Source: an archaeon (lineage in GTDB: Archaea > Nanobdellota > Nanobdellia > UBA10117). Taken from it: DNA of 30,091 nt. How positions within the stretch are numbered: the stretch's first letter is position 1; every line of letters begins with the position of its first letter. Location of the stretch: assembly GCA_043801255.1 (NCBI GenBank), contig JAZDME010000026.1, positions 1 to 30,091 on the forward strand, read 5' to 3'. The notes under the pieces were generated by a model. That model was given only the letters and a program-made list of their open reading frames with translations, did no database searches and had not been told where the DNA came from. Position numbers and translations under genes: made by a program. Below, piece after piece: positions 1 to 30,091 of this stretch.

Positions 1-1038
1 GTTATCAAACCCTCCAAGAAACCTTTTTTCTCATTTTCAAAACCAAAACCTAAACCGCTGCCGCAACCGAAGCCGGCTCCAATCAAAAAGTCATTTTTCG
101 CGCCAAAGCCCAAACCGATATTTGTGCCAAAGCCCAAATTACTTAATTTGGGCAGCCACGCTGCGCGTGACAAACCAAAACACTCCTTTTTTGCACAGGC
201 TCCCAAACTTTTGCCAAAGCCCGTACCGAAGCCCGTTGAAGTAAAACATGAAGTGCAGATTACTGGCAAGAGTGTTGAAGACATAAAAGAGCTTCACAAA
301 AGGCACAAGGAACTTTTAAGTTCCTTGGATGTGCACGGGAAAAATCTCGCTACTCTTGAAAAGGAGTTTGACGAGCACCGCGAAGAAGTTCTTGACGAAA
401 TCAAGGCAATCAACAAAAATCTCGGCCCGCTGTACGACAAGGATGCGAAGCTTGAGAAGGACATATGTGACCTGACGCTTGCGGGAAAGCAGCTTATTTC
501 CGAAATTGAAAAAGTTTCAAGAAAAGCAAAAGATGTCAAAGATATAGTGACTTCAGTTGAATCAGCATACAGCACAGATAACATGAAGAAAATCATTGAC
601 CAGATAAACGAAGTTAACGGCTCAATAAGGGCAATTCAAAGCAAAGACGAGAGCGCGGTAAATGTGCTTCAGCGCGTTGATCGCCGCATAGGCGCTGTTG
701 AAAAACACTCGCAGCTTATGGATGCGGAGCGCGCGGAAATGAAAGCATCTGCAGACGCGTTAGTGCAGTACGCTTCCGAATTAAAGGAAACCGTCGGAGG
801 TTATTCCAACCAGCTTGTGGACCTGTCAAGCAAGGCGTCAGCAAACATTTCAAAAACATCAGACATTGACCAGCAGCTGCGCAGCGCCATGGGCAGGGTC
901 GGGGCAATCGAGGGGCAGCTTATCGCTGCCGAAAAGCTTTCGGAAATAATGCAGCAGCACTCAAGAATAATAACCGAAATTGCAAAGCGCCTCGAGTATC
1001 TGGAAAAAAGCACAGTCAGGACGATGGTGCTGGACTAG
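1..1038 (+). CDS. Hypothetical protein, 5'-truncated; Pro/Lys-rich low-complexity N-region followed by long coiled coil
   Basis: Frame of the 124..1038 ORF is open back to base 1 (VIKPSKKPFFSFSKPKPKPLPQPKPAPIKKSFFAPKPKP...), so the GTG at 124 is probably internal; heptad-like helical C-terminal two thirds. Confidence 0.7.
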   Translation, partial: VIKPSKKPFFSFSKPKPKPLPQPKPAPIKKSFFAPKPKPIFVPKPKLLNLGSHAARDKPKHSFFAQAPKLLPKPVPKPVEVKHEVQITGKSVEDIKELHKRHKELLSSLDVHGKNLATLEKEFDEHREEVLDEIKAINKNLGPLYDKDAKLEKDICDLTLAGKQLISEIEKVSRKAKDVKDIVTSVESAYSTDNMKKIIDQINEVNGSIRAIQSKDESAVNVLQRVDRRIGAVEKHSQLMDAERAEMKASADALVQYASELKETVGGYSNQLVDLSSKASANISKTSDIDQQLRSAMGRVGAIEGQLIAAEKLSEIMQQHSRIITEIAKRLEYLEKSTVRTMVLD

Positions 1039-1182
1039 GCAATTGAATACTTCAGATAATTTTGAGAAGGGATATTGTTATTGATTGTGAGCAGCAAAAG
1101 TCATTGGCTTGCAGAATAAGAAAACTTTTTGCGAAGCTTGAAATTGGGAGATTGCCCAGTTCGTCGTCGCAAGTCGTCAGTC
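1018..1182 (+). repeat. Palindromic repeat family copy 1, between convergent genes
   Basis: Left arm ACGATGGTGCTGGACTAGGCAAT overlaps the upstream stop; core ATTGATTGTGAGCAGCAAAA; right arm ATTGCCCAGTTCGTCGTCGCAAGTCGTCAG. Ends approximate. Confidence 0.75.
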
Positions 1183-2811
1183 TTAGTACCCCATGTCCTC
1201 GCCCTGGGGCATCATTCCCGGCCCGCCTTGCTGCGGGCCCTTGTTTAGTTTGCCTGCTGAAATAACGTCATCAATTCTTAACAGCATGATTGCAGTTTCT
1301 GATGCTGATGCTATTGCCTGCGTTTTTATTTTCAGCGGCTCTATAACGCCTTTGAGCCACATGTCATCTGCTTTTCCGGTGTATACATTCAGGCCCGCGT
1401 GTACGACGCCTTTGTCGTGCTGGGATTTCAGTTCCGTAAGAGCGTCAATCGGGTCGATTCCGGCATTTTCAGCCAGCGTCCGCGGAATAACTTCCAGGCT
1501 GTCTGCAAATGCCATTACCGCAAGCTGCTCGCGCCCGCTTAATTTATCGGCATAGCTTCTGAGCCTTTTCGCAAGCTCAATTTCAATAGCGCCGCCGCCG
1601 GCAACACACTTGCCAAAAGTTATGGTCGCAGCCAAATCTCCCACAGCGTCTGTCATAGCTCTCTCTACTTCGGCAACCACATGCTCAGTACCGCCGCGCA
1701 GAATTATTGAAACTGCCTTCGGGTTTTTGCACTTTTCAATGAAAGTGAAGCTTTCCTTGTGAATCTTTTTTTCTTCCAGCAGCCCGGCGAATCCCAGGTC
1801 AGTTGGTTTCAAGTCATCAAGATTTGATATTATTTTTGCGCCAGTGGCTTTTGCAAGCGCACTGATGTCTGACTGCTTTACTCTGCGGACAGCGTAAATT
1901 CCCTTTTTGGCAAGAAAGTGCTGTGCCAGGTCATCAATACCTTTCTGGCATATCACAACGTTGGCGCCGGAAGCAATAACTTTGTCAGTCATATCCCGGA
2001 GCATTTTTTCCTCTACTGCAAGAAATGACTGCATCTGCTGAGGGTCTGTAATCTGGATTTTTGCCTCGGTTTCAGTTTCCTTTATTTCCAGGGCGATGTC
2101 CAGCAGCGCTATTTTCGCATCTTTAACAATAGTAGGCATATCACTATGCACTCTTTCTTTGTCAATAACTATGCCGTCAACAAGAATCGAGTCATCAATT
2201 CCCCCGCCTTCCTTTTTTTCTATCTTTATGTTGTCAAGGTCAACTTTTGTCCCGTCCATTACCCGAAGGACAGCGTCAACAGCGATATTTGCTAAATTAT
2301 CCCGGGCAATCTCAACATTTTTTCCGGTCATTGCGGTTGTTGCAACTTTAATTAGCGAGTCTCTGTCTTTTGAAGAAATGTCCTTGCTGAGCTCGCGCAA
2401 AATTAATTGAGCTTTTTCAGCAGCATCTTTGTACCCGCGGGCTATTACGGTAGGATGTATGTTTTTGTCCAGAAGCGTTTCAGCATTTTTCAATAATTCG
2501 CCTGCTAAAATTACCGCAGTAGTAGTGCCGTCTCCAACTTCGTCTTCCTGCACCTTAGCGATTTCAACCATCATCTTGGCTGCAGGATGCTCAATATCCA
2601 TTTCACCAAGTATCGTAACTCCATCATTCGAGATAATAACATCGCCCATCGAGTCGACGAGCATCTTGTCCATGCCTTTCGGGCCCAGTGTTGTCCTTAC
2701 AGTATCTGCAACAGCCTTTGCTGCAGCAATGTTTGCTTTCTGCGCTGATTTGCCTGTGTTGCGCATGGCGCCCTCAGGCAGTATAAAAATTGGCTGCACT
2801 TGATTAGTCAT
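1183..2811 (-). CDS. thsA: Thermosome subunit (group II chaperonin)
   Basis: [38 protein letters not shown] motifs; Gly/Met-rich tail; GGTGA RBS upstream. Confidence 0.97.
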
Positions 2812-2881
2812 TTAAATCACCACAAATCAGCCTAACCTTAGTTTTAAAAGAATTATTGTATTGCAAAGTATTGCTGGTGCA

Positions 2882-3000
2882 GACTGCCAAGACGACGACT
2901 ACGGATATTCCATTGTATTTAAGCTTCGCAGCAATTCCAAGCGGGAACTTTTTGTGCTCCCTTAACTCATGACCTTTGCCCTAGTTCGTCGTATAGCCAT
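2882..3000 (-). repeat. Palindromic repeat family copy 2 (reverse orientation)
   Basis: Minus strand reads ACGACGAACTAGGGCAAAGG...GGGAGCACAAAAA...GCGAAGCTTAAATACAATGG...GTAGTCGTCGTC. Confidence 0.8.
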
Positions 3001-3016
3001 CAAAATCAGAAATTGC

Positions 3017-3262
3017 CTAGTAAAGCCCCTTCATTTCCTTGCGCATGTCAGCCAATATCACCGCAATAACAATTACGAGTATGCTTATAAAAGCCATGAA
3101 AAAAGTTGACAGCGCCTGCCATGTTATCAGCGACTGCACCTGAAAGCTGATTGCGCGCTCAAGAAGCCACATAGTCACAATAGTCCATACCGCAAGCACA
3201 ATAACGAGTATGGCTTCAACAGAATCGGGTTTTGAAGACTTGATGTCTTTTATCAGCGACAT
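3017..3262 (-). CDS. Small membrane protein with two predicted TM helices
   Basis: 81-aa ORF with two hydrophobic stretches; fills the gap between repeat copy 2 and a divergent gene. Confidence 0.65.
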   Translation of the reverse strand: MSLIKDIKSSKPDSVEAILVIVLAVWTIVTMWLLERAISFQVQSLITWQALSTFFMAFISILVIVIAVILADMRKEMKGLY

Positions 3263-3322
3263 GGCTTTAATTCCATACAGCGCAATAAAAAGCTTTTTAT
3301 TCAGCCAATTAAAAATAACAGC

Positions 3323-3824
3323 ATGGCCAACAAGCTGACCCTTCTCGACGGCGAGAAAATAACATATGATAGTGTGTTCGACCTGAAGGAATTATACAAG
3401 CATCTTTACGAATGGCTCACCTGGCGCAAGTATGACATTTCCGAAAAAAAAATACAAGGAAAAAGTAAAGCCGACAGGCAAGGACATGGAAATCCAGTGG
3501 GAAGCCAATAAGGACATTGATGAATATGCTTCCTTCAGGATAGAGATGAAAGCCCAGCTCCTCGGCATAAACGAAGTCGAAGTCCAGAAGGACGGCGCCA
3601 AAGTTAAAATGCAGAAGGGCGAGATTAGCATAAGTGTCTCGGCACATCTTATTACAAACAGGCTGGAGGCATGGGAGGCAAAGCCCGGACTCTCATTCCT
3701 GCAGAAATTTTATGAGAAATTCCTTTACAAAAGCTCGATTGAAAGAATGAAGGCAGAGTTATGGAAGACCGGCTGGGATTTCTATAACGAAGCAAAAGCG
3801 TTCCTGAATCTGTACAGGTTCTAG
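3323..3824 (+). pseudogene. Conserved hypothetical protein split by a +1 frameshift in an A9 run
   Basis: ORFs 3323..3511 and 3432..3824 join into one ~166-aa protein (...KYDISEKK-YKEKVKPTGKDMEIQW...) if the A run at 3444-3452 is A8. Resembles, from memory, a hypothetical family common in DPANN genomes. Confidence 0.7.
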
Positions 3825-4038
3825 ACGACTGCCTTTGGCGAATTGAATATTTCTGATAATTTTGAGAAGGGCAAAGCTCATTGATTAGGGGCAGCAAAAG
3901 CAATTCCCATGATTTTTGGCAAGCAGAACCGCAGCCTAAAAACAAAGAGATAACATCAAGTCTATAGACTTGATGGAATGGAAAATTGCCTAGCAATTTT
4001 TCATATCCTTAGTCGTAGTAGTCGTTAGTCGTCGTCAG
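3822..4038 (+). repeat. Palindromic repeat family copy 3 (long), between convergent genes
   Basis: Shares AATTGAATA..TTC.GATAATTTTGAGAAGGG and ATTGATT..GCAGCAAAAG with copy 1; right arm AGTCGTAGTAGTCGTTAGTCGTCGTCAG. Confidence 0.8.
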
Positions 4039-4042
4039 AGTC

Positions 4043-5446
4043 TTAGTGTCCCTTTTCTTTATCCTTTTTTTCTGCACGAGTATGTTCGATTTTTGACCTG
4101 GTTTCAAAGACGACTTTGTCAACAAGGTCGCGCTCCCAGCCGGCTTTCAGCAACTCGCGCTCTATTTCCCTCTCAGTAAAGCCCTTGCCAAGGTGCTCTT
4201 TGATATATTCTTCAAGATGCGCCTTGTCAGGACCAAGGTTCTGCACCACGTGCTCTGTGCCTTGTTTTTTCCCAGACCTGTGCTCCCCGTGCCTGCCGAT
4301 GGCTGCAAAAGAAATCACAAAAGCAGCAATTATGGCAATCGTTACAAAAATCGCGAGTGTCGGCGGCAGAAACTTTACAGAGACAGCACAGTCGAGAATG
4401 CAGCTCCTTACGCTCTCGCCAGGTTCGCACACACCGTTGCCGCATCTTGGAACAAAAGTGCACTTGTCATCTACGCAGCTTTCGTTTGCATTGACGCAGC
4501 CCGCATCTGCGCAGCAGTTTTTTGATGTTTCCCCTACTTCAAGAACGCCGTTGCCGCACACTGCAGATGCCGCAACAGGCACAGCCCCCGCAGCAACAGC
4601 AGCAACTGGCTGCGCAGGCAGCTCTTCCGCAGAAATCGCAAACAGCGACATCCCATAACCTTCTGCAGACATCGCATAATAACCGTAATTCGAATCGCCA
4701 GACGTCAGGTTTGTGGGCAGGGCTTTCCATGAGCCGCCCCTGTAGCGGTTTAATTTTACAGAGCTTTCGCTCAAATTGTTAACTGTAAACCACGTTTTCG
4801 GAACTTTAAAAACGTGCTGCGCGGTGAAATAAGCAAGCTGGGTTGCGTTTTGCGTGCCTATTATATAATACTGGTATACATATCTTGCAGGCGCGCCGAT
4901 TCCTGGCGTTTTTGTCGCATTTGTATCGATATATAATTTAACATTCTCCAGCTTGGCAGAACTTTTAACAGTAATGCTTGACAACGCAAGCTGCCCGTAG
5001 TTTGATATCAACACTGCGGTTTCGTTAACTTTAAGCACGTCATAGGAAAATGCCTGCCGGTATAATGTTGTGCTGATTCTGGACTCGCTTGACGGGCAGT
5101 TGCAGCTCGCATCGCAATGGCCTGGGCATGCCATGTCCCATATGCCATCACAATCCTCGCCCCAGTCCAAAGCATTATTTCCGCAGCGGCTGCAGACGCA
5201 GTCACTTCTGCATCTTCCCGGGCACGTGTCATTGAGCGTAGGCTCGCATTCCTCGCCGTTGCTTGGTTCAATTACGCCATTGCCGCACTTTGTTATGTCG
5301 TATGCCATGCCTGTAGGCACAGCAAATTGCGCATTAAGAAAAACAATCGCCAGCGCCAGGGCGAATATCAGGGCTATGAAAGCAACTATTCTTGAGCGGG
5401 CTTTGTATTCGCGATGTTTGATTTTATGCGTCTGTGGCCTTTGCAT
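4043..5446 (-). CDS. PGF-pre-PGF-like domain surface protein with Cys-rich CGNG repeats
   Basis: N-terminal hydrophobic helix, CGNG..GE.C repeats on both sides of FKVPKTWF...VKLNRYRGGSWKALPT...YYAMSAEGYGMSLFAI (matches remembered PGF-pre-PGF consensus), C-terminal TM helix and short cytoplasmic domain. Confidence 0.75.
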   Translation of the reverse strand: MQRPQTHKIKHREYKARSRIVAFIALIFALALAIVFLNAQFAVPTGMAYDITKCGNGVIEPSNGEECEPTLNDTCPGRCRSDCVCSRCGNNALDWGEDCDGIWDMACPGHCDASCNCPSSESRISTTLYRQAFSYDVLKVNETAVLISNYGQLALSSITVKSSAKLENVKLYIDTNATKTPGIGAPARYVYQYYIIGTQNATQLAYFTAQHVFKVPKTWFTVNNLSESSVKLNRYRGGSWKALPTNLTSGDSNYGYYAMSAEGYGMSLFAISAEELPAQPVAAVAAGAVPVAASAVCGNGVLEVGETSKNCCADAGCVNANESCVDDKCTFVPRCGNGVCEPGESVRSCILDCAVSVKFLPPTLAIFVTIAIIAAFVISFAAIGRHGEHRSGKKQGTEHVVQNLGPDKAHLEEYIKEHLGKGFTEREIERELLKAGWERDLVDKVVFETRSKIEHTRAEKKDKEKGH

Positions 5447-5500
5447 TTTATGAAAAAATGCTTAATGCATTTTTACATTAAAGCTCGGTGAGCTTTGTTA

Positions 5501-5671
5501 TGGGCCCTGACGGAATTGAACCGTCGACCTTCTCCCTGTGAAGGAGATGTCATACCATTGTCTGCGCATGGTGCATCGAGCGCAGCGAAGATGCGCCGCG
5601 TCTTTCTTTGGATGCCCAGGAGCCTTTCTTTCTGTGATGAAAGAAAGGCTGCTGCACTAGACCAAGAGCCC
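5501..5671 (-). tRNA. tRNA-Val(CAC) with 99-nt non-canonical intron at 15/16 (exons 5671-5657 and 5557-5501)
   Basis: Spliced exons give GGGCTCTTGGTCTAGTGGTATGACATCTCCTTCACAGGGAGAAGGTCGACGGTTCAATTCCGTCAGGGCCCA (72 nt) with all four stems; central helix GTCT/AGAC with 3-nt bulges AG^T and AA^T; CCA not encoded. Confidence 0.92.
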
Positions 5672-5713
5672 TTAGCTATCTTTTTATATTTGAAATTTAA
5701 AAGGATTCTTATC

Positions 5714-6976
5714 ATGGAATTAAATGGTGTCCTTAAGAATGCCGCGAAACTTGTAACACCTTCAAAAGCAGAGGAATCAGAAACCAACAAGATTGCGGAA
5801 GAAGTTATTGAAAAGGTAAATGCCTGCGCAGTTTCGCAGAAGATAAAAGCTGCGCTTCAGGCAGGCGGTTCGGTAGCGAAAGGCACATGGCTGCCGGGAA
5901 TTTCAGACATTGATTTTTTCCTGGTTTTTGACTATGACACGTTTTCAGAAAGGTCCGCAGAATTGTCAAACTATGCAGAGCGGATTTTGCGCAAGTCTTT
6001 CCGGGTCACGAGGCTGCACGGCTCACGCGATTACTTCTCGGCAAAGCACCGCAAGTACGCCCTTGAAATTGTGCCGGTTCTCGATATCAGCCACGGGGAA
6101 AAAGCAAGAAACACGACTGACTACTCTGTTCTTCACGTGCGCTGGCTTGCAAAGCAGATAAAAAAGAATCCGAAATTAAAGACCGAAATAAGGCTTGCAA
6201 AGCAGTTCTTCAAAGCCGCAGGCGTGTACGGGGCGGAATCTTACATCCGCGGTTTCAGCGGGCATGTTTTGGAGATTTTAGTTGTATATTACGGGAGTTT
6301 CACGAAGCTTGCAAAAAGCATCCTAAAGTGGAAATATCAGGAGACAATTGACATCAGGAGCTATTATAAAAATTCCAGGGATATTTTTGAAAAGCTGAAC
6401 AAGTCAAAACTCCAGAGCGCTATCATTCTTGTGGACCCTATAGAAAAAGAAAGGAATGCTGCAGCGGCTTTTGACCATGAGAGTTTCATTCTTGCAAAGG
6501 AAGCCTGCCACGAGTTTTTTGATAAACCCTCGCCGGAGTTTTTCAAGGAAAAAAAGTTTTCAGTTGAAGAGCTGAAAAAAAAGAAAAAGGAGCTCAAGCT
6601 GATTGTTGTTGACGCAGCCCGAGTTAGCGGCAAGCCGGATGTTATCGGTGCGGCGTTAAGAAAGAAATTCGAGCAGCTGCACAGCACATTTTTTGCTGAT
6701 GACTTTGTGGTGCAGGACAGCGGAAAACTGATAGAGAATAACTCTGGAAAATTCTGGTTTTATTTTGAACCAAACGCGTTGCCAGCAAAAAAACTGCATA
6801 TTGGGCCGCCCGTAAAATTTGCGGAAAATGCCCGCGCGTTCAGGAAAAAATGGAAGTCTGCCAAAGTAAAAGACGGGCGCCTGATGGTCGAGATAAAAAG
6901 GAAGTACGTGAAGCCGGAGCAATTGCTGAAAGATGTCATAAAGAAAGACAAGTCGCTAAGCTTCAGGGTTTACTGA
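5714..6976 (+). CDS. cca: Archaeal class I CCA-adding enzyme
   Basis: GGSVAKGTWLPGISDIDFF nucleotidyltransferase motif, GVYGAESYIRGFSG, LVDPIEKERNAAAA. Start moved to ATG 5714 because the listed 5495 start runs antisense through the tRNA. Confidence 0.95.
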   Translation: MELNGVLKNAAKLVTPSKAEESETNKIAEEVIEKVNACAVSQKIKAALQAGGSVAKGTWLPGISDIDFFLVFDYDTFSERSAELSNYAERILRKSFRVTRLHGSRDYFSAKHRKYALEIVPVLDISHGEKARNTTDYSVLHVRWLAKQIKKNPKLKTEIRLAKQFFKAAGVYGAESYIRGFSGHVLEILVVYYGSFTKLAKSILKWKYQETIDIRSYYKNSRDIFEKLNKSKLQSAIILVDPIEKERNAAAAFDHESFILAKEACHEFFDKPSPEFFKEKKFSVEELKKKKKELKLIVVDAARVSGKPDVIGAALRKKFEQLHSTFFADDFVVQDSGKLIENNSGKFWFYFEPNALPAKKLHIGPPVKFAENARAFRKKWKSAKVKDGRLMVEIKRKYVKPEQLLKDVIKKDKSLSFRVY

Positions 6977-6977
6977 A

Positions 6978-7469
6978 ATGTTTGACTCTCAAATAGCAAA
7001 CTGGATTCAAGGCGCCAGAGCGCCAGCATTAGATAGCTCTTTTGCGGTGGTCAGCTTTTCAATATATTTGCTTATTATGGCAGTTCTTGCATTTTATATT
7101 TACAAAAAGAAAACCCGCGAGTTTCTTGAAATATTCATGGGACTTGTAATTGTTTCCATTCTGACAGAGCTGATAAAAATGCTGGTTTTAAGGCCGAGGC
7201 CAGACCTGTCAAATAATTTTTCGTTTGTATCAAGTCATGCAGCACTCGCATTTTTTCTTGCTGCGTTCCTGCCCGTAAAAAGAGAATGGAAAATCGCCTT
7301 GTATGTATGGGCTGTGCTAGTCGCTTTTAGCAGGATCTGGCTGAATTTGCACTGGTTAAGCGATGTTATTTTCGGCGCAGGCACGGGAATTGCCACAGCG
7401 TTTCTGATAAGGTCAAAGTGGTTTCAAAAATATCTGGAAAAATTAAAAAAAAGTAGCCGGATTTTCTGA
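6978..7469 (+). CDS. PAP2-family membrane phosphatase
   Basis: K...RPRP, SSHA and SRIWLNLHWLSD motifs in a multi-TM protein. Confidence 0.88.
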   Translation: MFDSQIANWIQGARAPALDSSFAVVSFSIYLLIMAVLAFYIYKKKTREFLEIFMGLVIVSILTELIKMLVLRPRPDLSNNFSFVSSHAALAFFLAAFLPVKREWKIALYVWAVLVAFSRIWLNLHWLSDVIFGAGTGIATAFLIRSKWFQKYLEKLKKSSRIF

Positions 7470-7470
7470 A

Positions 7471-7608
7471 CTGACGCAGAGTTCTACGACTACTAACTAC
7501 GAGGGAAAAGTCTCTTGATTGGAAGCAGCAAAAACTATCTTGTTGTGAAAAGTAATTGCGAAGCCCAATAATTGAGACTTTACATTAGTCGTCGTTCGTC
7601 GTCAGTCG
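7471..7608 (+). repeat. Palindromic repeat family copy 4, between convergent genes
   Basis: CTGACG..CTACGACTACTAACTACGAGGG, core TTGATTGGAAGCAGCAAAAACTATCTTG, right arm TAGTCGTCGTTCGTCGTCAG. Confidence 0.8.
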
Positions 7609-7616
7609 ATAAGTCA

Positions 7617-8861
7617 TCAAAGCATGTCAGGGGTTAATATCTTCATATTTCTGCTTCTTCCAATTGCGCTGTGCGCTACGACGTATTTGACACCCTTGTT
7701 TTCAGCAATTGTCATAAGTTTTGGTTCAAGAATGCCGTCCATTACAATTGCAAAAACTCCGTCAGGTATGTTCTGCAAAGTGTCTTCAAGCTCTTTAACC
7801 GGAACGCGCCCGAGTATGTTAAGGGCTTCGTCAAGCACGAACGCCCCGCGGGTGCCTAACAACTCCTCAGACATGCCTTTCAGCTGTTTTTGGTTTATTG
7901 ACTTGCTGCTGCTGTAGCTGGCTGCCTGCGGCCTGCTATAACTCTGCTGCGCCGGATGGGCCGGAGCAGTAACTGCTACCTCGGCAGCTTCCATTCGCGG
8001 CTGTAATACGACTATGTCGCCGTTTTTCAACTCGCCTATCTCGCCTTTGGCCTGCTCCCATGCAATTTTCAATCTCAGGGCTTTCATTATTTCCTTTTGC
8101 GTGAGCTCTTCAACTTCCTTTCCGTCTGGAGCGCGCGCAACGAAATCCAGGTCAGTAAGTCCGGCAAGATTTTTTATAATCAAATCCCCGCCGCGGTCCC
8201 CATCACTGAACAAAGTTGTTATTTTGCGCTTTGTCAGCTCGATTATTGTATCAGTTGCCTTTGCACCTTTCAGCGCAACTACGTTTCTGATTCCGTAGCG
8301 GAGCAGATTTACCACGTCCGCGCGCCCTTCAACAATAATTACTTCCTCAGACTCCTCGACTGCAGGTCCAGCAGGCAAGCGGTCTTTTCCGTACTCGCAG
8401 ACTTCCATTGTCCTGACATTCTCTGTCAGCAAATTAGTGAAAGCCTGGCTGTCCGGCAGGTCTGTTACCAGCTTCGTTAATAACTCTCGGGCTCTTTCAA
8501 GCACGAAGTTTCGTTTAGAAATTCTGACATCTTCAATTCCAGTTATTCTTATTTTTGCGTCACACGGGCCTACTCGCTCGATAGTTTCAAGAGCAGCAGC
8601 AATTATTGCTGTCTCAGCTTTTCCCATAGAGCTTGGCAATAGAATTTCTCCTACTGTCTTTCCGCCCCGGTTCTCAAGCTTGACGTCAATTCTGCCAATC
8701 CTTCCGGATTTCTGCAGCTCCCGAAGCTCTAAATCCGCGCCCAAAAGGCCTTCAGTCTGCCCAAAAATAGCTCCGATTATATCTGGACGTTCTGCAACGC
8801 CAGTCAGCTCCATGCCTGCGTGTACTATATATTTTATTGATACTGGGCTAATTTTACCCAT
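7617..8861 (-). CDS. dnaG: Archaeal DnaG-like primase (TOPRIM)
   Basis: MGKISPVSIKY...DIIGAIFGQTEGLLG...ELQKSGRIGRI; TOPRIM IIVEGRADV and DGDRGG. Start at 8861 preferred over 8870 because of GGAG spacing. Confidence 0.95.
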   Translation of the reverse strand: MGKISPVSIKYIVHAGMELTGVAERPDIIGAIFGQTEGLLGADLELRELQKSGRIGRIDVKLENRGGKTVGEILLPSSMGKAETAIIAAALETIERVGPCDAKIRITGIEDVRISKRNFVLERARELLTKLVTDLPDSQAFTNLLTENVRTMEVCEYGKDRLPAGPAVEESEEVIIVEGRADVVNLLRYGIRNVVALKGAKATDTIIELTKRKITTLFSDGDRGGDLIIKNLAGLTDLDFVARAPDGKEVEELTQKEIMKALRLKIAWEQAKGEIGELKNGDIVVLQPRMEAAEVAVTAPAHPAQQSYSRPQAASYSSSKSINQKQLKGMSEELLGTRGAFVLDEALNILGRVPVKELEDTLQNIPDGVFAIVMDGILEPKLMTIAENKGVKYVVAHSAIGRSRNMKILTPDML

Positions 8862-8899
8862 GCTATTCATCTCCTTTTTTGTTAGAAATCACACTAAAG

Positions 8900-9007
8900 C
8901 TACTGTTTTTTCCTATTTCTAGCCAAATGTTTCTGCGGCTTGCAGGAACAACTGCATGAACATGAACATTGACAGTTCGCGTTTTTAGTAGTGATTTCTT
9001 TTACCAT
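8900..9007 (-). CDS. Small Cys-rich peptide MVKEITTKNANCQCSCSCSCSCKPQKHLARNRKKQ
   Basis: Hand-translated 35-codon ORF (ATG 9007, TAG 8902-8900), below the ORF-track cutoff; Ser codons TCA/TCA/AGT/TCC and Cys codons TGT/TGC are mixed. Confidence 0.55.
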   Translation of the reverse strand: MVKEITTKNANCQCSCSCSCSCKPQKHLARNRKKQ

Positions 9008-9150
9008 TATGTGTCAGAAGCGCATATACTAAAATTCAGCTATTGGGCAAAAGCCCATTATATGCCAGGGCAATCTGCCCGAGCGTGAATGTGAGTTTAA
9101 GCACCTCTTTCTGCTTTTTGCATGTTGTTTAGATTTAAAAACGTTTCTGA

Positions 9151-9285
9151 TGACGACTACTATAACTGGCTACAACGACGAACGGGGATATGTCTATTGA
9201 TTGTGGGAGCAAAAATCTTGCTTGTGGGACTTGTAGCGAAGCCAAAATACATGGCAATTTCCCTAGTCGTCCGTCGTAGTCGTCA
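9151..9285 (+). repeat. Palindromic repeat family copy 5
   Basis: Perfect 10-bp terminal inverted repeat TGACGACTAC/GTAGTCGTCA; core ATTGATTGTGGGAGCAAAAA and GCGAAGCCAAAATACATGGCAATTTCCCTAG. Confidence 0.88.
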
Positions 9286-9341
9286 GTAGCTCTATACAAA
9301 CAATATACTTAAATAATCCGTAATTACAAATGTAATATAAG

Positions 9342-9755
9342 ATGGCCACAGAGTTGCATTTATCTCATAGTCCCGTTCCAAGAATTAAGCGGCAGATGCG
9401 GGAGTTAAAGTCAAATGATGATGTGCACAGGCACCTGCTGCACGAGGTCATAGAATCAAACCTGAAAACGCAGCAGTCTATCGCAGAAGTGTCCAGAAGC
9501 ATCAACGATTTTGTCAATACCATAAAGTCCGTAAGCGATATCCCTGAAGAGGCGGGCGCGCAAAAACCTGCGCCCCGAGTTTCAGCTTCTGAAATCGAGC
9601 AGAAGCTTGACAGGATTGCAACACAGAATCTTCAGCTCATCGAGCTTATTTCGGAGCTTGTAAAGCACCTGAAAAAAGGGTCTGCGTCTTTGGCTCCGCC
9701 GCCAGGCCCGCAGGCATATGAGGGAACATATCCGCAGCTCAGGCAGTTAAGATGA
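9342..9755 (+). CDS. Hypothetical coiled-coil protein, coupled to first pilin gene
   Basis: 137-aa helical ORF; ATGA overlap with 9752; TATA-like CTTAAATA ~30 nt upstream. Confidence 0.65.
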   Translation: MATELHLSHSPVPRIKRQMRELKSNDDVHRHLLHEVIESNLKTQQSIAEVSRSINDFVNTIKSVSDIPEEAGAQKPAPRVSASEIEQKLDRIATQNLQLIELISELVKHLKKGSASLAPPPGPQAYEGTYPQLRQLR

Positions 9756-10306
9756 ACATATTTCCATTCGGAAGGTCAAAAAAAGCAATCTCCCCGATAA
9801 TTGCAGTTATACTGCTATTGATGATGACCGTTGCTGTCGCAGGAGCCGCATTTTTCTGGCTCTCCCGCATCCAAGGACAGATGCAGGGCGGCGTAGAGTC
9901 ATACCAGAGCAAGATTTTCGAGAATATTGCGTCACGGGTTGACGTAATTGACGCGGATTACCAAACAATCAGCAGCGTCGAATATCTTACTATTTTCCTG
10001 CACAACACAGGCAACTCAAAAATACCTGTGAGCAGCGCCGCATCATTTCCGACAACAACATGGATTCTGAAGGATTCAGACCAGGTCGCGGTATGCTCAA
10101 CAAACTGGGGAGGCGGCACAAACCAGACTGCCTGCACCGAAGGCTGCGGCTCAACAACGCAGATTGATGTGGGCGAAATACACAAAGTAGTTTTAAGGTT
10201 GTCAGGCACAACCTGCGCACTATCCCTAAAATCATCAGGCACGGTATTTTCATTCACAATTGACTTTTCAGGAAAAACCACTACGTCAGGCAGTTTTGTG
10301 AAATGA
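9752..10306 (+). CDS. Archaeal type IV pilin-like protein
   Basis: Class III signal KKA|ISPIIAVILLLMMTVAVAG (Pilin_N/DUF1628-type N-terminus). Confidence 0.9.
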   Translation: MNIFPFGRSKKAISPIIAVILLLMMTVAVAGAAFFWLSRIQGQMQGGVESYQSKIFENIASRVDVIDADYQTISSVEYLTIFLHNTGNSKIPVSSAASFPTTTWILKDSDQVAVCSTNWGGGTNQTACTEGCGSTTQIDVGEIHKVVLRLSGTTCALSLKSSGTVFSFTIDFSGKTTTSGSFVK

Positions 10307-11358
10307 TGAAATCTTCAAAAGGCATAGAGTCCATAATTGCCGTATTACTTGTGGTAATGATAACAATAGCTGCCGCAGGCAGCTTTTATTTCTGGTATAC
10401 GCGCGTCCAGCAGGAAGCCCAGGGCAGAACTGAACAGTCAACAACAAATTACCTGAAACAGCTGAACTCGTGCATAAAGTTCCCTTATTTTGAATACAGT
10501 TTATACTCAAATGAATCGTATGTACAGGTGCAGAACTGCGGTTCGATTCCAATTACAATCGGGGATGGCGATGACAATGTGCTGATATCATCCGAGCCCT
10601 GCGCATTTGCAGTTGACTCGCAGGTATGCAACATATGCCCTTTTACGGTAAACCCCGGCGCATTTAACAAATTCAAGTTGAACTTTAATCATGCAGCATG
10701 TTCAGGCACCAATGAAACAGCCGCGGATGTTTTGTCTGATGAGGGAAATGTGCAGCACACGATTTCCTTTTCAATGGATACGGCAGCCGTAACAGCAACA
10801 AAGAACTTTGAACCAACCAACAATATAATCATACCAACCAATGTAACAACATACTGGCGGGATGATTTCAACGACCTGGGCAGCTGGATAAAAACAGGAA
10901 CAGACACGATGGAAATTGTAAATGGGACCCTGCATATTTTAACAGCTTCGGACATGGCCCAGCTGACTACTAACGATATAATGTTTAGCTTTGACACAAC
11001 AAAAGACTACACAGTCAAAACAAGAGTAAAGATAGCAGGGCCATCACACTGGCTGTTCTTCATGTACAATAACGGCGTGCATCTGGTTTACGATATTTCT
11101 ACTCTCAGCTGCAGATATGGCAATATCAATACTCAGATTGCCCCGCTCACGATCGGGCAGTGGTATGATATTCAGGCAAATGTGCAGCCATCTTCCGACG
11201 TATATGATGTTTATCTTAACGGAACCCTGATGCAAACATGCAGCATGCCAACAGACAGGCTAACTGACGAGTTCCTGATCGGGGACTTTGAGGCAGGGCT
11301 TATAAATTTTGGAGAGATGTACTTCGATTACTTTGAGGTCAACAGCACGTCCGTATAA
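10303..11358 (+). CDS. Type IV pilin-like protein with C-terminal beta-sandwich (ConA/LamG-like) domain
   Basis: SKG|IESIIAVLLVVMITIAAAG; tail starts WRDDFND and includes WYDIQANV..YDVYLNG..FGEMYFDYFEV. Fold assignment is inference. Confidence 0.82.
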   Translation: MMKSSKGIESIIAVLLVVMITIAAAGSFYFWYTRVQQEAQGRTEQSTTNYLKQLNSCIKFPYFEYSLYSNESYVQVQNCGSIPITIGDGDDNVLISSEPCAFAVDSQVCNICPFTVNPGAFNKFKLNFNHAACSGTNETAADVLSDEGNVQHTISFSMDTAAVTATKNFEPTNNIIIPTNVTTYWRDDFNDLGSWIKTGTDTMEIVNGTLHILTASDMAQLTTNDIMFSFDTTKDYTVKTRVKIAGPSHWLFFMYNNGVHLVYDISTLSCRYGNINTQIAPLTIGQWYDIQANVQPSSDVYDVYLNGTLMQTCSMPTDRLTDEFLIGDFEAGLINFGEMYFDYFEVNSTSV

Positions 11359-11374
11359 CTCTCTATCCAAAGTC

Positions 11375-11394
11375 TAATCAATAATTTAATATAG
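11375..11394 (+). promoter_or_regulatory. Putative TATA-box promoter of pilin 11415
   Basis: TAATCAATAATTTAATATAG ending 20 nt before the ATG; identical 20-mer at 12387-12406. Confidence 0.6.
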
Positions 11395-11414
11395 CGGTTT
11401 TGTGACGTAACGCT

Positions 11415-12332
11415 ATGTCGTCAAAGAAAGGAGTTGATACCATAATTGCTGTACTGCTTGTGGTAATGATAACAATAGCTGCCGCAGGCAGCTTTTATTT
11501 CTGGTATATCCGAGTCCAGCAGGAAGCCCAGAGCAAGGCAGAGCAGTCAACATCATCATTTCTTACCCAGATAAACACATGCATAAAGATGCCTTACTTT
11601 TCATATAATCTTTTGACAAACACATCTGAGGCGCAGGTGCAGAACTGCGGTTCAACGCCGCTGACAATAGGCGATGGCGATGACAATGTGCTGATATCAT
11701 CCGAGCCCTGCGCATTTGCAGTTGACTCGCAAATATGCGATATATGCCCGTTTGTTATCGGACCCGGGGCGTTCGGGAAATTTAAGATGAATATGAACAG
11801 GGCAACATGCTCCGGAACAAATGTGACAGCAGCAAAGCTGCTCTCGGGCGAGGGAAACATGCAGCATAAAGTGACATTTTCAATGGAAAAATCAACAGTA
11901 ACCGCTTCGCAGAGCTTTGTTCCTGAAGCAGACGTTAAGTGCAGCGTTAATCTGAACGGCACTGCAAGCATAATTTTCCCATGGATTTCTGCACCATGGT
12001 ATGTGCTGCGTGAAGGGACTGCAGCATATAATTTATCGCTGTCCAGCAATATACCGCAGACATTTGCAATCAGCGGGAGTTTTAACCTGCCTGACTGCAA
12101 TGTTACTTATACAAACGACAGTCTTTGCCGCAGCTATAACTATCCGGATTTAAATCCGAATATGACCGCAATAGCATCAATAACTGTTAATCCGGACACA
12201 GGCGCACTGTTCCTGGGATGTATTTACTGCAGCCTTGGCGGCGATATAGGCAATTTAACAACAACAGTCAGGTCAACAGACCTTGCAACTTGCAACGAGG
12301 CAAAAACATCAACTTCAATTGATCAGAGATAA
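11415..12332 (+). CDS. Type IV pilin-like protein, paralog of 10303 with a different C-terminal domain
   Basis: KKG|VDTIIAVLLVVMITIAAAG; first ~165 aa align with the 10303 product, then diverge. Confidence 0.85.
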   Translation: MSSKKGVDTIIAVLLVVMITIAAAGSFYFWYIRVQQEAQSKAEQSTSSFLTQINTCIKMPYFSYNLLTNTSEAQVQNCGSTPLTIGDGDDNVLISSEPCAFAVDSQICDICPFVIGPGAFGKFKMNMNRATCSGTNVTAAKLLSGEGNMQHKVTFSMEKSTVTASQSFVPEADVKCSVNLNGTASIIFPWISAPWYVLREGTAAYNLSLSSNIPQTFAISGSFNLPDCNVTYTNDSLCRSYNYPDLNPNMTAIASITVNPDTGALFLGCIYCSLGGDIGNLTTTVRSTDLATCNEAKTSTSIDQR

Positions 12333-12386
12333 CAAAAACTCGCTGCAAGTTTTTGGAATGGAAAAATGCCGCGAAGCCTTTTTCCA

Positions 12387-12406
12387 TAATCAATAATTTA
12401 ATATAG
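12387..12406 (+). promoter_or_regulatory. Putative TATA-box promoter of pilin 12428
   Basis: TAATCAATAATTTAATATAG ending 21 nt before the ATG; identical to 11375-11394. Confidence 0.6.
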
Positions 12407-12427
12407 TTACTAACAGATAAATTTCTG

Positions 12428-12970
12428 ATGGCCGCGCATTTTAACAGGAAAGGCATAACTCCCATAATAGCGGCAATACTTTTGGTGATGATAGGGGTTG
12501 CAGCCGCAGGAGGCATGTTTTTCTGGCTGACAAAAATACAGAGCCAGGGGCAGGGCAATGTCGAAGGCTCAGAAAATACCCTGCTGGAAAATGTTGCAAC
12601 CTGTGTTGATATGCCCAGCGCGACATTTGACTTGACAAATAACAAGCTCAGGCTTGCAATTCAGAACTGCGGCAGCAATAAATTCATAGTTGGGGACGGC
12701 GATGACAAATTTATAATAACTCCAGAAACCTGCTCTTTTGTGCCGACTTGTTCAATGGTTACAAGCACGGTCTGCCCCATGACGTTACTGCCAGGCGCAC
12801 TCGGGCGGATGGATTTTAACACGGGCCTGATAACATGCGAAGGCTCAGCAAACGGCACGCTTGCAAGCACCATGGCAAATCAGCAGGGCGTATCGCACCA
12901 GCTAATAATCTCCATTGACAAAAAGACAACAGCTGCACGAGGTTTCGTGCCTGAAACAAGCACAGCATGA
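12428..12970 (+). CDS. Type IV pilin-like protein (third paralog, no C-terminal extension)
   Basis: RKG|ITPIIAAILLVMIGVAAAG; shares QNCGS..GDGDD..C..C core with 10303 and 11415. Confidence 0.87.
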   Translation: MAAHFNRKGITPIIAAILLVMIGVAAAGGMFFWLTKIQSQGQGNVEGSENTLLENVATCVDMPSATFDLTNNKLRLAIQNCGSNKFIVGDGDDKFIITPETCSFVPTCSMVTSTVCPMTLLPGALGRMDFNTGLITCEGSANGTLASTMANQQGVSHQLIISIDKKTTAARGFVPETSTA

Positions 12971-12974
12971 TAAA

Positions 12975-13556
12975 ATGAACCGCAAAGCACAATCAACAGT
13001 CATAGGATTTCTGGCGATAACTGCCATCGCCATTGTGATTGCAGGCACAACTTTTCTGTGGGCAAAACCATTGCTTGACAGGACAATGGCGCAGGATGAA
13101 GTCCTGCGCATTGAAAACAGGATGCTTGAACTGCATGCGGCAATAACAAGAGTCGCAAACACGCAGAGCCAGGCATCAGTGAGTTTTGATATAACCAAGG
13201 GAACACTGACTCTGGACCAAGATAATTCAATTATTTTCAAGATGTTTTCGGACCTGGCAAATCCATATCAGAATGTAGTCCTTCTTGGCAACGGAACCAC
13301 CGAGCTTGGAATCTTGGGCGTAAATGAGCCGGCATATATTCTGGAGCAGGGCTCTTATCTGGCAAAGCTGCATTACATTGTTCTTTATGATACTGCAACA
13401 GGCAATTGCAAAGGCATACGCCTGGAACCGGGAGGGCAGGTTACGGTAGGGCAGGGCAGGCACAGCGTGTTCCTGAAATGGGCGCGGCAGAACGAAACAA
13501 CTGTTGCCGGCTGCGCATCTACAACGCTGCAGGTGGTTCAGGTCGATATAGAATGA
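12975..13556 (+). CDS. Class III signal peptide protein (minor pilin-like)
   Basis: MNRKA|QSTVIGFLAITAIAIVIAG; start moved from 12915 to 12975. Confidence 0.8.
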   Translation: MNRKAQSTVIGFLAITAIAIVIAGTTFLWAKPLLDRTMAQDEVLRIENRMLELHAAITRVANTQSQASVSFDITKGTLTLDQDNSIIFKMFSDLANPYQNVVLLGNGTTELGILGVNEPAYILEQGSYLAKLHYIVLYDTATGNCKGIRLEPGGQVTVGQGRHSVFLKWARQNETTVAGCASTTLQVVQVDIE

Positions 13557-14206
13557 CGAAAACTGACGATGGACTAGGGCAAAGGTGTTTGATTATGGAA
13601 CAAATTGCTAAGCAATTTTTCCATTCCGCCAAATCGCTACGATTTGGCGTTAAGGGAAGCAAAAGTCCTGCCGAGAGAGAAACCCTGACACAATCAATGA
13701 GGCCCAAGCCGAACGAAGTTCGGCGGGGCGCAGCCGAAATCTCATTTCGGCTAGTGTTTTCCCCTCGTCGTAATCCGTCGTCGTCAAGAGCACAGTACTC
13801 CGTAGTCTACATGCTTGCGATTTCAGGAATACTGATTTTTTTGATGGGCGCTGTTTTTATCATGACAAGCAGTTTCCAGCGGGCAACAACCGAAAATTTC
13901 GGGCGCGAGATTCTTGGCAGCGTTACAGCGAAAATAGAAACCAGCCTGATTGAGTTTAAGGAGCTCAGCAAGAATGCAAACACGTCATCAGCAAACATAA
14001 ATATACCTGAACTTATTGGCGAGCAAAGGTATCAGGTAACAGCAAACCAGCACATGATTGAAATAAGAACATTCGGCAACCCGTCGCTGGTGCAGCAGTA
14101 TAACGTGACTTTCTGGGATGCGGATTTAGGCGGCTCTGTATTTTCTTCCAAAGGCAAGATACATGTGACATATTCTGCAGCCAACAATAAGGTGATGTTT
14201 GAATAA
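13553..14206 (+). CDS. Class III signal peptide protein with repeat-derived 80-aa leader
   Basis: ATG 13553 overlaps the upstream TGA (ATGA); SSRA|QYSVVYMLAISGILIFLMG follows the repeat-encoded leader. Confidence 0.72.
   Translation: MTKTDDGLGQRCLIMEQIAKQFFHSAKSLRFGVKGSKSPAERETLTQSMRPKPNEVRRGAAEISFRLVFSPRRNPSSSRAQYSVVYMLAISGILIFLMGAVFIMTSSFQRATTENFGREILGSVTAKIETSLIEFKELSKNANTSSANINIPELIGEQRYQVTANQHMIEIRTFGNPSLVQQYNVTFWDADLGGSVFSSKGKIHVTYSAANNKVMFE
13554..13786 (+). repeat. Palindromic repeat family copy 6 (longest, in frame inside a CDS)
   Basis: Ends TGACGA/TCGTCA; GGACTAGGGCAAAGG left, CCCCTCGTCGTAATCCGTCGTCGTCA right; several internal hairpin modules. Confidence 0.85.
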
Positions 14207-14207
14207 A

Positions 14208-14402
14208 CTGGCTGCTGCTGCGACTAACGACGACTAGGGAAAAGGATATTGATTGAGGGACAGTAAAAACTATCTTGGCTTGCGGATTAGGCAAAACATT
14301 TCAGCAAAGCTAAAATACATGGCGACCCGAGCCAACAAAGTTGGCTGGGCACAGCCGAAATCTCATTTCGGCTAGTGTTGCCCTCGTAGTCAGCAGTCGT
14401 AG
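14208..14402 (+). repeat. Palindromic repeat family copy 7
   Basis: ACGACGACTAGGGAAAAGGATATTGATTGAGGG...AAAGCTAAAATACATGGCG...GCCCTCGTAGTCAGCAGTCGTAG. Confidence 0.85.
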
Positions 14403-14446
14403 TTTGTTGCATAAATTTTTAATAGCCAGCGCCCGAGTGAGTATAG

Positions 14447-16192
14447 ATGGCCATTAACATAGCTGTGCTGCGGAACATTTTCAGAAAAGCAGAACTTGAT
14501 AAAACTGCAGCCAGGGCAAGTAAGATTACAGAGCTGCCAGCCGAACAGGCGCAGGCTCAGGAGCCAGTTACGCATGTTATTGAGCCTCTCGCAGAAGTGA
14601 AGCCTGCAGAGGTAAAAGACGAGCTTACGCCAATATCGCTTCCAAAAGTTTATGAACGGACAACGATTGCCCGCGAAGACGTTCTTTCAAGAATAAGGCA
14701 GGTTTCAGAAACATATCCGCTGATTGTAACAAAGTGGCGCGGCGCGCGCTATGTTGTTGCAACCGCAAATATTGCGTTTAATCCGGTAAGCAACCAGCTT
14801 AACTACGTGGTTGAAGAACCGCCCGTTGACAGCAAACTCAAGGAAATAATAAAAAAAACAATAGAGCTTCTGCAGAGCAGGCTGGAAGTTGACTTTTCAA
14901 CTTTGAAAGCAAAAAGGGAAGTTTACTCATTTGTTGATAAAAAGGTAACTGAAATATGGGAATATCTTCAGATAAATCCTACGCCAGAAGAGGAGCTAAA
15001 GGCAAAATACTATATTTTCCGCGATACCATCGGGCTTGGGAAAATTGAGGCGCTTATGCGCGACCCGAACATAGAGGATATCTCCGCAGACGGCGTGGGC
15101 ATTCCGGTTTTTATCTTTCACAGGAATCCGCTGTACGGCGAAATGCCAACCAACATTATTTTTAATTCGAAACAGGAGCTTGACTCTTTTGCAATGCGGC
15201 TTGCGCAGAAATCCGGAAAGACAATTTCTGTTGCCACGCCGCTGCTGGACGCAATGCTTCCGGATAACAGCAGGCTCCAGGTAACATTCGGCACTGACAT
15301 AGCGCGCAAGGGCTCTAATTTTTCAATCAGAAAATTCTTCAAAATCCCGCTCACAGTCGTGGACTTGATAAATTACGGGACAATAAGCCCGCTGATGCTT
15401 GCGTACCTCTGGTTTGCGGTTGAGGAGCAGCAGTCTGTTTTAATCACGGGGGGAACTGCAACAGGAAAAACCACTTTCCTTAATTCAATTTCACAGTTCA
15501 TACATCCTACTCTCAAAATTGTTTCAATTGAGGACACAGCAGAGTTGATGCTGCCGCAGGTAAACTGGGTTCCGCAAATTGCACGCTCAGGCTACGGCCC
15601 GAGGAAATACGGCGAAGTCAGCATGTTTGACCTTCTCAAAGCAGCACTGAGGCAGCGTCCGGATTACATAATAGTCGGGGAAGTAAGAGGAGAGGAAGCA
15701 AATGTAATGTTCCAGGCCATGGCTACCGGGCACCCGTCTCTCAGCACGATACATGCGGACAGCATGGACGCTGTTATTGACAGGCTTACAACAAGGCCGA
15801 TATCACTCCCGCTGGCGTTATTGGCGCATCTTGACATCGTGGTATTTCTGGAAAAGACAAAAAAAGCAGGCAAGTTTGCAAGGCGCGTAAGCCAGATTCT
15901 GGAAATAACAAACTACGACCGCGATTTGAACAAGCTGAAAAATGCGGAAGTTTTCAAATGGCTGCCTGCTGAAGACGAGTTCGTGGCAGAAAACAGCTTC
16001 ATCCTTGCAAGAATAGCAAAACGGCTCGGAAAAACACCGGTGCAGATAAAAGAGGAAATCCTCAGGCGCGCAGCAGTAATGCGCTGGATGGTCGAGAACA
16101 ACATCCACGGTTTTAAGGACGTTGCCCACATTATACAGCTGTATTATGTAGACCCCAAACGGCTTGCAGATATGATGGCCCAGAGGAGATGA
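14447..16192 (+). CDS. Type II/IV secretion ATPase (archaeal pilus assembly ATPase, TadA/ArlI-like)
   Basis: Walker A GGTATGKTT, Asp box SIEDTAEL, Walker B LRQRPDYIIVGEVRG, His box GHPSLSTIHA. Confidence 0.95.
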   Translation: MAINIAVLRNIFRKAELDKTAARASKITELPAEQAQAQEPVTHVIEPLAEVKPAEVKDELTPISLPKVYERTTIAREDVLSRIRQVSETYPLIVTKWRGARYVVATANIAFNPVSNQLNYVVEEPPVDSKLKEIIKKTIELLQSRLEVDFSTLKAKREVYSFVDKKVTEIWEYLQINPTPEEELKAKYYIFRDTIGLGKIEALMRDPNIEDISADGVGIPVFIFHRNPLYGEMPTNIIFNSKQELDSFAMRLAQKSGKTISVATPLLDAMLPDNSRLQVTFGTDIARKGSNFSIRKFFKIPLTVVDLINYGTISPLMLAYLWFAVEEQQSVLITGGTATGKTTFLNSISQFIHPTLKIVSIEDTAELMLPQVNWVPQIARSGYGPRKYGEVSMFDLLKAALRQRPDYIIVGEVRGEEANVMFQAMATGHPSLSTIHADSMDAVIDRLTTRPISLPLALLAHLDIVVFLEKTKKAGKFARRVSQILEITNYDRDLNKLKNAEVFKWLPAEDEFVAENSFILARIAKRLGKTPVQIKEEILRRAAVMRWMVENNIHGFKDVAHIIQLYYVDPKRLADMMAQRR

Positions 16193-16320
16193 CTACTACG
16201 GACTACGAGAGCAAAGGTCACTGATTTCGGCATCATTTTCTCAGCATGCTTGCTTTTGACTAGCTTTAATCAATGGCATTTGAACGCCGAGCGTTAGCGA
16301 GGCGCGTTCGCAGTCGTCAG
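16190..16320 (+). repeat. Palindromic repeat family copy 8 (degenerate core)
   Basis: TGACTACTACGGACTACGAGAGCAAAGG left arm starting at the ATPase stop; right arm CAGTCGTCAG. Confidence 0.7.
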
Positions 16321-16359
16321 CGTAAAACTTAATACTGCCTTTAAATTCTAGATTTAGTA

Positions 16360-17241
16360 ATGGCCGCCAGTTCAAACATATATGCGCAATCATTCGGTTT
16401 ATTCAGCTCCATAGTCAAAAAGCACGAGAGTTTTTTCCAGCCGCTGCAGGACGACCTGAGAAAAGCGCACATCACAGTTCCGACAGAGCACTGGGCAGCA
16501 TTTACCATATTTGTGGCGGTTATGACGTCAATACCAGCTTTCATATTCTGCCTGATGTTTGCAGTCGTCGGCATGGGTTTCGGGCTGTCTGCGGTACTCG
16601 TGGGAATCTGCGCAGGCTTAGGCATAACTGCAGGCTCATTTTTTCTGGCGTATAAATACCCGTCCCTGGCAGCAGACGAGCGGAAAAAGAAAATCGAAAA
16701 CGCGCTTTCATTTTCAACAATTTACATGTCAACCATAGCGCGTTCAGGATTTCCGCCGCAGGAAATCTTCCGCCTTCTGGGCGGATTTACGGAATACGGC
16801 GAAGTTGCGAAGGAAGCAAGAAAAATATCCTCAGACATTAACGTGCTGGGGCTCGATGTGTCTGCAGCGCTGAACATGGCTGCGGCAAGAAGCCCGAGCG
16901 CAGACTGGACAGAGCTTCTCGCTGGGCTGAAAACAACAATCAATGTCGGCGGAGACCTTGGCAGTTTTCTTTCGGAAAAAGCAAAAGGATTTGTCGCGGA
17001 TTACAGGCGCAGGCTGAAGGACTTCAGCAATATGCTCAGCCTGCTGGTTGAAGTTTATATCACTCTGGTAGTTGTAGGAGTTGTATTTTTCATTGTTACA
17101 ACATCGGTAATGGTTGCAATAGGCGGCGTGCCAGTCGAGCTGATAAAAATGATAAATTACGCGCTGGTGCTGGTGGGAATGCCGATAATTACAGCAGCGT
17201 TCATATTAATCATAAAAGGAATTTCGCCCCTGGAGGCTTAG
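16360..17241 (+). CDS. T2SS-F/TadC-like pilus platform protein
   Basis: Multi-TM; ERKKKIENALSF...YMSTIARSG, GEVAKE..KI..DINVLGLD, TINVGGDLGSFL pattern next to the ATPase. Confidence 0.9.
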   Translation: MAASSNIYAQSFGLFSSIVKKHESFFQPLQDDLRKAHITVPTEHWAAFTIFVAVMTSIPAFIFCLMFAVVGMGFGLSAVLVGICAGLGITAGSFFLAYKYPSLAADERKKKIENALSFSTIYMSTIARSGFPPQEIFRLLGGFTEYGEVAKEARKISSDINVLGLDVSAALNMAAARSPSADWTELLAGLKTTINVGGDLGSFLSEKAKGFVADYRRRLKDFSNMLSLLVEVYITLVVVGVVFFIVTTSVMVAIGGVPVELIKMINYALVLVGMPIITAAFILIIKGISPLEA

Positions 17242-18429
17242 ATGGATAAACACAAGAGCAAGGACAAAACTGAATTTTTGGAAAAAGTAGAGCGCGAAAT
17301 CCTTGGAATTTACAAGCATAAATTTACAGTGCTTTTGGCAACGCTGCCAGTGCCCGTATTGCTGGCATTGGCAGCTTACCTGCTTGGCAGCACAAGCACA
17401 ACTGTTGTTGCTGTTCTGTCACTGGGATTGGTTTTTGTGCTGGTGCCGTATTCGCTGATAAGCTTTCTTGAGTTCAGGGAAATCAAGGCAGCAGAAGACA
17501 GTTTTCCGGCTTTTCTCAGGGATATAGCGCAGTCCGTGGCAGCAGGCATGACCATACCGCAGGCTGTTGCAACAGCGTCGCAGACAAACTACGGGGTTTT
17601 GTCAAAGTATGTGCAGAAACTTAATGCAATGCTTTCGTGGAGCATGCCTTTCCCGGACGCATGGGCGCGCTTTACAACCACATTGAAAAGGTCATCAATG
17701 ATAAGCAGGATAAACGCAGTCGTTCTGGAGTCATTTTATGCCGGCGGCGAGATAGGCACGGTTCTCAGTTCGCTGGCGACAGACGTAAACATGCTGAAGC
17801 GCATGGAATCTGATAAAAAATCAATGATGCAGGAGCATGTTGCAGTAATGTACTTTGTATTTTTCATATTTCTGGGAATAATAATAGGCCTGCACAAAAT
17901 TCTTGTCCCGATTTTATATGTGCAGAAACTAGGGGTTTTCGGCGGGCTTGCCCTGCGCCCCGCGGAAGTTATAACCGTTGAATATTTCAAATCGCTTTTT
18001 TTTGTCATGACTCTGATACAGGCAGTAAGCATCGGCGCCATCGCGGGGCAGATAGCTGAAGAAAGAATTATCGCGGGCTTGAAGCACGTTGTAATAATGG
18101 TCGCCGTAGGCATGGTTGCATTTTTCATTTTTGTTTTTCCGTCTACAATGACGCTGGACGCAGAAGTATTTCCAAGCACGCCGGCAATCGGACAGCATAT
18201 TTCAATCAGCGGCTCGGTAACCTTTGATGCGCAGCCTGCGTCAGGCGCGCAGGTGCAAATCATGCTATCAGACAACACGGCGCAGTCAGTATTTACAGAC
18301 GGGCTGGGCCAGTTTGATACTATTATTACCGCGCCCACTCAGCCCGGGCAGTATACAATTATGATTTCAGTAACTTACTCAGGAGAAACAAAGGTACTTT
18401 CAAAAGCAATTGCAGTGGGGATGGCATAG
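17242..18429 (+). CDS. Second T2SS-F/TadC-like protein with C-terminal Ig-like extension
   Basis: EDSFPAFLRDIAQSVAAGMTIPQA, ESFYAGGEIGTVL; ~90-aa beta-rich tail after the last TM helix. Confidence 0.88.
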   Translation: MDKHKSKDKTEFLEKVEREILGIYKHKFTVLLATLPVPVLLALAAYLLGSTSTTVVAVLSLGLVFVLVPYSLISFLEFREIKAAEDSFPAFLRDIAQSVAAGMTIPQAVATASQTNYGVLSKYVQKLNAMLSWSMPFPDAWARFTTTLKRSSMISRINAVVLESFYAGGEIGTVLSSLATDVNMLKRMESDKKSMMQEHVAVMYFVFFIFLGIIIGLHKILVPILYVQKLGVFGGLALRPAEVITVEYFKSLFFVMTLIQAVSIGAIAGQIAEERIIAGLKHVVIMVAVGMVAFFIFVFPSTMTLDAEVFPSTPAIGQHISISGSVTFDAQPASGAQVQIMLSDNTAQSVFTDGLGQFDTIITAPTQPGQYTIMISVTYSGETKVLSKAIAVGMA

Positions 18430-18454
18430 GGAAATAATCTGGAAATATGTCAGC

Positions 18455-18562
18455 AACGACGACTACTAGGGCAAAGCGCATTGATCCGGGCATCGGAAAC
18501 TCTCGGGGCTGGCAGTTGGTGCTCCCCCAAACAATAACAATAACCTAGTCGTCCGTCGTCGT
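18455..18562 (+). repeat. Palindromic repeat family copy 9
   Basis: ACGACGACTACTAGGGCAAAG left; CCTAGTCGTCCGTCGTCGT right. Confidence 0.82.
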
Positions 18563-18572
18563 AAAACAAAAA

Positions 18573-19418
18573 ATGTCAATAAAACAAAACCGCAATGCAC
18601 AATCGCCCGCCGAATTTATCATAGTTGTTTTTCTTTTTCTAATAATACTTATTTCGGTTTTCACAACGTTTATGACAAAACTCCGCCCGGAGATTGAAAA
18701 AGTGGTTGAGCAAAAAGCATGCCTGAAAGCAAGCGGTTTGGCCACGTACGTATTGAAAGAGCCCGGCTCGCCCTCAGCATGGACACCAGCGAATATTCAG
18801 ATATTCGGGCTGACTAACGGCACAGATGATATTATATCTTATGACAAGTGGCTTGCTGCGCAGGGCGCAGGCAATGCAGTCATAAGCAGAAAAGTGGTTC
18901 CCGACACAAGCTTTCTGCTCGGATATTCAATTTATGCTTTTAAGCCAGATGTTGCAGACACATGTCAGGCAGTAAATGGAACCGTGATTTGCAGGACTGG
19001 CACAGTCATACACATTACTTCGATATCTGCTTCTCAGGCAACACTTAACTTGAAACTGTTTTTCCCGTTCAGCACGGCAGCAGCAACCACAGGAACTAGG
19101 GAATCTGATGATACTGTTACAACAAGCAGCTCAAGCGGCACTACCATGACTATTGCGCTGCACACAAGCGCATCAGATTCGGACACGTTTGATATATCCC
19201 TGTCGGCATATCCGCGCCTGGCTTTTATACAGGAAGCAGACCACAAAACGTCCGGAGGAGTGAGCCTGCCGATTTTCATAGGAAACACTTCTGCAGTTGA
19301 AAGTTTCGGCTCCGCAACAACAGGCGTAAACAATTACTGCGAGGCAGAGCGTGGAGCGGACATTCTGGGAAAGAGTAATGAGCTTTTCCCGGCGAGGTTC
19401 AGCATACTGGCATGGTGA
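18573..19418 (+). CDS. Class III signal peptide protein (minor pilin-like)
   Basis: MSIKQNRNA|QSPAEFIIVVFLFLIILISVF with Glu at +5; C..A..LA..LLKEPG.P..W pattern. Confidence 0.8.
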   Translation: MSIKQNRNAQSPAEFIIVVFLFLIILISVFTTFMTKLRPEIEKVVEQKACLKASGLATYVLKEPGSPSAWTPANIQIFGLTNGTDDIISYDKWLAAQGAGNAVISRKVVPDTSFLLGYSIYAFKPDVADTCQAVNGTVICRTGTVIHITSISASQATLNLKLFFPFSTAAATTGTRESDDTVTTSSSSGTTMTIALHTSASDSDTFDISLSAYPRLAFIQEADHKTSGGVSLPIFIGNTSAVESFGSATTGVNNYCEAERGADILGKSNELFPARFSILAW

Positions 19419-19999
19419 TGGATATTACGGCTGGAGAGGTTTATGAACGAGGGCAAAGGGTATTGATTAAAGGCAGCCAGCGCCATCTCGATTGGCGAGC
19501 ATGGAAGACCGAAGCCATAACCAATGACCATTCCCCCCGTCGTCGTAGTCGTCGTTTAAACAAGAAGGGATTTTTTTATTTTGTGGAAGTAGCGCTTATC
19601 GGGATGCTGCTTATTACATTCTTTTTCGTATTTTCGCCAAAGGCGGAAACCAGCTATCAGGGCCTGCAGGATGCCAGAAATCTGAAACAGGCAGGATACG
19701 GAACTTTAAAATCACTTGATGACACAGGCGTACTTTCCGCGTATATAGATCCCAGCACAATGGCAAATTCAAATTTCGCAGCGCTTAAAACCTACATAAG
19801 TGCAGCCCTGCCAGAAGCAGTTTATTCGCAGATTGAATACGCCGAAAGCTCAACATCCTGCTATTCAGAAACAGGCGTCAGCAGAAGCTGCGGCTTGAAT
19901 GTAACAAACTTGAAAGCTGATGTGATAAGGGCAGATTATACTTATTCCAAGCGCCCGTCGCCAATAACCATACATATCTTTCTCTGGAGGGCGCTATGA
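19418..19999 (+). CDS. Class III signal peptide protein with repeat-derived 51-aa leader
   Basis: TGATG overlap with upstream stop; NKKG|FFYFVEVALIGMLLITFFF follows the repeat-encoded leader. Confidence 0.75.
   Translation: MDITAGEVYERGQRVLIKGSQRHLDWRAWKTEAITNDHSPRRRSRRLNKKGFFYFVEVALIGMLLITFFFVFSPKAETSYQGLQDARNLKQAGYGTLKSLDDTGVLSAYIDPSTMANSNFAALKTYISAALPEAVYSQIEYAESSTSCYSETGVSRSCGLNVTNLKADVIRADYTYSKRPSPITIHIFLWRAL
19425..19555 (+). repeat. Palindromic repeat family copy 10 (in frame inside a CDS; left arm degenerate)
   Basis: GAACGAGGGCAAAGGGTATTGATT, GAAGCCATAACCAATG, CCCCCGTCGTCGTAGTCGTCGT. Confidence 0.78.
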
Positions 20000-20805
20000 C
20001 TTGTGACGACGAACGGCTACGACGACTACGATTGATATCTCCATTGATTGAGGGAAGAAATGCTATTCCAGTTGACGAGAGCAAACATGACGCTCAGCAA
20101 AAGCCAAATACATGGCGATTGCCCTCGTCGTTTAGTCGTCGCTTCAGCAGCAGGGGGCAGTTCATGATTGTAACAATAGTCCTTATAGGGCTCGCATTTT
20201 TCACGATGTTCCTTCTTGTCAGGACTGCCGACAGGAATGCAGTTGTAATGTTTGAACAGCCAGAAGCAGCAGCAAATTTTGAGAACCTGCAAAATGCCAT
20301 AATACACAGGAACAGCTGGATGCAGGATTACTGGTGGAATCTTAACTGGGAAAATCGGGCAGCCATAAACATAACCGAAGGTGCGGAAAATCCTGTGATG
20401 GTAAACGCAGGAATTCCCGGAGGGACAAACTGCAACGGGGAAGTCCGCGTTGTAAATTCAACTGGCGCAGAGCTGAAATCAAATGTCAACTCAGAGCAGT
20501 CTCCGTGCAACGTTATTTTTACGGCGGACACAACAGGCATATACTATGTTTACTGGAATAATCCGGAGGCTGTAGCGCCTTCTTACAGAGTCGAAGTCCA
20601 GTCTGAAGGAAATGTGCCTGCAAGATACAATATCTTGGGAGAGGTTTCACCGAAGTCAAAATTCTGCCCCAATTTTGAAAATATTTCACTGGCAGCGGAA
20701 GCGCAGCTGGACTGCGGTATCCAGAGCATCATAAACAACAAAAAGGTCAACTATAAGATAGATTATGCTTCCACGGATTTTTCGTTCTCGGGATATTTGA
20801 GTTAG
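19996..20805 (+). CDS. Class III signal peptide protein with repeat-derived 54-aa leader
   Basis: ATGA overlap with upstream stop; SSRG|QFMIVTIVLIGLAFFTMF follows the repeat-encoded leader; WWNLNWENR.AINI segment downstream. Confidence 0.75.
   Translation: MTCDDERLRRLRLISPLIEGRNAIPVDESKHDAQQKPNTWRLPSSFSRRFSSRGQFMIVTIVLIGLAFFTMFLLVRTADRNAVVMFEQPEAAANFENLQNAIIHRNSWMQDYWWNLNWENRAAINITEGAENPVMVNAGIPGGTNCNGEVRVVNSTGAELKSNVNSEQSPCNVIFTADTTGIYYVYWNNPEAVAPSYRVEVQSEGNVPARYNILGEVSPKSKFCPNFENISLAAEAQLDCGIQSIINNKKVNYKIDYASTDFSFSGYLS
20004..20141 (+). repeat. Palindromic repeat family copy 11 (in frame inside a CDS)
   Basis: TGACGACGAACGGCTACGACGACTACG, ATTGATTGAGGGAAG, AAAGCCAAATACATGGCGATTGCCCTCGTCGTTTAGTCGTCG. 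Confidence 0.85.
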
Positions 20806-20853
20806 AATGAGGCAAAGCAAATTGCTATTTGCTAGTCCCATTTACTTCGTAAA

Positions 20854-21072
20854 TGAGGCCGCTCAGATTTGAACTGAGGTTGCGCAGTGTTTCTACACAT
20901 ATAGCATCCAAGTTTTGCAGGATTGGAAATCCTGCGCCTCTCTTTTGGGATGCCACGGAACCTTTTCTCTCGCGAGAGAAAAGGGAGTGTGCCCGAACCG
21001 CGAGTCCTTTGCTGCAAAGCAAACTAGCCAAAAGCTAGTTTTTGGCTCTGTACCAAACTAGACTACAGCCCC
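20854..21072 (-). tRNA. tRNA-Pro(CGG) with two introns: 43 nt at 20/21 and 103 nt at 37/38 (exons 21072-21052, 21008-20992, 20888-20854)
   Basis: Spliced exons give GGGGCTGTAGTCTAGTTTGGTAGGACTCGCGGTTCGGGACTGCGCAACCTCAGTTCAAATCTGAGCGGCCTCA (73 nt), full cloverleaf. Both junctions form relaxed bulge-helix-bulge motifs, each with one mismatch in the central helix; the first junction could shift by 1 nt. Confidence 0.88.
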
Positions 21073-21196
21073 ATAAGAATAATGCTTTACAAACTATTAT
21101 TAAATCTCACCCTTCAGCGATTCGTTAAAACAGCGTTAACTACGTACATATTGCAACATAATTAAACATTTAAAAGAATTATATTTGCATATTATC

Positions 21197-21607
21197 ATGC
21201 TTTCGCAAGAAGAGAGATCAAAGCTGAAAATAGATTTTAAAAATCCGATACATATATTGCAAAGTTTTAAAGAAAGAGGAAAAAGTCTTTTCGGAAATAT
21301 TCCAATGAATGAAATGCTTGACGAAGTAAAAAGGCACGTTCTAAATTACCAGAGAAGTGTAATTGTCCCTGATGATAGACCGAGCACACAAAGCACACAC
21401 AGTGCTATTTTTGTAACAGATTATGGAAAATTAGCTTCGATTCCTGTTGTTATTGACAAGGATAAAATAACCATTTTAACCTTGAAAGATGTGATAAAAG
21501 ATGAGGTAAACCCGAATTGGCACATCGGGCAGTTTAATGAAATTGGCAGCAAGAAAGGTTTAACAGCCTTACCACTACATTATAGGGCGAACAATGGCAA
21601 AGCTTAA
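21197..21607 (+). CDS. Putative DUF4258-like toxin/RNase
   Basis: H.LQSFKERG...EVKRHV..IVPDDR..SAIF..ITILT resembles remembered DUF4258 pattern; directly precedes a zinc-finger gene; AT-rich. Confidence 0.5.
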   Translation: MLSQEERSKLKIDFKNPIHILQSFKERGKSLFGNIPMNEMLDEVKRHVLNYQRSVIVPDDRPSTQSTHSAIFVTDYGKLASIPVVIDKDKITILTLKDVIKDEVNPNWHIGQFNEIGSKKGLTALPLHYRANNGKA

Positions 21608-21631
21608 ATTTTTGGAGTGTGTGTAATAATC

Positions 21632-21850
21632 ATGGCCAGCAGAAAATGTATCTCTTGTGGTGCGGAATTTGAAGAGAAAAAAGAATTAAAAGAAATAAAA
21701 GTAACTCTTCCAAATCCGGGAGAAATATTTTGCGAAGGTATTGTTATAACTTGTCCGAAATGCAAAGAAGATTATGCAGACCACGAGGATATGTTAAAAT
21801 TAGCGGAAAACTTTGAGAAAGCGTGCGAATCAAAGAAATTCAAAAAATAG
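21632..21850 (+). CDS. YgiT/MqsA-type zinc-finger protein (putative antitoxin)
   Basis: KCISCG ... ITCPKCKEDY spaced CxxC pair, 72 aa; GGAG RBS upstream of ATG 21632. Confidence 0.7.
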   Translation: MASRKCISCGAEFEEKKELKEIKVTLPNPGEIFCEGIVITCPKCKEDYADHEDMLKLAENFEKACESKKFKK

Positions 21851-21900
21851 CAGCATTAGGGATATTTATTATTTCCAACTACTTATCTCTTGAATTATAT

Positions 21901-22476
21901 TCAAATCTTCCTCGCAAACACAAGGAAAGCAGTATGCCCCAGAAGATGATGCTCGGGGCGGGCAATCTTGCCTTCAACAATCCAGTCGCGCTCGATTGTC
22001 TCAGATACCTTCACCAGTTTCAGCTTTGTTTTTGCCAGATATTTGGCAAGCTTTATTGCCTGGGTTATTTGCGGGCAGTATGCAACAAAGTAGCCGCCAT
22101 TTTCAAGGCTTTTTTCAGCGTGCTTTACAACTTTCCAGGGCTCCTGCAGGTCAATTGTAACAAGGTTGAGATCTCTTTCTGCAATTCCTTTGTAAATATC
22201 CTTTACCTTTAATTTTATACCATCAAACCCGAATTTTTTGAAATTATCTGCAGCAATCTTTGCAAACTCCTCTCGGTGTTCGTAAGTTGTTACCAAACCT
22301 TCAGCACCAGCCACATTTGCAATCTGCATTGCAAGCCATCCGCTGCCTGTTCCGGCATCTACTACGGTCCAGCCATTGCCAAGTCCAGTATTTGCAGCAA
22401 TTGCCCCGAAATCCTTTGGAAGAATAACTGCGGGCCCGCGCCTTGCTTTCCTCAGAATATCGTGCATGTATTTCAT
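21901..22476 (-). CDS. trmI: tRNA (adenine-N1)-methyltransferase TrmI/GCD14, short form
   Basis: RGPAVILPKD, VVDAGTGSGWL, YEHREEF, IDLQEPW, YCPQITQ, RPEH..LGHTAFL motifs. Confidence 0.92.
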   Translation of the reverse strand: MKYMHDILRKARRGPAVILPKDFGAIAANTGLGNGWTVVDAGTGSGWLAMQIANVAGAEGLVTTYEHREEFAKIAADNFKKFGFDGIKLKVKDIYKGIAERDLNLVTIDLQEPWKVVKHAEKSLENGGYFVAYCPQITQAIKLAKYLAKTKLKLVKVSETIERDWIVEGKIARPEHHLLGHTAFLVFARKI

Positions 22477-22506
22477 AGTCTTGCCAAATAAAGCATAACT
22501 ATCGGC

Positions 22507-22520
22507 AAGTTTTAAAACTT
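22507..22520. promoter_or_regulatory. Palindromic TATA-like element of the divergent trmI/secF promoter
   Basis: Perfect 14-bp palindrome AAGTTTTAAAACTT, 30 nt from the trmI start and 19 nt from the secF start. Confidence 0.5.
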
Positions 22521-22539
22521 ACCATAATGGGTTTTCAGC

Positions 22540-23469
22540 ATGTTTGACAAGGTCAAGAAATTTTATGAGGAAAAATACAGGATTTTAATGGTAATTACGA
22601 TGCTTTTTGTCCTGTTCTCTATCGGAACTCTTGCATATTCAAAAGTCACGACAGGGGAATTCATAAAGAAAGATGTCAGCCTGAAAGGCGGCCTGCTGGT
22701 TACTGTAAGCACTGACAGGACTTACAACCCGACTGAGCTTGCAAAAAGCATAGGACTCGACTTGGGAGTAAGCGTAAACGCCAGAGGCTTAGGCTCAGTC
22801 TCAGGGCAGAACATAGGTTATACTATAGAGATAGAAAAGCTCTCAAATTCTTCGACAGCGATTCCTGCAATTGAAAAGGCAATGGGCATCACCCTTGGCG
22901 CTAAGGATTATACAATTGAGGAAAGCTCCAGTGCGCTGGGAGAATCATTTTTTTCCAGCACGTTAGAAACAATAGGGCTCGCATTCCTGTTTATGTCAAT
23001 AGTAGTATTCTTTTACTTCAGGCAGCCGATACCTGCGCTTGCGGTAATTCTTGCAGGAGCTTCGGACCTGATTGGAACTTTTGCCATAATGAATCTTGCA
23101 GGAATCAGGCTTTCAACAGCAGGAGTAGCCGCACTGCTGATGCTTATAGGATTTTCAGTTGACTCAGACATTTTGCTTTCCGCAAGAGTTCTGAAAAGAA
23201 CTGAAGGCACAGTCATGGACAGAGTTTACAGCTCAGTAAAAACAGGGCTGACGATGCAGACAACTGCAATCGTAGCGCTTGCAGTCATGTGGATAGTAAC
23301 GCCAGCCGAGTTATTGAAGCAAATCGCAATGATACTGATAATTGGTTTGGTTTTGGATATTTTCAACACATGGGTGCAGAACGTCGGAATACTAAGGGCG
23401 TATATGGAAAACAGGGAGAAGCAAAGCGGAATGTTTTCCGCTGGTTTCACTAAGGTAAAACATGGCTAG
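22540..23469 (+). CDS. secF: Protein translocase subunit SecF
   Basis: KDVSLKGG, SSALGESF, AALLMLIGFSVDSDILL, IIGLVLDIFNTW motifs. Confidence 0.93.
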   Translation: MFDKVKKFYEEKYRILMVITMLFVLFSIGTLAYSKVTTGEFIKKDVSLKGGLLVTVSTDRTYNPTELAKSIGLDLGVSVNARGLGSVSGQNIGYTIEIEKLSNSSTAIPAIEKAMGITLGAKDYTIEESSSALGESFFSSTLETIGLAFLFMSIVVFFYFRQPIPALAVILAGASDLIGTFAIMNLAGIRLSTAGVAALLMLIGFSVDSDILLSARVLKRTEGTVMDRVYSSVKTGLTMQTTAIVALAVMWIVTPAELLKQIAMILIIGLVLDIFNTWVQNVGILRAYMENREKQSGMFSAGFTKVKHG

Positions 23470-25006
23470 CAAGGCAAAAGAAATCTTCACAAACTGGAGA
23501 GTCATCCTTTTGATACTGCTGCTGCTGGCATCATATGCCTCAATCAATCCCAAATTCAAGACCGAAGGCGTTTCGATAACTGCAGTTGCAACAAACAGCA
23601 GCGCAGAAATCAACGGCGTTCAGTCAGGCGCAACAATCACAGAGATTAACGGGCAGAAGGTCGCTAACATGGGCGATTACAGCGCGGCAGTCGCGAAGCT
23701 GCAGAACGGAACAATTGCAAAGTATGTTACCAGCAAGCAGACATATTCGTTTCCCATAGAGCTAAAAGACAACGCAACTTACACGGGCATAACAGTTAAG
23801 GAAATCCCAACGTCAAATTTAAAGCAGGGCCTGGACCTGATTGGCGGAGTGCGCGTGCTTCTGAAGCCCGAAGAACAACTCTCGGCACAGCAGATGTCTG
23901 ACGTTGTTGAGATAACCCGCGCTCGTTTAAACACATTCGGCCTGACAGACATGAATATACGCCAGGTCAAGGACCTGCAGGGCAATTCGTTCATACTTGT
24001 CGAACTTGCGGGCGCGACTCAGGAGGAAGCTACAAACCTTATTTCAAAGCAGGGAAAGTTTGAGGCAAAAATAGGCAACGACACTGTTTTCGTTGGCGGG
24101 GTTGACATAAAAGCAGTCGGGCGCTCAGCGCAGGAAGGCGCTGGAATAAGGACGTGCAACCAGGCAGACGCAGGATGGGTTTGCCAGTTTATGTTTCCTG
24201 TCACAGTGTCAACGGCATCCGCTGAAAAGCATGCGGCAATAACCTCACGGCTTGCAACCATAAATGTTGGCAGCGAAGTCTATCTTGAAAAAAAGCTGGA
24301 TATGTATCTTGATGATAATCTTGTAAACTCGCTGTATATTTCATCAAGCCTGAAAGGAAAAGTAACAACAACTTTTTCGATAGAAGGTTCCGGTTCCGGC
24401 AACAGCCGCGAGGCAGCATTTAACAACGCGCTGACAGACATGAAAGAGCTGCAGACAGTTTTGATTACAGGCTCGCTTCCGGTAAAATTAAGCATCGCCA
24501 AAATTGATGTTGTTTCCCCGATTCTCGGGCAGGCATTTTTGCAGTCAGCCATTATAGCGCTTGTTGCAGCAATTGCCGCAGTCGGCGTAGTCGTTTTCAT
24601 AAGATACAGAAGGCTGAAAATAACGCTGCCGATAATGATAACAGGGCTCTGCGAGATTTTCATAATATTCGGAATGGCTGCGCTGATAAAACAGAATCTT
24701 GACCTGGCGGCAATTGCCGGAGTCTTGGCAGCAGTTGGAACGGGCGTAGATGCGCAGCTTGTAATTACAGATGAAGTGCTGACCGGAGTCAAGCGGCAGA
24801 TTTACAACTGGAAGGAGCATTACAAAAATGCATTTTTCATTATAATGGGCTCTTTCTCAACAGTTGTCGCGGCAATGATTCCGCTTCTGTGGGTTGGCGC
24901 AGGCGCCCTGAAGGGCTTTGCAATAGTCACTATCATCGGCGTCTCAATCGGAGTTTTCGTAACAAGGCCTGCATATGCGAGAATTGTTGAAGTTTTATTG
25001 AAATAG
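23462..25006 (+). CDS. secD: Protein translocase subunit SecD with PDZ-like insertion
   Basis: KQGLDLIGGVRVLL, RLNTFGL, LITGSLPV, VSPILG, GTGVDAQLVITDE, LKGFA..TIIGV motifs. Confidence 0.93.
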   Translation: MASKAKEIFTNWRVILLILLLLASYASINPKFKTEGVSITAVATNSSAEINGVQSGATITEINGQKVANMGDYSAAVAKLQNGTIAKYVTSKQTYSFPIELKDNATYTGITVKEIPTSNLKQGLDLIGGVRVLLKPEEQLSAQQMSDVVEITRARLNTFGLTDMNIRQVKDLQGNSFILVELAGATQEEATNLISKQGKFEAKIGNDTVFVGGVDIKAVGRSAQEGAGIRTCNQADAGWVCQFMFPVTVSTASAEKHAAITSRLATINVGSEVYLEKKLDMYLDDNLVNSLYISSSLKGKVTTTFSIEGSGSGNSREAAFNNALTDMKELQTVLITGSLPVKLSIAKIDVVSPILGQAFLQSAIIALVAAIAAVGVVVFIRYRRLKITLPIMITGLCEIFIIFGMAALIKQNLDLAAIAGVLAAVGTGVDAQLVITDEVLTGVKRQIYNWKEHYKNAFFIIMGSFSTVVAAMIPLLWVGAGALKGFAIVTIIGVSIGVFVTRPAYARIVEVLLK

Positions 25007-25063
25007 TAGTTTTCAATAAAACTAGCCAAACACTTTGTTTGGCTTTGTTTTGCTGAAATAATA

Positions 25064-25219
25064 CTGACGACTACTACGACGAACTACTAGGGCAATTTCT
25101 TATTTTTGTGTCAGGGTTTCTCTCCCAGCAAGATAGTTTTGCTTTCCCACAATCAATGGAGATATCTCTGGTTCGTCGTCAGCCGTTCCGTAATTGCCCT
25201 CGTCGTCAGTCGCAGTCGT
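25064..25219 (-). repeat. Palindromic repeat family copy 12 (core in reverse orientation)
   Basis: CTGACGACTACTACGACGAACTACTAGGGCAAT / ATTGCCCTCGTCGTCAG; minus-strand core CCATTGATTGTGGGAAAGCAAAACTATCTTG. Confidence 0.85.
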
Positions 25220-25269
25220 AATCATCAGCATATTTTTATATAGGCGAAACCATCCATGTTAAAGGTCAC

Positions 25270-26154
25270 ATGGTATTAGAGGATTTAATTCCCGTGCATC
25301 TGGCGGAAAGCAACCCATTGACTGTGCTGCCAATATCATTTCTTTACTCGACTCTGGCAATTTTTCTTGCGCTGTGGATTTTTCCGGCAAATGCAGCCAT
25401 AGTCGCGGTATTTTTAACAACTATAGCGTGCATGCCCCTGCTGCTCAGCGTCATAGGATTTGAAAAGGAGAAATCAGAGTCAAGCAGAGGCTACCTGAAA
25501 GACCTGCTGACAGATTTTTTCAAAGGCGACGTGCAGGAAGGCGGCGCAAAAACAGTTTTATCATTTTTTATGACAATGTTTATCGGCCTGACTTTGGCAA
25601 TAACATTCTGGTACACAGTCCTGCCGAAGGACATGCTTGTCAACCTCTTTTACCTGCAGCTGAACACAATAAAGGAAATAAACCTCGGAATTTCAGGCAA
25701 CGCAATTGTACCGGCATTTTTCGGCAAGATACTCGTAAATAATATCAAAGTGCTGGCATTTTCAATCCTGTTCTCGTTTATTTACGGCGCCGGCGCGATT
25801 TTTGTTATCTCCTGGAATTCTTCAATAATAGGCGTTGCAATGGGCGAGAGCATAAGAAAGGGAATCGCGCAGTTCACAGAGTCAACAGGCTTCGGAGCCA
25901 TTGCAGGATACTCTTCCGCAATCTCCGTCGGAATATTCAGGTATATGTTACACGGAGTTCCGGAGATTCTGGCATTTTTTGTCGGCGCTCTTGCAGGCTC
26001 GCTGATTTCAGTTGCCATAGTAAGGCACGAATATGATTCGGAAATGTTCAGGAAAACGCTGACTAACTCTGCAGGATTGCTCGGAGTGGCGATGTTACTT
26101 TTATTAATAGGCGCAGTTATCGAAGTAACGATATCGCCGCTGATAAGGCTATGA
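25270..26154 (+). CDS. SpoIIM (DUF95)-family membrane protein
   Basis: Multi-TM; ILVNNIKV..FSILFSF.YGAG..WNSSIIG and HGVPEILAFF..ALAG motifs. Confidence 0.85.
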   Translation: MVLEDLIPVHLAESNPLTVLPISFLYSTLAIFLALWIFPANAAIVAVFLTTIACMPLLLSVIGFEKEKSESSRGYLKDLLTDFFKGDVQEGGAKTVLSFFMTMFIGLTLAITFWYTVLPKDMLVNLFYLQLNTIKEINLGISGNAIVPAFFGKILVNNIKVLAFSILFSFIYGAGAIFVISWNSSIIGVAMGESIRKGIAQFTESTGFGAIAGYSSAISVGIFRYMLHGVPEILAFFVGALAGSLISVAIVRHEYDSEMFRKTLTNSAGLLGVAMLLLLIGAVIEVTISPLIRL

Positions 26155-26171
26155 TGATAGGTTGAGGTAAA

Positions 26172-26672
26172 ATGTTTAGCCCATTCGTAAAAAAACTGAT
26201 GTTTGCGCGCCAGTTCAACATGGAAGACGGCAAAATCGAGTTCCTTGGGGACCGCGAGCTATTGCTGCCAGTCGGGTTAGTAACTGAATTTCAGGCTTTT
26301 GATGTGGATAAAACATACATATTTGCAAAAAAAACATGCATAGCTGAACTTGCGCGCATTACAGCAAGGCTAGGCGTTAAGGGCCCAGAGCTTGTGAAAA
26401 ATCTGACAGAAATTTACGAGGCATTCGGGCTCGGCAGGATAGAAATAAAGGACTTTGATGTTAAAAACGGGCGGGCAATAATCAACATTATGGACTCGCC
26501 AGTTGCAAGGGATTATATCAGAAAAAACAAGTCTTCAAAGAGAGAAACTTGCAACTTTATCGCAGGCATGCTCGCGGGAATAGGCGAGAGCATATTCGGC
26601 AAGAGCATGGAAGCCAAAGAAGTGAAATGCATAGCAAAGGGCGATAATGTCTGCCAGTTTATAGTGAAATAG
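26172..26672 (+). CDS. V4R (4-vinyl reductase) domain protein
   Basis: FGLGRIEI...CNFIAGMLAG...EVKCIAKGDNVCQF; GAGGT RBS. Confidence 0.88.
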   Translation: MFSPFVKKLMFARQFNMEDGKIEFLGDRELLLPVGLVTEFQAFDVDKTYIFAKKTCIAELARITARLGVKGPELVKNLTEIYEAFGLGRIEIKDFDVKNGRAIINIMDSPVARDYIRKNKSSKRETCNFIAGMLAGIGESIFGKSMEAKEVKCIAKGDNVCQFIVK

Positions 26673-26676
26673 ATTT

Positions 26677-26819
26677 CTACGGCTACGACGAGTTCAAAGG
26701 GATATTGATTGAGGGAAGCAAGAATTCCCAACCCGCACAGCAGAACCGAAGCCACAATCAATGGAGATTGCAATGCACAGTCAATGCCAACGGCAGTCGT
26801 CAGTCGTCGCAGCCGTCAG
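26677..26819 (+). repeat. Palindromic repeat family copy 13
   Basis: CTACGGCTACGACGAG..AAAGGGATATTGATTGAGGGAAGCAAG..GAAGCCACAATCAATGG..CAGTCGTCAGTCGTCGCAGCCGTCAG. Confidence 0.82.
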
Positions 26820-26853
26820 AAAGTTTAATATAATCGCAAATTGAGGTATAAAC

Positions 26854-28191
26854 ATGGCCACCGGCAAAAAGAATATTCATGTAGGCACAGGCTTTTCCAA
26901 GAAAGATGATGCTTATTCTGCCGGCAAGGAAGCGGTCGAGTCTGCAATAAAAGAAGCAGGCAAAGCTCCTGACTTTGGATTGGTTTTCTGCTCAGGCGGA
27001 AAATACGGCAAGGACAAAGATACGGTTGCTGCTTTAGTTAAGGGATGCCACGAGGCATTCATGGAAGCAAACCCGAAGTGCAAGTGGGCTGGCTGCACAA
27101 CCGGCGGGGAAATTTCCCCAATGGGCTCAACTAAAGAATCAGTTGTTGTTCTTACTCTGACTTCAGATTATATGAGGTTTGGAATAGGTATCGGGGAAGG
27201 TGTAAGCAAAAAGCCGCAGGACGCAGGATATAGTGCGGCGAAACAGGCTCTTAGAAACGTCAAGCTGAACAAGGAAATGGATTCTTACATGCAGTATGTC
27301 AAAACCAAAAAATACGACCCCGAGCAGCTGATTAAGATGAATCCTTATTCCATTATTTTGCTGGGCAAGGGCCCGAAAAAAGGATTGTTTCCAGGACTGC
27401 CAAAAATGTACAATCTGGAAGCCGTGCTCAGGGGAGTTATTGAAGCGGCAGGCGCGCAGGTTCCGATAATCGGCGGCGGCTCGTTTGACGACTGGAAATA
27501 TGTCATGAATTATCACTTTGCAAACGGCAAGGTTTACGATGAAGCTATTATAGCTATAGCGGTATTCAGCAACCTTTACTTTGCCTCGGGCTTGGCGCAC
27601 GGATTCAAGCCTACAAAAACTCTTTTCTCTGTCGAAAAAGCAGGCACATCAATGGGCAGCAATTATGTGCAGAGGATAAACGGCACAAATGCAGTTGATG
27701 CGTACGCCCGTGTGCTCGGCATAAATGCATGGGAAACAAAAGTCGGCATAAATGAATGGTGCAAAATATCCTTCAAGCACCCTTTTGGGCTGATAGACCC
27801 GTATGGCGAAAACTGGGTAAGGCTGCCAGGCTCAACATTCGGCGGCAAGTTATGGTTTGCGCAGGAAATGAGACAAGGGGCAAATTACACTTTGATGGAA
27901 GGGACTGATGCGAGCTTTATCGGCGCAACAAAGGAAGCCGCGCAAAAAGCAGTAAGCAGAGTTAGAGGCAAAAAGCCCGCAGTTGTTCTGGCGTTCTCAT
28001 GCGCAACAAGAAACTTGTATCTTGGAAAGAAAATAAACAAGGAGATTGAAACTTTCAAAAGATACTTCAAAGGCGTTCCAATAATCGGATTTTACACATT
28101 CCTTGAATTCGGCGGAACCACCGGCAATAAAATGGGAACGCACAACGAAAGCATTACTTTACTGGCAATAACAAACGACTTAATGGTATAG
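26854..28191 (+). CDS. FIST N/FIST C domain protein
   Basis: AGCTTGGEI, PIIGGGSFD, LAHGFKP, FSCATR, IIGFYTFLEFG..HNES motifs. Confidence 0.9.
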   Translation: MATGKKNIHVGTGFSKKDDAYSAGKEAVESAIKEAGKAPDFGLVFCSGGKYGKDKDTVAALVKGCHEAFMEANPKCKWAGCTTGGEISPMGSTKESVVVLTLTSDYMRFGIGIGEGVSKKPQDAGYSAAKQALRNVKLNKEMDSYMQYVKTKKYDPEQLIKMNPYSIILLGKGPKKGLFPGLPKMYNLEAVLRGVIEAAGAQVPIIGGGSFDDWKYVMNYHFANGKVYDEAIIAIAVFSNLYFASGLAHGFKPTKTLFSVEKAGTSMGSNYVQRINGTNAVDAYARVLGINAWETKVGINEWCKISFKHPFGLIDPYGENWVRLPGSTFGGKLWFAQEMRQGANYTLMEGTDASFIGATKEAAQKAVSRVRGKKPAVVLAFSCATRNLYLGKKINKEIETFKRYFKGVPIIGFYTFLEFGGTTGNKMGTHNESITLLAITNDLMV

Positions 28192-28296
28192 TATGCTATA
28201 CAAAAGCATTTAAATTTTTGAGAGGTTTTTGTGAGTGATAAAACTGGCCGCGGTAGATTGCTTGCCAGTTTTTCACGGGAGAAATGGTGAAGAAAA

Positions 28297-29514
28297 ATGA
28301 AATTGGATGAAATCCTGCGGGATGAAAAAAAAGTTTTAAGTATTACAAAATCTGAAATGCCTCGAGAGGAGTTGCTGCAAATTTATGACGCTGTTGCGCG
28401 CGAGATGTTTGAGCACCACTACAAAAACTCGCCAGTTTATCGCGCCATAGCAGATGCGTGGGAAGTAACCCCCGACAACTGGGACGGAGATTTTGCAAAT
28501 CTGCCAACCATAGAGTCTGGGCTATTCAAGGAACCGCATGTTTATGATGAACAGACAATAGCGAAAAGAGAGAGCGTTTTCAGCGTTCCAGCCTCAGAAC
28601 TGGTCCTGCGGCACCACTCAAGCGGAAGCTCCGGGAAAAAAAGCGTTGTTGCAAGAGACCAGGCAACGGTAAACAGGTCCGAGATACTCGAAGGGCTTGC
28701 TGTAAAAGAGATTTACGGGGCGCCGGATGGCGCGTTTGTTGCCATGATGCTGCCGCAGCCCGAGGTTGCATACATGGCGTATGCTGTGAAGCGGTGCTAT
28801 GAAAAGATTGGCTGCGAAGCAAGAACATATATCAATATACAGCCGAACGAAAGGGGCCCGCCGACTGTCACAGTAAATACAAAGGAAATGATGCAGGATA
28901 TCGGCAAAGCTCTCGCAGAGAAAAAGCCCGTAATACTTGTAACAACGCCTGCGGGCTTGATGCTTACAATGAACGGGCTGAAGCAAAACGGGAGGAAACT
29001 GCCTGTTGCACAGGTTGTTCTTGGCGGCGGCTGGTGGCTAAAACCCCACGAAGTTCGCTCTGACGTTCCGGCAGAGACGACGCCGGAGTATCTGCAGAGT
29101 TTGGCAAGTGAAGTTTTTGCTGGAAAACCACTGATATGGGATGCTTTGGGCATGACAGAGATAAGCCTGATAGCCGGAAGCTGCCTTAACGGATATATAA
29201 GAGACCTGCACCCATTGCCTTTCTTGATTCCAGTTATCAAGGATATCAAAACAAAAAAGGCAATTACAGAACCAGGTGTTGAAGGGGAACTCAGCTGGTT
29301 TGACCTGACGAATACAGCTTTTCCAGCATTTTTGAGCACCGGGGACAAAGCAAAGTATGTGAGCACAGGAAAGTGCAGCAATTGCAATTCAAATGCGCCA
29401 GCTGTACGAATACTGGGAAGGATTTTCCAGATTGGGACTGATGAGGATAAGTACGGCTGCAATGCCAATCTGGAGGCGCAGCTGAACACAGTAAAAGATA
29501 AATTGAACTGGTAA
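28297..29514 (+). CDS. LuxE-like acyl-protein synthetase
   Basis: LPTIESGLFK, HSSGSSG adenylation loop, LGMTE, LSTGD, ILGR....GC near the C-terminus (candidate acylated Cys). Confidence 0.78.
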   Translation: MKLDEILRDEKKVLSITKSEMPREELLQIYDAVAREMFEHHYKNSPVYRAIADAWEVTPDNWDGDFANLPTIESGLFKEPHVYDEQTIAKRESVFSVPASELVLRHHSSGSSGKKSVVARDQATVNRSEILEGLAVKEIYGAPDGAFVAMMLPQPEVAYMAYAVKRCYEKIGCEARTYINIQPNERGPPTVTVNTKEMMQDIGKALAEKKPVILVTTPAGLMLTMNGLKQNGRKLPVAQVVLGGGWWLKPHEVRSDVPAETTPEYLQSLASEVFAGKPLIWDALGMTEISLIAGSCLNGYIRDLHPLPFLIPVIKDIKTKKAITEPGVEGELSWFDLTNTAFPAFLSTGDKAKYVSTGKCSNCNSNAPAVRILGRIFQIGTDEDKYGCNANLEAQLNTVKDKLNW

Positions 29515-29515
29515 A

Positions 29516-30091
29516 GTGGGACTTGAAGAAAAACTAGCAAGCTTGCGCAAAGCAAGTGACGAAATCCGGGACAGGAAGCTCGGCACAGCCCATTTTATAG
29601 CGCTTTCAAAAGCTGTTGGCGATAAATGGCTTGAAAGAAAAGGCGAAATTGCTGAAAGATTATCCAAAGATGCAAATTATTCAAAAGCCATGGCATATAT
29701 ATGGGTTGAACCGACAGCCCAGATTTTTTACGGCGCAGAGCAAATTTATGGGCTTCTCGGAAAAAACGGAGCAAGATATCTAGACGAATGGCATCAGGGC
29801 GAAGGTGACAGCTGCAAACGGCATGCTGAGCCATTAGGTGTTGTCGGAGTTGTAGGAGTCCAGAATGCATTCCCGGCAAACATAATGTATATGTGGAATG
29901 TCCTTTCAGTCCCCGGAAATACGGTTTTATTCAAGCCCGCCAGCGGGGACGACGTAACAGTCCACGTAATAAAAGAACTTATCGAAGATGTTATAAAAAA
30001 TGCGGATAAAGACTCGATGCTGCATAATTCGCCATATGTGAATGCAATTGAATCAGAATACTGGAAAGGCGGAGAGGATATTGAAAAGGAA
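29516..30091 (+). CDS. LuxC-like acyl-CoA reductase, 3'-truncated
   Basis: Absent from the ORF track; hand translation from GTG 29516 is open to the window end: YLDEW..RHAEPLGVVG..NAFP..GNTVLFKPAS..YWKGGE, matching remembered LuxC/ALDH-fold N-terminal pattern. Confidence 0.75.
   Translation, partial: MGLEEKLASLRKASDEIRDRKLGTAHFIALSKAVGDKWLERKGEIAERLSKDANYSKAMAYIWVEPTAQIFYGAEQIYGLLGKNGARYLDEWHQGEGDSCKRHAEPLGVVGVVGVQNAFPANIMYMWNVLSVPGNTVLFKPASGDDVTVHVIKELIEDVIKNADKDSMLHNSPYVNAIESEYWKGGEDIEKE

Follow-up and report, generated by a model that had tools for sequence, protein, structure and literature searches.

A lineage-restricted family of small palindromic mobile elements in the intergenic DNA of a reduced archaeal genome

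The 13 repeat loci of the window (the whole stretch of 30,091 nucleotides that was analysed) are copies of one palindromic, non-coding mobile element of about 120 bases. We consider it probable (roughly 0.8) that the family represents lineage-specific, small, non-coding palindromic mobile elements, non-autonomous and either MITE- or REPIN-like in character. The first-pass annotation, made from the sequence alone, had proposed an abundant, old, non-autonomous and undescribed family of MITE- or REP-like type, and this description holds: the assembly contains about 175-180 copies, their sites are polymorphic between relatives, no Rfam family matches them and copies are at most 84% identical to each other.

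Anatomy of a single repeat family

The grouping of the 13 loci into a single family withstood comparison with shuffled controls, as the window contains 15 matches to the core motif AGGGNAANNNNNATTGATTNNGGG at up to 3 mismatches where 0.24 are expected (dinucleotide shuffles, never more than 2), and the motif touches every locus. The MAFFT alignment of the 13 copies (A1) yields one oriented consensus. A covariance model (R1), the check suggested at first pass, was built from 20 copies on other contigs together with 6 window copies; it recovered five held-out window copies (c25064, c1018, c14208, c26677 and c3822, 37.1-65.6 bits). Two further copies, c16190 and c13554, lie below the R1 threshold and were recovered by nhmmer and through their orthologous copies in a relative. 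The window copies are as follows, L121, L124 and L125 being relatives of the source genome and z referring to folding as single-stranded DNA.

c1018: 1018..1185, plus strand; R1 59.8 bits at 1047-1179, held out of the model; core intact, 3' (GTC)n arm present
c2882: 2874..3009, minus strand; R1 73 bits (minus strand), 16 bits (plus strand); flanked by two minus-strand genes
c3822: 3822..4042, plus strand; nhmmer E=2e-23, R1 37.1 bits, held out; long variant with an additional internal hairpin
c7471: 7477..7611, plus strand; R1 91.3 bits, z=-2.45; between convergent genes
c9151: 9151..9290, plus strand; R1 100.3 bits, z=-2.07; in a divergent intergenic region; closest window copy to the consensus
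c13554: 13556..13795, plus strand; nhmmer E=3.7e-16; orthologs of the copy in L121 and L125, L124 empty at the site; composite of a core variant and two nested inserts, one a double-hairpin module at about 13696-13757
c14208: 14211..14409, plus strand; R1 54.6 bits, held out; site empty in L121, L124 and L125; nested double-hairpin module at about 14319-14378
c16190: 16188..16326, orientation ambiguous; genome-wide HMM 44.5 bits, z=+0.39; copy in L121, empty in L124 and L125; decayed
c18455: 18441..18571, plus strand; R1 69.8 bits; site empty in L121, L124 and L125
c19425: 19418..19561, plus strand; R1 75.7 bits, with junction comparison and translations; 5' arm decayed
c20004: 20004..20148, plus strand; R1 84.9 bits; orthologous site filled in L121 and L125, empty in L124
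c25064: 25064..25225, minus strand; R1 65.6 bits on the minus strand, held out, z=-3.94; additional outer arm pair; flanked by two plus-strand genes
c26677: 26670..26822, plus strand; R1 41.5 bits, held out, z=-2.69; almost symmetric variant, its left side carrying ATTGATTG and its right side CAATCAAT

From its 5' end the element consists of a degenerate (GAC/TAC)n arm, AGGG, ATTGATTG-GGG-AGCAAAA, a variable centre that can hold nested hairpin modules, GCGAAGCC-AAATACATGG, CCCT and a (GTC/GTA)n arm. AGGG and CCCT make up an inner stem, and the conserved core between the stem halves is asymmetric. Typical copies are 115-150 bp long (elements overall 115-250 bp). With inverted (GAC)n/(GTC)n arms whose median length is 11-17 bp, small size and no ORF, they show the combination that characterizes MITE-like elements. 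Since arm length varies from 0 to ~40 nt, the element has no fixed terminus; c1018 and c3822 are without the 5' (GAC)n arm and have a variant left end in common. Other hairpin modules are mixed into the family as a mosaic. Copies had been described as occurring in both orientations, which is correct for c2882 and c25064 on the minus strand, with the refinement that the element itself is oriented; ten of the 13 window copies are plus, two minus and c16190 ambiguous, in a region whose genes are mostly on the plus strand.

The consensus forms one long hairpin (-56 kcal/mol when folded as RNA), and in A2 75% of cells pair, a proportion that drops to 34-45% once the partner columns are shifted. The perfect arms reported for c9151 do pair, however they are not typical of the family: among 10 copies folded as single-stranded DNA, six have z of -1.8 or lower and three fold no better than shuffles. 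Pairing of a copy with its own arm is no better than pairing between copies (-20.5 vs -21.1 kcal/mol, median rank 79.5 of 156), and base-pair covariation is absent because pairing in A2 equals the shuffle control. The complementarity of the arms stems from a common periodic consensus and not from copy-specific compensation.

These results bear on the reading of the family as a structured non-coding RNA or cis-regulatory RNA acting in one orientation, for which the oriented conserved core, the hairpin potential and the 10 of 13 plus copies among mostly plus-strand genes could be adduced. Orientation in the co-directional gaps of the whole genome is nevertheless 46 sense vs 44 antisense, covariation relative to shuffles is zero, RNAalifold gives no consensus structure and the sites are polymorphic between relatives. 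Rfam gave no match over any repeat copy of the window at E up to 1, which leaves the proposed novelty of the family intact. We therefore regard such an RNA family as highly improbable.

Abundance and effects on neighbouring genes

The proposal that the family is very abundant is confirmed by the genome-wide count, its 172-179 loci amounting to 23.5 kb or 3.4% of the 682,609 bp assembly, which is 72.5% complete. Most of the intergenic DNA of the genome is made up of these elements. Of the co-directional intergenic regions 20% contain a copy, as do 34% of the convergent and 27% of the divergent ones, about a quarter of gaps overall, and the empty intergenic regions have a median length of ~10 nt. 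The host genome is a reduced DPANN genome (Woesearchaeota/Nanoarchaeia-like).

Copies supply stop codons to the adjoining genes. The median distance of copies to stop codons is 22 nt, and more than half of the genes that end towards a copy have their stop no farther from the core than roughly the length of an arm, either in the arm itself or on its border. The gene upstream of c1018 terminates at a TAG (1036-1038) within the variant left end (GGACTAGGC), upstream of the core, and c3822 begins at the TAG stop of its upstream gene. At c16190 the codons that ancestrally ended the ATPase gene (CAGCGTAAAACTTAA) have been displaced and are now found 3' of the element. The element has in this manner reshaped the ends of several genes.

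Gene starts are also involved, as three pilin-like genes (X, Y and Z), in three lineages, read copies in frame within their leaders. c13554 is the in-frame leader of gene X, c20004 is in frame within the leader of gene Z, and c19425 lies, in frame, between the ancestral ATG and the NKKG|FFYF processing site of gene Y; in pilin-like orthologs whose sites are empty the leader is 5-9 aa long. The verified in-frame copies, which are a minority, are located in cleavable N-terminal leaders or C-termini and not in folded domains. A family of protein-coding modules, that is in-frame peptide cassettes functioning as protein segments, might be suspected on these grounds, given that the consensus frame CGA CGA CTA GGG ... 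is open and is used in all three pilin-like genes. Yet 65 of 159 copies have this frame open, a proportion close to that of three other frames, core lengths carry no modulo-3 bias and hence no codon periodicity (58/41/60), only ~10 of 159 copies lie inside an ORF that starts upstream and runs at least 60 codons downstream, and most copies are intergenic in either orientation, so that a coding family is scarcely credible.

Polymorphism among relatives and age of the family

Comparison of orthologous sites, as proposed in the first-pass annotation, revealed polymorphic insertions and clean empty sites with no target duplication. The insertions c14208 and c18455 are private to the source genome, while the sites of c16190 and c19425 are filled only in the source genome and in the relative with an 85% identical ATPase. 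This relative carries 22 copies in 66.8 kb; 13 of 16 mappable sites are shared with it and three are found in the relative only, including its two highest-scoring copies. Altogether two sites are private to the source genome and three to the 85% relative, relatives at 77-80% lack a copy at two sites, and a few copies are common to the source genome and the relative at 77%. Copies arrived at gene boundaries at different times. Some of the polymorphisms could be precise losses rather than gains, and the empty sites of L124 at junctions J1 and J6 require either loss or a second insertion.

The family is confined to one narrow lineage. Among 40 genomes of related species it was not found in 39, and four weak, armless copies occur in one genus (G009), at a locus with no Rfam match; a pattern scan of metagenomes detected true copies in no sample but that of the 85% relative. 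The family is also old, as had been supposed from the divergence of its copies: paralogs have a median identity of 64% (best 84%), and the majority of mappable sites are shared with the 85% relative. Near-identical copies, which would point to present activity, are absent.

Ten orthologous pairs were aligned to the family profile, a procedure that favours conserved columns, and gave 0.77 identity at conserved positions; at variable positions orthologous copies are 0.43 identical vs 0.37 for non-orthologous pairs. Four-fold degenerate sites are 43-54% identical between the source genome and the 85% relative. Resident copies may therefore not be decaying freely, with the arms and three or four motifs kept while other positions saturate, and a transposase or a host protein would appear still to read their conserved motifs.

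The same conservation could be claimed for a structural element that serves the host in the way of REP/BIME sequences, for which mobility would explain the origin only and which would act as a transcription terminator, an mRNA 3' stabiliser or a binding site for a chromatin or topology protein. Conserved positions retained at 77% identity in orthologs with variable positions near saturation, the 13 of 16 sites kept since the split from the 85% relative, the highest occupancy in convergent gaps (34%) and the proximity to stop codons (median 22 nt) are all in its favour. Such a role is difficult to reconcile with the random orientation of an asymmetric core, with the many copies that fold no better than shuffles and with close relatives that manage without the element at the same junctions, where gaps are 0-26 nt; we consider it unlikely.

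Mobility and relation to known systems

The reading as non-autonomous mobile elements calls for an enzyme supplied elsewhere, and the statement that the window contains no transposase holds for the families searched, matches being restricted to contigs C74, C57 and C75. The only transposase of the assembly is one IS200/IS605 tnpA-tnpB pair on C74 (HUH, Y1), and none was found in the 16 other genomes of the host's family. A search for an IS or HUH nuclease with matching ends, as advised at first pass, was thus successful as to the enzyme but not as to the ends. The C74 element has different subterminal hairpins, and on C74 R1 found nothing (all matches E>=1), nhmmer gave no match at E up to 1e-3 and inspection detected no similarity. 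Because the ends of this sole transposase do not match the element, the mobilising enzyme can only be inferred.

At the ends of the arms, direct repeats of 1-6 nt do not exceed their frequency in permuted flanks, and comparison of filled with empty junctions gave no target duplication; in L121 the junction reads ATGATT|GAC...GTC|TCAA against ATGATT|TCAA in L124, which is clean. A duplication of 2-3 bp could be hidden, as the arm ends are fuzzy. At the pilin X junction a possibly duplicated AAA was observed.

Classical MITEs of a DDE transposase, with the arms as TIRs, a transposase gene missing from the assembly or lost and a short target duplication concealed in the repetitive arms, would account for the long inverted arms, the small size and the lack of an ORF, and both the 72.5% completeness of the assembly and the possible AAA duplication are compatible with them. 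Against them stand the clean L121/L124 junctions and a duplication signal no higher than in permuted flanks, arms of 0 to ~40 nt with no fixed terminus, and the results for enzymes: no DDE_Tnp_1, rve, DDE_3 or Mutator match was obtained in the 72.5% complete assembly, which does not prove absence, and one IS110 (DEDD) match is weak and below the family cut-off. This origin is possible, if somewhat unlikely.

For the MITE- or REPIN-like elements proposed here, we suggest that a copy would move as a folded single-stranded hairpin, by a cut-or-peel-and-paste process that leaves no target duplication, and that the enzyme would act in trans, most plausibly as a HUH Y1 transposase of IS200/IS605 or RAYT type. 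Trinucleotide slippage would then lengthen and shorten the arms. As a counterpoint to a HUH origin, DDE-type MITEs have long inverted arms more typically than IS200/IS605 derivatives do.

The kind of element is ordinary, but the family has no described counterpart. A Woesearchaeal genome has already been noted as MITE-dense (PMC11602168), hence the general phenomenon is not new. Prokaryotic MITEs such as Correia/NEMIS, ERIC/IRU and those of Sulfolobus and haloarchaea are likewise small, non-coding, abundant and intergenic, with inverted ends and sites polymorphic between relatives; they differ in that here there is no target duplication, no parent IS sharing its ends was found and the termini are not fixed. 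PATEs (palindrome-associated transposable elements) of haloarchaea and cyanobacteria, with IS200/IS605 or IS1341 ends, resemble the family as archaeal, hairpin-bearing elements without target duplication, dependent on IS200/IS605-family enzymes of the sort present here, however PATE ends are the left and right ends of a resident IS and the C74 IS is unlike the family.

Rickettsial RPEs are close in several respects, being palindromic repeats of 100-150 bp in a reduced genome, intergenic and also in frame in protein genes, old, diverged and without a known transposase. Their ends carry a CGTC motif (PMC3733652), comparable with the (CGT C)n-like arms of the present element. The likeness drawn here is one of architecture, sequence homology not being expected with a host from another domain of life, and the in-frame copies here are a minority located in leaders and C-termini instead of inside folded domains.

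REP/REPIN-RAYT systems share with the family extragenic palindromes of ~100-120 bp in hundreds of copies, conserved halves with a variable centre, long vertical persistence, no target duplication, a hairpin mosaic (BIME) and a single Y1 transposase gene. They are distinguished by halves that are short palindromes with an unpaired GTAG or CGTC tag, whereas here the halves are not self-palindromic, GTAG and CGTC are present only within the paired periodic arms, and these arms are trinucleotide repeats of variable length; moreover the Y1 gene adjoins a tnpB (IS605-type), is not flanked by repeats and has no family match on its contig. REPINs have been stated as not detected in archaea (10.1101/2021.07.10.451892). 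It is quite unlikely, but conceivable, that the family is an archaeal counterpart of REPIN-RAYT, in which vertically inherited hairpin replicators, dependent on a single Y1 HUH transposase, would have been maintained by purifying selection over tens of millions of years in a minimal DPANN genome, with copies co-opted as gene-end modules. Were this so, the copies would provide genes with stop codons and type IV pilin-like proteins with long leaders that can be cleaved off.

The repeat family and its host genome

DPANN archaea have genomes among the smallest and most gene-dense known, and the host examined here is a small-genome DPANN archaeon, the closest named genomes being Candidatus Woesearchaeota and Nanoarchaeia MAGs with ATPase identities of 66 % or less. 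Its genus has no further representative in the species collection. Contig C13, which the window spans from end to end, is one of 80 contigs in an assembly of 682,609 bp (completeness 72.5 %, contamination 0.13 %), and the window's genes include those for a thermosome, an archaeal CCA-adding enzyme, a DnaG-type primase and SecDF, along with a type IV pilus ATPase and its membrane proteins.

The first-pass annotation had grouped 13 palindromic loci of the window, named here by approximate start (c1018 to c26677), into a single family, and this grouping is borne out by a common oriented layout recovered through repeat finding, direct reading and MAFFT alignment. A 16-base core motif, with up to three mismatches allowed, occurs 15 times in the window vs 0.24 times expected from the shuffled control, and R1, a covariance model of the family built mostly from copies on other contigs, recovers five held-out window copies. 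The consensus of 159 genome-wide copies reads ACGACgACGACgACtAGGGaAAaGgtcATTGATTgaGGGAAGCaAAAaCTATCTTG-(variable)-GCGAAGCCcaAATacAtgGcgATTtCCCTaGTCGTCGTCGT, with A/T-rich DNA on both sides, and its motifs include ATTGATTG and GCGAAGC in addition to the arms. The conserved GCGAAGC corresponds to a DNA mini-hairpin of unusual stability, a form that would suit a single-strand intermediate. Arm length ranges from 0 to about 40 nt and is unequal between orthologous copies, a variation that would fit trinucleotide slippage. Copies c2882 and c25064 lie in minus orientation, and the most altered copies, c16190 and c13554, are backed by nhmmer and by orthologous copies in a relative. In c1018 and c3822 the 5' arm is replaced by a common alternative left end, a 65-nt part (1041-1105 and 3841-3905, respectively) reading AATTGAATA.TTC.GATAATTTTGAGAAGGG... 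in place of the (GAC)n arm, which is a sub-family or a common rearrangement.

A second, smaller repeat of about 55 nt is a double-hairpin module, AGCCGAAC-nnnn-GTTCGGCT followed by AGCCGAAAT-nnn-ATTTCGGCT, frequently with a CTAG end. It was found at 27 loci genome-wide (for instance at positions 6680 of contig C16, 17260 of C57 and 3979 of C59 in the source assembly, G000), the majority nested in or adjoining the main element in either orientation, with stems kept and loops varying. These modules give the intergenic DNA a BIME-like mosaic character.

Double-hairpin modules in the window
13696-13757, double-hairpin module
14319-14378, double-hairpin module

Separately, a 300-nt direct repeat of 81 % identity (10318-10617 vs 11427-11726) lies in the adjoining ORFs 10303-11358 and 11415-12332, both devoid of Pfam hits, which have the look of a tandem pair of paralogs and bear no relation to the palindromic family.

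Iterated nhmmer searches located 172-179 copies, which together take up 23.5 kb (3.4 % of the assembly). At this density of about 260 copies per Mb, and with no Rfam match for the window copies or for a locus in the related genus genome G009, the earlier description of an abundant, undescribed MITE- or REP-like family holds. Based on crude ORF calls, a copy is present in 20 % of the intergenic regions between co-directional genes, 34 % of those between convergent genes and 27 % of those between divergent genes, and since the unoccupied gaps have a median of only about 10 nt, the element makes up most of the non-coding DNA. Where a gene faces a copy, the median distance to the core is 22 nt for the stop codon (57 % within an arm's length) and 62 nt for the start codon. 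Breakage of the assembly at repeats was considered and rejected, as only 6 of the 160 contig ends lie near a copy, approximately the chance level by our own estimate; therefore the copy count is undistorted by assembly breaks.

Filled and empty sites in relatives and a candidate transposase

The comparison of orthologous sites proposed in the first-pass annotation could be carried out over the pilus operon common to three metagenomic relatives, L121, L124 and L125 (the last a 682-kb contig), whose ATPases are 85 %, 80 % and 77 % identical to that of the window genome.

Occupancy of orthologous sites in the pilus operon (window genome; L121; L124; L125)
c14208: filled; empty; empty; empty
c18455: filled; empty; empty; empty
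c16190: filled; filled; empty; empty
c19425: filled; filled; empty; empty
c13554: filled; filled; empty; filled
c20004: filled; filled; empty; filled

At the empty sites the flanking genes overlap or lie 0-40 nt apart, and in close relatives these operons have gaps of 0-26 nt. The population of the 85 % relative carries 22 copies in 66.8 kb (L121 and five further contigs); where both flanks could be mapped, 13 of 16 sites are common to it and the window genome, two of them decayed copies that the profile had missed, and three are filled in the relative only, among them its two highest-scoring copies. These differences are evidence that the family is mobile now or was so in the past, and its insertions, being datable as private, common at 85 % or common at 77 %, offer material for studying the evolution of the element. 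No target duplication is seen at clean junctions, such as ATGATT/GAC...GTC/TCAA in L121 vs ATGATT/TCAA in L124, and a genome-wide test for target duplications likewise found none.

It had also been suggested that an IS or HUH nuclease with matching ends be sought. The sole transposase detected is a Y1 unit of the IS200/IS605 type on contig C74 (L101:1-1780), whose ends are unlike those of the element. It comprises a TnpA of 143 aa (Y1_Tnp, E=2.5e-44) and, divergently oriented, a TnpB of 391 aa which reaches the contig end. The contig has the lowest G+C content of the assembly (39 %), and the subterminal hairpins of the unit are CAGTCGCTCAGAGCGACTG and CTCTTGAAAACTTTCGGTTTCCAAGAG on one side and GAGAAGCTTCGCTTCTC on the other. 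Searches of the assembly, itself 72.5 % complete, found no DDE_Tnp_1, rve, DDE_3 or Mutator domain, and IS110 gave a single match under the family cut-off. None of the 16 other genomes of the family gave a Y1_Tnp match, so the co-occurrence of this domain and the repeat was observed in a single genome. As a parent element the C74 unit was rejected for want of similarity, the common GCGAAGC heptamer and CAGTCGC stem being too short to count. A Y1 transposase of the C74 type may nevertheless be the mover, as suggested by the hairpin form, the seamless empty sites and the lack of target duplications; given that the ends of the IS and the element are dissimilar, we can only infer this link.

Folding, coding and the remodelling of gene ends

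The repeat is not an oriented RNA element, since co-directional gaps hold 46 sense vs 44 antisense copies. RNAalifold returned no consensus structure for either alignment, and therefore a structure was specified by hand and then tested. In it 75 % of cells pair, vs 34-45 % in slid controls; however, 3' partners shuffled among the copies still pair at 75.6 %, equal to own partners, and hence there is no covariation. Copy-specific compensation was also rejected, as own arms pair no better than arms from other copies. On these pairing tests, the palindrome is a property of the family consensus passed to each copy, rather than one kept copy by copy. Folded as single-stranded DNA, six of 10 window copies reach z <= -1.8 and three are no better than shuffles. 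Integron attC sites were considered and discarded in view of the random orientation and the scatter of copies among housekeeping genes with no cassette array.

Coding as a rule is rejected, with core lengths modulo 3 split 58/41/60 and open frames enriched only moderately, in four of six frames. About 10 of the 159 copies genome-wide are embedded in frame within ORFs, among them those in three pilin-like genes.

In-frame copies in pilin-like genes
13553-13795, c13554, in gene X
19412-19570, c19425, in gene Y
19996-20160, c20004, in gene Z

In all three the element separates the ancestral ATG from the processing site (KG↓F or AQ↓F/Y), and is read in the one frame open in the consensus (CGA CGA CTA GGG...). 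Leaders are lengthened by 40-80 residues, those of the empty-site orthologs having 5-9 (MTKAQ↓YSVVY, MNKKG↓FFYF, MISKSSRAQ↓FMVV), and each of the three diverged lineages with the insert keeps the frame open. At c16190, the ATPase gene, which ends ...CAG CGT AAG ACT TAA in empty-site genomes, now uses a TGA stop at the arm edge, and therefore the element has replaced the ATPase C-terminus in the window genome and the 85 % relative; within 16165-16360 the ancestral last codons (CAGCGTAAAACTTAA) lie 3' of the copy, likewise in L121. These are concrete cases of repeats remodelling gene ends, and for annotation the family accounts for ORFs of these MAGs whose starts are over-extended or whose C-termini are unexpected.

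Age, distribution and relation to known elements

Paralogous cores have a median identity of 64 %, with no pair above 84 %, and four-fold degenerate sites are 43-54 % identical between the window genome and the 85 % relative. Across 10 orthologous copy pairs, identity in well-conserved columns is 0.77 (non-orthologous pairs, 0.78) and in poorly conserved columns 0.43 (non-orthologous, 0.37), from which it follows that the arms, AGGG/CCCT, ATTGATT and GCGAAGCC are kept in place and the remainder is close to random. The pattern suggests that resident copies are under purifying selection, in a small sample of 10 pairs, where profile-guided alignment favours conserved columns.

Among 40 genomes of related species (16 from the same family and 22 from the same order), 39 gave no R1 match. 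In G009 the model detects four weak relatives of the core that lack arms, GGGGTAAGTCTT...GCGAAGCCC...GAGATTCCCCTCGT, which may be relics or a sister family; two of these loci directly adjoin sequences resembling tRNA gene ends.

Relatives of the core in G009
L105:1501-1604, arm-less core
L116:1501-1611, arm-less core
L117:313-431, arm-less core
L118:509-615, arm-less core

The 77 % relative carries a diverged variant of the element, from which the AGGG/CCCT stem has been lost. A pattern scan of metagenomes gave true copies from one sample only, with seven of 12 matches taken as chance, each having no R1 match. The R1 scan and the diverged copies of the 77 % relative therefore limit the family to a narrow clade, with possible relics nearby.

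In its working the element is most similar to the bacterial REP/REPIN/BIME, RPE and Correia-type MITE repeats. Unlike in REPIN-RAYT systems, tagged REP halves are absent and copies flank no RAYT gene; unlike a classical MITE, the element shows neither target duplication nor parent IS; and unlike PATE, its ends do not resemble those of the resident IS. With RPE it has in common in-frame insertions in a reduced genome. REP superfamilies with GTAG and CGTC tags are described in bacteria, and RPE ends in CGTC (PMC3733652). The phenomenon is not unique, as a MITE census (PMC11602168) already places a Woesearchaeal genome, with 105 MITEs per Mb, among the archaea of highest MITE density. The family is real, undescribed and lineage-specific, although the kind of element is already known, and what makes it moderately interesting is its density in a minimal genome, together with arms built of trinucleotide repeats, signs of long-term constraint and the tolerated in-frame insertions. 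One repeat family accounts for about 3.4 % of the DNA and sits in a quarter of the intergenic gaps of a minimal genome, which shows that hairpin repeats, whether selfish or semi-domesticated, can flourish and last in archaea with minimal genomes.

Follow-up and report, generated by a model that had tools for sequence, protein, structure and literature searches.

Introns of archaeal rRNA and tRNA genes, like metazoan tricRNAs, are excised when the splicing endonuclease cuts BHB-like motifs; ligation follows, and circular forms of the freed introns are frequent. To our knowledge, no conserved internal fold is common to ordinary BHB introns of different genes. Transposed BHB tRNA introns have been described in Thermoproteales (Sugahara 2008; Fujishima 2010; summarised in PMC4090602 and bioRxiv 10.64898/2026.10.13.758758), where they occupy sites at which a BHB can form and their hosts possess broad-specificity endonucleases. 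Bacterial intrastrand triplex DNA repeats, comprising PIT elements (Hoyne/Maher) and TMECO/BoxC (Holder et al. 2015, PMC4666352), follow the order pyrimidine stem, loop, purine stem, loop, purine stem under a purine-motif triple code. These repeats are abundant, dispersed and patchy between close relatives; G/C-rich (CCCTCNCCC...) and with loops of 1-6 nt, they lie between genes in Proteobacteria and Cyanobacteria, and the work on them has concerned DNA. Natural RNA triple helices, including the ENE with its A-rich tract (MALAT1/PAN), telomerase RNA and the SAM-II and preQ1-II riboswitches, are tied to RNA stability or compaction and use a U-rich pyrimidine third strand, parallel to the purine strand, that forms U-A-U Hoogsteen triples; according to a 2020 review, no natural folded RNA has an established purine-motif triplex (PMC7583470).

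The window analysed here, a 30,091-nucleotide stretch of contig JAZDME010000026.1 (assembly GCA_043801255.1, Nanobdellota), contains two tRNA genes whose long introns we interpret as probable copies of one self-folding mobile DPANN element spliced as BHB introns. In silico removal of 5558-5656 yields a canonical 72-nt tRNA-Val(CAC) (ARAGORN), and the gene has a partial Rfam tRNA match at 5509-5563. Its features are as follows.

5501..5671, minus strand: tRNA-Val(CAC) gene (exon 1 5657-5671, intron 5558-5656, exon 2 5501-5557)
5558..5656, minus strand: Val intron, putative element copy of 99 nt in the D-loop, after position 15 (R2 score 59.9 bits)
5650..5655, minus strand: h' 5' strand GCAGCA, partner TGCGC at 5564-5568 with one bulged A (sequence reading)
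5639..5650, minus strand: P1 pyrimidine strand AGCCTTTCTTTC (MFE fold and family covariation)
5621..5632, minus strand: P1 purine strand (Pu1) GAAAGAAAGGCT (MFE fold and family covariation)
5611..5617, minus strand: P2 5' strand GGGCATC (P2 swap test)
5602..5609, minus strand: third tract (Pu2) AAAGAAAG, mirroring Pu1 and the parallel complement of TTTCTTTC
5581..5600, minus strand: P3, inner GC-rich hairpin (MFE fold)
5570..5577, minus strand: P2 3' strand GATGCACC
5560..5563, minus strand: H' AGAC, 4/4 pairs with exon GTCT (tRNA positions 10-13), forming the central BHB helix

The final two bases of this intron, AA (5558-5559), are placed in the 3' bulge by sequence reading. Removing 20889-20991 together with an upstream intron of ~42 nt likewise restores tRNA-Pro(CGG) (ARAGORN), a gene with a 25-bit Rfam tRNA match at 20854-20962.

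20854..21072, minus strand: tRNA-Pro(CGG) gene with two introns, recognised by ARAGORN once both are removed
21005..21050, minus strand: Pro intron 1, ~42 nt in the D-arm/position 20-25 region, with many border choices accepted by ARAGORN
20889..20991, minus strand: Pro intron 2, putative element copy of 103 nt at position 37/38 (R2 score 68 bits)
20987..20990, minus strand: h' 5' strand ACAC, partner GTGT at 20895-20898 (sequence reading)
20975..20984, minus strand: P1 pyrimidine strand CCTTTTCTCT (MFE fold and family covariation)
20961..20970, minus strand: P1 purine strand (Pu1) AGAGAAAAGG (MFE fold)
20948..20956, minus strand: P2 5' strand GTGGCATCC (MFE fold)
20938..20946, minus strand: third tract (Pu2) AAAAGAGAG, mirroring Pu1 and informative because it is asymmetric
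20917..20935, minus strand: P3, inner hairpin GCAGGATTTCCAATCCTGC (MFE fold)
20901..20909, minus strand: P2 3' strand GGATGCTAT (MFE fold)
20891..20894, minus strand: H' AGAA, 3/4 pairs with anticodon-loop TTCG (positions 32-35; sequence reading)

Pro intron 1 shows no kinship with the element. Homology between the Val intron and Pro intron 2 had been claimed in a first-pass annotation from an 18-mer identical at 15 of 18 positions, a count that we reproduce (three positions differ). The similarity runs through both introns from end to end: the global alignment score of 56.5 compares with 21.3 +/- 5.0 in 2000 dinucleotide shuffles (z = 7.0; best shuffle 43), and the local z is 6.7. The proposed common order of parts is likewise present in both introns at the places given for it, namely splice helix, Py/Pu hairpin, P2 5' strand GGCATCC, purine tract, GC-rich inner hairpin and P2 3' strand GATGC, and the retention of pairing despite differing stem sequences holds for P1 and P2. 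The two outcomes named in advance as fatal to the idea did not materialise, since the alignment beats its shuffles and further homologues exist, and no known Rfam family could be assigned: the window gave 0 matches at the gathering score, and three element copies searched at E up to 1 gave tRNA matches only. We found no description of the element in the literature.

Copies collected with an nhmmer profile and covariance models provided a comparative set of 151 non-overlapping copies, in which the element appears as a self-folding unit of ~90-110 nt that probably resides mainly as a BHB intron in stable-RNA genes. Read 5' to 3', first comes a short closing helix (h') which, with 4 nt complementary to the upstream exon, constitutes the BHB splice motif. 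There follows P1, a hairpin of 10-12 bp whose 5' arm is entirely pyrimidine and whose 3' arm is entirely purine, then a 13-16-nt turn holding the P2 5' strand, then Pu2, a purine tract of 8-10 nt mirroring the P1 purine arm, and finally one or more variable P3 hairpins and the P2 3' strand. P1 is paired in 98.5% of cells, all ten pairs show U-A to C-G double changes, and the 166 double-change cells were equalled in none of 500 shuffles. For P2, a swap test showed that in 101 of 131 copies the strand's own partner outscores foreign 5' strands, and a wobble test of RNA versus DNA folding counted 16 G-U, 8 A-C and 17 others.

The purine tract following the P2 5' strand had been taken for a linker; it behaves instead as a third strand that co-varies with P1. 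Of 136 unique copies, 118 have a Pu2 that mirrors Pu1 exactly, whereas shuffling of the partners gives 29.3 +/- 3.8, and where the mirror string differs from the direct, Watson-Crick alternative (n = 112), 95 copies carry the former and two the latter. The code places A opposite U-A and G opposite C-G, antiparallel to the purine arm, with tracts that are A-rich (82% A opposite U-A). Permutation statistics overstate independence here, the copies being kin, and the 35 distinct co-varying tract variants, of which 30 have a perfect partner, are the sounder measure. On this comparative evidence, the mirror covariation of Pu1 and Pu2 is the predicted signature of a purine-motif triple helix, and three-way covariation across 35 variants is unusually strong support of its kind.

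As in natural RNA triplexes, a hairpin or pseudoknot helix is predicted to receive a third strand from the same RNA; unlike in those RNAs, the predicted third strand consists of purines and runs antiparallel to Pu1 (A-A-U and G-G-C), and the U/C-rich, parallel third strand of a pyrimidine-motif RNA triplex is absent. The element shares strand order, triple code, abundance, dispersal and patchiness with PIT and TMECO/BoxC, and its pyrimidine, purine and purine blocks obey purine-motif triples as defined for ITxF. It departs from the ITxF/TMECO length of both loops (1-6 nt) and from the TMECO consensus (CCCTCNCCC..GGGNGAGGG..GGGNGAGGG): its tracts are A/U-rich, and its second loop, between Pu1 and Pu2, measures 13-16 nt in 104 of 131 copies. 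This loop holds a helix strand, and the element further differs in its larger RNA-type fold and in residing within transcribed archaeal stable-RNA genes. In-vitro work is split on whether RNA strands enter purine-motif triplexes (PMC7583470), and A-rich tracts are not the most stable purine-motif composition; both observations weigh against a triplex formed in RNA.

The genome under study (683 kb, 73% complete) carries four copies, at Val 15/16, at Pro 37/38 and in the T-loops of tRNA-Asp(GUC) and tRNA-Ile(GAU), so that related introns occupy different tRNAs and positions in one genome, as in the Thermoproteales. Relatives contribute more than 150 copies; related genomes carry 13-31 each, and eight of the relatives gave 15-31 hits per genome. 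For at least 40 copies, cutting out that one element leaves an intact tRNA, the junctions falling in D-, anticodon- and T-loops, and one tRNA-His(GUG) gene holds three copies (105, 99 and 102 nt) whose joint removal in silico leaves a clean tRNA. Orientation agrees with that of the tRNA in all 14 copies cross-referenced to tRNA-model matches. When introns are disallowed, only two tRNA genes are detected in this genome; because of these introns, standard tRNA finders miss most tRNAs in carrier DPANN genomes. The first-pass picture of a family riding in tRNA introns is thus borne out for many tRNA positions and is too narrow in scope, since copies also lie inside a 23S rRNA, 5-10 nt past complete 5S rRNAs and in leaders of complete tRNAs (all Rfam-confirmed), adjoin tRNA ends and occur at protein-gene starts. 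One gene-start copy is antisense and another copy is a truncated, in-frame partial; neither can be an intron of the adjoining gene, which counts against reading every copy as an intron.

Taxonomic distribution is patchy. Within the order, 11 of 39 genomes carry the element and one family has no copies in 11 genomes, while copy number among related genera ranges from 0 to about 30; across a class sample of 151 genomes, matches were confined to this order. Beyond the class, two Micrarchaeota-labelled genomes, with DnaG only 52-55% identical and over part of its length, carry 15 and 8 copies, and Aenigmatarchaeota-labelled MAGs also contain the element. In tRNA-Val(CAC), the element lies in the D-loop here, but two other genera have it in the anticodon loop, and some copies are flanked by 16-31-nt direct duplications of host sequence (z up to 17), which suggest insertion at the DNA level. 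High copy number, differing sites in one tRNA, patchiness and target duplications are marks of mobility, and the element is apparently mobile. No mobilising enzyme was detected, and the presence of reverse transcriptase or Cas1 does not track with carrier genomes. The earlier suggestion of a mobile or functional structured RNA family therefore stands as regards structure and marks of mobility, with many tRNA positions occupied.

Splicing signals and machinery were assessed against the BHB geometry, in which a 4-bp helix (exon end with intron 3' end) lies between two bulges of 3 nt each and the whole is bounded by flanking helices. Both introns have relaxed BHB junctions: in Val, GTCT/AGAC is fully paired (4/4) and h' has 5 bp with one bulged base, with a weak outer exon-exon helix, and in Pro, TTCG/AGAA is paired at 3/4 and h' is formed by ACAC/GTGT. 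A strict-geometry search missed many copies, indicating that the motif is often relaxed. Each intron thus interrupts a stable-RNA gene, restores the canonical RNA upon removal and has a relaxed BHB motif, at which excision is predicted to proceed as in BHB introns and tricRNAs; unlike ordinary BHB introns, the element has an internal fold conserved across genes. The genome encodes one EndA (G000:C64:837-1574, minus strand), a protein of 245 aa in which Pfam identifies tRNA_int_endo_N and tRNA_int_endo; among solved structures its best match is 3IEY_A, from the N. equitans heterotetramer (alpha subunit). It is a catalytic subunit of the broad-specificity type and is predicted to cut non-canonical positions. 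Relative to Thermoproteales introns, the element differs in its DPANN hosts from several lineages, its ~100-nt length, conserved multi-helix fold and co-varying third strand, its occurrence also within 23S rRNA, at protein-gene starts and next to 5S rRNA and the ends of tRNAs, and the 16-31-nt duplications of some copies.

In the model that we favour, the host transcript would fold the element into a compact hairpin and third-strand core with P2 stacked at its base, and this core would draw both intron ends together, so that the broad-specificity endonuclease could cut a relaxed BHB wherever the element had landed. The exons would then be ligated and the element released in the form of a stable RNA, probably a circle. 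Further copies would arise through an insertion process duplicating 16-31 bp of target, and would persist where they can be spliced or lie just outside the mature RNA. More tentatively, and short of an even bet, we propose that the core is an RNA purine-motif triplex of 8-10 antiparallel A-A-U and G-G-C triples. It would be the first natural RNA of its kind, the best covariation-supported RNA triplex known and the working part of a new archaeal mobile-element class, whose entry into stable-RNA genes duplicates 16-31 bp of target and whose removal is left to the host tRNA-splicing endonuclease.

The fold may instead form in DNA, the element being a small non-autonomous repeat (MITE- or BoxC-like) whose intrastrand purine-motif triplex, arising during replication, transcription or transposition, serves insertion or recombination; copies in RNA genes would then survive only where the transcript can be spliced or the copy lies outside the mature RNA. 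Bacterial TMECO/BoxC, with the same strand order, adopts a triplex as DNA in vitro and is a marker of unstable loci (PMC4666352). The existence of purine-motif triplexes is settled for DNA and disputed for RNA (PMC7583470), the target duplications point to DNA-level insertion, and leader, trailer and one antisense copies retain a perfect mirror tract. Yet all 14 cross-referenced copies are co-oriented with the host RNA, the additional RNA-type helices (P2, h') contain G-U pairs and compensatory change, the 3' end of each intron copy is tailored to its own upstream exon, and the second loop far exceeds those of DNA triplex motifs. We regard this reading as rather unlikely; folding in DNA and folding in RNA are mutually compatible.

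Some euryarchaeal tRNA-Trp introns carry C/D-box RNAs, and the excised intron could similarly serve the host as a functional small RNA (guide, regulator or protein sponge). The structure is strongly conserved over distant lineages, and stable circular RNAs can arise from metazoan and archaeal tRNA introns. However, no C/D or H/ACA boxes were seen in the two introns, Rfam gave no match to the element even at a permissive threshold, related genera have anywhere between 0 and about 30 copies, with whole families lacking detected copies, and gene-start copies and fragments exist. Such variability, patchiness, gene-start copies and fragments indicate selfish-element behaviour rather than a housekeeping RNA, and a host function of this kind is improbable. 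Least credible by far is a two-state switch in which the pyrimidine arm pairs Watson-Crick with either Pu1 or Pu2. Near-symmetric tracts such as Val TTTCTTTC would let Pu2 pair antiparallel with that arm, but where the two models predict different strings the required one occurs in 2 of 112 copies against 95 of 112 for the mirror string, and the direct model, contradicted in this respect, has the longer exact run in 0 of 112.

How archaeal tRNAs gain introns is an open question, and a census of Asgard tRNA introns from 2026 did not identify a general route by which they arrive. A recognisable, high-copy family that can be traced from site to site makes intron gain directly testable, because it occupies three loops of one tRNA, differing positions across genera, rRNA and RNA gene ends, with visible target duplications. 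Should the RNA-triplex mobile element be confirmed, it would provide a concrete mechanism for the origin and spread of archaeal tRNA introns, and if the helix forms in RNA, the long-standing dispute on natural purine-motif RNA triplexes would be settled.

The two introns under study lie in a window in which ARAGORN in default mode reported no tRNA and no Rfam family matched at gathering score.

5558-5656, minus strand: intron of tRNA-Val(CAC), 99 nt, in the D-loop after tRNA position 15
20889-20991, minus strand: second intron of tRNA-Pro(CGG), 103 nt, at the canonical position 37/38

Deletion of the first interval yields a canonical tRNA-Val(CAC); tRNA-Pro(CGG) is obtained when the second is deleted along with a further intron of ~42 nt upstream of it. 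The first-pass annotation had proposed that both introns are homologous and share one order of parts; homology was borne out by end-to-end alignment, with a global score of 56.5 against 21.3 ± 5.0 for 2000 dinucleotide shuffles (maximum 43) and a local alignment z of 6.7, and the proposed order was found in both (h', the pyrimidine/purine hairpin P1, the 5' strand of P2, the purine tract Pu2, P3 and the 3' strand of P2). Both junctions form relaxed bulge-helix-bulge (BHB) motifs. At the Val site, intron AGAC pairs 4/4 with exon GTCT and adjoins a 5-bp closing helix, and at the Pro site, intron AGAA pairs 3/4 with the anticodon-loop TTCG and adjoins ACAC/GTGT. We conclude that the two introns are probably copies of a mobile, self-folding element that would be removed by the host tRNA-splicing endonuclease (EndA). 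A catalytic subunit of EndA is encoded in the genome containing the window (G000:C64), its closest solved relative being the N. equitans alpha subunit.

The wider homologue search suggested for these introns revealed two more copies in this genome and many in its relatives. MAFFT alignments shifted low-complexity tracts out of register; the model was therefore seeded with two same-register copies, and the remainder were realigned by Infernal. The resulting covariance model of the 50-nt 5' module gave 15-31 matches per genome in eight relatives (0.5-1 Mb), and 151 non-overlapping copies were fetched and oriented. Strict BHB geometry combined with ARAGORN allowing introns recovered few hosts, some of them spurious, and brute-force excision, which is boundary-free and assumes no splice motif, was used instead. 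For at least 40 copies, excising that one element leaves a tRNA without interruption; the junctions fall in D-, anticodon- and T-loops, and the count is a minimum, since hosts with several introns do not pass this test. Cross-reference to Rfam tRNA hits likewise gives too low a host count, since most tRNA genes are too interrupted for detection; all 14 copies matched to tRNA-model hits share the orientation of the tRNA. The same tRNA may carry the element at different sites: tRNA-Val(CAC) holds it in the D-loop in the genome of the window, but two other genera have it in the anticodon loop of this tRNA. Three copies occupy one tRNA-His(GUG) gene of a relative, at 327-703 of locus L050 (G006:C25:50880-51880), where 306 nt of intron interrupt a 72-nt tRNA and removal of all three restores a canonical tRNA-His with G-1.

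Element copies in tRNA-His(GUG) of L050, one each in the D-, anticodon- and T-loop
342-446: 105 nt
468-566: 99 nt
588-689: 102 nt

Insertions are not confined to tRNA bodies. Rfam matches placed one copy within archaeal 23S rRNA, two more 5-10 nt downstream of 5S rRNAs that are themselves complete, and another two in the 5' leaders of likewise complete tRNAs; further copies lie directly upstream of small protein genes. At locus L105 (G018:C6:2770-3520), the element at 347-397 adjoins the start codon of an opposite-strand gene, with a duplicate of the gene start on its far side and a perfect mirror tract retained; being antisense to that gene, this copy is not spliceable from its transcript. 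At L007 (G016:C23, ~1495-1590), an element reduced to its 5' half (P1, the P2 5' strand, Pu2 and P3, lacking the P2 3' strand and closing helix) lies in frame in a variable linker of a 579-aa Elp3-like radical-SAM ORF and may be translated instead of spliced; an ortholog in the genome of the window (G000:C51) lacks this linker. In a Pacearchaeota-labelled genome (G023), several copies occur in intergenic DNA outside recognisable RNA genes, and four (L114, L115, L117 and L123) have a different conserved 3' module in common, AATCGCTCRCTMATCAGYTCGCTCTA.

Some copies lie between direct duplications of host sequence that have diverged slightly; these measure 31, 31, 30, 28 and ~24 nt, or 16-19 nt when it is the 5' end of a tRNA that has been duplicated (loci L059, L122, L043, L097, L010, L108, L110 and L118). 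What is duplicated is either the start of a gene or the 5' end of a tRNA, with decay in the upstream copy, as in the ATGTGA of L097. These footprints look like target-site duplications of variable length, and no known archaeal mechanism was matched to flanking duplications of 16-31 nt. Most copies within tRNAs have no flanking repeat, and what they have instead is a 3' end complementary to the exon directly upstream. As candidate mobilising enzymes, reverse transcriptase and Cas1 were rejected: each occurs in 2 of the order's 39 genomes, with no relation to which genomes carry the element.

The predicted P1 hairpin is formally supported by covariation: 98.5% of cells are paired across 93 aligned copies, U-A to C-G double changes occur at all 10 pairs (166 cells), and none of 500 shuffles reached the observed covariation. 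Pairing in P2 is kept across diverse sequences (GGGCATC/GATGCCC, CAGGAAT/ATTCCTG, ACGAAACC/GGTTTCGT and GCTTATCC/GGATAAGC). Searching for the best helix against shuffled 5' strands did not discriminate, the search space being too large; in the swap control used instead, a copy's own 5' strand paired better than a foreign one in 101/131 copies.

The tract that follows the P2 5' strand, Pu2, is the parallel complement of the P1 pyrimidine arm and thus the mirror of its purine arm. Of 136 unique copies, 118 contain an exact mirror tract, compared with 29.3 ± 3.8 when partners are shuffled, and 30 of the 35 distinct tracts have a perfect partner. Spacing is tight: the second loop, between the P1 purine arm and Pu2, measures 13-16 nt in 104/131 copies. 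A stands opposite U-A or G opposite C-G at 1116/1128 tract positions, although the first six positions of a tract served to locate it. Judged from sequence, the tract has the orientation and code of a putative purine-motif (antiparallel, reverse-Hoogsteen) triple helix. A switch between alternative Watson-Crick helices is excluded by the same orientation and code, since of the 112 copies in which mirror and direct repeat predict distinct strings, 95 have the former and 2 the latter. A C/D-box or H/ACA guide RNA was also rejected, with no boxes visible and no Rfam match.

Bacterial intrastrand triplex DNA repeats (PIT and TMECO/BoxC) share the pyrimidine-purine-purine order of the element but differ from it in being G/C-rich, with loops of 1-6 nt, and in having been studied as DNA (PMC4666352). 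According to a review of RNA triple helices, folded RNAs use the pyrimidine motif, and evidence on purine-motif triplexes with RNA strands is conflicting (PMC7583470). In Thermoproteales, introns related to one another have been reported from several tRNAs, at positions that differ between them, and read as intron transposition, as summarised in two sources (PMC4090602; bioRxiv 10.64898/2026.10.13.758758). No description of the element was found in Rfam or in the literature searched, and the Rfam comparison proposed at first pass returned no known family that fits the introns.

At E ≤ 1e-6, the element occurs in 11 of the 39 genomes of the order. Its copy number is high in four genera of the family to which the window belongs and in two further families; 11 genomes of family f4 and 6 of f7 gave no match. 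An even sample of the class (151 genomes) gave matches only within the order of the window. One exact variant searched against ~185,000 species genomes returned 19 stretches, all from DPANN MAGs, including five labelled Micrarchaeota and one labelled Aenigmatarchaeota, and the commonest exact variant had no match in viral contigs. Two of the Micrarchaeota-labelled genomes hold 15 and 8 copies with the same 5' module, mostly in tRNA T-loops; their DnaG identity is 52-55% over only part of the length, compared with 63% across the whole protein among members of the order. Four Micrarchaeota-labelled loci (L142, L146, L134 and L140) are composite T-loop introns, in which a full element precedes one or two incomplete modules that look like a P2 5' strand with its purine tract, e.g. 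GAACCCCAAAAGAAAAC, and that have no hairpin of their own.

In the genome containing the window (683 kb, 73% complete, 43.7% GC), whose DnaG has relatives labelled Nanoarchaeia, Woesearchaeota and DPANN, a two-intron profile detected two further copies. One lies in the T-loop of tRNA-Asp(GUC) (L001, G000:C27:4600-5100), a gene with three introns (~7/8, ~26/27 and T-loop); the other, 161 nt long, occupies the T-loop of tRNA-Ile(GAU). The T-loop intron of tRNA-Asp(GUC) repeats AAAATCTCGG, the exon sequence directly after it. A sequence-independent pattern, a pyrimidine/purine hairpin followed by a mirror purine tract, retrieved the same four copies plus three lower-quality matches, two homopolymer-like and one a tRNA-Ser intron; shuffled genomes gave no match. 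This tRNA-Ser intron (~109 nt; L003, G000:C37:1700-2300) shows a complementary arrangement, in which a pair of pyrimidine tracts, CCTTTTTCC and CTTTTTC, accompanies a single purine tract, GAAAAAGGG. This could fit a pyrimidine-motif triplex, although a single case with a symmetric tract is uninformative.

In the mechanism we propose, the co-varying Pu2 tract most likely acts as the third strand of a triple helix, which would compact the element and draw its ends together for BHB recognition, and which may also stabilise the excised RNA; this helix could arise in the RNA, in DNA that is single-stranded during insertion, or in both. Incomplete tRNA predictions, together with endonucleases bearing specificity-broadening inserts, have been described in DPANN genomes. 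In the genome of the window, ARAGORN finds 2 tRNA genes when introns are disallowed and 13 when canonical introns of ≤200 nt are permitted, and the Rfam tRNA model gives 18 matches, mostly partial. Most tRNAs of this organism would escape standard annotation.

Follow-up and report, generated by a model that had tools for sequence, protein, structure and literature searches.

Several bacterial repeats resemble the element described here: Rickettsia palindromic elements (RPEs) and the intragenic REP and CGTC-/GTAG-tagged palindromes are likewise short, palindromic, non-autonomous sequences that have spread in a reduced genome. A subset of these bacterial palindromes is inserted in frame as extra peptide segments, and many intragenic copies lie at the N-termini of open reading frames (PMC10969869, PMC3733652). 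Prokaryotic MITEs (for example those of Sulfolobus and Halobacterium, Correia and ERIC) share other traits with it: they are small, numerous and bounded by terminal inverted repeats, lie mostly between genes, encode nothing themselves and multiply in lineage-specific bursts. The leaders of type IV prepilins remain in the cytoplasm, cleavage taking place at the membrane's inner face (PMC4471445, PMC10191384); known leaders measure 6-26 aa, at most about 30 aa (PMC4471445). Long-leader prepilins (type IVb pilins, Flp and the S. sanguinis pilins) combine a hydrophilic, positively charged cytoplasmic leader with Gly or Ala at position -1 and a hydrophobic helix, and are substrates of the A24 aspartic peptidase.

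The window, which is the whole stretch of 30,091 nt analysed here, is an entire contig from a Nanoarchaeia (DPANN) assembly of 0.68 Mb and 72% completeness, and carries a type IV pilus operon. The operon encodes one T2SSE ATPase and two T2SSF proteins, and its synteny is kept in 13 relatives. The machinery genes are as follows.

14447-16192, + strand: FlaI/PilB-like ATPase gene, pilus machinery, part of the operon-defining block 14447..18429
16360-17241, + strand: TadB-like gene, pilus machinery
17242-18429, + strand: TadC-like gene, pilus machinery

The genome also contains an intact A24 prepilin peptidase (C2:6461-7339, GGGD motif present), so that the filament machinery (ATPase and TadB/C-like platform) and the peptidase that accompany class III signal peptides are both found. 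Three pilin-like genes, g1, g2 and g3, are conserved and syntenic across the family, and in the window their leaders are interrupted by a repeat (a slash marks the cleavage site).

13553..13792, + strand: g1 leader-coding stretch, 80 codons, beginning at the ancestral ATG and ending with Ala -1 of SRA/QYS; ATGA overlap with the stop of the upstream pilin gene
13562..13786, + strand: element copy in the g1 leader, stop-free
13793..14206, + strand: g1 mature pilin-like protein, weak DUF7266 match, dN/dS against the sister lineage L026 about 0.16
19412..19570, + strand: g2 leader-coding stretch, 53 codons from ATG 19412 (51 from ATG 19418) to Gly -1 of NKKG/FFY
19445..19556 (start approximate), + strand: element copy in the g2 leader; left arm decayed, right arm without an in-frame start codon
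19571..19999, + strand: g2 mature pilin-like protein, dN/dS about 0.13
19986..19990, + strand: motif resembling a Shine-Dalgarno sequence (GGAGG), 5 nt ahead of the ancestral ATG of g3
19996..20157, + strand: g3 leader-coding stretch, 54 codons, beginning at the ATG that overlaps the g2 stop (ATGA) and ending with Gly -1 of SRG/QFM
20005..20142, + strand: element copy in the g3 leader; the right arm has an in-frame TTG at 20119, a possible internal start
20158..20805, + strand: g3 mature pilin-like protein, after the SRG/QFM site

The first-pass annotation had described this arrangement, a start overlapping the upstream stop and followed by a repeat copy and a cleavage motif, and its account is borne out at 13562-13786, about 19445-19556 and 20005-20142. 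ATG 13553 overlaps TGA 13554-13556 and ATG 19996 overlaps TGA 19997-19999, while ATG 19418 shares a single base with TGA 19416-19418. Of the leader lengths that it gave (80, 51 and 54 aa), those of g1 and g3 stand; the ancestral start of g2 is instead ATG 19412, as judged from the orthologues (ATGGTAATG, ATGGTAAAC), giving 53 aa. It was also correct that the six other pilins of the window have leaders of 5-12 aa, and that Arg/Ser-rich stretches derived from the right arm are present. The whole g1 leader including Gln +1 amounts to 243 nt, a multiple of three. The cleavage contexts are ...SSSRA/QYSVVY for g1, ...LNKKG/FFYFVE for g2 and ...FSSRG/QFMIVT for g3; the motif is conserved in all orthologues, and each site has Gly or Ala at -1, Lys or Arg before it and about 20 mainly hydrophobic residues after it (SRA/QYSVVYMLAISGILIFLMGAVFIM, KKG/FFYFVEVALIGMLLITFFFVF and SRG/QFMIVTIVLIGLAFFTMFLLV). 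No hydrophobic segment occurs in the long leaders, whose net charge is +3 to +9. If translated from the ancestral ATG they measure 80, 53 and 54 aa and lie outside the published range of short hydrophilic leaders (6-26, up to 30 aa), whereas the orthologues conform to it.

The element is palindromic and MITE/REP-like, 100-220 nt long, with some 100-140 copies in the genome; our census found 101 paired copies (80-220 nt) and 75 lone arms. The arms, of about 40 nt (consensus ACGACGACCGACGACGAGGGAAATGGCCATTGATTATGGGAAGCAAA and its reverse complement), flank a variable centre and are built of CGTC/GTAG-containing triplets (GTCGTCGTAGTCGTC). The element pattern has 97 matches in this genome, compared with 0-1 per genome in 38 others of the order, from which it is essentially absent. 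The element is genus-specific and non-coding. Terminal inverted repeats, a length below 300 bp, the lack of an open reading frame of its own and many copies are all features of MITEs; it differs from them in being one long imperfect palindrome throughout, and a search of this 72%-complete assembly for a partner of the Y1 transposase/TnpB kind revealed none with the same ends (the sole such pair, on C74, has no element arms in its flanks). Comparison of filled with empty sites suggests a possible 3 bp target-site duplication, AAA at g1 and GCG at the ATPase/TadB junction; g2 and g3 show no clear duplication. Compared with RPEs and REPs, the host is archaeal, and the likeness drawn here is one of arrangement. 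Sequence homology with RPEs is not expected across domains. Identity with a REP/RAYT system was considered and rejected, since REPs measure 20-40 bp and the element 100-220 nt with 40 nt arms, GTAG/CGTC occur only inside the triplet arms, and the Y1 transposase lies beside TnpB (IS605-type) without flanking repeats (PMC3733652).

Three intergenic copies near these genes are listed below.

14217..14404, + strand: intergenic copy between g1 and the ATPase gene, closed in all frames
16190..16325, + strand: intergenic control copy at the ATPase/TadB junction, shared by the window with L026 and lacking in both L029 and L030
18456..18562, + strand: intergenic copy upstream of the pilin-like gene 18573, whose own ATG and 9 aa leader are retained, the normal arrangement

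The junction copy is closed in all three frames, with 3-5 stops per frame in the window and 2-5 in L026. Genome-wide, only 72 of 606 element-by-frame combinations (12%) are open and 88% contain stops; in intergenic copies, stops occur in 82-100% of frames. One left-arm frame is open in 0 of 83 copies, because the TGA in TTGATT closes it, and the other two are open in 18% and 17% of intergenic copies. The earlier observation that the three window copies are read in the same element frame holds for the left arm; with one frame always closed by TTGATT and the others open in only 18% (the frame used) and 17%, it carries little weight. Of the window's intergenic copies that were tested, only those at 9170 and 26677 are open, in agreement with the earlier account.

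The insertions can be compared with the same genes in relatives. In 8-9 family relatives per gene, orthologues of g1-g3 have leaders of 4-12 aa, of the short MxRAQ, MxKKG and MxRGQ types that the first-pass annotation had predicted for genes without the insertion. A closer relative, L029 (ATPase 80% identical), has exact empty sites inside the leader codons of all three genes: ATGACCAAAGCACAG, that is MTKA/Q, for g1 (insertion between MTK and AQ), MVMNKKG/F for g2 (between MVM and NKKG; MVNRKG/F in L030) and MISKSSRA/Q for g3 (between MI and SKSSRAQ). In the sister lineage L026, whose ATPase is 85% identical, each of the three sites is occupied by an orthologous insertion, with identities to the window of 74%, 59% and 62% and length differences of 105, 9 and 27 nt for g1, g2 and g3, respectively. 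The g1 copy of the window contains two extra nested hairpin modules (13597-13648 and 13703-13756) missing from the orthologous L026 copy; the intergenic copy at 14217..14404 shares this module, there of 52 nt (14326-14377). The L026 insertions are stop-free and multiples of three despite a dS of 1.1-1.5, and g1 and g3 of L030 likewise contain a related element that is in frame. Since the window's three cases were chosen for being open, an ascertainment bias, the clean test is that of the five copies viewed regardless of outcome (L026 g1-g3, L030 g1 and g3): 5/5 are stop-free multiples of three, for an expectation of about 0.18 x 0.3 per copy. The openness of the in-leader copies exceeds chance. 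In L026 none of the three insertions has closed even though synonymous sites are saturated, which speaks for the element being truly translated. The comparison of the window with L026 yields a dN/dS of 0.13-0.16 in the mature parts, which are under purifying selection, and of 0.6-0.9 in the leaders (amino-acid identity 36-64%), whose sequence is evolving nearly neutrally.

Genome-wide, copies that are necessarily coding (no start codon downstream) number 5 among about 140, far below the RPE proportion of 19/44 in R. conorii; as had been anticipated, they are biased towards leaders, with 4/5 in class III leaders. The fourth in-leader copy, on contig C60, gives a 48 aa leader (4 and 11 aa in orthologues), and the fifth lies in the variable N-terminal tail of ScpB. 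The C60 and L026 g2 copies use the other permissive frame from that of g1-g3 in the window. All five in-frame insertions of this genome have empty-site or short orthologues. Unlike RPEs, the coding copies lie in a segment that would be removed or in a disordered tail and not inside folded domains. The proposal that cleavable leaders are a safe harbour for the element is sound insofar as prepilin leaders are the main case, and is better widened to N-terminal tails in general, given ScpB.

These observations suggest the following explanation, to which we give a probability of about two in three: the repeat landed in short leaders and is read in frame from the ancestral ATG, the resulting long leader then being removed by the peptidase. 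The element has spread through the reduced DPANN genome to some 100-140 copies. The ancestral pilus genes overlapped (ATGA), so that there was no spacer for it to land in, and copies hitting the 5-8 codon leaders of g1, g2 and g3 survived. The ribosome would start at the ancestral ATG and read through the element, so that the prepilin would begin with 53-80 aa of basic, hydrophilic leader lying in the cytoplasm. Since the original [KR][GA]/[QF] site and the hydrophobic helix are untouched, the A24 peptidase would remove the whole leader and leave the mature pilin unchanged; the sole remaining constraint on the in-leader element would be to stay stop-free and in frame. The insertion sites, the maintenance of frame in several lineages, the purifying selection on the mature parts and the presence of the peptidase are demonstrated, and from the sequences we infer that translation starts at the upstream ATG and that leaders of this length are cleaved. 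The three pilin-like proteins are thus probably made with leaders of 53-80 residues that prepilin peptidase cuts. Processing of leaders of 45-80 aa is unprecedented, which counts against this explanation; compared with long-leader prepilins (6-26, up to about 30 aa; PMC4471445), these leaders, if made, would derive from a mobile repeat and not from the pilin lineage.

Translation might instead begin mainly in the right arm of the element (at an ATG in a CAATGG motif, or a TTG or GTG next to CCCTCGTCG), giving ordinary leaders of 12-32 aa with the upstream part untranslated or incidental. In-frame internal starts do exist in the window for g1 (ATG 13697, GTG 13754) and g3 (TTG 20119), in the C60 gene (TTG), in L026 g1 (ATG, 15 aa leader) and in L030 g1 and g3 (ATG, 13-16 aa leaders); a gene caller picked the internal ATG for L026 g1, and Di Nocera et al. 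caution that internal starts of this kind may make many N-terminal REP insertions extragenic (PMC3733652). However, the right arm has no in-frame ATG, GTG or TTG in g2 (window and L026) or in L026 g3, and a start there gives no cause for the upstream openness, seen as stop-free multiples of three in 10/10 copies (five blind) against about 5% expected per copy. The internal candidates lack a preceding Shine-Dalgarno-like motif, in contrast to the ancestral g3 ATG with its GGAGG, which is kept in 4/4 lineages with or without the insertion and also falls in the conserved LWR codons ending g2. We regard this alternative as rather unlikely, and both upstream and internal starts may be used. That the insertions inactivated the genes, leaving decaying pseudogenes or unexpressed genes, is scarcely credible: the proximal start codon is indeed separated from the signal peptide, yet the mature parts are stop-free with a dN/dS of 0.13-0.16 at dS > 1 between the window and L026, both insertion carriers, in genes conserved and syntenic across the family. 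An insertion common to both at dS > 1 must be old, purifying selection having continued to act on the genes.

The predicted RNA hairpins of the elements (delta G -35 to -88 kcal/mol) directly follow the start codon. A hairpin in this position could impede translation, which counts against the explanation proposed above. Long hairpins, and the many unusual introns of DPANN genomes, would also fit excision of the element from the transcript, whether by the splicing endonuclease acting on a bulge-helix-bulge or by a different RNase acting on the hairpin, restoring a short leader. Splicing by EndA had been raised at the outset and is not supported, bulge-helix-bulge-like motifs being no commoner than in shuffled sequence (1-2 per region). 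Excision would moreover make openness needless, yet the element is kept stop-free, and the g2 hairpin has decayed (z = +0.23, compared with -2.6 for g3) while g2 stays conserved; we see almost no chance for such removal. Co-option of the leader or hairpin, to restrain the synthesis of minor pilins at translation or to retard their processing, has in its favour that 4/5 coding copies lie in pilus genes and that the insertions were long retained in two or three lineages. On the other hand, the strength of the hairpin is not conserved, L029 and the rest of the family manage without the insertion, and the ScpB copy shows that tolerance is not pilus-specific. The near-neutral leader sequence and the decayed g2 hairpin make the tuned function suggested by the first-pass annotation unlikely, and we hold co-option to be very improbable. 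Nor does the element seem to supply a needed positive charge, the ancestral Lys/Arg at -2/-3 being retained outside the insertion. A bolder version joins several of these ideas: the leaders would be a true refuge for a mobile palindrome in compact archaeal genomes, leaders of 45-80 aa would be made and processed (the longest of any type IV prepilin), and hairpin or leader would have been recruited to limit or time the minor relative to the major pilins of the operon. We consider it improbable as a whole.

By analogy of arrangement, the in-frame insertion known for Rickettsia palindromic elements has here an archaeal variant. Gene calling is inconsistent for these genes (in L026 one caller, besides the internal g1 start, began g3 past the cleavage site), so that such pilins will be missed or truncated by signal-peptide predictors and annotation pipelines. 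With filled and empty sites paired, nature offers a clean experiment on a coding segment selected for openness only. Should the precursors be made, prepilin peptidases would tolerate leaders 2-3 times longer than any described, which bears on substrate recognition. The case adds Archaea, and another reduced, host-dependent lineage, to the range of in-frame palindromic repeats, best known in Rickettsia, and points to a class of coding sequence where insertions cost almost nothing: a cytoplasmic leader that gets cut off.

The window, one whole contig (C13) of an assembly of 682,609 bases in 80 contigs (about 73% complete), has an archaeal type IV pilus operon at bases 9342-20805; where homologues of its ATPase bear a name, the label is Candidatus Nanoarchaeia, DPANN or Woesearchaeota. 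The gene order, also found in 13 relatives of the family, begins with several pilin genes with leaders of 5-12 aa and continues with the following genes.

13553-14206: g1, pilin-like gene
14447-16192: T2SSE/FlaI-like ATPase
Between the ATPase and the pilin-like gene 18573-19418: two T2SSF genes (TadB/C-like)
18573-19418: further pilin-like gene
19412-19999: g2, pilin-like gene
19996-20805: g3, pilin-like gene

The TadC-like platform protein (17242-18429) carries, at residues ~311-385, a C-terminal extension of a kind not usual in T2SSF proteins, which weakly matches Ig-like and carboxypeptidase-regulatory domains. An ARAGORN scan of the window (1-30091) gave no tRNA.

In g1, g2 and g3, a palindromic element lies in frame inside the predicted leader, ahead of the cleavage motif of a class III (type IV prepilin-like) signal peptide. 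The coordinates and motifs that the first-pass annotation gave for these genes all hold, except for the g2 start. The g2 orthologues, with ATGGTAATG or ATGGTAAAC at their beginning, place the ancestral start at ATG 19412, and the g2 leader is corrected to 53 aa from the 51 aa counted from ATG 19418. The expectation that orthologues without the insertion have short leaders is borne out: in 8-9 family relatives the leaders of g1, g2 and g3 are all 4-12 aa long and the repeat is absent (for example MKRA↓Q, MVKRG↓F and MSKG↓Q, the arrow marking the cleavage site). An ATPase search of metagenomes yielded three closer lineages, represented by contigs L026, L029 and L030, with 85%, 80% and 77% identity, respectively. 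The L029 operon is without any copy of the element and provides the empty sites.

L029 g1: ATGACCAAAGCACAG, MTKA↓Q
L029 g2: ATGGTAATGAACAAAAAAGGA, MVMNKKG↓F
L029 g3: ATGATTTCAAAATCTTCAAGAGCG, MISKSSRA↓Q

The element of the window lies at MTK^...^AQ in g1, MVM^...^NKKG in g2 and M(T/I)^...^(S)RGQ in g3 (^, insertion point); outside the insertion, all three genes have the ancestral ATG, which overlaps the upstream stop, and the K/R-G/A cleavage context.

Iterating nhmmer on the whole genome gave a left-arm consensus, ACGACGACCGACGACGAGGGAAATGGCCATTGATTATGGGAAGCAAA, and a right-arm consensus, ATAATCAATGGCCATTTCCCTCGTCGTCAGTCGTCGTCG. As these are mutually reverse complementary, the element is a single long, imperfect palindrome whose centre varies, and the window copies noticed in the first pass are all of one family. 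At E<0.05 the genome holds 277 arms, corresponding to 101 paired copies (80-220 nt) and 75 lone arms, a density of about one copy every 5 kb. Matches to a degenerate 23-nt core pattern number 97 in this genome, none in shuffled sequence and 0-1 per genome in 38 others from the order, which indicates a genus-specific family. Fold computation gives long RNA hairpins with paired ends, and an Rfam scan of the window returned no match, element copies included. The sole Y1 (IS200/IS605-type TnpA) transposase of the genome, with an adjoining TnpB-like gene, lies on contig C74 (C74:1-1700; L033, L034); we rejected a link between this pair and the element because no element arms were found in that contig, and this search for Y1 transposases yielded no partner for the element. 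Nested within some element copies is a two-hairpin module (…GCCGAACGAAGTTCGGC…GCCGAAATCTCATTTCGGCTAGTG), which resembles a mobile hairpin in its own right, smaller than the element.

Window 13703-13756: two-hairpin module in the g1 leader, 54 nt, in frame
Window 14326-14377: two-hairpin module, intergenic, 52 nt
L026:2650-2700: two-hairpin module

At the ATPase/TadB junction (16190-16192, 16310-16335), where empty sites read CAGCGTAAGACTTAATAC, an element entered directly 5' of the ancestral stop: its first bases supply the present TGA stop of the ATPase, and the old stop context recurs 3' of the right arm. Elements can substitute for stop codons, besides lengthening N-termini. Set side by side, filled and empty sites give ambiguous hints of a target-site duplication, perhaps AAA at g1 and GCG at the ATPase/TadB junction, with none evident at g2 or g3.

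Genome-wide, 72 of the 606 element-by-frame combinations are stop-free. With TTGATT as the anchor for the frames of intergenic copies, the frame that g1-g3 use is open in 15/83 copies, the third frame in 14/83 and the TGA frame in 0/83. The first-pass annotation had noted that the three window copies share one element frame. This evidence is downgraded, since one frame is always closed and both L026 g2 and a pilin-like gene on contig C60 read the element in the other permissive frame, but openness itself is indeed unusual. Because the three window cases came to notice through being open, it is the copies in sister lineages that carry the statistical weight.

L026 carries the element at the g1, g2 and g3 sites, as does the window, and the g1 copies of the two have an otherwise variable centre in common; the insertions are thus orthologous and older than the split. 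The in-leader copies are 74%, 59% and 62% identical (g1, g2 and g3) with several indels, and synonymous sites are saturated (dS 1.1-1.5). L026 g2 reads ATT GAT TGG and the window TTG ATT AAA, a local frame shift that was later restored. Every leader length is a multiple of three and every leader is stop-free (window/L026: g1, 243/138 nt; g2, 159/150 nt; g3, 162/135 nt), including the window g1 copy with two extra nested hairpin modules, both in frame and absent from the L026 g1 copy. The non-coding copy at the ATPase/TadB junction, common to both lineages, has 2-5 stops per frame. In L030, the g2 site is empty, and g1 (135 nt) and g3 (150 nt) each hold a related element in frame. Examined irrespective of outcome, the five in-leader copies of L026 and L030 are all open and in frame, compared with an expectation of about 0.18 × 0.3 per copy. 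The dN/dS of the mature parts of g1-g3 between window and L026 (0.13-0.16) shows that both lineages with the insertion have functional genes; that of the leaders is 0.6-0.9. Judged from these comparisons, the leaders are constrained to openness, not to sequence.

L030:9413-9547: diverged element subtype in the g1 leader
L030:15115-15264: diverged element subtype in the g3 leader

The left core of this subtype is GATTTGAAA..CATG.GTCAGAGCCAGCA. The 21.7 kb examined of L030 contain no further element copies and, as both of these are in leaders, it may be in leaders that old copies survive. A copy in ScpB on contig C45 is similar to the subtype; in a metagenome scan with an 18-nt L030-type motif, the matches listed were mostly unrelated contigs.

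We compared all arms with stop-to-stop ORFs genome-wide. In most overlaps the element extends the ORF at its 5' end and a normal ATG follows directly, as for NDK on C61 and CDP-alcohol phosphatidyltransferase on C22. Five copies are followed by conserved protein sequence with no intervening start codon: those of g1, g2 and g3, and two others.

C60:8270-8893 (L035:1771-2394): pilin-like gene of a second pilus locus, element between the ATG and GRKA↓QTVFLD
C45:3515-4420 (L036:516-1421): ScpB, element in frame at residues ~10-55, in a variable N-terminal tail

The second pilus locus has a paralogous ATPase (C60:12143-13321), and the leader of its pilin-like gene is 48 aa long (MKFTKTTDDEGNG...SSVVGRKA↓QTVFLD), with orthologue leaders of 4 and 11 aa. 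In ScpB the element precedes the PF04079 domain (from residue 62), no start codon lies between it and the conserved ELKAKIESILF, and orthologue tails measure 5-45 aa. By a crude motif count, class III proteins number about 25-30, or about 4% of genes, yet four of the five coding copies are in class III leaders; the predicted concentration in signal peptides is thus a strong enrichment, though three of the four belong to a single, tightly packed operon. What the coding copies have in common is an N-terminal segment that is either predicted to be removed or disordered.

Translation from starts inside the element, which we consider rather unlikely, would account for some copies: in-frame starts occur in the right arm in window g1 (ATG 13697 and GTG 13754), window g3 (TTG 20119), L026 g1, L030 g1 and L030 g3. 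It fails for g2, where the sole in-frame internal start of window and L026 is a left-arm TTG in the window copy, and leaves the maintenance of the upstream frame unexplained; L026 g3 has no in-frame internal start either. GGAGG is found 5 nt 5' of the ancestral g3 ATG in 4/4 lineages, and no comparable motif precedes the internal candidates. This motif, the distribution of start codons and the maintenance of the frame together favour the ancestral ATG as the probable site of initiation, perhaps with partial use of internal starts. Public gene calls for the L026 orthologues (L026:338-793, L026:6429-7079) are inconsistent: g1 is called from an internal ATG, g2 from an ATG 5' of the element and g3 from an ATG past the cleavage site, so that the signal-peptide leader of g3 is lost entirely.

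That g1-g3 are pseudogenes is contradicted by the purifying selection on their mature parts and is very improbable. Excision of the element from RNA is no more credible, as it would abolish the need for open frames; a motif scan gave 1-2 BHB motifs per region, the same as in shuffles, and the EndA splicing raised in the first pass is rejected as unsupported. Co-option of the element for regulation is improbable too: leader evolution is near-neutral and the g2 hairpin has decayed (z = +0.23), leaving the earlier idea that the hairpin tunes translation without support. Weaker hairpins in coding copies were also considered, and the values are inconsistent (z +0.2 to -5.2 versus -1.6 to -2.3 for intergenic copies).

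With initiation at the ancestral ATG, the predicted leaders have a net charge of +3 to +9, positive beside the cleavage site, and no hydrophobic segment. They fit a positive-inside topology, in which the leader is cytoplasmic and cleavage takes place on the inner side of the membrane (PMC4471445, PMC10191384). The one A24 prepilin peptidase of the genome is intact, with its GGGD motif, and would process these long leaders. Prepilin leaders in the literature range from 6 to 26 aa, with a maximum of about 30 (PMC4471445); those predicted here would therefore be the longest known.

Bacteria offer well-described cases of palindromic repeats in frame, notably Rickettsia RPEs and intragenic REPs, with the explicit caveat for intragenic REPs that N-terminal cases are possibly extragenic (PMC10969869, PMC3733652). 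MITEs have been described in archaea; the papers found place none of them in DPANN or in signal-peptide leaders, so the present case is a variant of a known phenomenon. The phenomenon is that of the bacterial in-frame repeats, here in an archaeal host and, as in Rickettsia, in a reduced genome, with the coding copies concentrated in a part of the protein that is expected to be cleaved off and lost.

Follow-up and report, generated by a model that had tools for sequence, protein, structure and literature searches.

A 43-nt D-loop intron in a tRNA-Pro gene of a DPANN archaeon shares its hairpin core with a dispersed palindromic repeat

The 43-nt insert in the D-loop of a tRNA-Pro(CGG) gene aligns over its entire length, including the parts outside its hairpin, with a family of tRNA introns, and its hairpin belongs to the same sequence family as intergenic hairpins of the genome. 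The insert is probably a BHB intron from a mobile family, inherited or converted at this site, with the intron family, or a common palindromic element, predating the intergenic copies. The gene lies in a window of 30,091 nucleotides, the whole stretch of DNA that was analysed, from a 0.68-Mb genome (G000).

The tRNA-Pro(CGG) gene occupies positions 20854–21072 on the minus strand, with three exons (21051–21072, 20992–21007 and 20854–20888) and two introns. The unspliced gene was detected neither by ARAGORN with default settings nor by Rfam. In-silico removal of 21008–21050 and 20889–20991 joins the exons into a 73-nt tRNA-Pro(cgg) that ARAGORN calls as intron-free; removal of the 43-nt insert restores the canonical cloverleaf. 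Since the spliced tRNA is accepted, the insert at 21008–21050 is a 43-nt D-loop (20/21) intron, as the earlier note had proposed, and from its sequence it is predicted to be a spliceable BHB intron. Its boundary is ambiguous by one A; 21009–21051 is equally possible. In the g9 orthologs of this gene the anticodon arm is contiguous and identical in sequence. The second intron, 103 nt long at the canonical 37/38 position (20889–20991, minus strand), is unrelated to the first in sequence and size. It is of a long multi-copy type: several loci in relatives match its first ∼55 nt, the metagenomic relative L071 has an almost identical stretch over the first ∼65 nt, and long introns of this type carry nested passenger AGCCGAA hairpins in relatives.

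Within the 43-nt intron, the AGC-closed hairpin (21026–21047, minus strand) has a perfect 8-bp stem with arms at 21040–21047 and 21026–21033 and a loop at 21034–21039, and is followed by AG at 21024–21025. An alternative inner hairpin of 8 bp (21021–21041, minus strand), which pairs AAACTAGC with GCTAGTTT and includes two CTAG motifs, is mutually exclusive with it and appears in the MFE folds of the whole gene and of a D-arm construct. By eye, the T-loop members from g9 and g10 have the same double-palindrome design. In the 3' chassis of the intron (21008–21020, minus strand), as read from the MFE fold, GCTTTG (21015–21020) pairs with CAGAGC (21045–21050), CAGC (21011–21014) faces exon TTTG and the 3' splice site lies in an AAA bulge (21008–21010). 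The splice-defining parts (the outer CAGAG/CTTTG pairing, the exon-facing four nucleotides and the AAA bulge) are mostly outside the hairpin, which counts against the earlier suggestion that a hairpin landing in the D-loop made a new intron.

The modelled splice motif is a relaxed BHB only. The strict hBHBh' motif (two 3-nt bulges, a 4-bp helix between them and flanking helices) is not formed by the tRNA-Pro intron. Its 3' site fits a BHB, with the AAA bulge between CAGC and the D-stem strand, and the central helix TTTG/CAGC has three of four pairs and one mismatch, the MFE fold pairing TTTG with CAAA instead. A perfect 4-bp central helix is present in the Gly, Ser and Leu members and in the g9 ortholog, and the Gly, Ser and Leu members fold as D-stem, 3-nt bulge, 4-bp helix, loop and hairpin. 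A gene for the splicing endonuclease EndA is present (C64:837–1574, minus strand; 245 aa, domains PF02778 and PF01974).

The layout of the intron family is CARAGC-hairpin-GCTAGTTT-SC-TYTG, followed by four nucleotides that pair with the exon and then AAA. An alignment of ten introns (A1) has the consensus CAGAGCGAAA..TTTCGCTAGTTTCCTTTG.AGGAAA and a mean column identity of 70%. It comprises the D-loop introns of Pro, Ala, Phe and Gly in G000, a D-loop intron of G018 (family f3) and T-loop introns in g8, g9 and g10; the host tRNAs in the alignment are those for Pro, Ala, Phe, Gly, Ser, Lys and Arg. In G000 the D-loops of up to six tRNAs are occupied by the family, with four clear members; the last 21 nt of the Ala intron are identical to those of the G018 intron. 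The A1 hairpin is paired in 77 of 77 cells, with eight compensatory cells and compensatory changes at three pairs; none of 500 shuffles paired as well and no slid control came close. The outer helix is 82% paired and one of its pairs covaries (AU in four, GC in three, GU in two). Alignments among members from tRNAs of different identity give z values of 4.5–6.8, and near-identical hairpins recur across identities (18/19 for Ser and Phe, 16/17 for Pro and Ala). As in transposed or mobile tRNA-intron families, near-identical introns are found in different tRNAs and their presence or absence among close relatives does not follow the tRNA body. Outside G000, six of eight true copies of the strict core lie in tRNA introns.

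The intron string (21050–21021, minus strand) and the intergenic string (25047–25019, minus strand) are present as the earlier note quoted them and do share the same stem and the same end. Two matches to AGCCAAA-N3-14-TTTGGCTAG lie in the window, where 100 shuffles predict 0.00, and the 682-kb genome has three in all, the third of them (C27:10385–10407) directly 3' of tRNA-Pro(UGG); the signal here lies in two arms plus flanks, and the arms of one hairpin do not count as independent evidence. Global alignment of the intron (2000 shuffles) gives z = 5.05 with the 25047 copy and z = 5.49 with a copy on contig C70, and in these alignments both copies resemble the intron beyond the hairpin. A profile built from intergenic type-C copies only recovered the intron on its sense strand at a genome-wide E value of 0.027, a broader family profile, with all AGCCAAA copies excluded from its training, recovered it only at E = 0.54 (9.9 bits), and plain BLAST between intron and intergenic DNA returned only a 12-nt exact match (E = 1). 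By the two-armed pattern, the type-C profile and the alignments, the similarity stands above the genome background, and the view that the intron and intergenic hairpins form one sequence family, multi-copy and expanded in this lineage, is supported.

The intergenic copy of the core (25019–25047, minus strand; profile E = 5.4e-6) lies 13 nt past the secD stop codon and adjoins a large palindromic repeat (about 25064–25219). A type-C module in the 3' trailer of tRNA-Pro(CGG) (20813–20836, plus strand, antisense to the tRNA; profile E = 0.0038) has behind it a second copy of the tRNA 3' end, an arrangement also found behind tRNA-Pro(UGG) on C27 and behind tRNA-Leu on C78; no such trailer follows tRNA-Pro in L071. 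This module and the other related hairpins listed in the earlier note are real, the latter at 13732–13756 and 14353–14377 (listed at 13731 and 14352). These last two belong to two REP-like doublets of hairpins, one of AGCCGAA hairpins at 13701–13756 (plus strand) inside a large palindromic repeat and a second at 14329–14377 (plus strand), 621 nt downstream (repeat family D12, 95% identical).

The genome contains 109 copies of the AGC-closed repeat, 80 of them with the exact AGCCGAA stem, with stem variants of the AGCC, AGCG and AGCA types; a reversed-pattern control gave 0. These are dispersed, short, imperfect palindromes with compensatory stem variation, as in REP and REPIN elements. Other genomes of the same family (f1) have 1–10 copies each (2–10 in genus g9), and no AGCCGAA repeat was found outside f1. 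Type C is one flank class, with about a dozen intergenic copies that have the core CAAAGC-hairpin-GCTAG; in most copies of the repeat the flanks are different (GCAC..WGTG, GCCC..WGGG), and these copies form doublets within large palindromic DNA repeats. Adjoining host sequence recurs in the flanks of type-C copies, once inverted and once in direct orientation (GCCTCAT after tRNA-Pro; the secD end). Copies also occur inside tRNA introns, apparently in open reading frames and as passengers in unrelated long introns (C59 and C77; G008), and hairpin density is 4.3 per kb in tRNA introns versus 0.88 per kb in other non-ORF DNA (∼5-fold). No RAYT-like gene flanked by family hairpins was found in this genome, which is 72.55% complete. 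Its only Y1 transposase, a PF01797 gene (C74:1235–1666) adjoining a divergent ORF that is TnpB-like by eye, belongs to an ordinary IS605-like unit with an end hairpin of different sequence, and there are no family hairpins on contig C74.

The same tRNA-Pro site is interrupted by a D-loop intron in three g9 genomes (G008, G016 and G014), where the central helix is a clean TTGG/CCAA, and in a g6 paralog from G005. Alignment of the Pro introns of G000 and g9 gives z = 4.7. L071, a 1.4-kb contig, shares its exons, gene orientation and long second intron with G000; its D-loop intron has the same 3' end, terminating in GCAGCAAA, and lacks the AGC...GCTAG core. Relatives whose tRNA-Pro(CGG) has no D-loop intron, which the earlier note proposed to look for, were found in L067, in g7 and in the syntenic g6 gene. 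This patchiness among close relatives makes independent gains possible. Exons 1 and 2 of the L067 gene are identical to those of G000 and the third is slightly different. L067 is a sister contig collinear with 17119–25497; its secD–spoIIM spacer (about 62 nt) contains neither the 25019–25047 hairpin nor the large palindromic repeat, and loose hairpin searches give no hits in its 7 kb versus four in the matching G000 stretch. Because it is absent from L067, the 25019–25047 copy appears to be younger than the intron family. Identity in a pilin-like region gives (G000,(L071,L067)), and in a SecD tree G000 groups with L067 in a clade that includes g7, g6 and g9. Conservation of the intron in lineages without the repeat, which would have spoken against the inference of the earlier note, is not clear-cut: g9 has an intron at this site, but g9 genomes have 2–10 repeat copies. 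The tRNA-Gly(UCC) intron at 20/21 is present in G000 only, the g9 ortholog having another intron instead, and some of the six D-loop introns may thus have been acquired recently, at the time of the hairpin burst. Of 39 genomes of the order, only G000 had matches to the D-loop pattern AGYYYGGKA+YARAGC.

The intron belongs to an older mobile family present in several related genera, which indicates that the hairpin did not create the intron here. In the favoured reading, the chassis would consist of a 5' CARAG(C), the AGC-closed hairpin, GCTAGTTT, SC and a TYTG that pairs back to CARAG, followed by four bases that complement the exon loop immediately before the 5' cut and an AAA bulge containing the 3' cut. 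The endonuclease would cut the relaxed BHB with its imperfect TTTG/CAGC helix, and the hairpin would be a stable interior of the intron rather than a splice signal. The tRNA-Pro intron would have been inherited or converted from another member, and the 25019–25047 copy and the other type-C copies, as one flank class of the REP-like repeat, would share its core. On balance, the intergenic copy is more likely to postdate the intron family, or a common element, than the reverse. Several observations weigh against the favoured reading: the repeat far outnumbers the introns (109 hairpins versus six introns), some copies are embedded in large DNA-level palindromic repeats and are unlikely to be intron-derived, and the passenger hairpins in unrelated long introns fit invasion of introns by a DNA repeat. 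The restriction of the D-loop pattern and of the tRNA-Gly(UCC) intron to G000, the poor central helix of the tRNA-Pro intron, its patchy distribution and the shortness of the L071 contig count on the same side.

One alternative is seeding in deep time, in which a palindromic DNA element (CARAGC-hairpin-GCTAG) gives rise to introns and only copies in D- or T-loops that acquire, or already have, four nucleotides complementary to the loop persist as such, the others becoming REP-like hairpins. The same core and flanks in introns and intergenic DNA of two genera fit this reading, as do the wider-family hairpins nested in unrelated introns and exon-facing nucleotides that, by eye, vary with the host loop (CAGG for CCTG, CGGG for CCCG, TGAG for TTCA). 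However, no mobilizing enzyme was found, the only Y1 transposase lying in the IS605-like unit, no pair of empty and filled sites was seen for an intron, and the near-identical hairpins across tRNAs fit intron-to-intron copying equally well; the reading seems unlikely. The wider claim, that protein-spliced tRNA introns of this DPANN order are seeded by this non-coding element as a mobile agent, with its other copies persisting in spacers, leaders, trailers and even ORFs, can be offered only tentatively and is rather unlikely.

The reverse direction, from excised and possibly circularized introns or their DNA copies to the type-C hairpins and perhaps the whole AGCC hairpin burst, is distinctly unlikely. 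It would account for the mostly intronic location of strict-core copies outside G000, for an intron family (f1 and f3) that is wider than the AGCCGAA repeat (f1 only), for the absence of the 25019–25047 copy from L067 and for the resemblance of the 25047 and C70 copies to the intron past the hairpin, but neither the exon-facing element nor the AAA end is present in the intergenic copies, and most repeats have other flanks and sit as doublets in large palindromic DNA repeats.

The reading advanced in the earlier note, in which a small mobile hairpin inserted at the DNA level into this D-loop and was kept as a new, splice-competent intron, is improbable. The hairpin family looks mobile, is expanded here (80 copies, with at most 10 in relatives) and is concentrated in tRNA introns, L067 has matching exons (the third differing slightly) without the intron, and the YARAGC-type D-loop junction is, by one pattern, restricted to G000. 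Against this, all 43 nt match an intron family that extends to other genera and to a second family of the order, g9, the g6 paralog and L071 have an intron at this site (in L071 without the core), the G000 and g9 introns align, and the exon-facing 4-nt element is found in no intergenic copy. Chance or convergence is very improbable: GCCAAA is the complement of D-loop TTTGG and can pair with it, AGC closure is common here, g9 D-loop introns also contain CCAA, the BLAST and broader-profile matches have E values of 1 and 0.54, and, by eye, the exon string CTAGTTTG reappears within the intron, which would allow an exon origin for part of the GCTAGTTT end (roughly p = 0.01), but the two-armed pattern, the type-C profile, the alignment z values of 5.0–5.5 and the same flanks in nine further introns with covarying stems speak against coincidentally shared ends.

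Bacterial REP, BIME and REPIN elements are mobilized by RAYT transposases. The repeat resembles them in its short imperfect palindromes, covarying stems, frequent doublets, mostly extragenic location and expansion in a single lineage, and differs in its archaeal host, in that no hairpin-flanked RAYT-like gene was found and in its copies in tRNA introns and apparently ORFs. Introner elements, known from some algae and fungi, are DNA transposons that give rise to spliceosomal introns. The conceptual likeness is that a repeated mobile DNA element is tolerated in genes through removal by the host splicing machinery; here, however, that machinery is a protein endonuclease acting on a BHB rather than the spliceosome, and the element has no demonstrable splice signals of its own. 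Transposed tRNA-intron families are known from the Thermoproteales (Fujishima et al., 2010, Mol Biol Evol 27:2233, as described in PMC4090602; Sugahara et al., 2008), and in that account how these introns move is unknown, a process at the level of DNA being suspected. The Thermoproteales are Crenarchaeota, whereas the present host is a DPANN archaeon; moreover, the intron core here also lies outside tRNA genes in a genome-wide REP-like repeat, and one chassis serves D-loop and T-loop sites with only the exon-facing four nucleotides changed. In Caldiarchaeum, tRNA genes are disrupted by integrating mobile elements (Sugahara et al., 2012, PMC3293823). That case likewise ties archaeal tRNA-intron gain to a mobile element, with heterogeneity among close relatives, but involves a 1.8-kb element encoding a recombinase rather than a 25–45-nt non-coding palindrome.

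How tRNA introns arrive in archaeal genomes is an open question; for Asgard archaea, a tRNA-intron census from 2026 put copying, mobile elements and reverse transcription to the test without arriving at a general route. The shared core ties tRNA introns to a genome-wide repeat, with one defined sequence family present both as D- and T-loop introns in many tRNAs of at least two families of the order and as dispersed intergenic hairpins. This dual form, together with a recent burst in one genome and sister contigs without individual copies, makes the origin of the introns testable. For annotation, the family serves as a warning, as most tRNA genes of this organism are missed by default tRNA finders. 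If seeding by the palindromic element is true, it would be a prokaryotic counterpart of the introner transposons.

The tRNA-Pro(CGG) gene occupies 20854-21072 on the minus strand of the window and is composed of three exons and two putative introns. In-silico splicing places a 43-nt intron in the D-loop, between positions 20/21 and 22 (21008-21050, minus strand; the boundary is ambiguous by one A), and a 103-nt intron at position 37/38 (20889-20991, minus strand). Removal of both leaves a 73-nt cloverleaf that ARAGORN calls as tRNA-Pro(cgg). Neither default ARAGORN nor Rfam reports a tRNA at 20854-21072, and Rfam returned no family for the intron, its hairpin or the unspliced gene. The genome of the DPANN archaeon under study, G000 (682,609 bp in 80 contigs, 72.55% complete, 43.7% G+C; relatives range from 0.3 to 1.2 Mb), of which the window is the whole of contig C13, has at least one intron in nearly all of the tRNA genes found in it and encodes a tRNA splicing endonuclease, EndA (C64:837-1574), with N-terminal and catalytic domains. 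Neighbors of the gene include pilus/T2SS genes, trmI, secF, secD and a SpoIIM-like gene. A 140-residue open reading frame between the tRNA and trmI (21185-21607) has no Pfam match and no counterpart in L067, a metagenomic contig of a relative.

The main new result is that, by sequence comparison, the tRNA-Pro D-loop intron is a member of an intron family. In five further G000 tRNAs the same D-loop position holds an intron starting YARAGC: Ala(CGC; G3-U70) (C24:3069-3104), Phe(GAA) (C25:4258-4295), Gly(UCC) (C69:3100-3136), Ser(GGA) (C8:25633-25666) and a type-II tRNA read as Leu(GAG), which ARAGORN parses differently (C28:3353-3386). The sequence following the hairpin is identical at 16 of 17 nucleotides between the Pro and Ala introns, and the hairpin itself at 18 of 19 between Ser and Phe. 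A whole-length alignment of ten introns gives 70% mean column identity; a stem pair flipped from G-C to C-G and a few extra bases make up most of the departure of the tRNA-Pro intron from the consensus. When 39 genomes of the order were searched with the core plus flanks, genuine copies turned up in six genomes besides G000 (two matches in the reversed control). With tRNA identities in relatives read by eye, these are a D-loop intron in tRNA-Ser(GCU) of G018, from a different family of the order, and T-loop introns in G013 (tRNA-Ala GGC), G007 (genus g8), G009 (genus g10; tRNA-Lys CUU and tRNA-Arg CCU) and G008 (genus g9); in genus g8, two more core copies precede an orthologous ATPase gene. 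A D-loop search pattern that proved too narrow did not pick up the G018 intron, where the D-loop starts with AA; restriction to G000 is true of that pattern, not of the family. No complete intron copies outside tRNA genes were found by blastn-short; a supposed second copy of the Gly intron (C69:6312-6330) falls inside an open frame and matches by chance.

Several other intron features were observed. At C24:2975-3127, ARAGORN with introns allowed returns tRNA-Pro(tgg), and removal of the D-loop intron gives tRNA-Ala(CGC) with G3-U70 and a 41-nt intron at 37/38. A separate T-loop family, with two short hairpins and ending GATGCAA/GTAAA before ATCC, is hosted by tRNA-Phe and tRNA-Gly in G000 (C25:4170-4230 and C69:3009-3060) and by tRNA-Pro and other tRNAs in genera g6, g7 and g9 (stretches L024, L035, L036 and L064 from relatives). 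An identical AGCCGAAT-GAA-ATTCGGCT hairpin is a fixed part of one long multi-copy intron subtype in g9 and g6, nested in the first pyrimidine/purine hairpin of the intron (L186:261-279 and 815-833; L184, L189, L192 and L026; G008 and G005). A further intron position in the family lies earlier in the D-loop (about 15/16), where a long intron ending ...GGTTGGACA before CTGGTA is present in tRNA-Gly(UCC) of g9 (L125/L126; G008 and G016) and in a CAU-anticodon tRNA of G000 (C77:6751-7030).

Across the aligned family, 77 of 77 cells of the AGC-closed hairpin are paired, with compensatory changes in three pairs; none of 500 shuffles approached this and slid registers were at most 48% paired, a covariation result to be read knowing that shuffle tests overstate the significance of hairpins. 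An outer helix, CARAG/CTYTG, is 82% paired, one of its pairs varying as AU (4), GC (3) and GU (2), and shares two base pairs with the hairpin. The minimum-energy fold of tRNA-Pro contains a second inner hairpin, formed on two CTAG motifs and mutually exclusive with the AGC-closed one. As read from folds and sequences, the four bases that precede the terminal AA(A) fit the loop of the host: CAGG/CCTG in Gly, Ser and the G018 member, CGGG versus CCCG/CCTG in the C28 tRNA and Phe, and TGAG/TTCA in the T-loops. The Gly, Ser and C28 tRNAs fold into the D-stem, a 3-nt bulge, a 4-bp helix, an asymmetric loop containing the 5' cut, and the hairpin. The central helix of tRNA-Pro (TTTG/CAGC) has only three of four pairs, a relaxed form outside the strict bulge-helix-bulge (BHB) motif. 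A strict BHB through TTTG/CAAA, traced by hand, was rejected, as the 3' cut falls two bases into the D-stem strand and yields a tRNA lacking the D-stem. In these models the splice-relevant parts of the intron would lie mostly outside the hairpin.

The earlier note had likened the hairpin of this intron, an AGC-closed module (AGCCAAA stem) ending GCTAG, to an intergenic copy at 25047; both quoted strings were confirmed in place, and the likeness holds up. Against an expectation of 0.00, the window has two occurrences of the two-armed pattern; G000 has three, the third directly behind tRNA-Pro(UGG) on C27. Global alignment of the intron gives z = 5.05 with the 25047 copy and 5.49 with a copy on C70, the pattern and alignment figures being inflated by the same property of shuffles. 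A profile of 14 intergenic copies retrieves the tRNA-Pro intron on the correct strand at a genome-wide E of 0.027; a broader profile, with AGCCAAA copies left out of training, finds it at only E = 0.54, and BLAST by itself gives E = 1. From these pattern, alignment, profile and BLAST results, the signal of the hairpin alone is real but modest, and the shared hairpin represents real homology. Derivation of GCTAGTTT from the exon, with exon CTAGTTTG repeated within the intron, was rejected (p roughly 0.01, and not general to other members).

The hairpin belongs to an abundant repeat. AGC...GCT is by far the commonest hairpin closure in G000 (477 of 4400 hairpin records; the next triplet has 232), and AGC-N-R-A-R stems number 109 non-redundant copies, 81 with the AGCCGAA stem and others with variants including AGCG, AGCA and AGCCAAA. 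The exact AGCCGAA palindrome is present in 80 copies in G000 and in 10, 5, 4, 2, 2 and 1 copies in family-mates; none occurs in 24 genomes of other families, and the reversed-pattern control was also zero. Copies occupy spacers, 5' leaders of unrelated genes, tRNA trailers, the large palindromic repeats of C13 and tRNA introns, at a density of 4.3 per kb in tRNA introns (seven copies in about 1.6 kb) versus 0.88 per kb in other non-ORF DNA under a crude ORF mask. In relatives, AGCCGAA doublets (L181, L187, L188, L193 and L200; G005, G008 and G012) lie in a frame open across a whole 521-nt fragment, and some of these copies may be in frame inside protein genes.

Of three flank classes, type C, which is the module of the earlier note, has (A/G)CAA before and AG(T/C) after the hairpin and comprises about 14 copies. 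Type-C copies at 20811-20860 and 24990-25075 of the window, C27:10380-10420 and C78:3255-3310 are arranged as X, rcX, hairpin, X', host sequence next to the hairpin recurring in both inverted and direct orientation, which may reflect palindrome extension or target duplication. GCCTCAT, the tRNA 3' end, is repeated behind the trailer hairpin in both tRNA-Pro genes, and the final secD codons are mirrored past the stop; L067 has the same residues in other codons and no hairpin. Behind each of three 5'-leader copies (C39:1735-1753, C8:18514-18531 and C65:4988-5005) comes a second small hairpin that pairs with a GGTGA/GGTAA ribosome-binding site before ATG and shows C/T-G/A covariation; the three genes encode Topo VI B, an arginase-family enzyme and a T2SSE-like ATPase. 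A shared regulatory site was rejected, as these genes and another with a leader copy, for a secreted protein, are unrelated. A system of the REP type, mobilized by a Y1 transposase (RAYT), was also rejected: the sole Y1 transposase (143 residues) adjoins a divergent ORF of about 400 residues, TnpB-like by eye, in a single IS605-like unit (C74:1-1700) whose end hairpin has no relation to the AGC family. No mobilizing enzyme for the hairpins was identified in the 72.55% complete genome.

The secD-linked tRNA-Pro(CGG) gene is syntenic across the family. A D-loop intron is present at the same site in g9 (G008, G016 and G014), with a perfect TTGG/CCAA helix, and in a g6 paralog; the g9 and g6-paralog introns align to the G000 intron with z = 4.7, 3.5 and 3.0. 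Relatives having tRNA-Pro without this intron, which the earlier note had proposed to seek, were found: it is absent from tRNA-Pro(CGG) in g4, g5, g7, g8 and g10, from the syntenic g6 gene and from L067. A second metagenomic contig, L071 (1.4 kb), matches G000 in exons, orientation and neighbors, and its long second intron starts almost identically; the 33-nt D-loop intron of L071 has the same GCAGCAAA end and no AGC...GCTAG core (z = 2.8). Collinearity of L067 with the window covers 17119-25497, and a SecD tree makes L067 the sister of G000 (100/100); its tRNA-Pro(CGG) gene (L067:3448-3555) is inverted relative to G000, lacks a D-loop intron and carries another, short intron at 37/38. The pilin-like genes of L071 and L067 are 67% identical, compared with 58% and 56% to G000. 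Since these two contigs resemble one another more than either resembles G000, the D-loop intron would most simply be older than the split, with loss or replacement in L067. Between secD and spoIIM, L067 has a spacer of about 62 nt and G000 one of 263 nt, the difference being the hairpin and a large palindromic repeat.

The tRNA-Pro site appears to have been occupied before the hairpin burst in the G000 lineage, and the 25047 copy appears younger than the intron family. The proposal that a hairpin inserted into the D-loop and so created a new intron here is unlikely, because most of the splice parts are beyond the hairpin, the site already had an intron and the intergenic copy is younger. For the families as a whole, an intron family older than the intergenic repeat is favored by its wider distribution and by its mostly intronic habitat outside G000. 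The opposite direction, in which the dispersed hairpin repeat gave rise to introns, is favored by hairpin numbers, by hairpins nested within unrelated long introns (C59 and C77; G008 and G014) and by possibly recent D-loop gains, such as that in tRNA-Gly.

The closest published parallel to the G000 intron family is intron transposition in Thermoproteales, a process whose mechanism is reported as unknown (PMC4090602). A mobile-element route has been proposed for the tRNA introns of Caldiarchaeum (PMC3293823), and a 2026 Asgard census of tRNA introns found no general route. What occupies the tRNA-Pro D-loop is an entire intron from an established mobile family, and the broader connection of BHB introns with a dispersed palindromic repeat stands.
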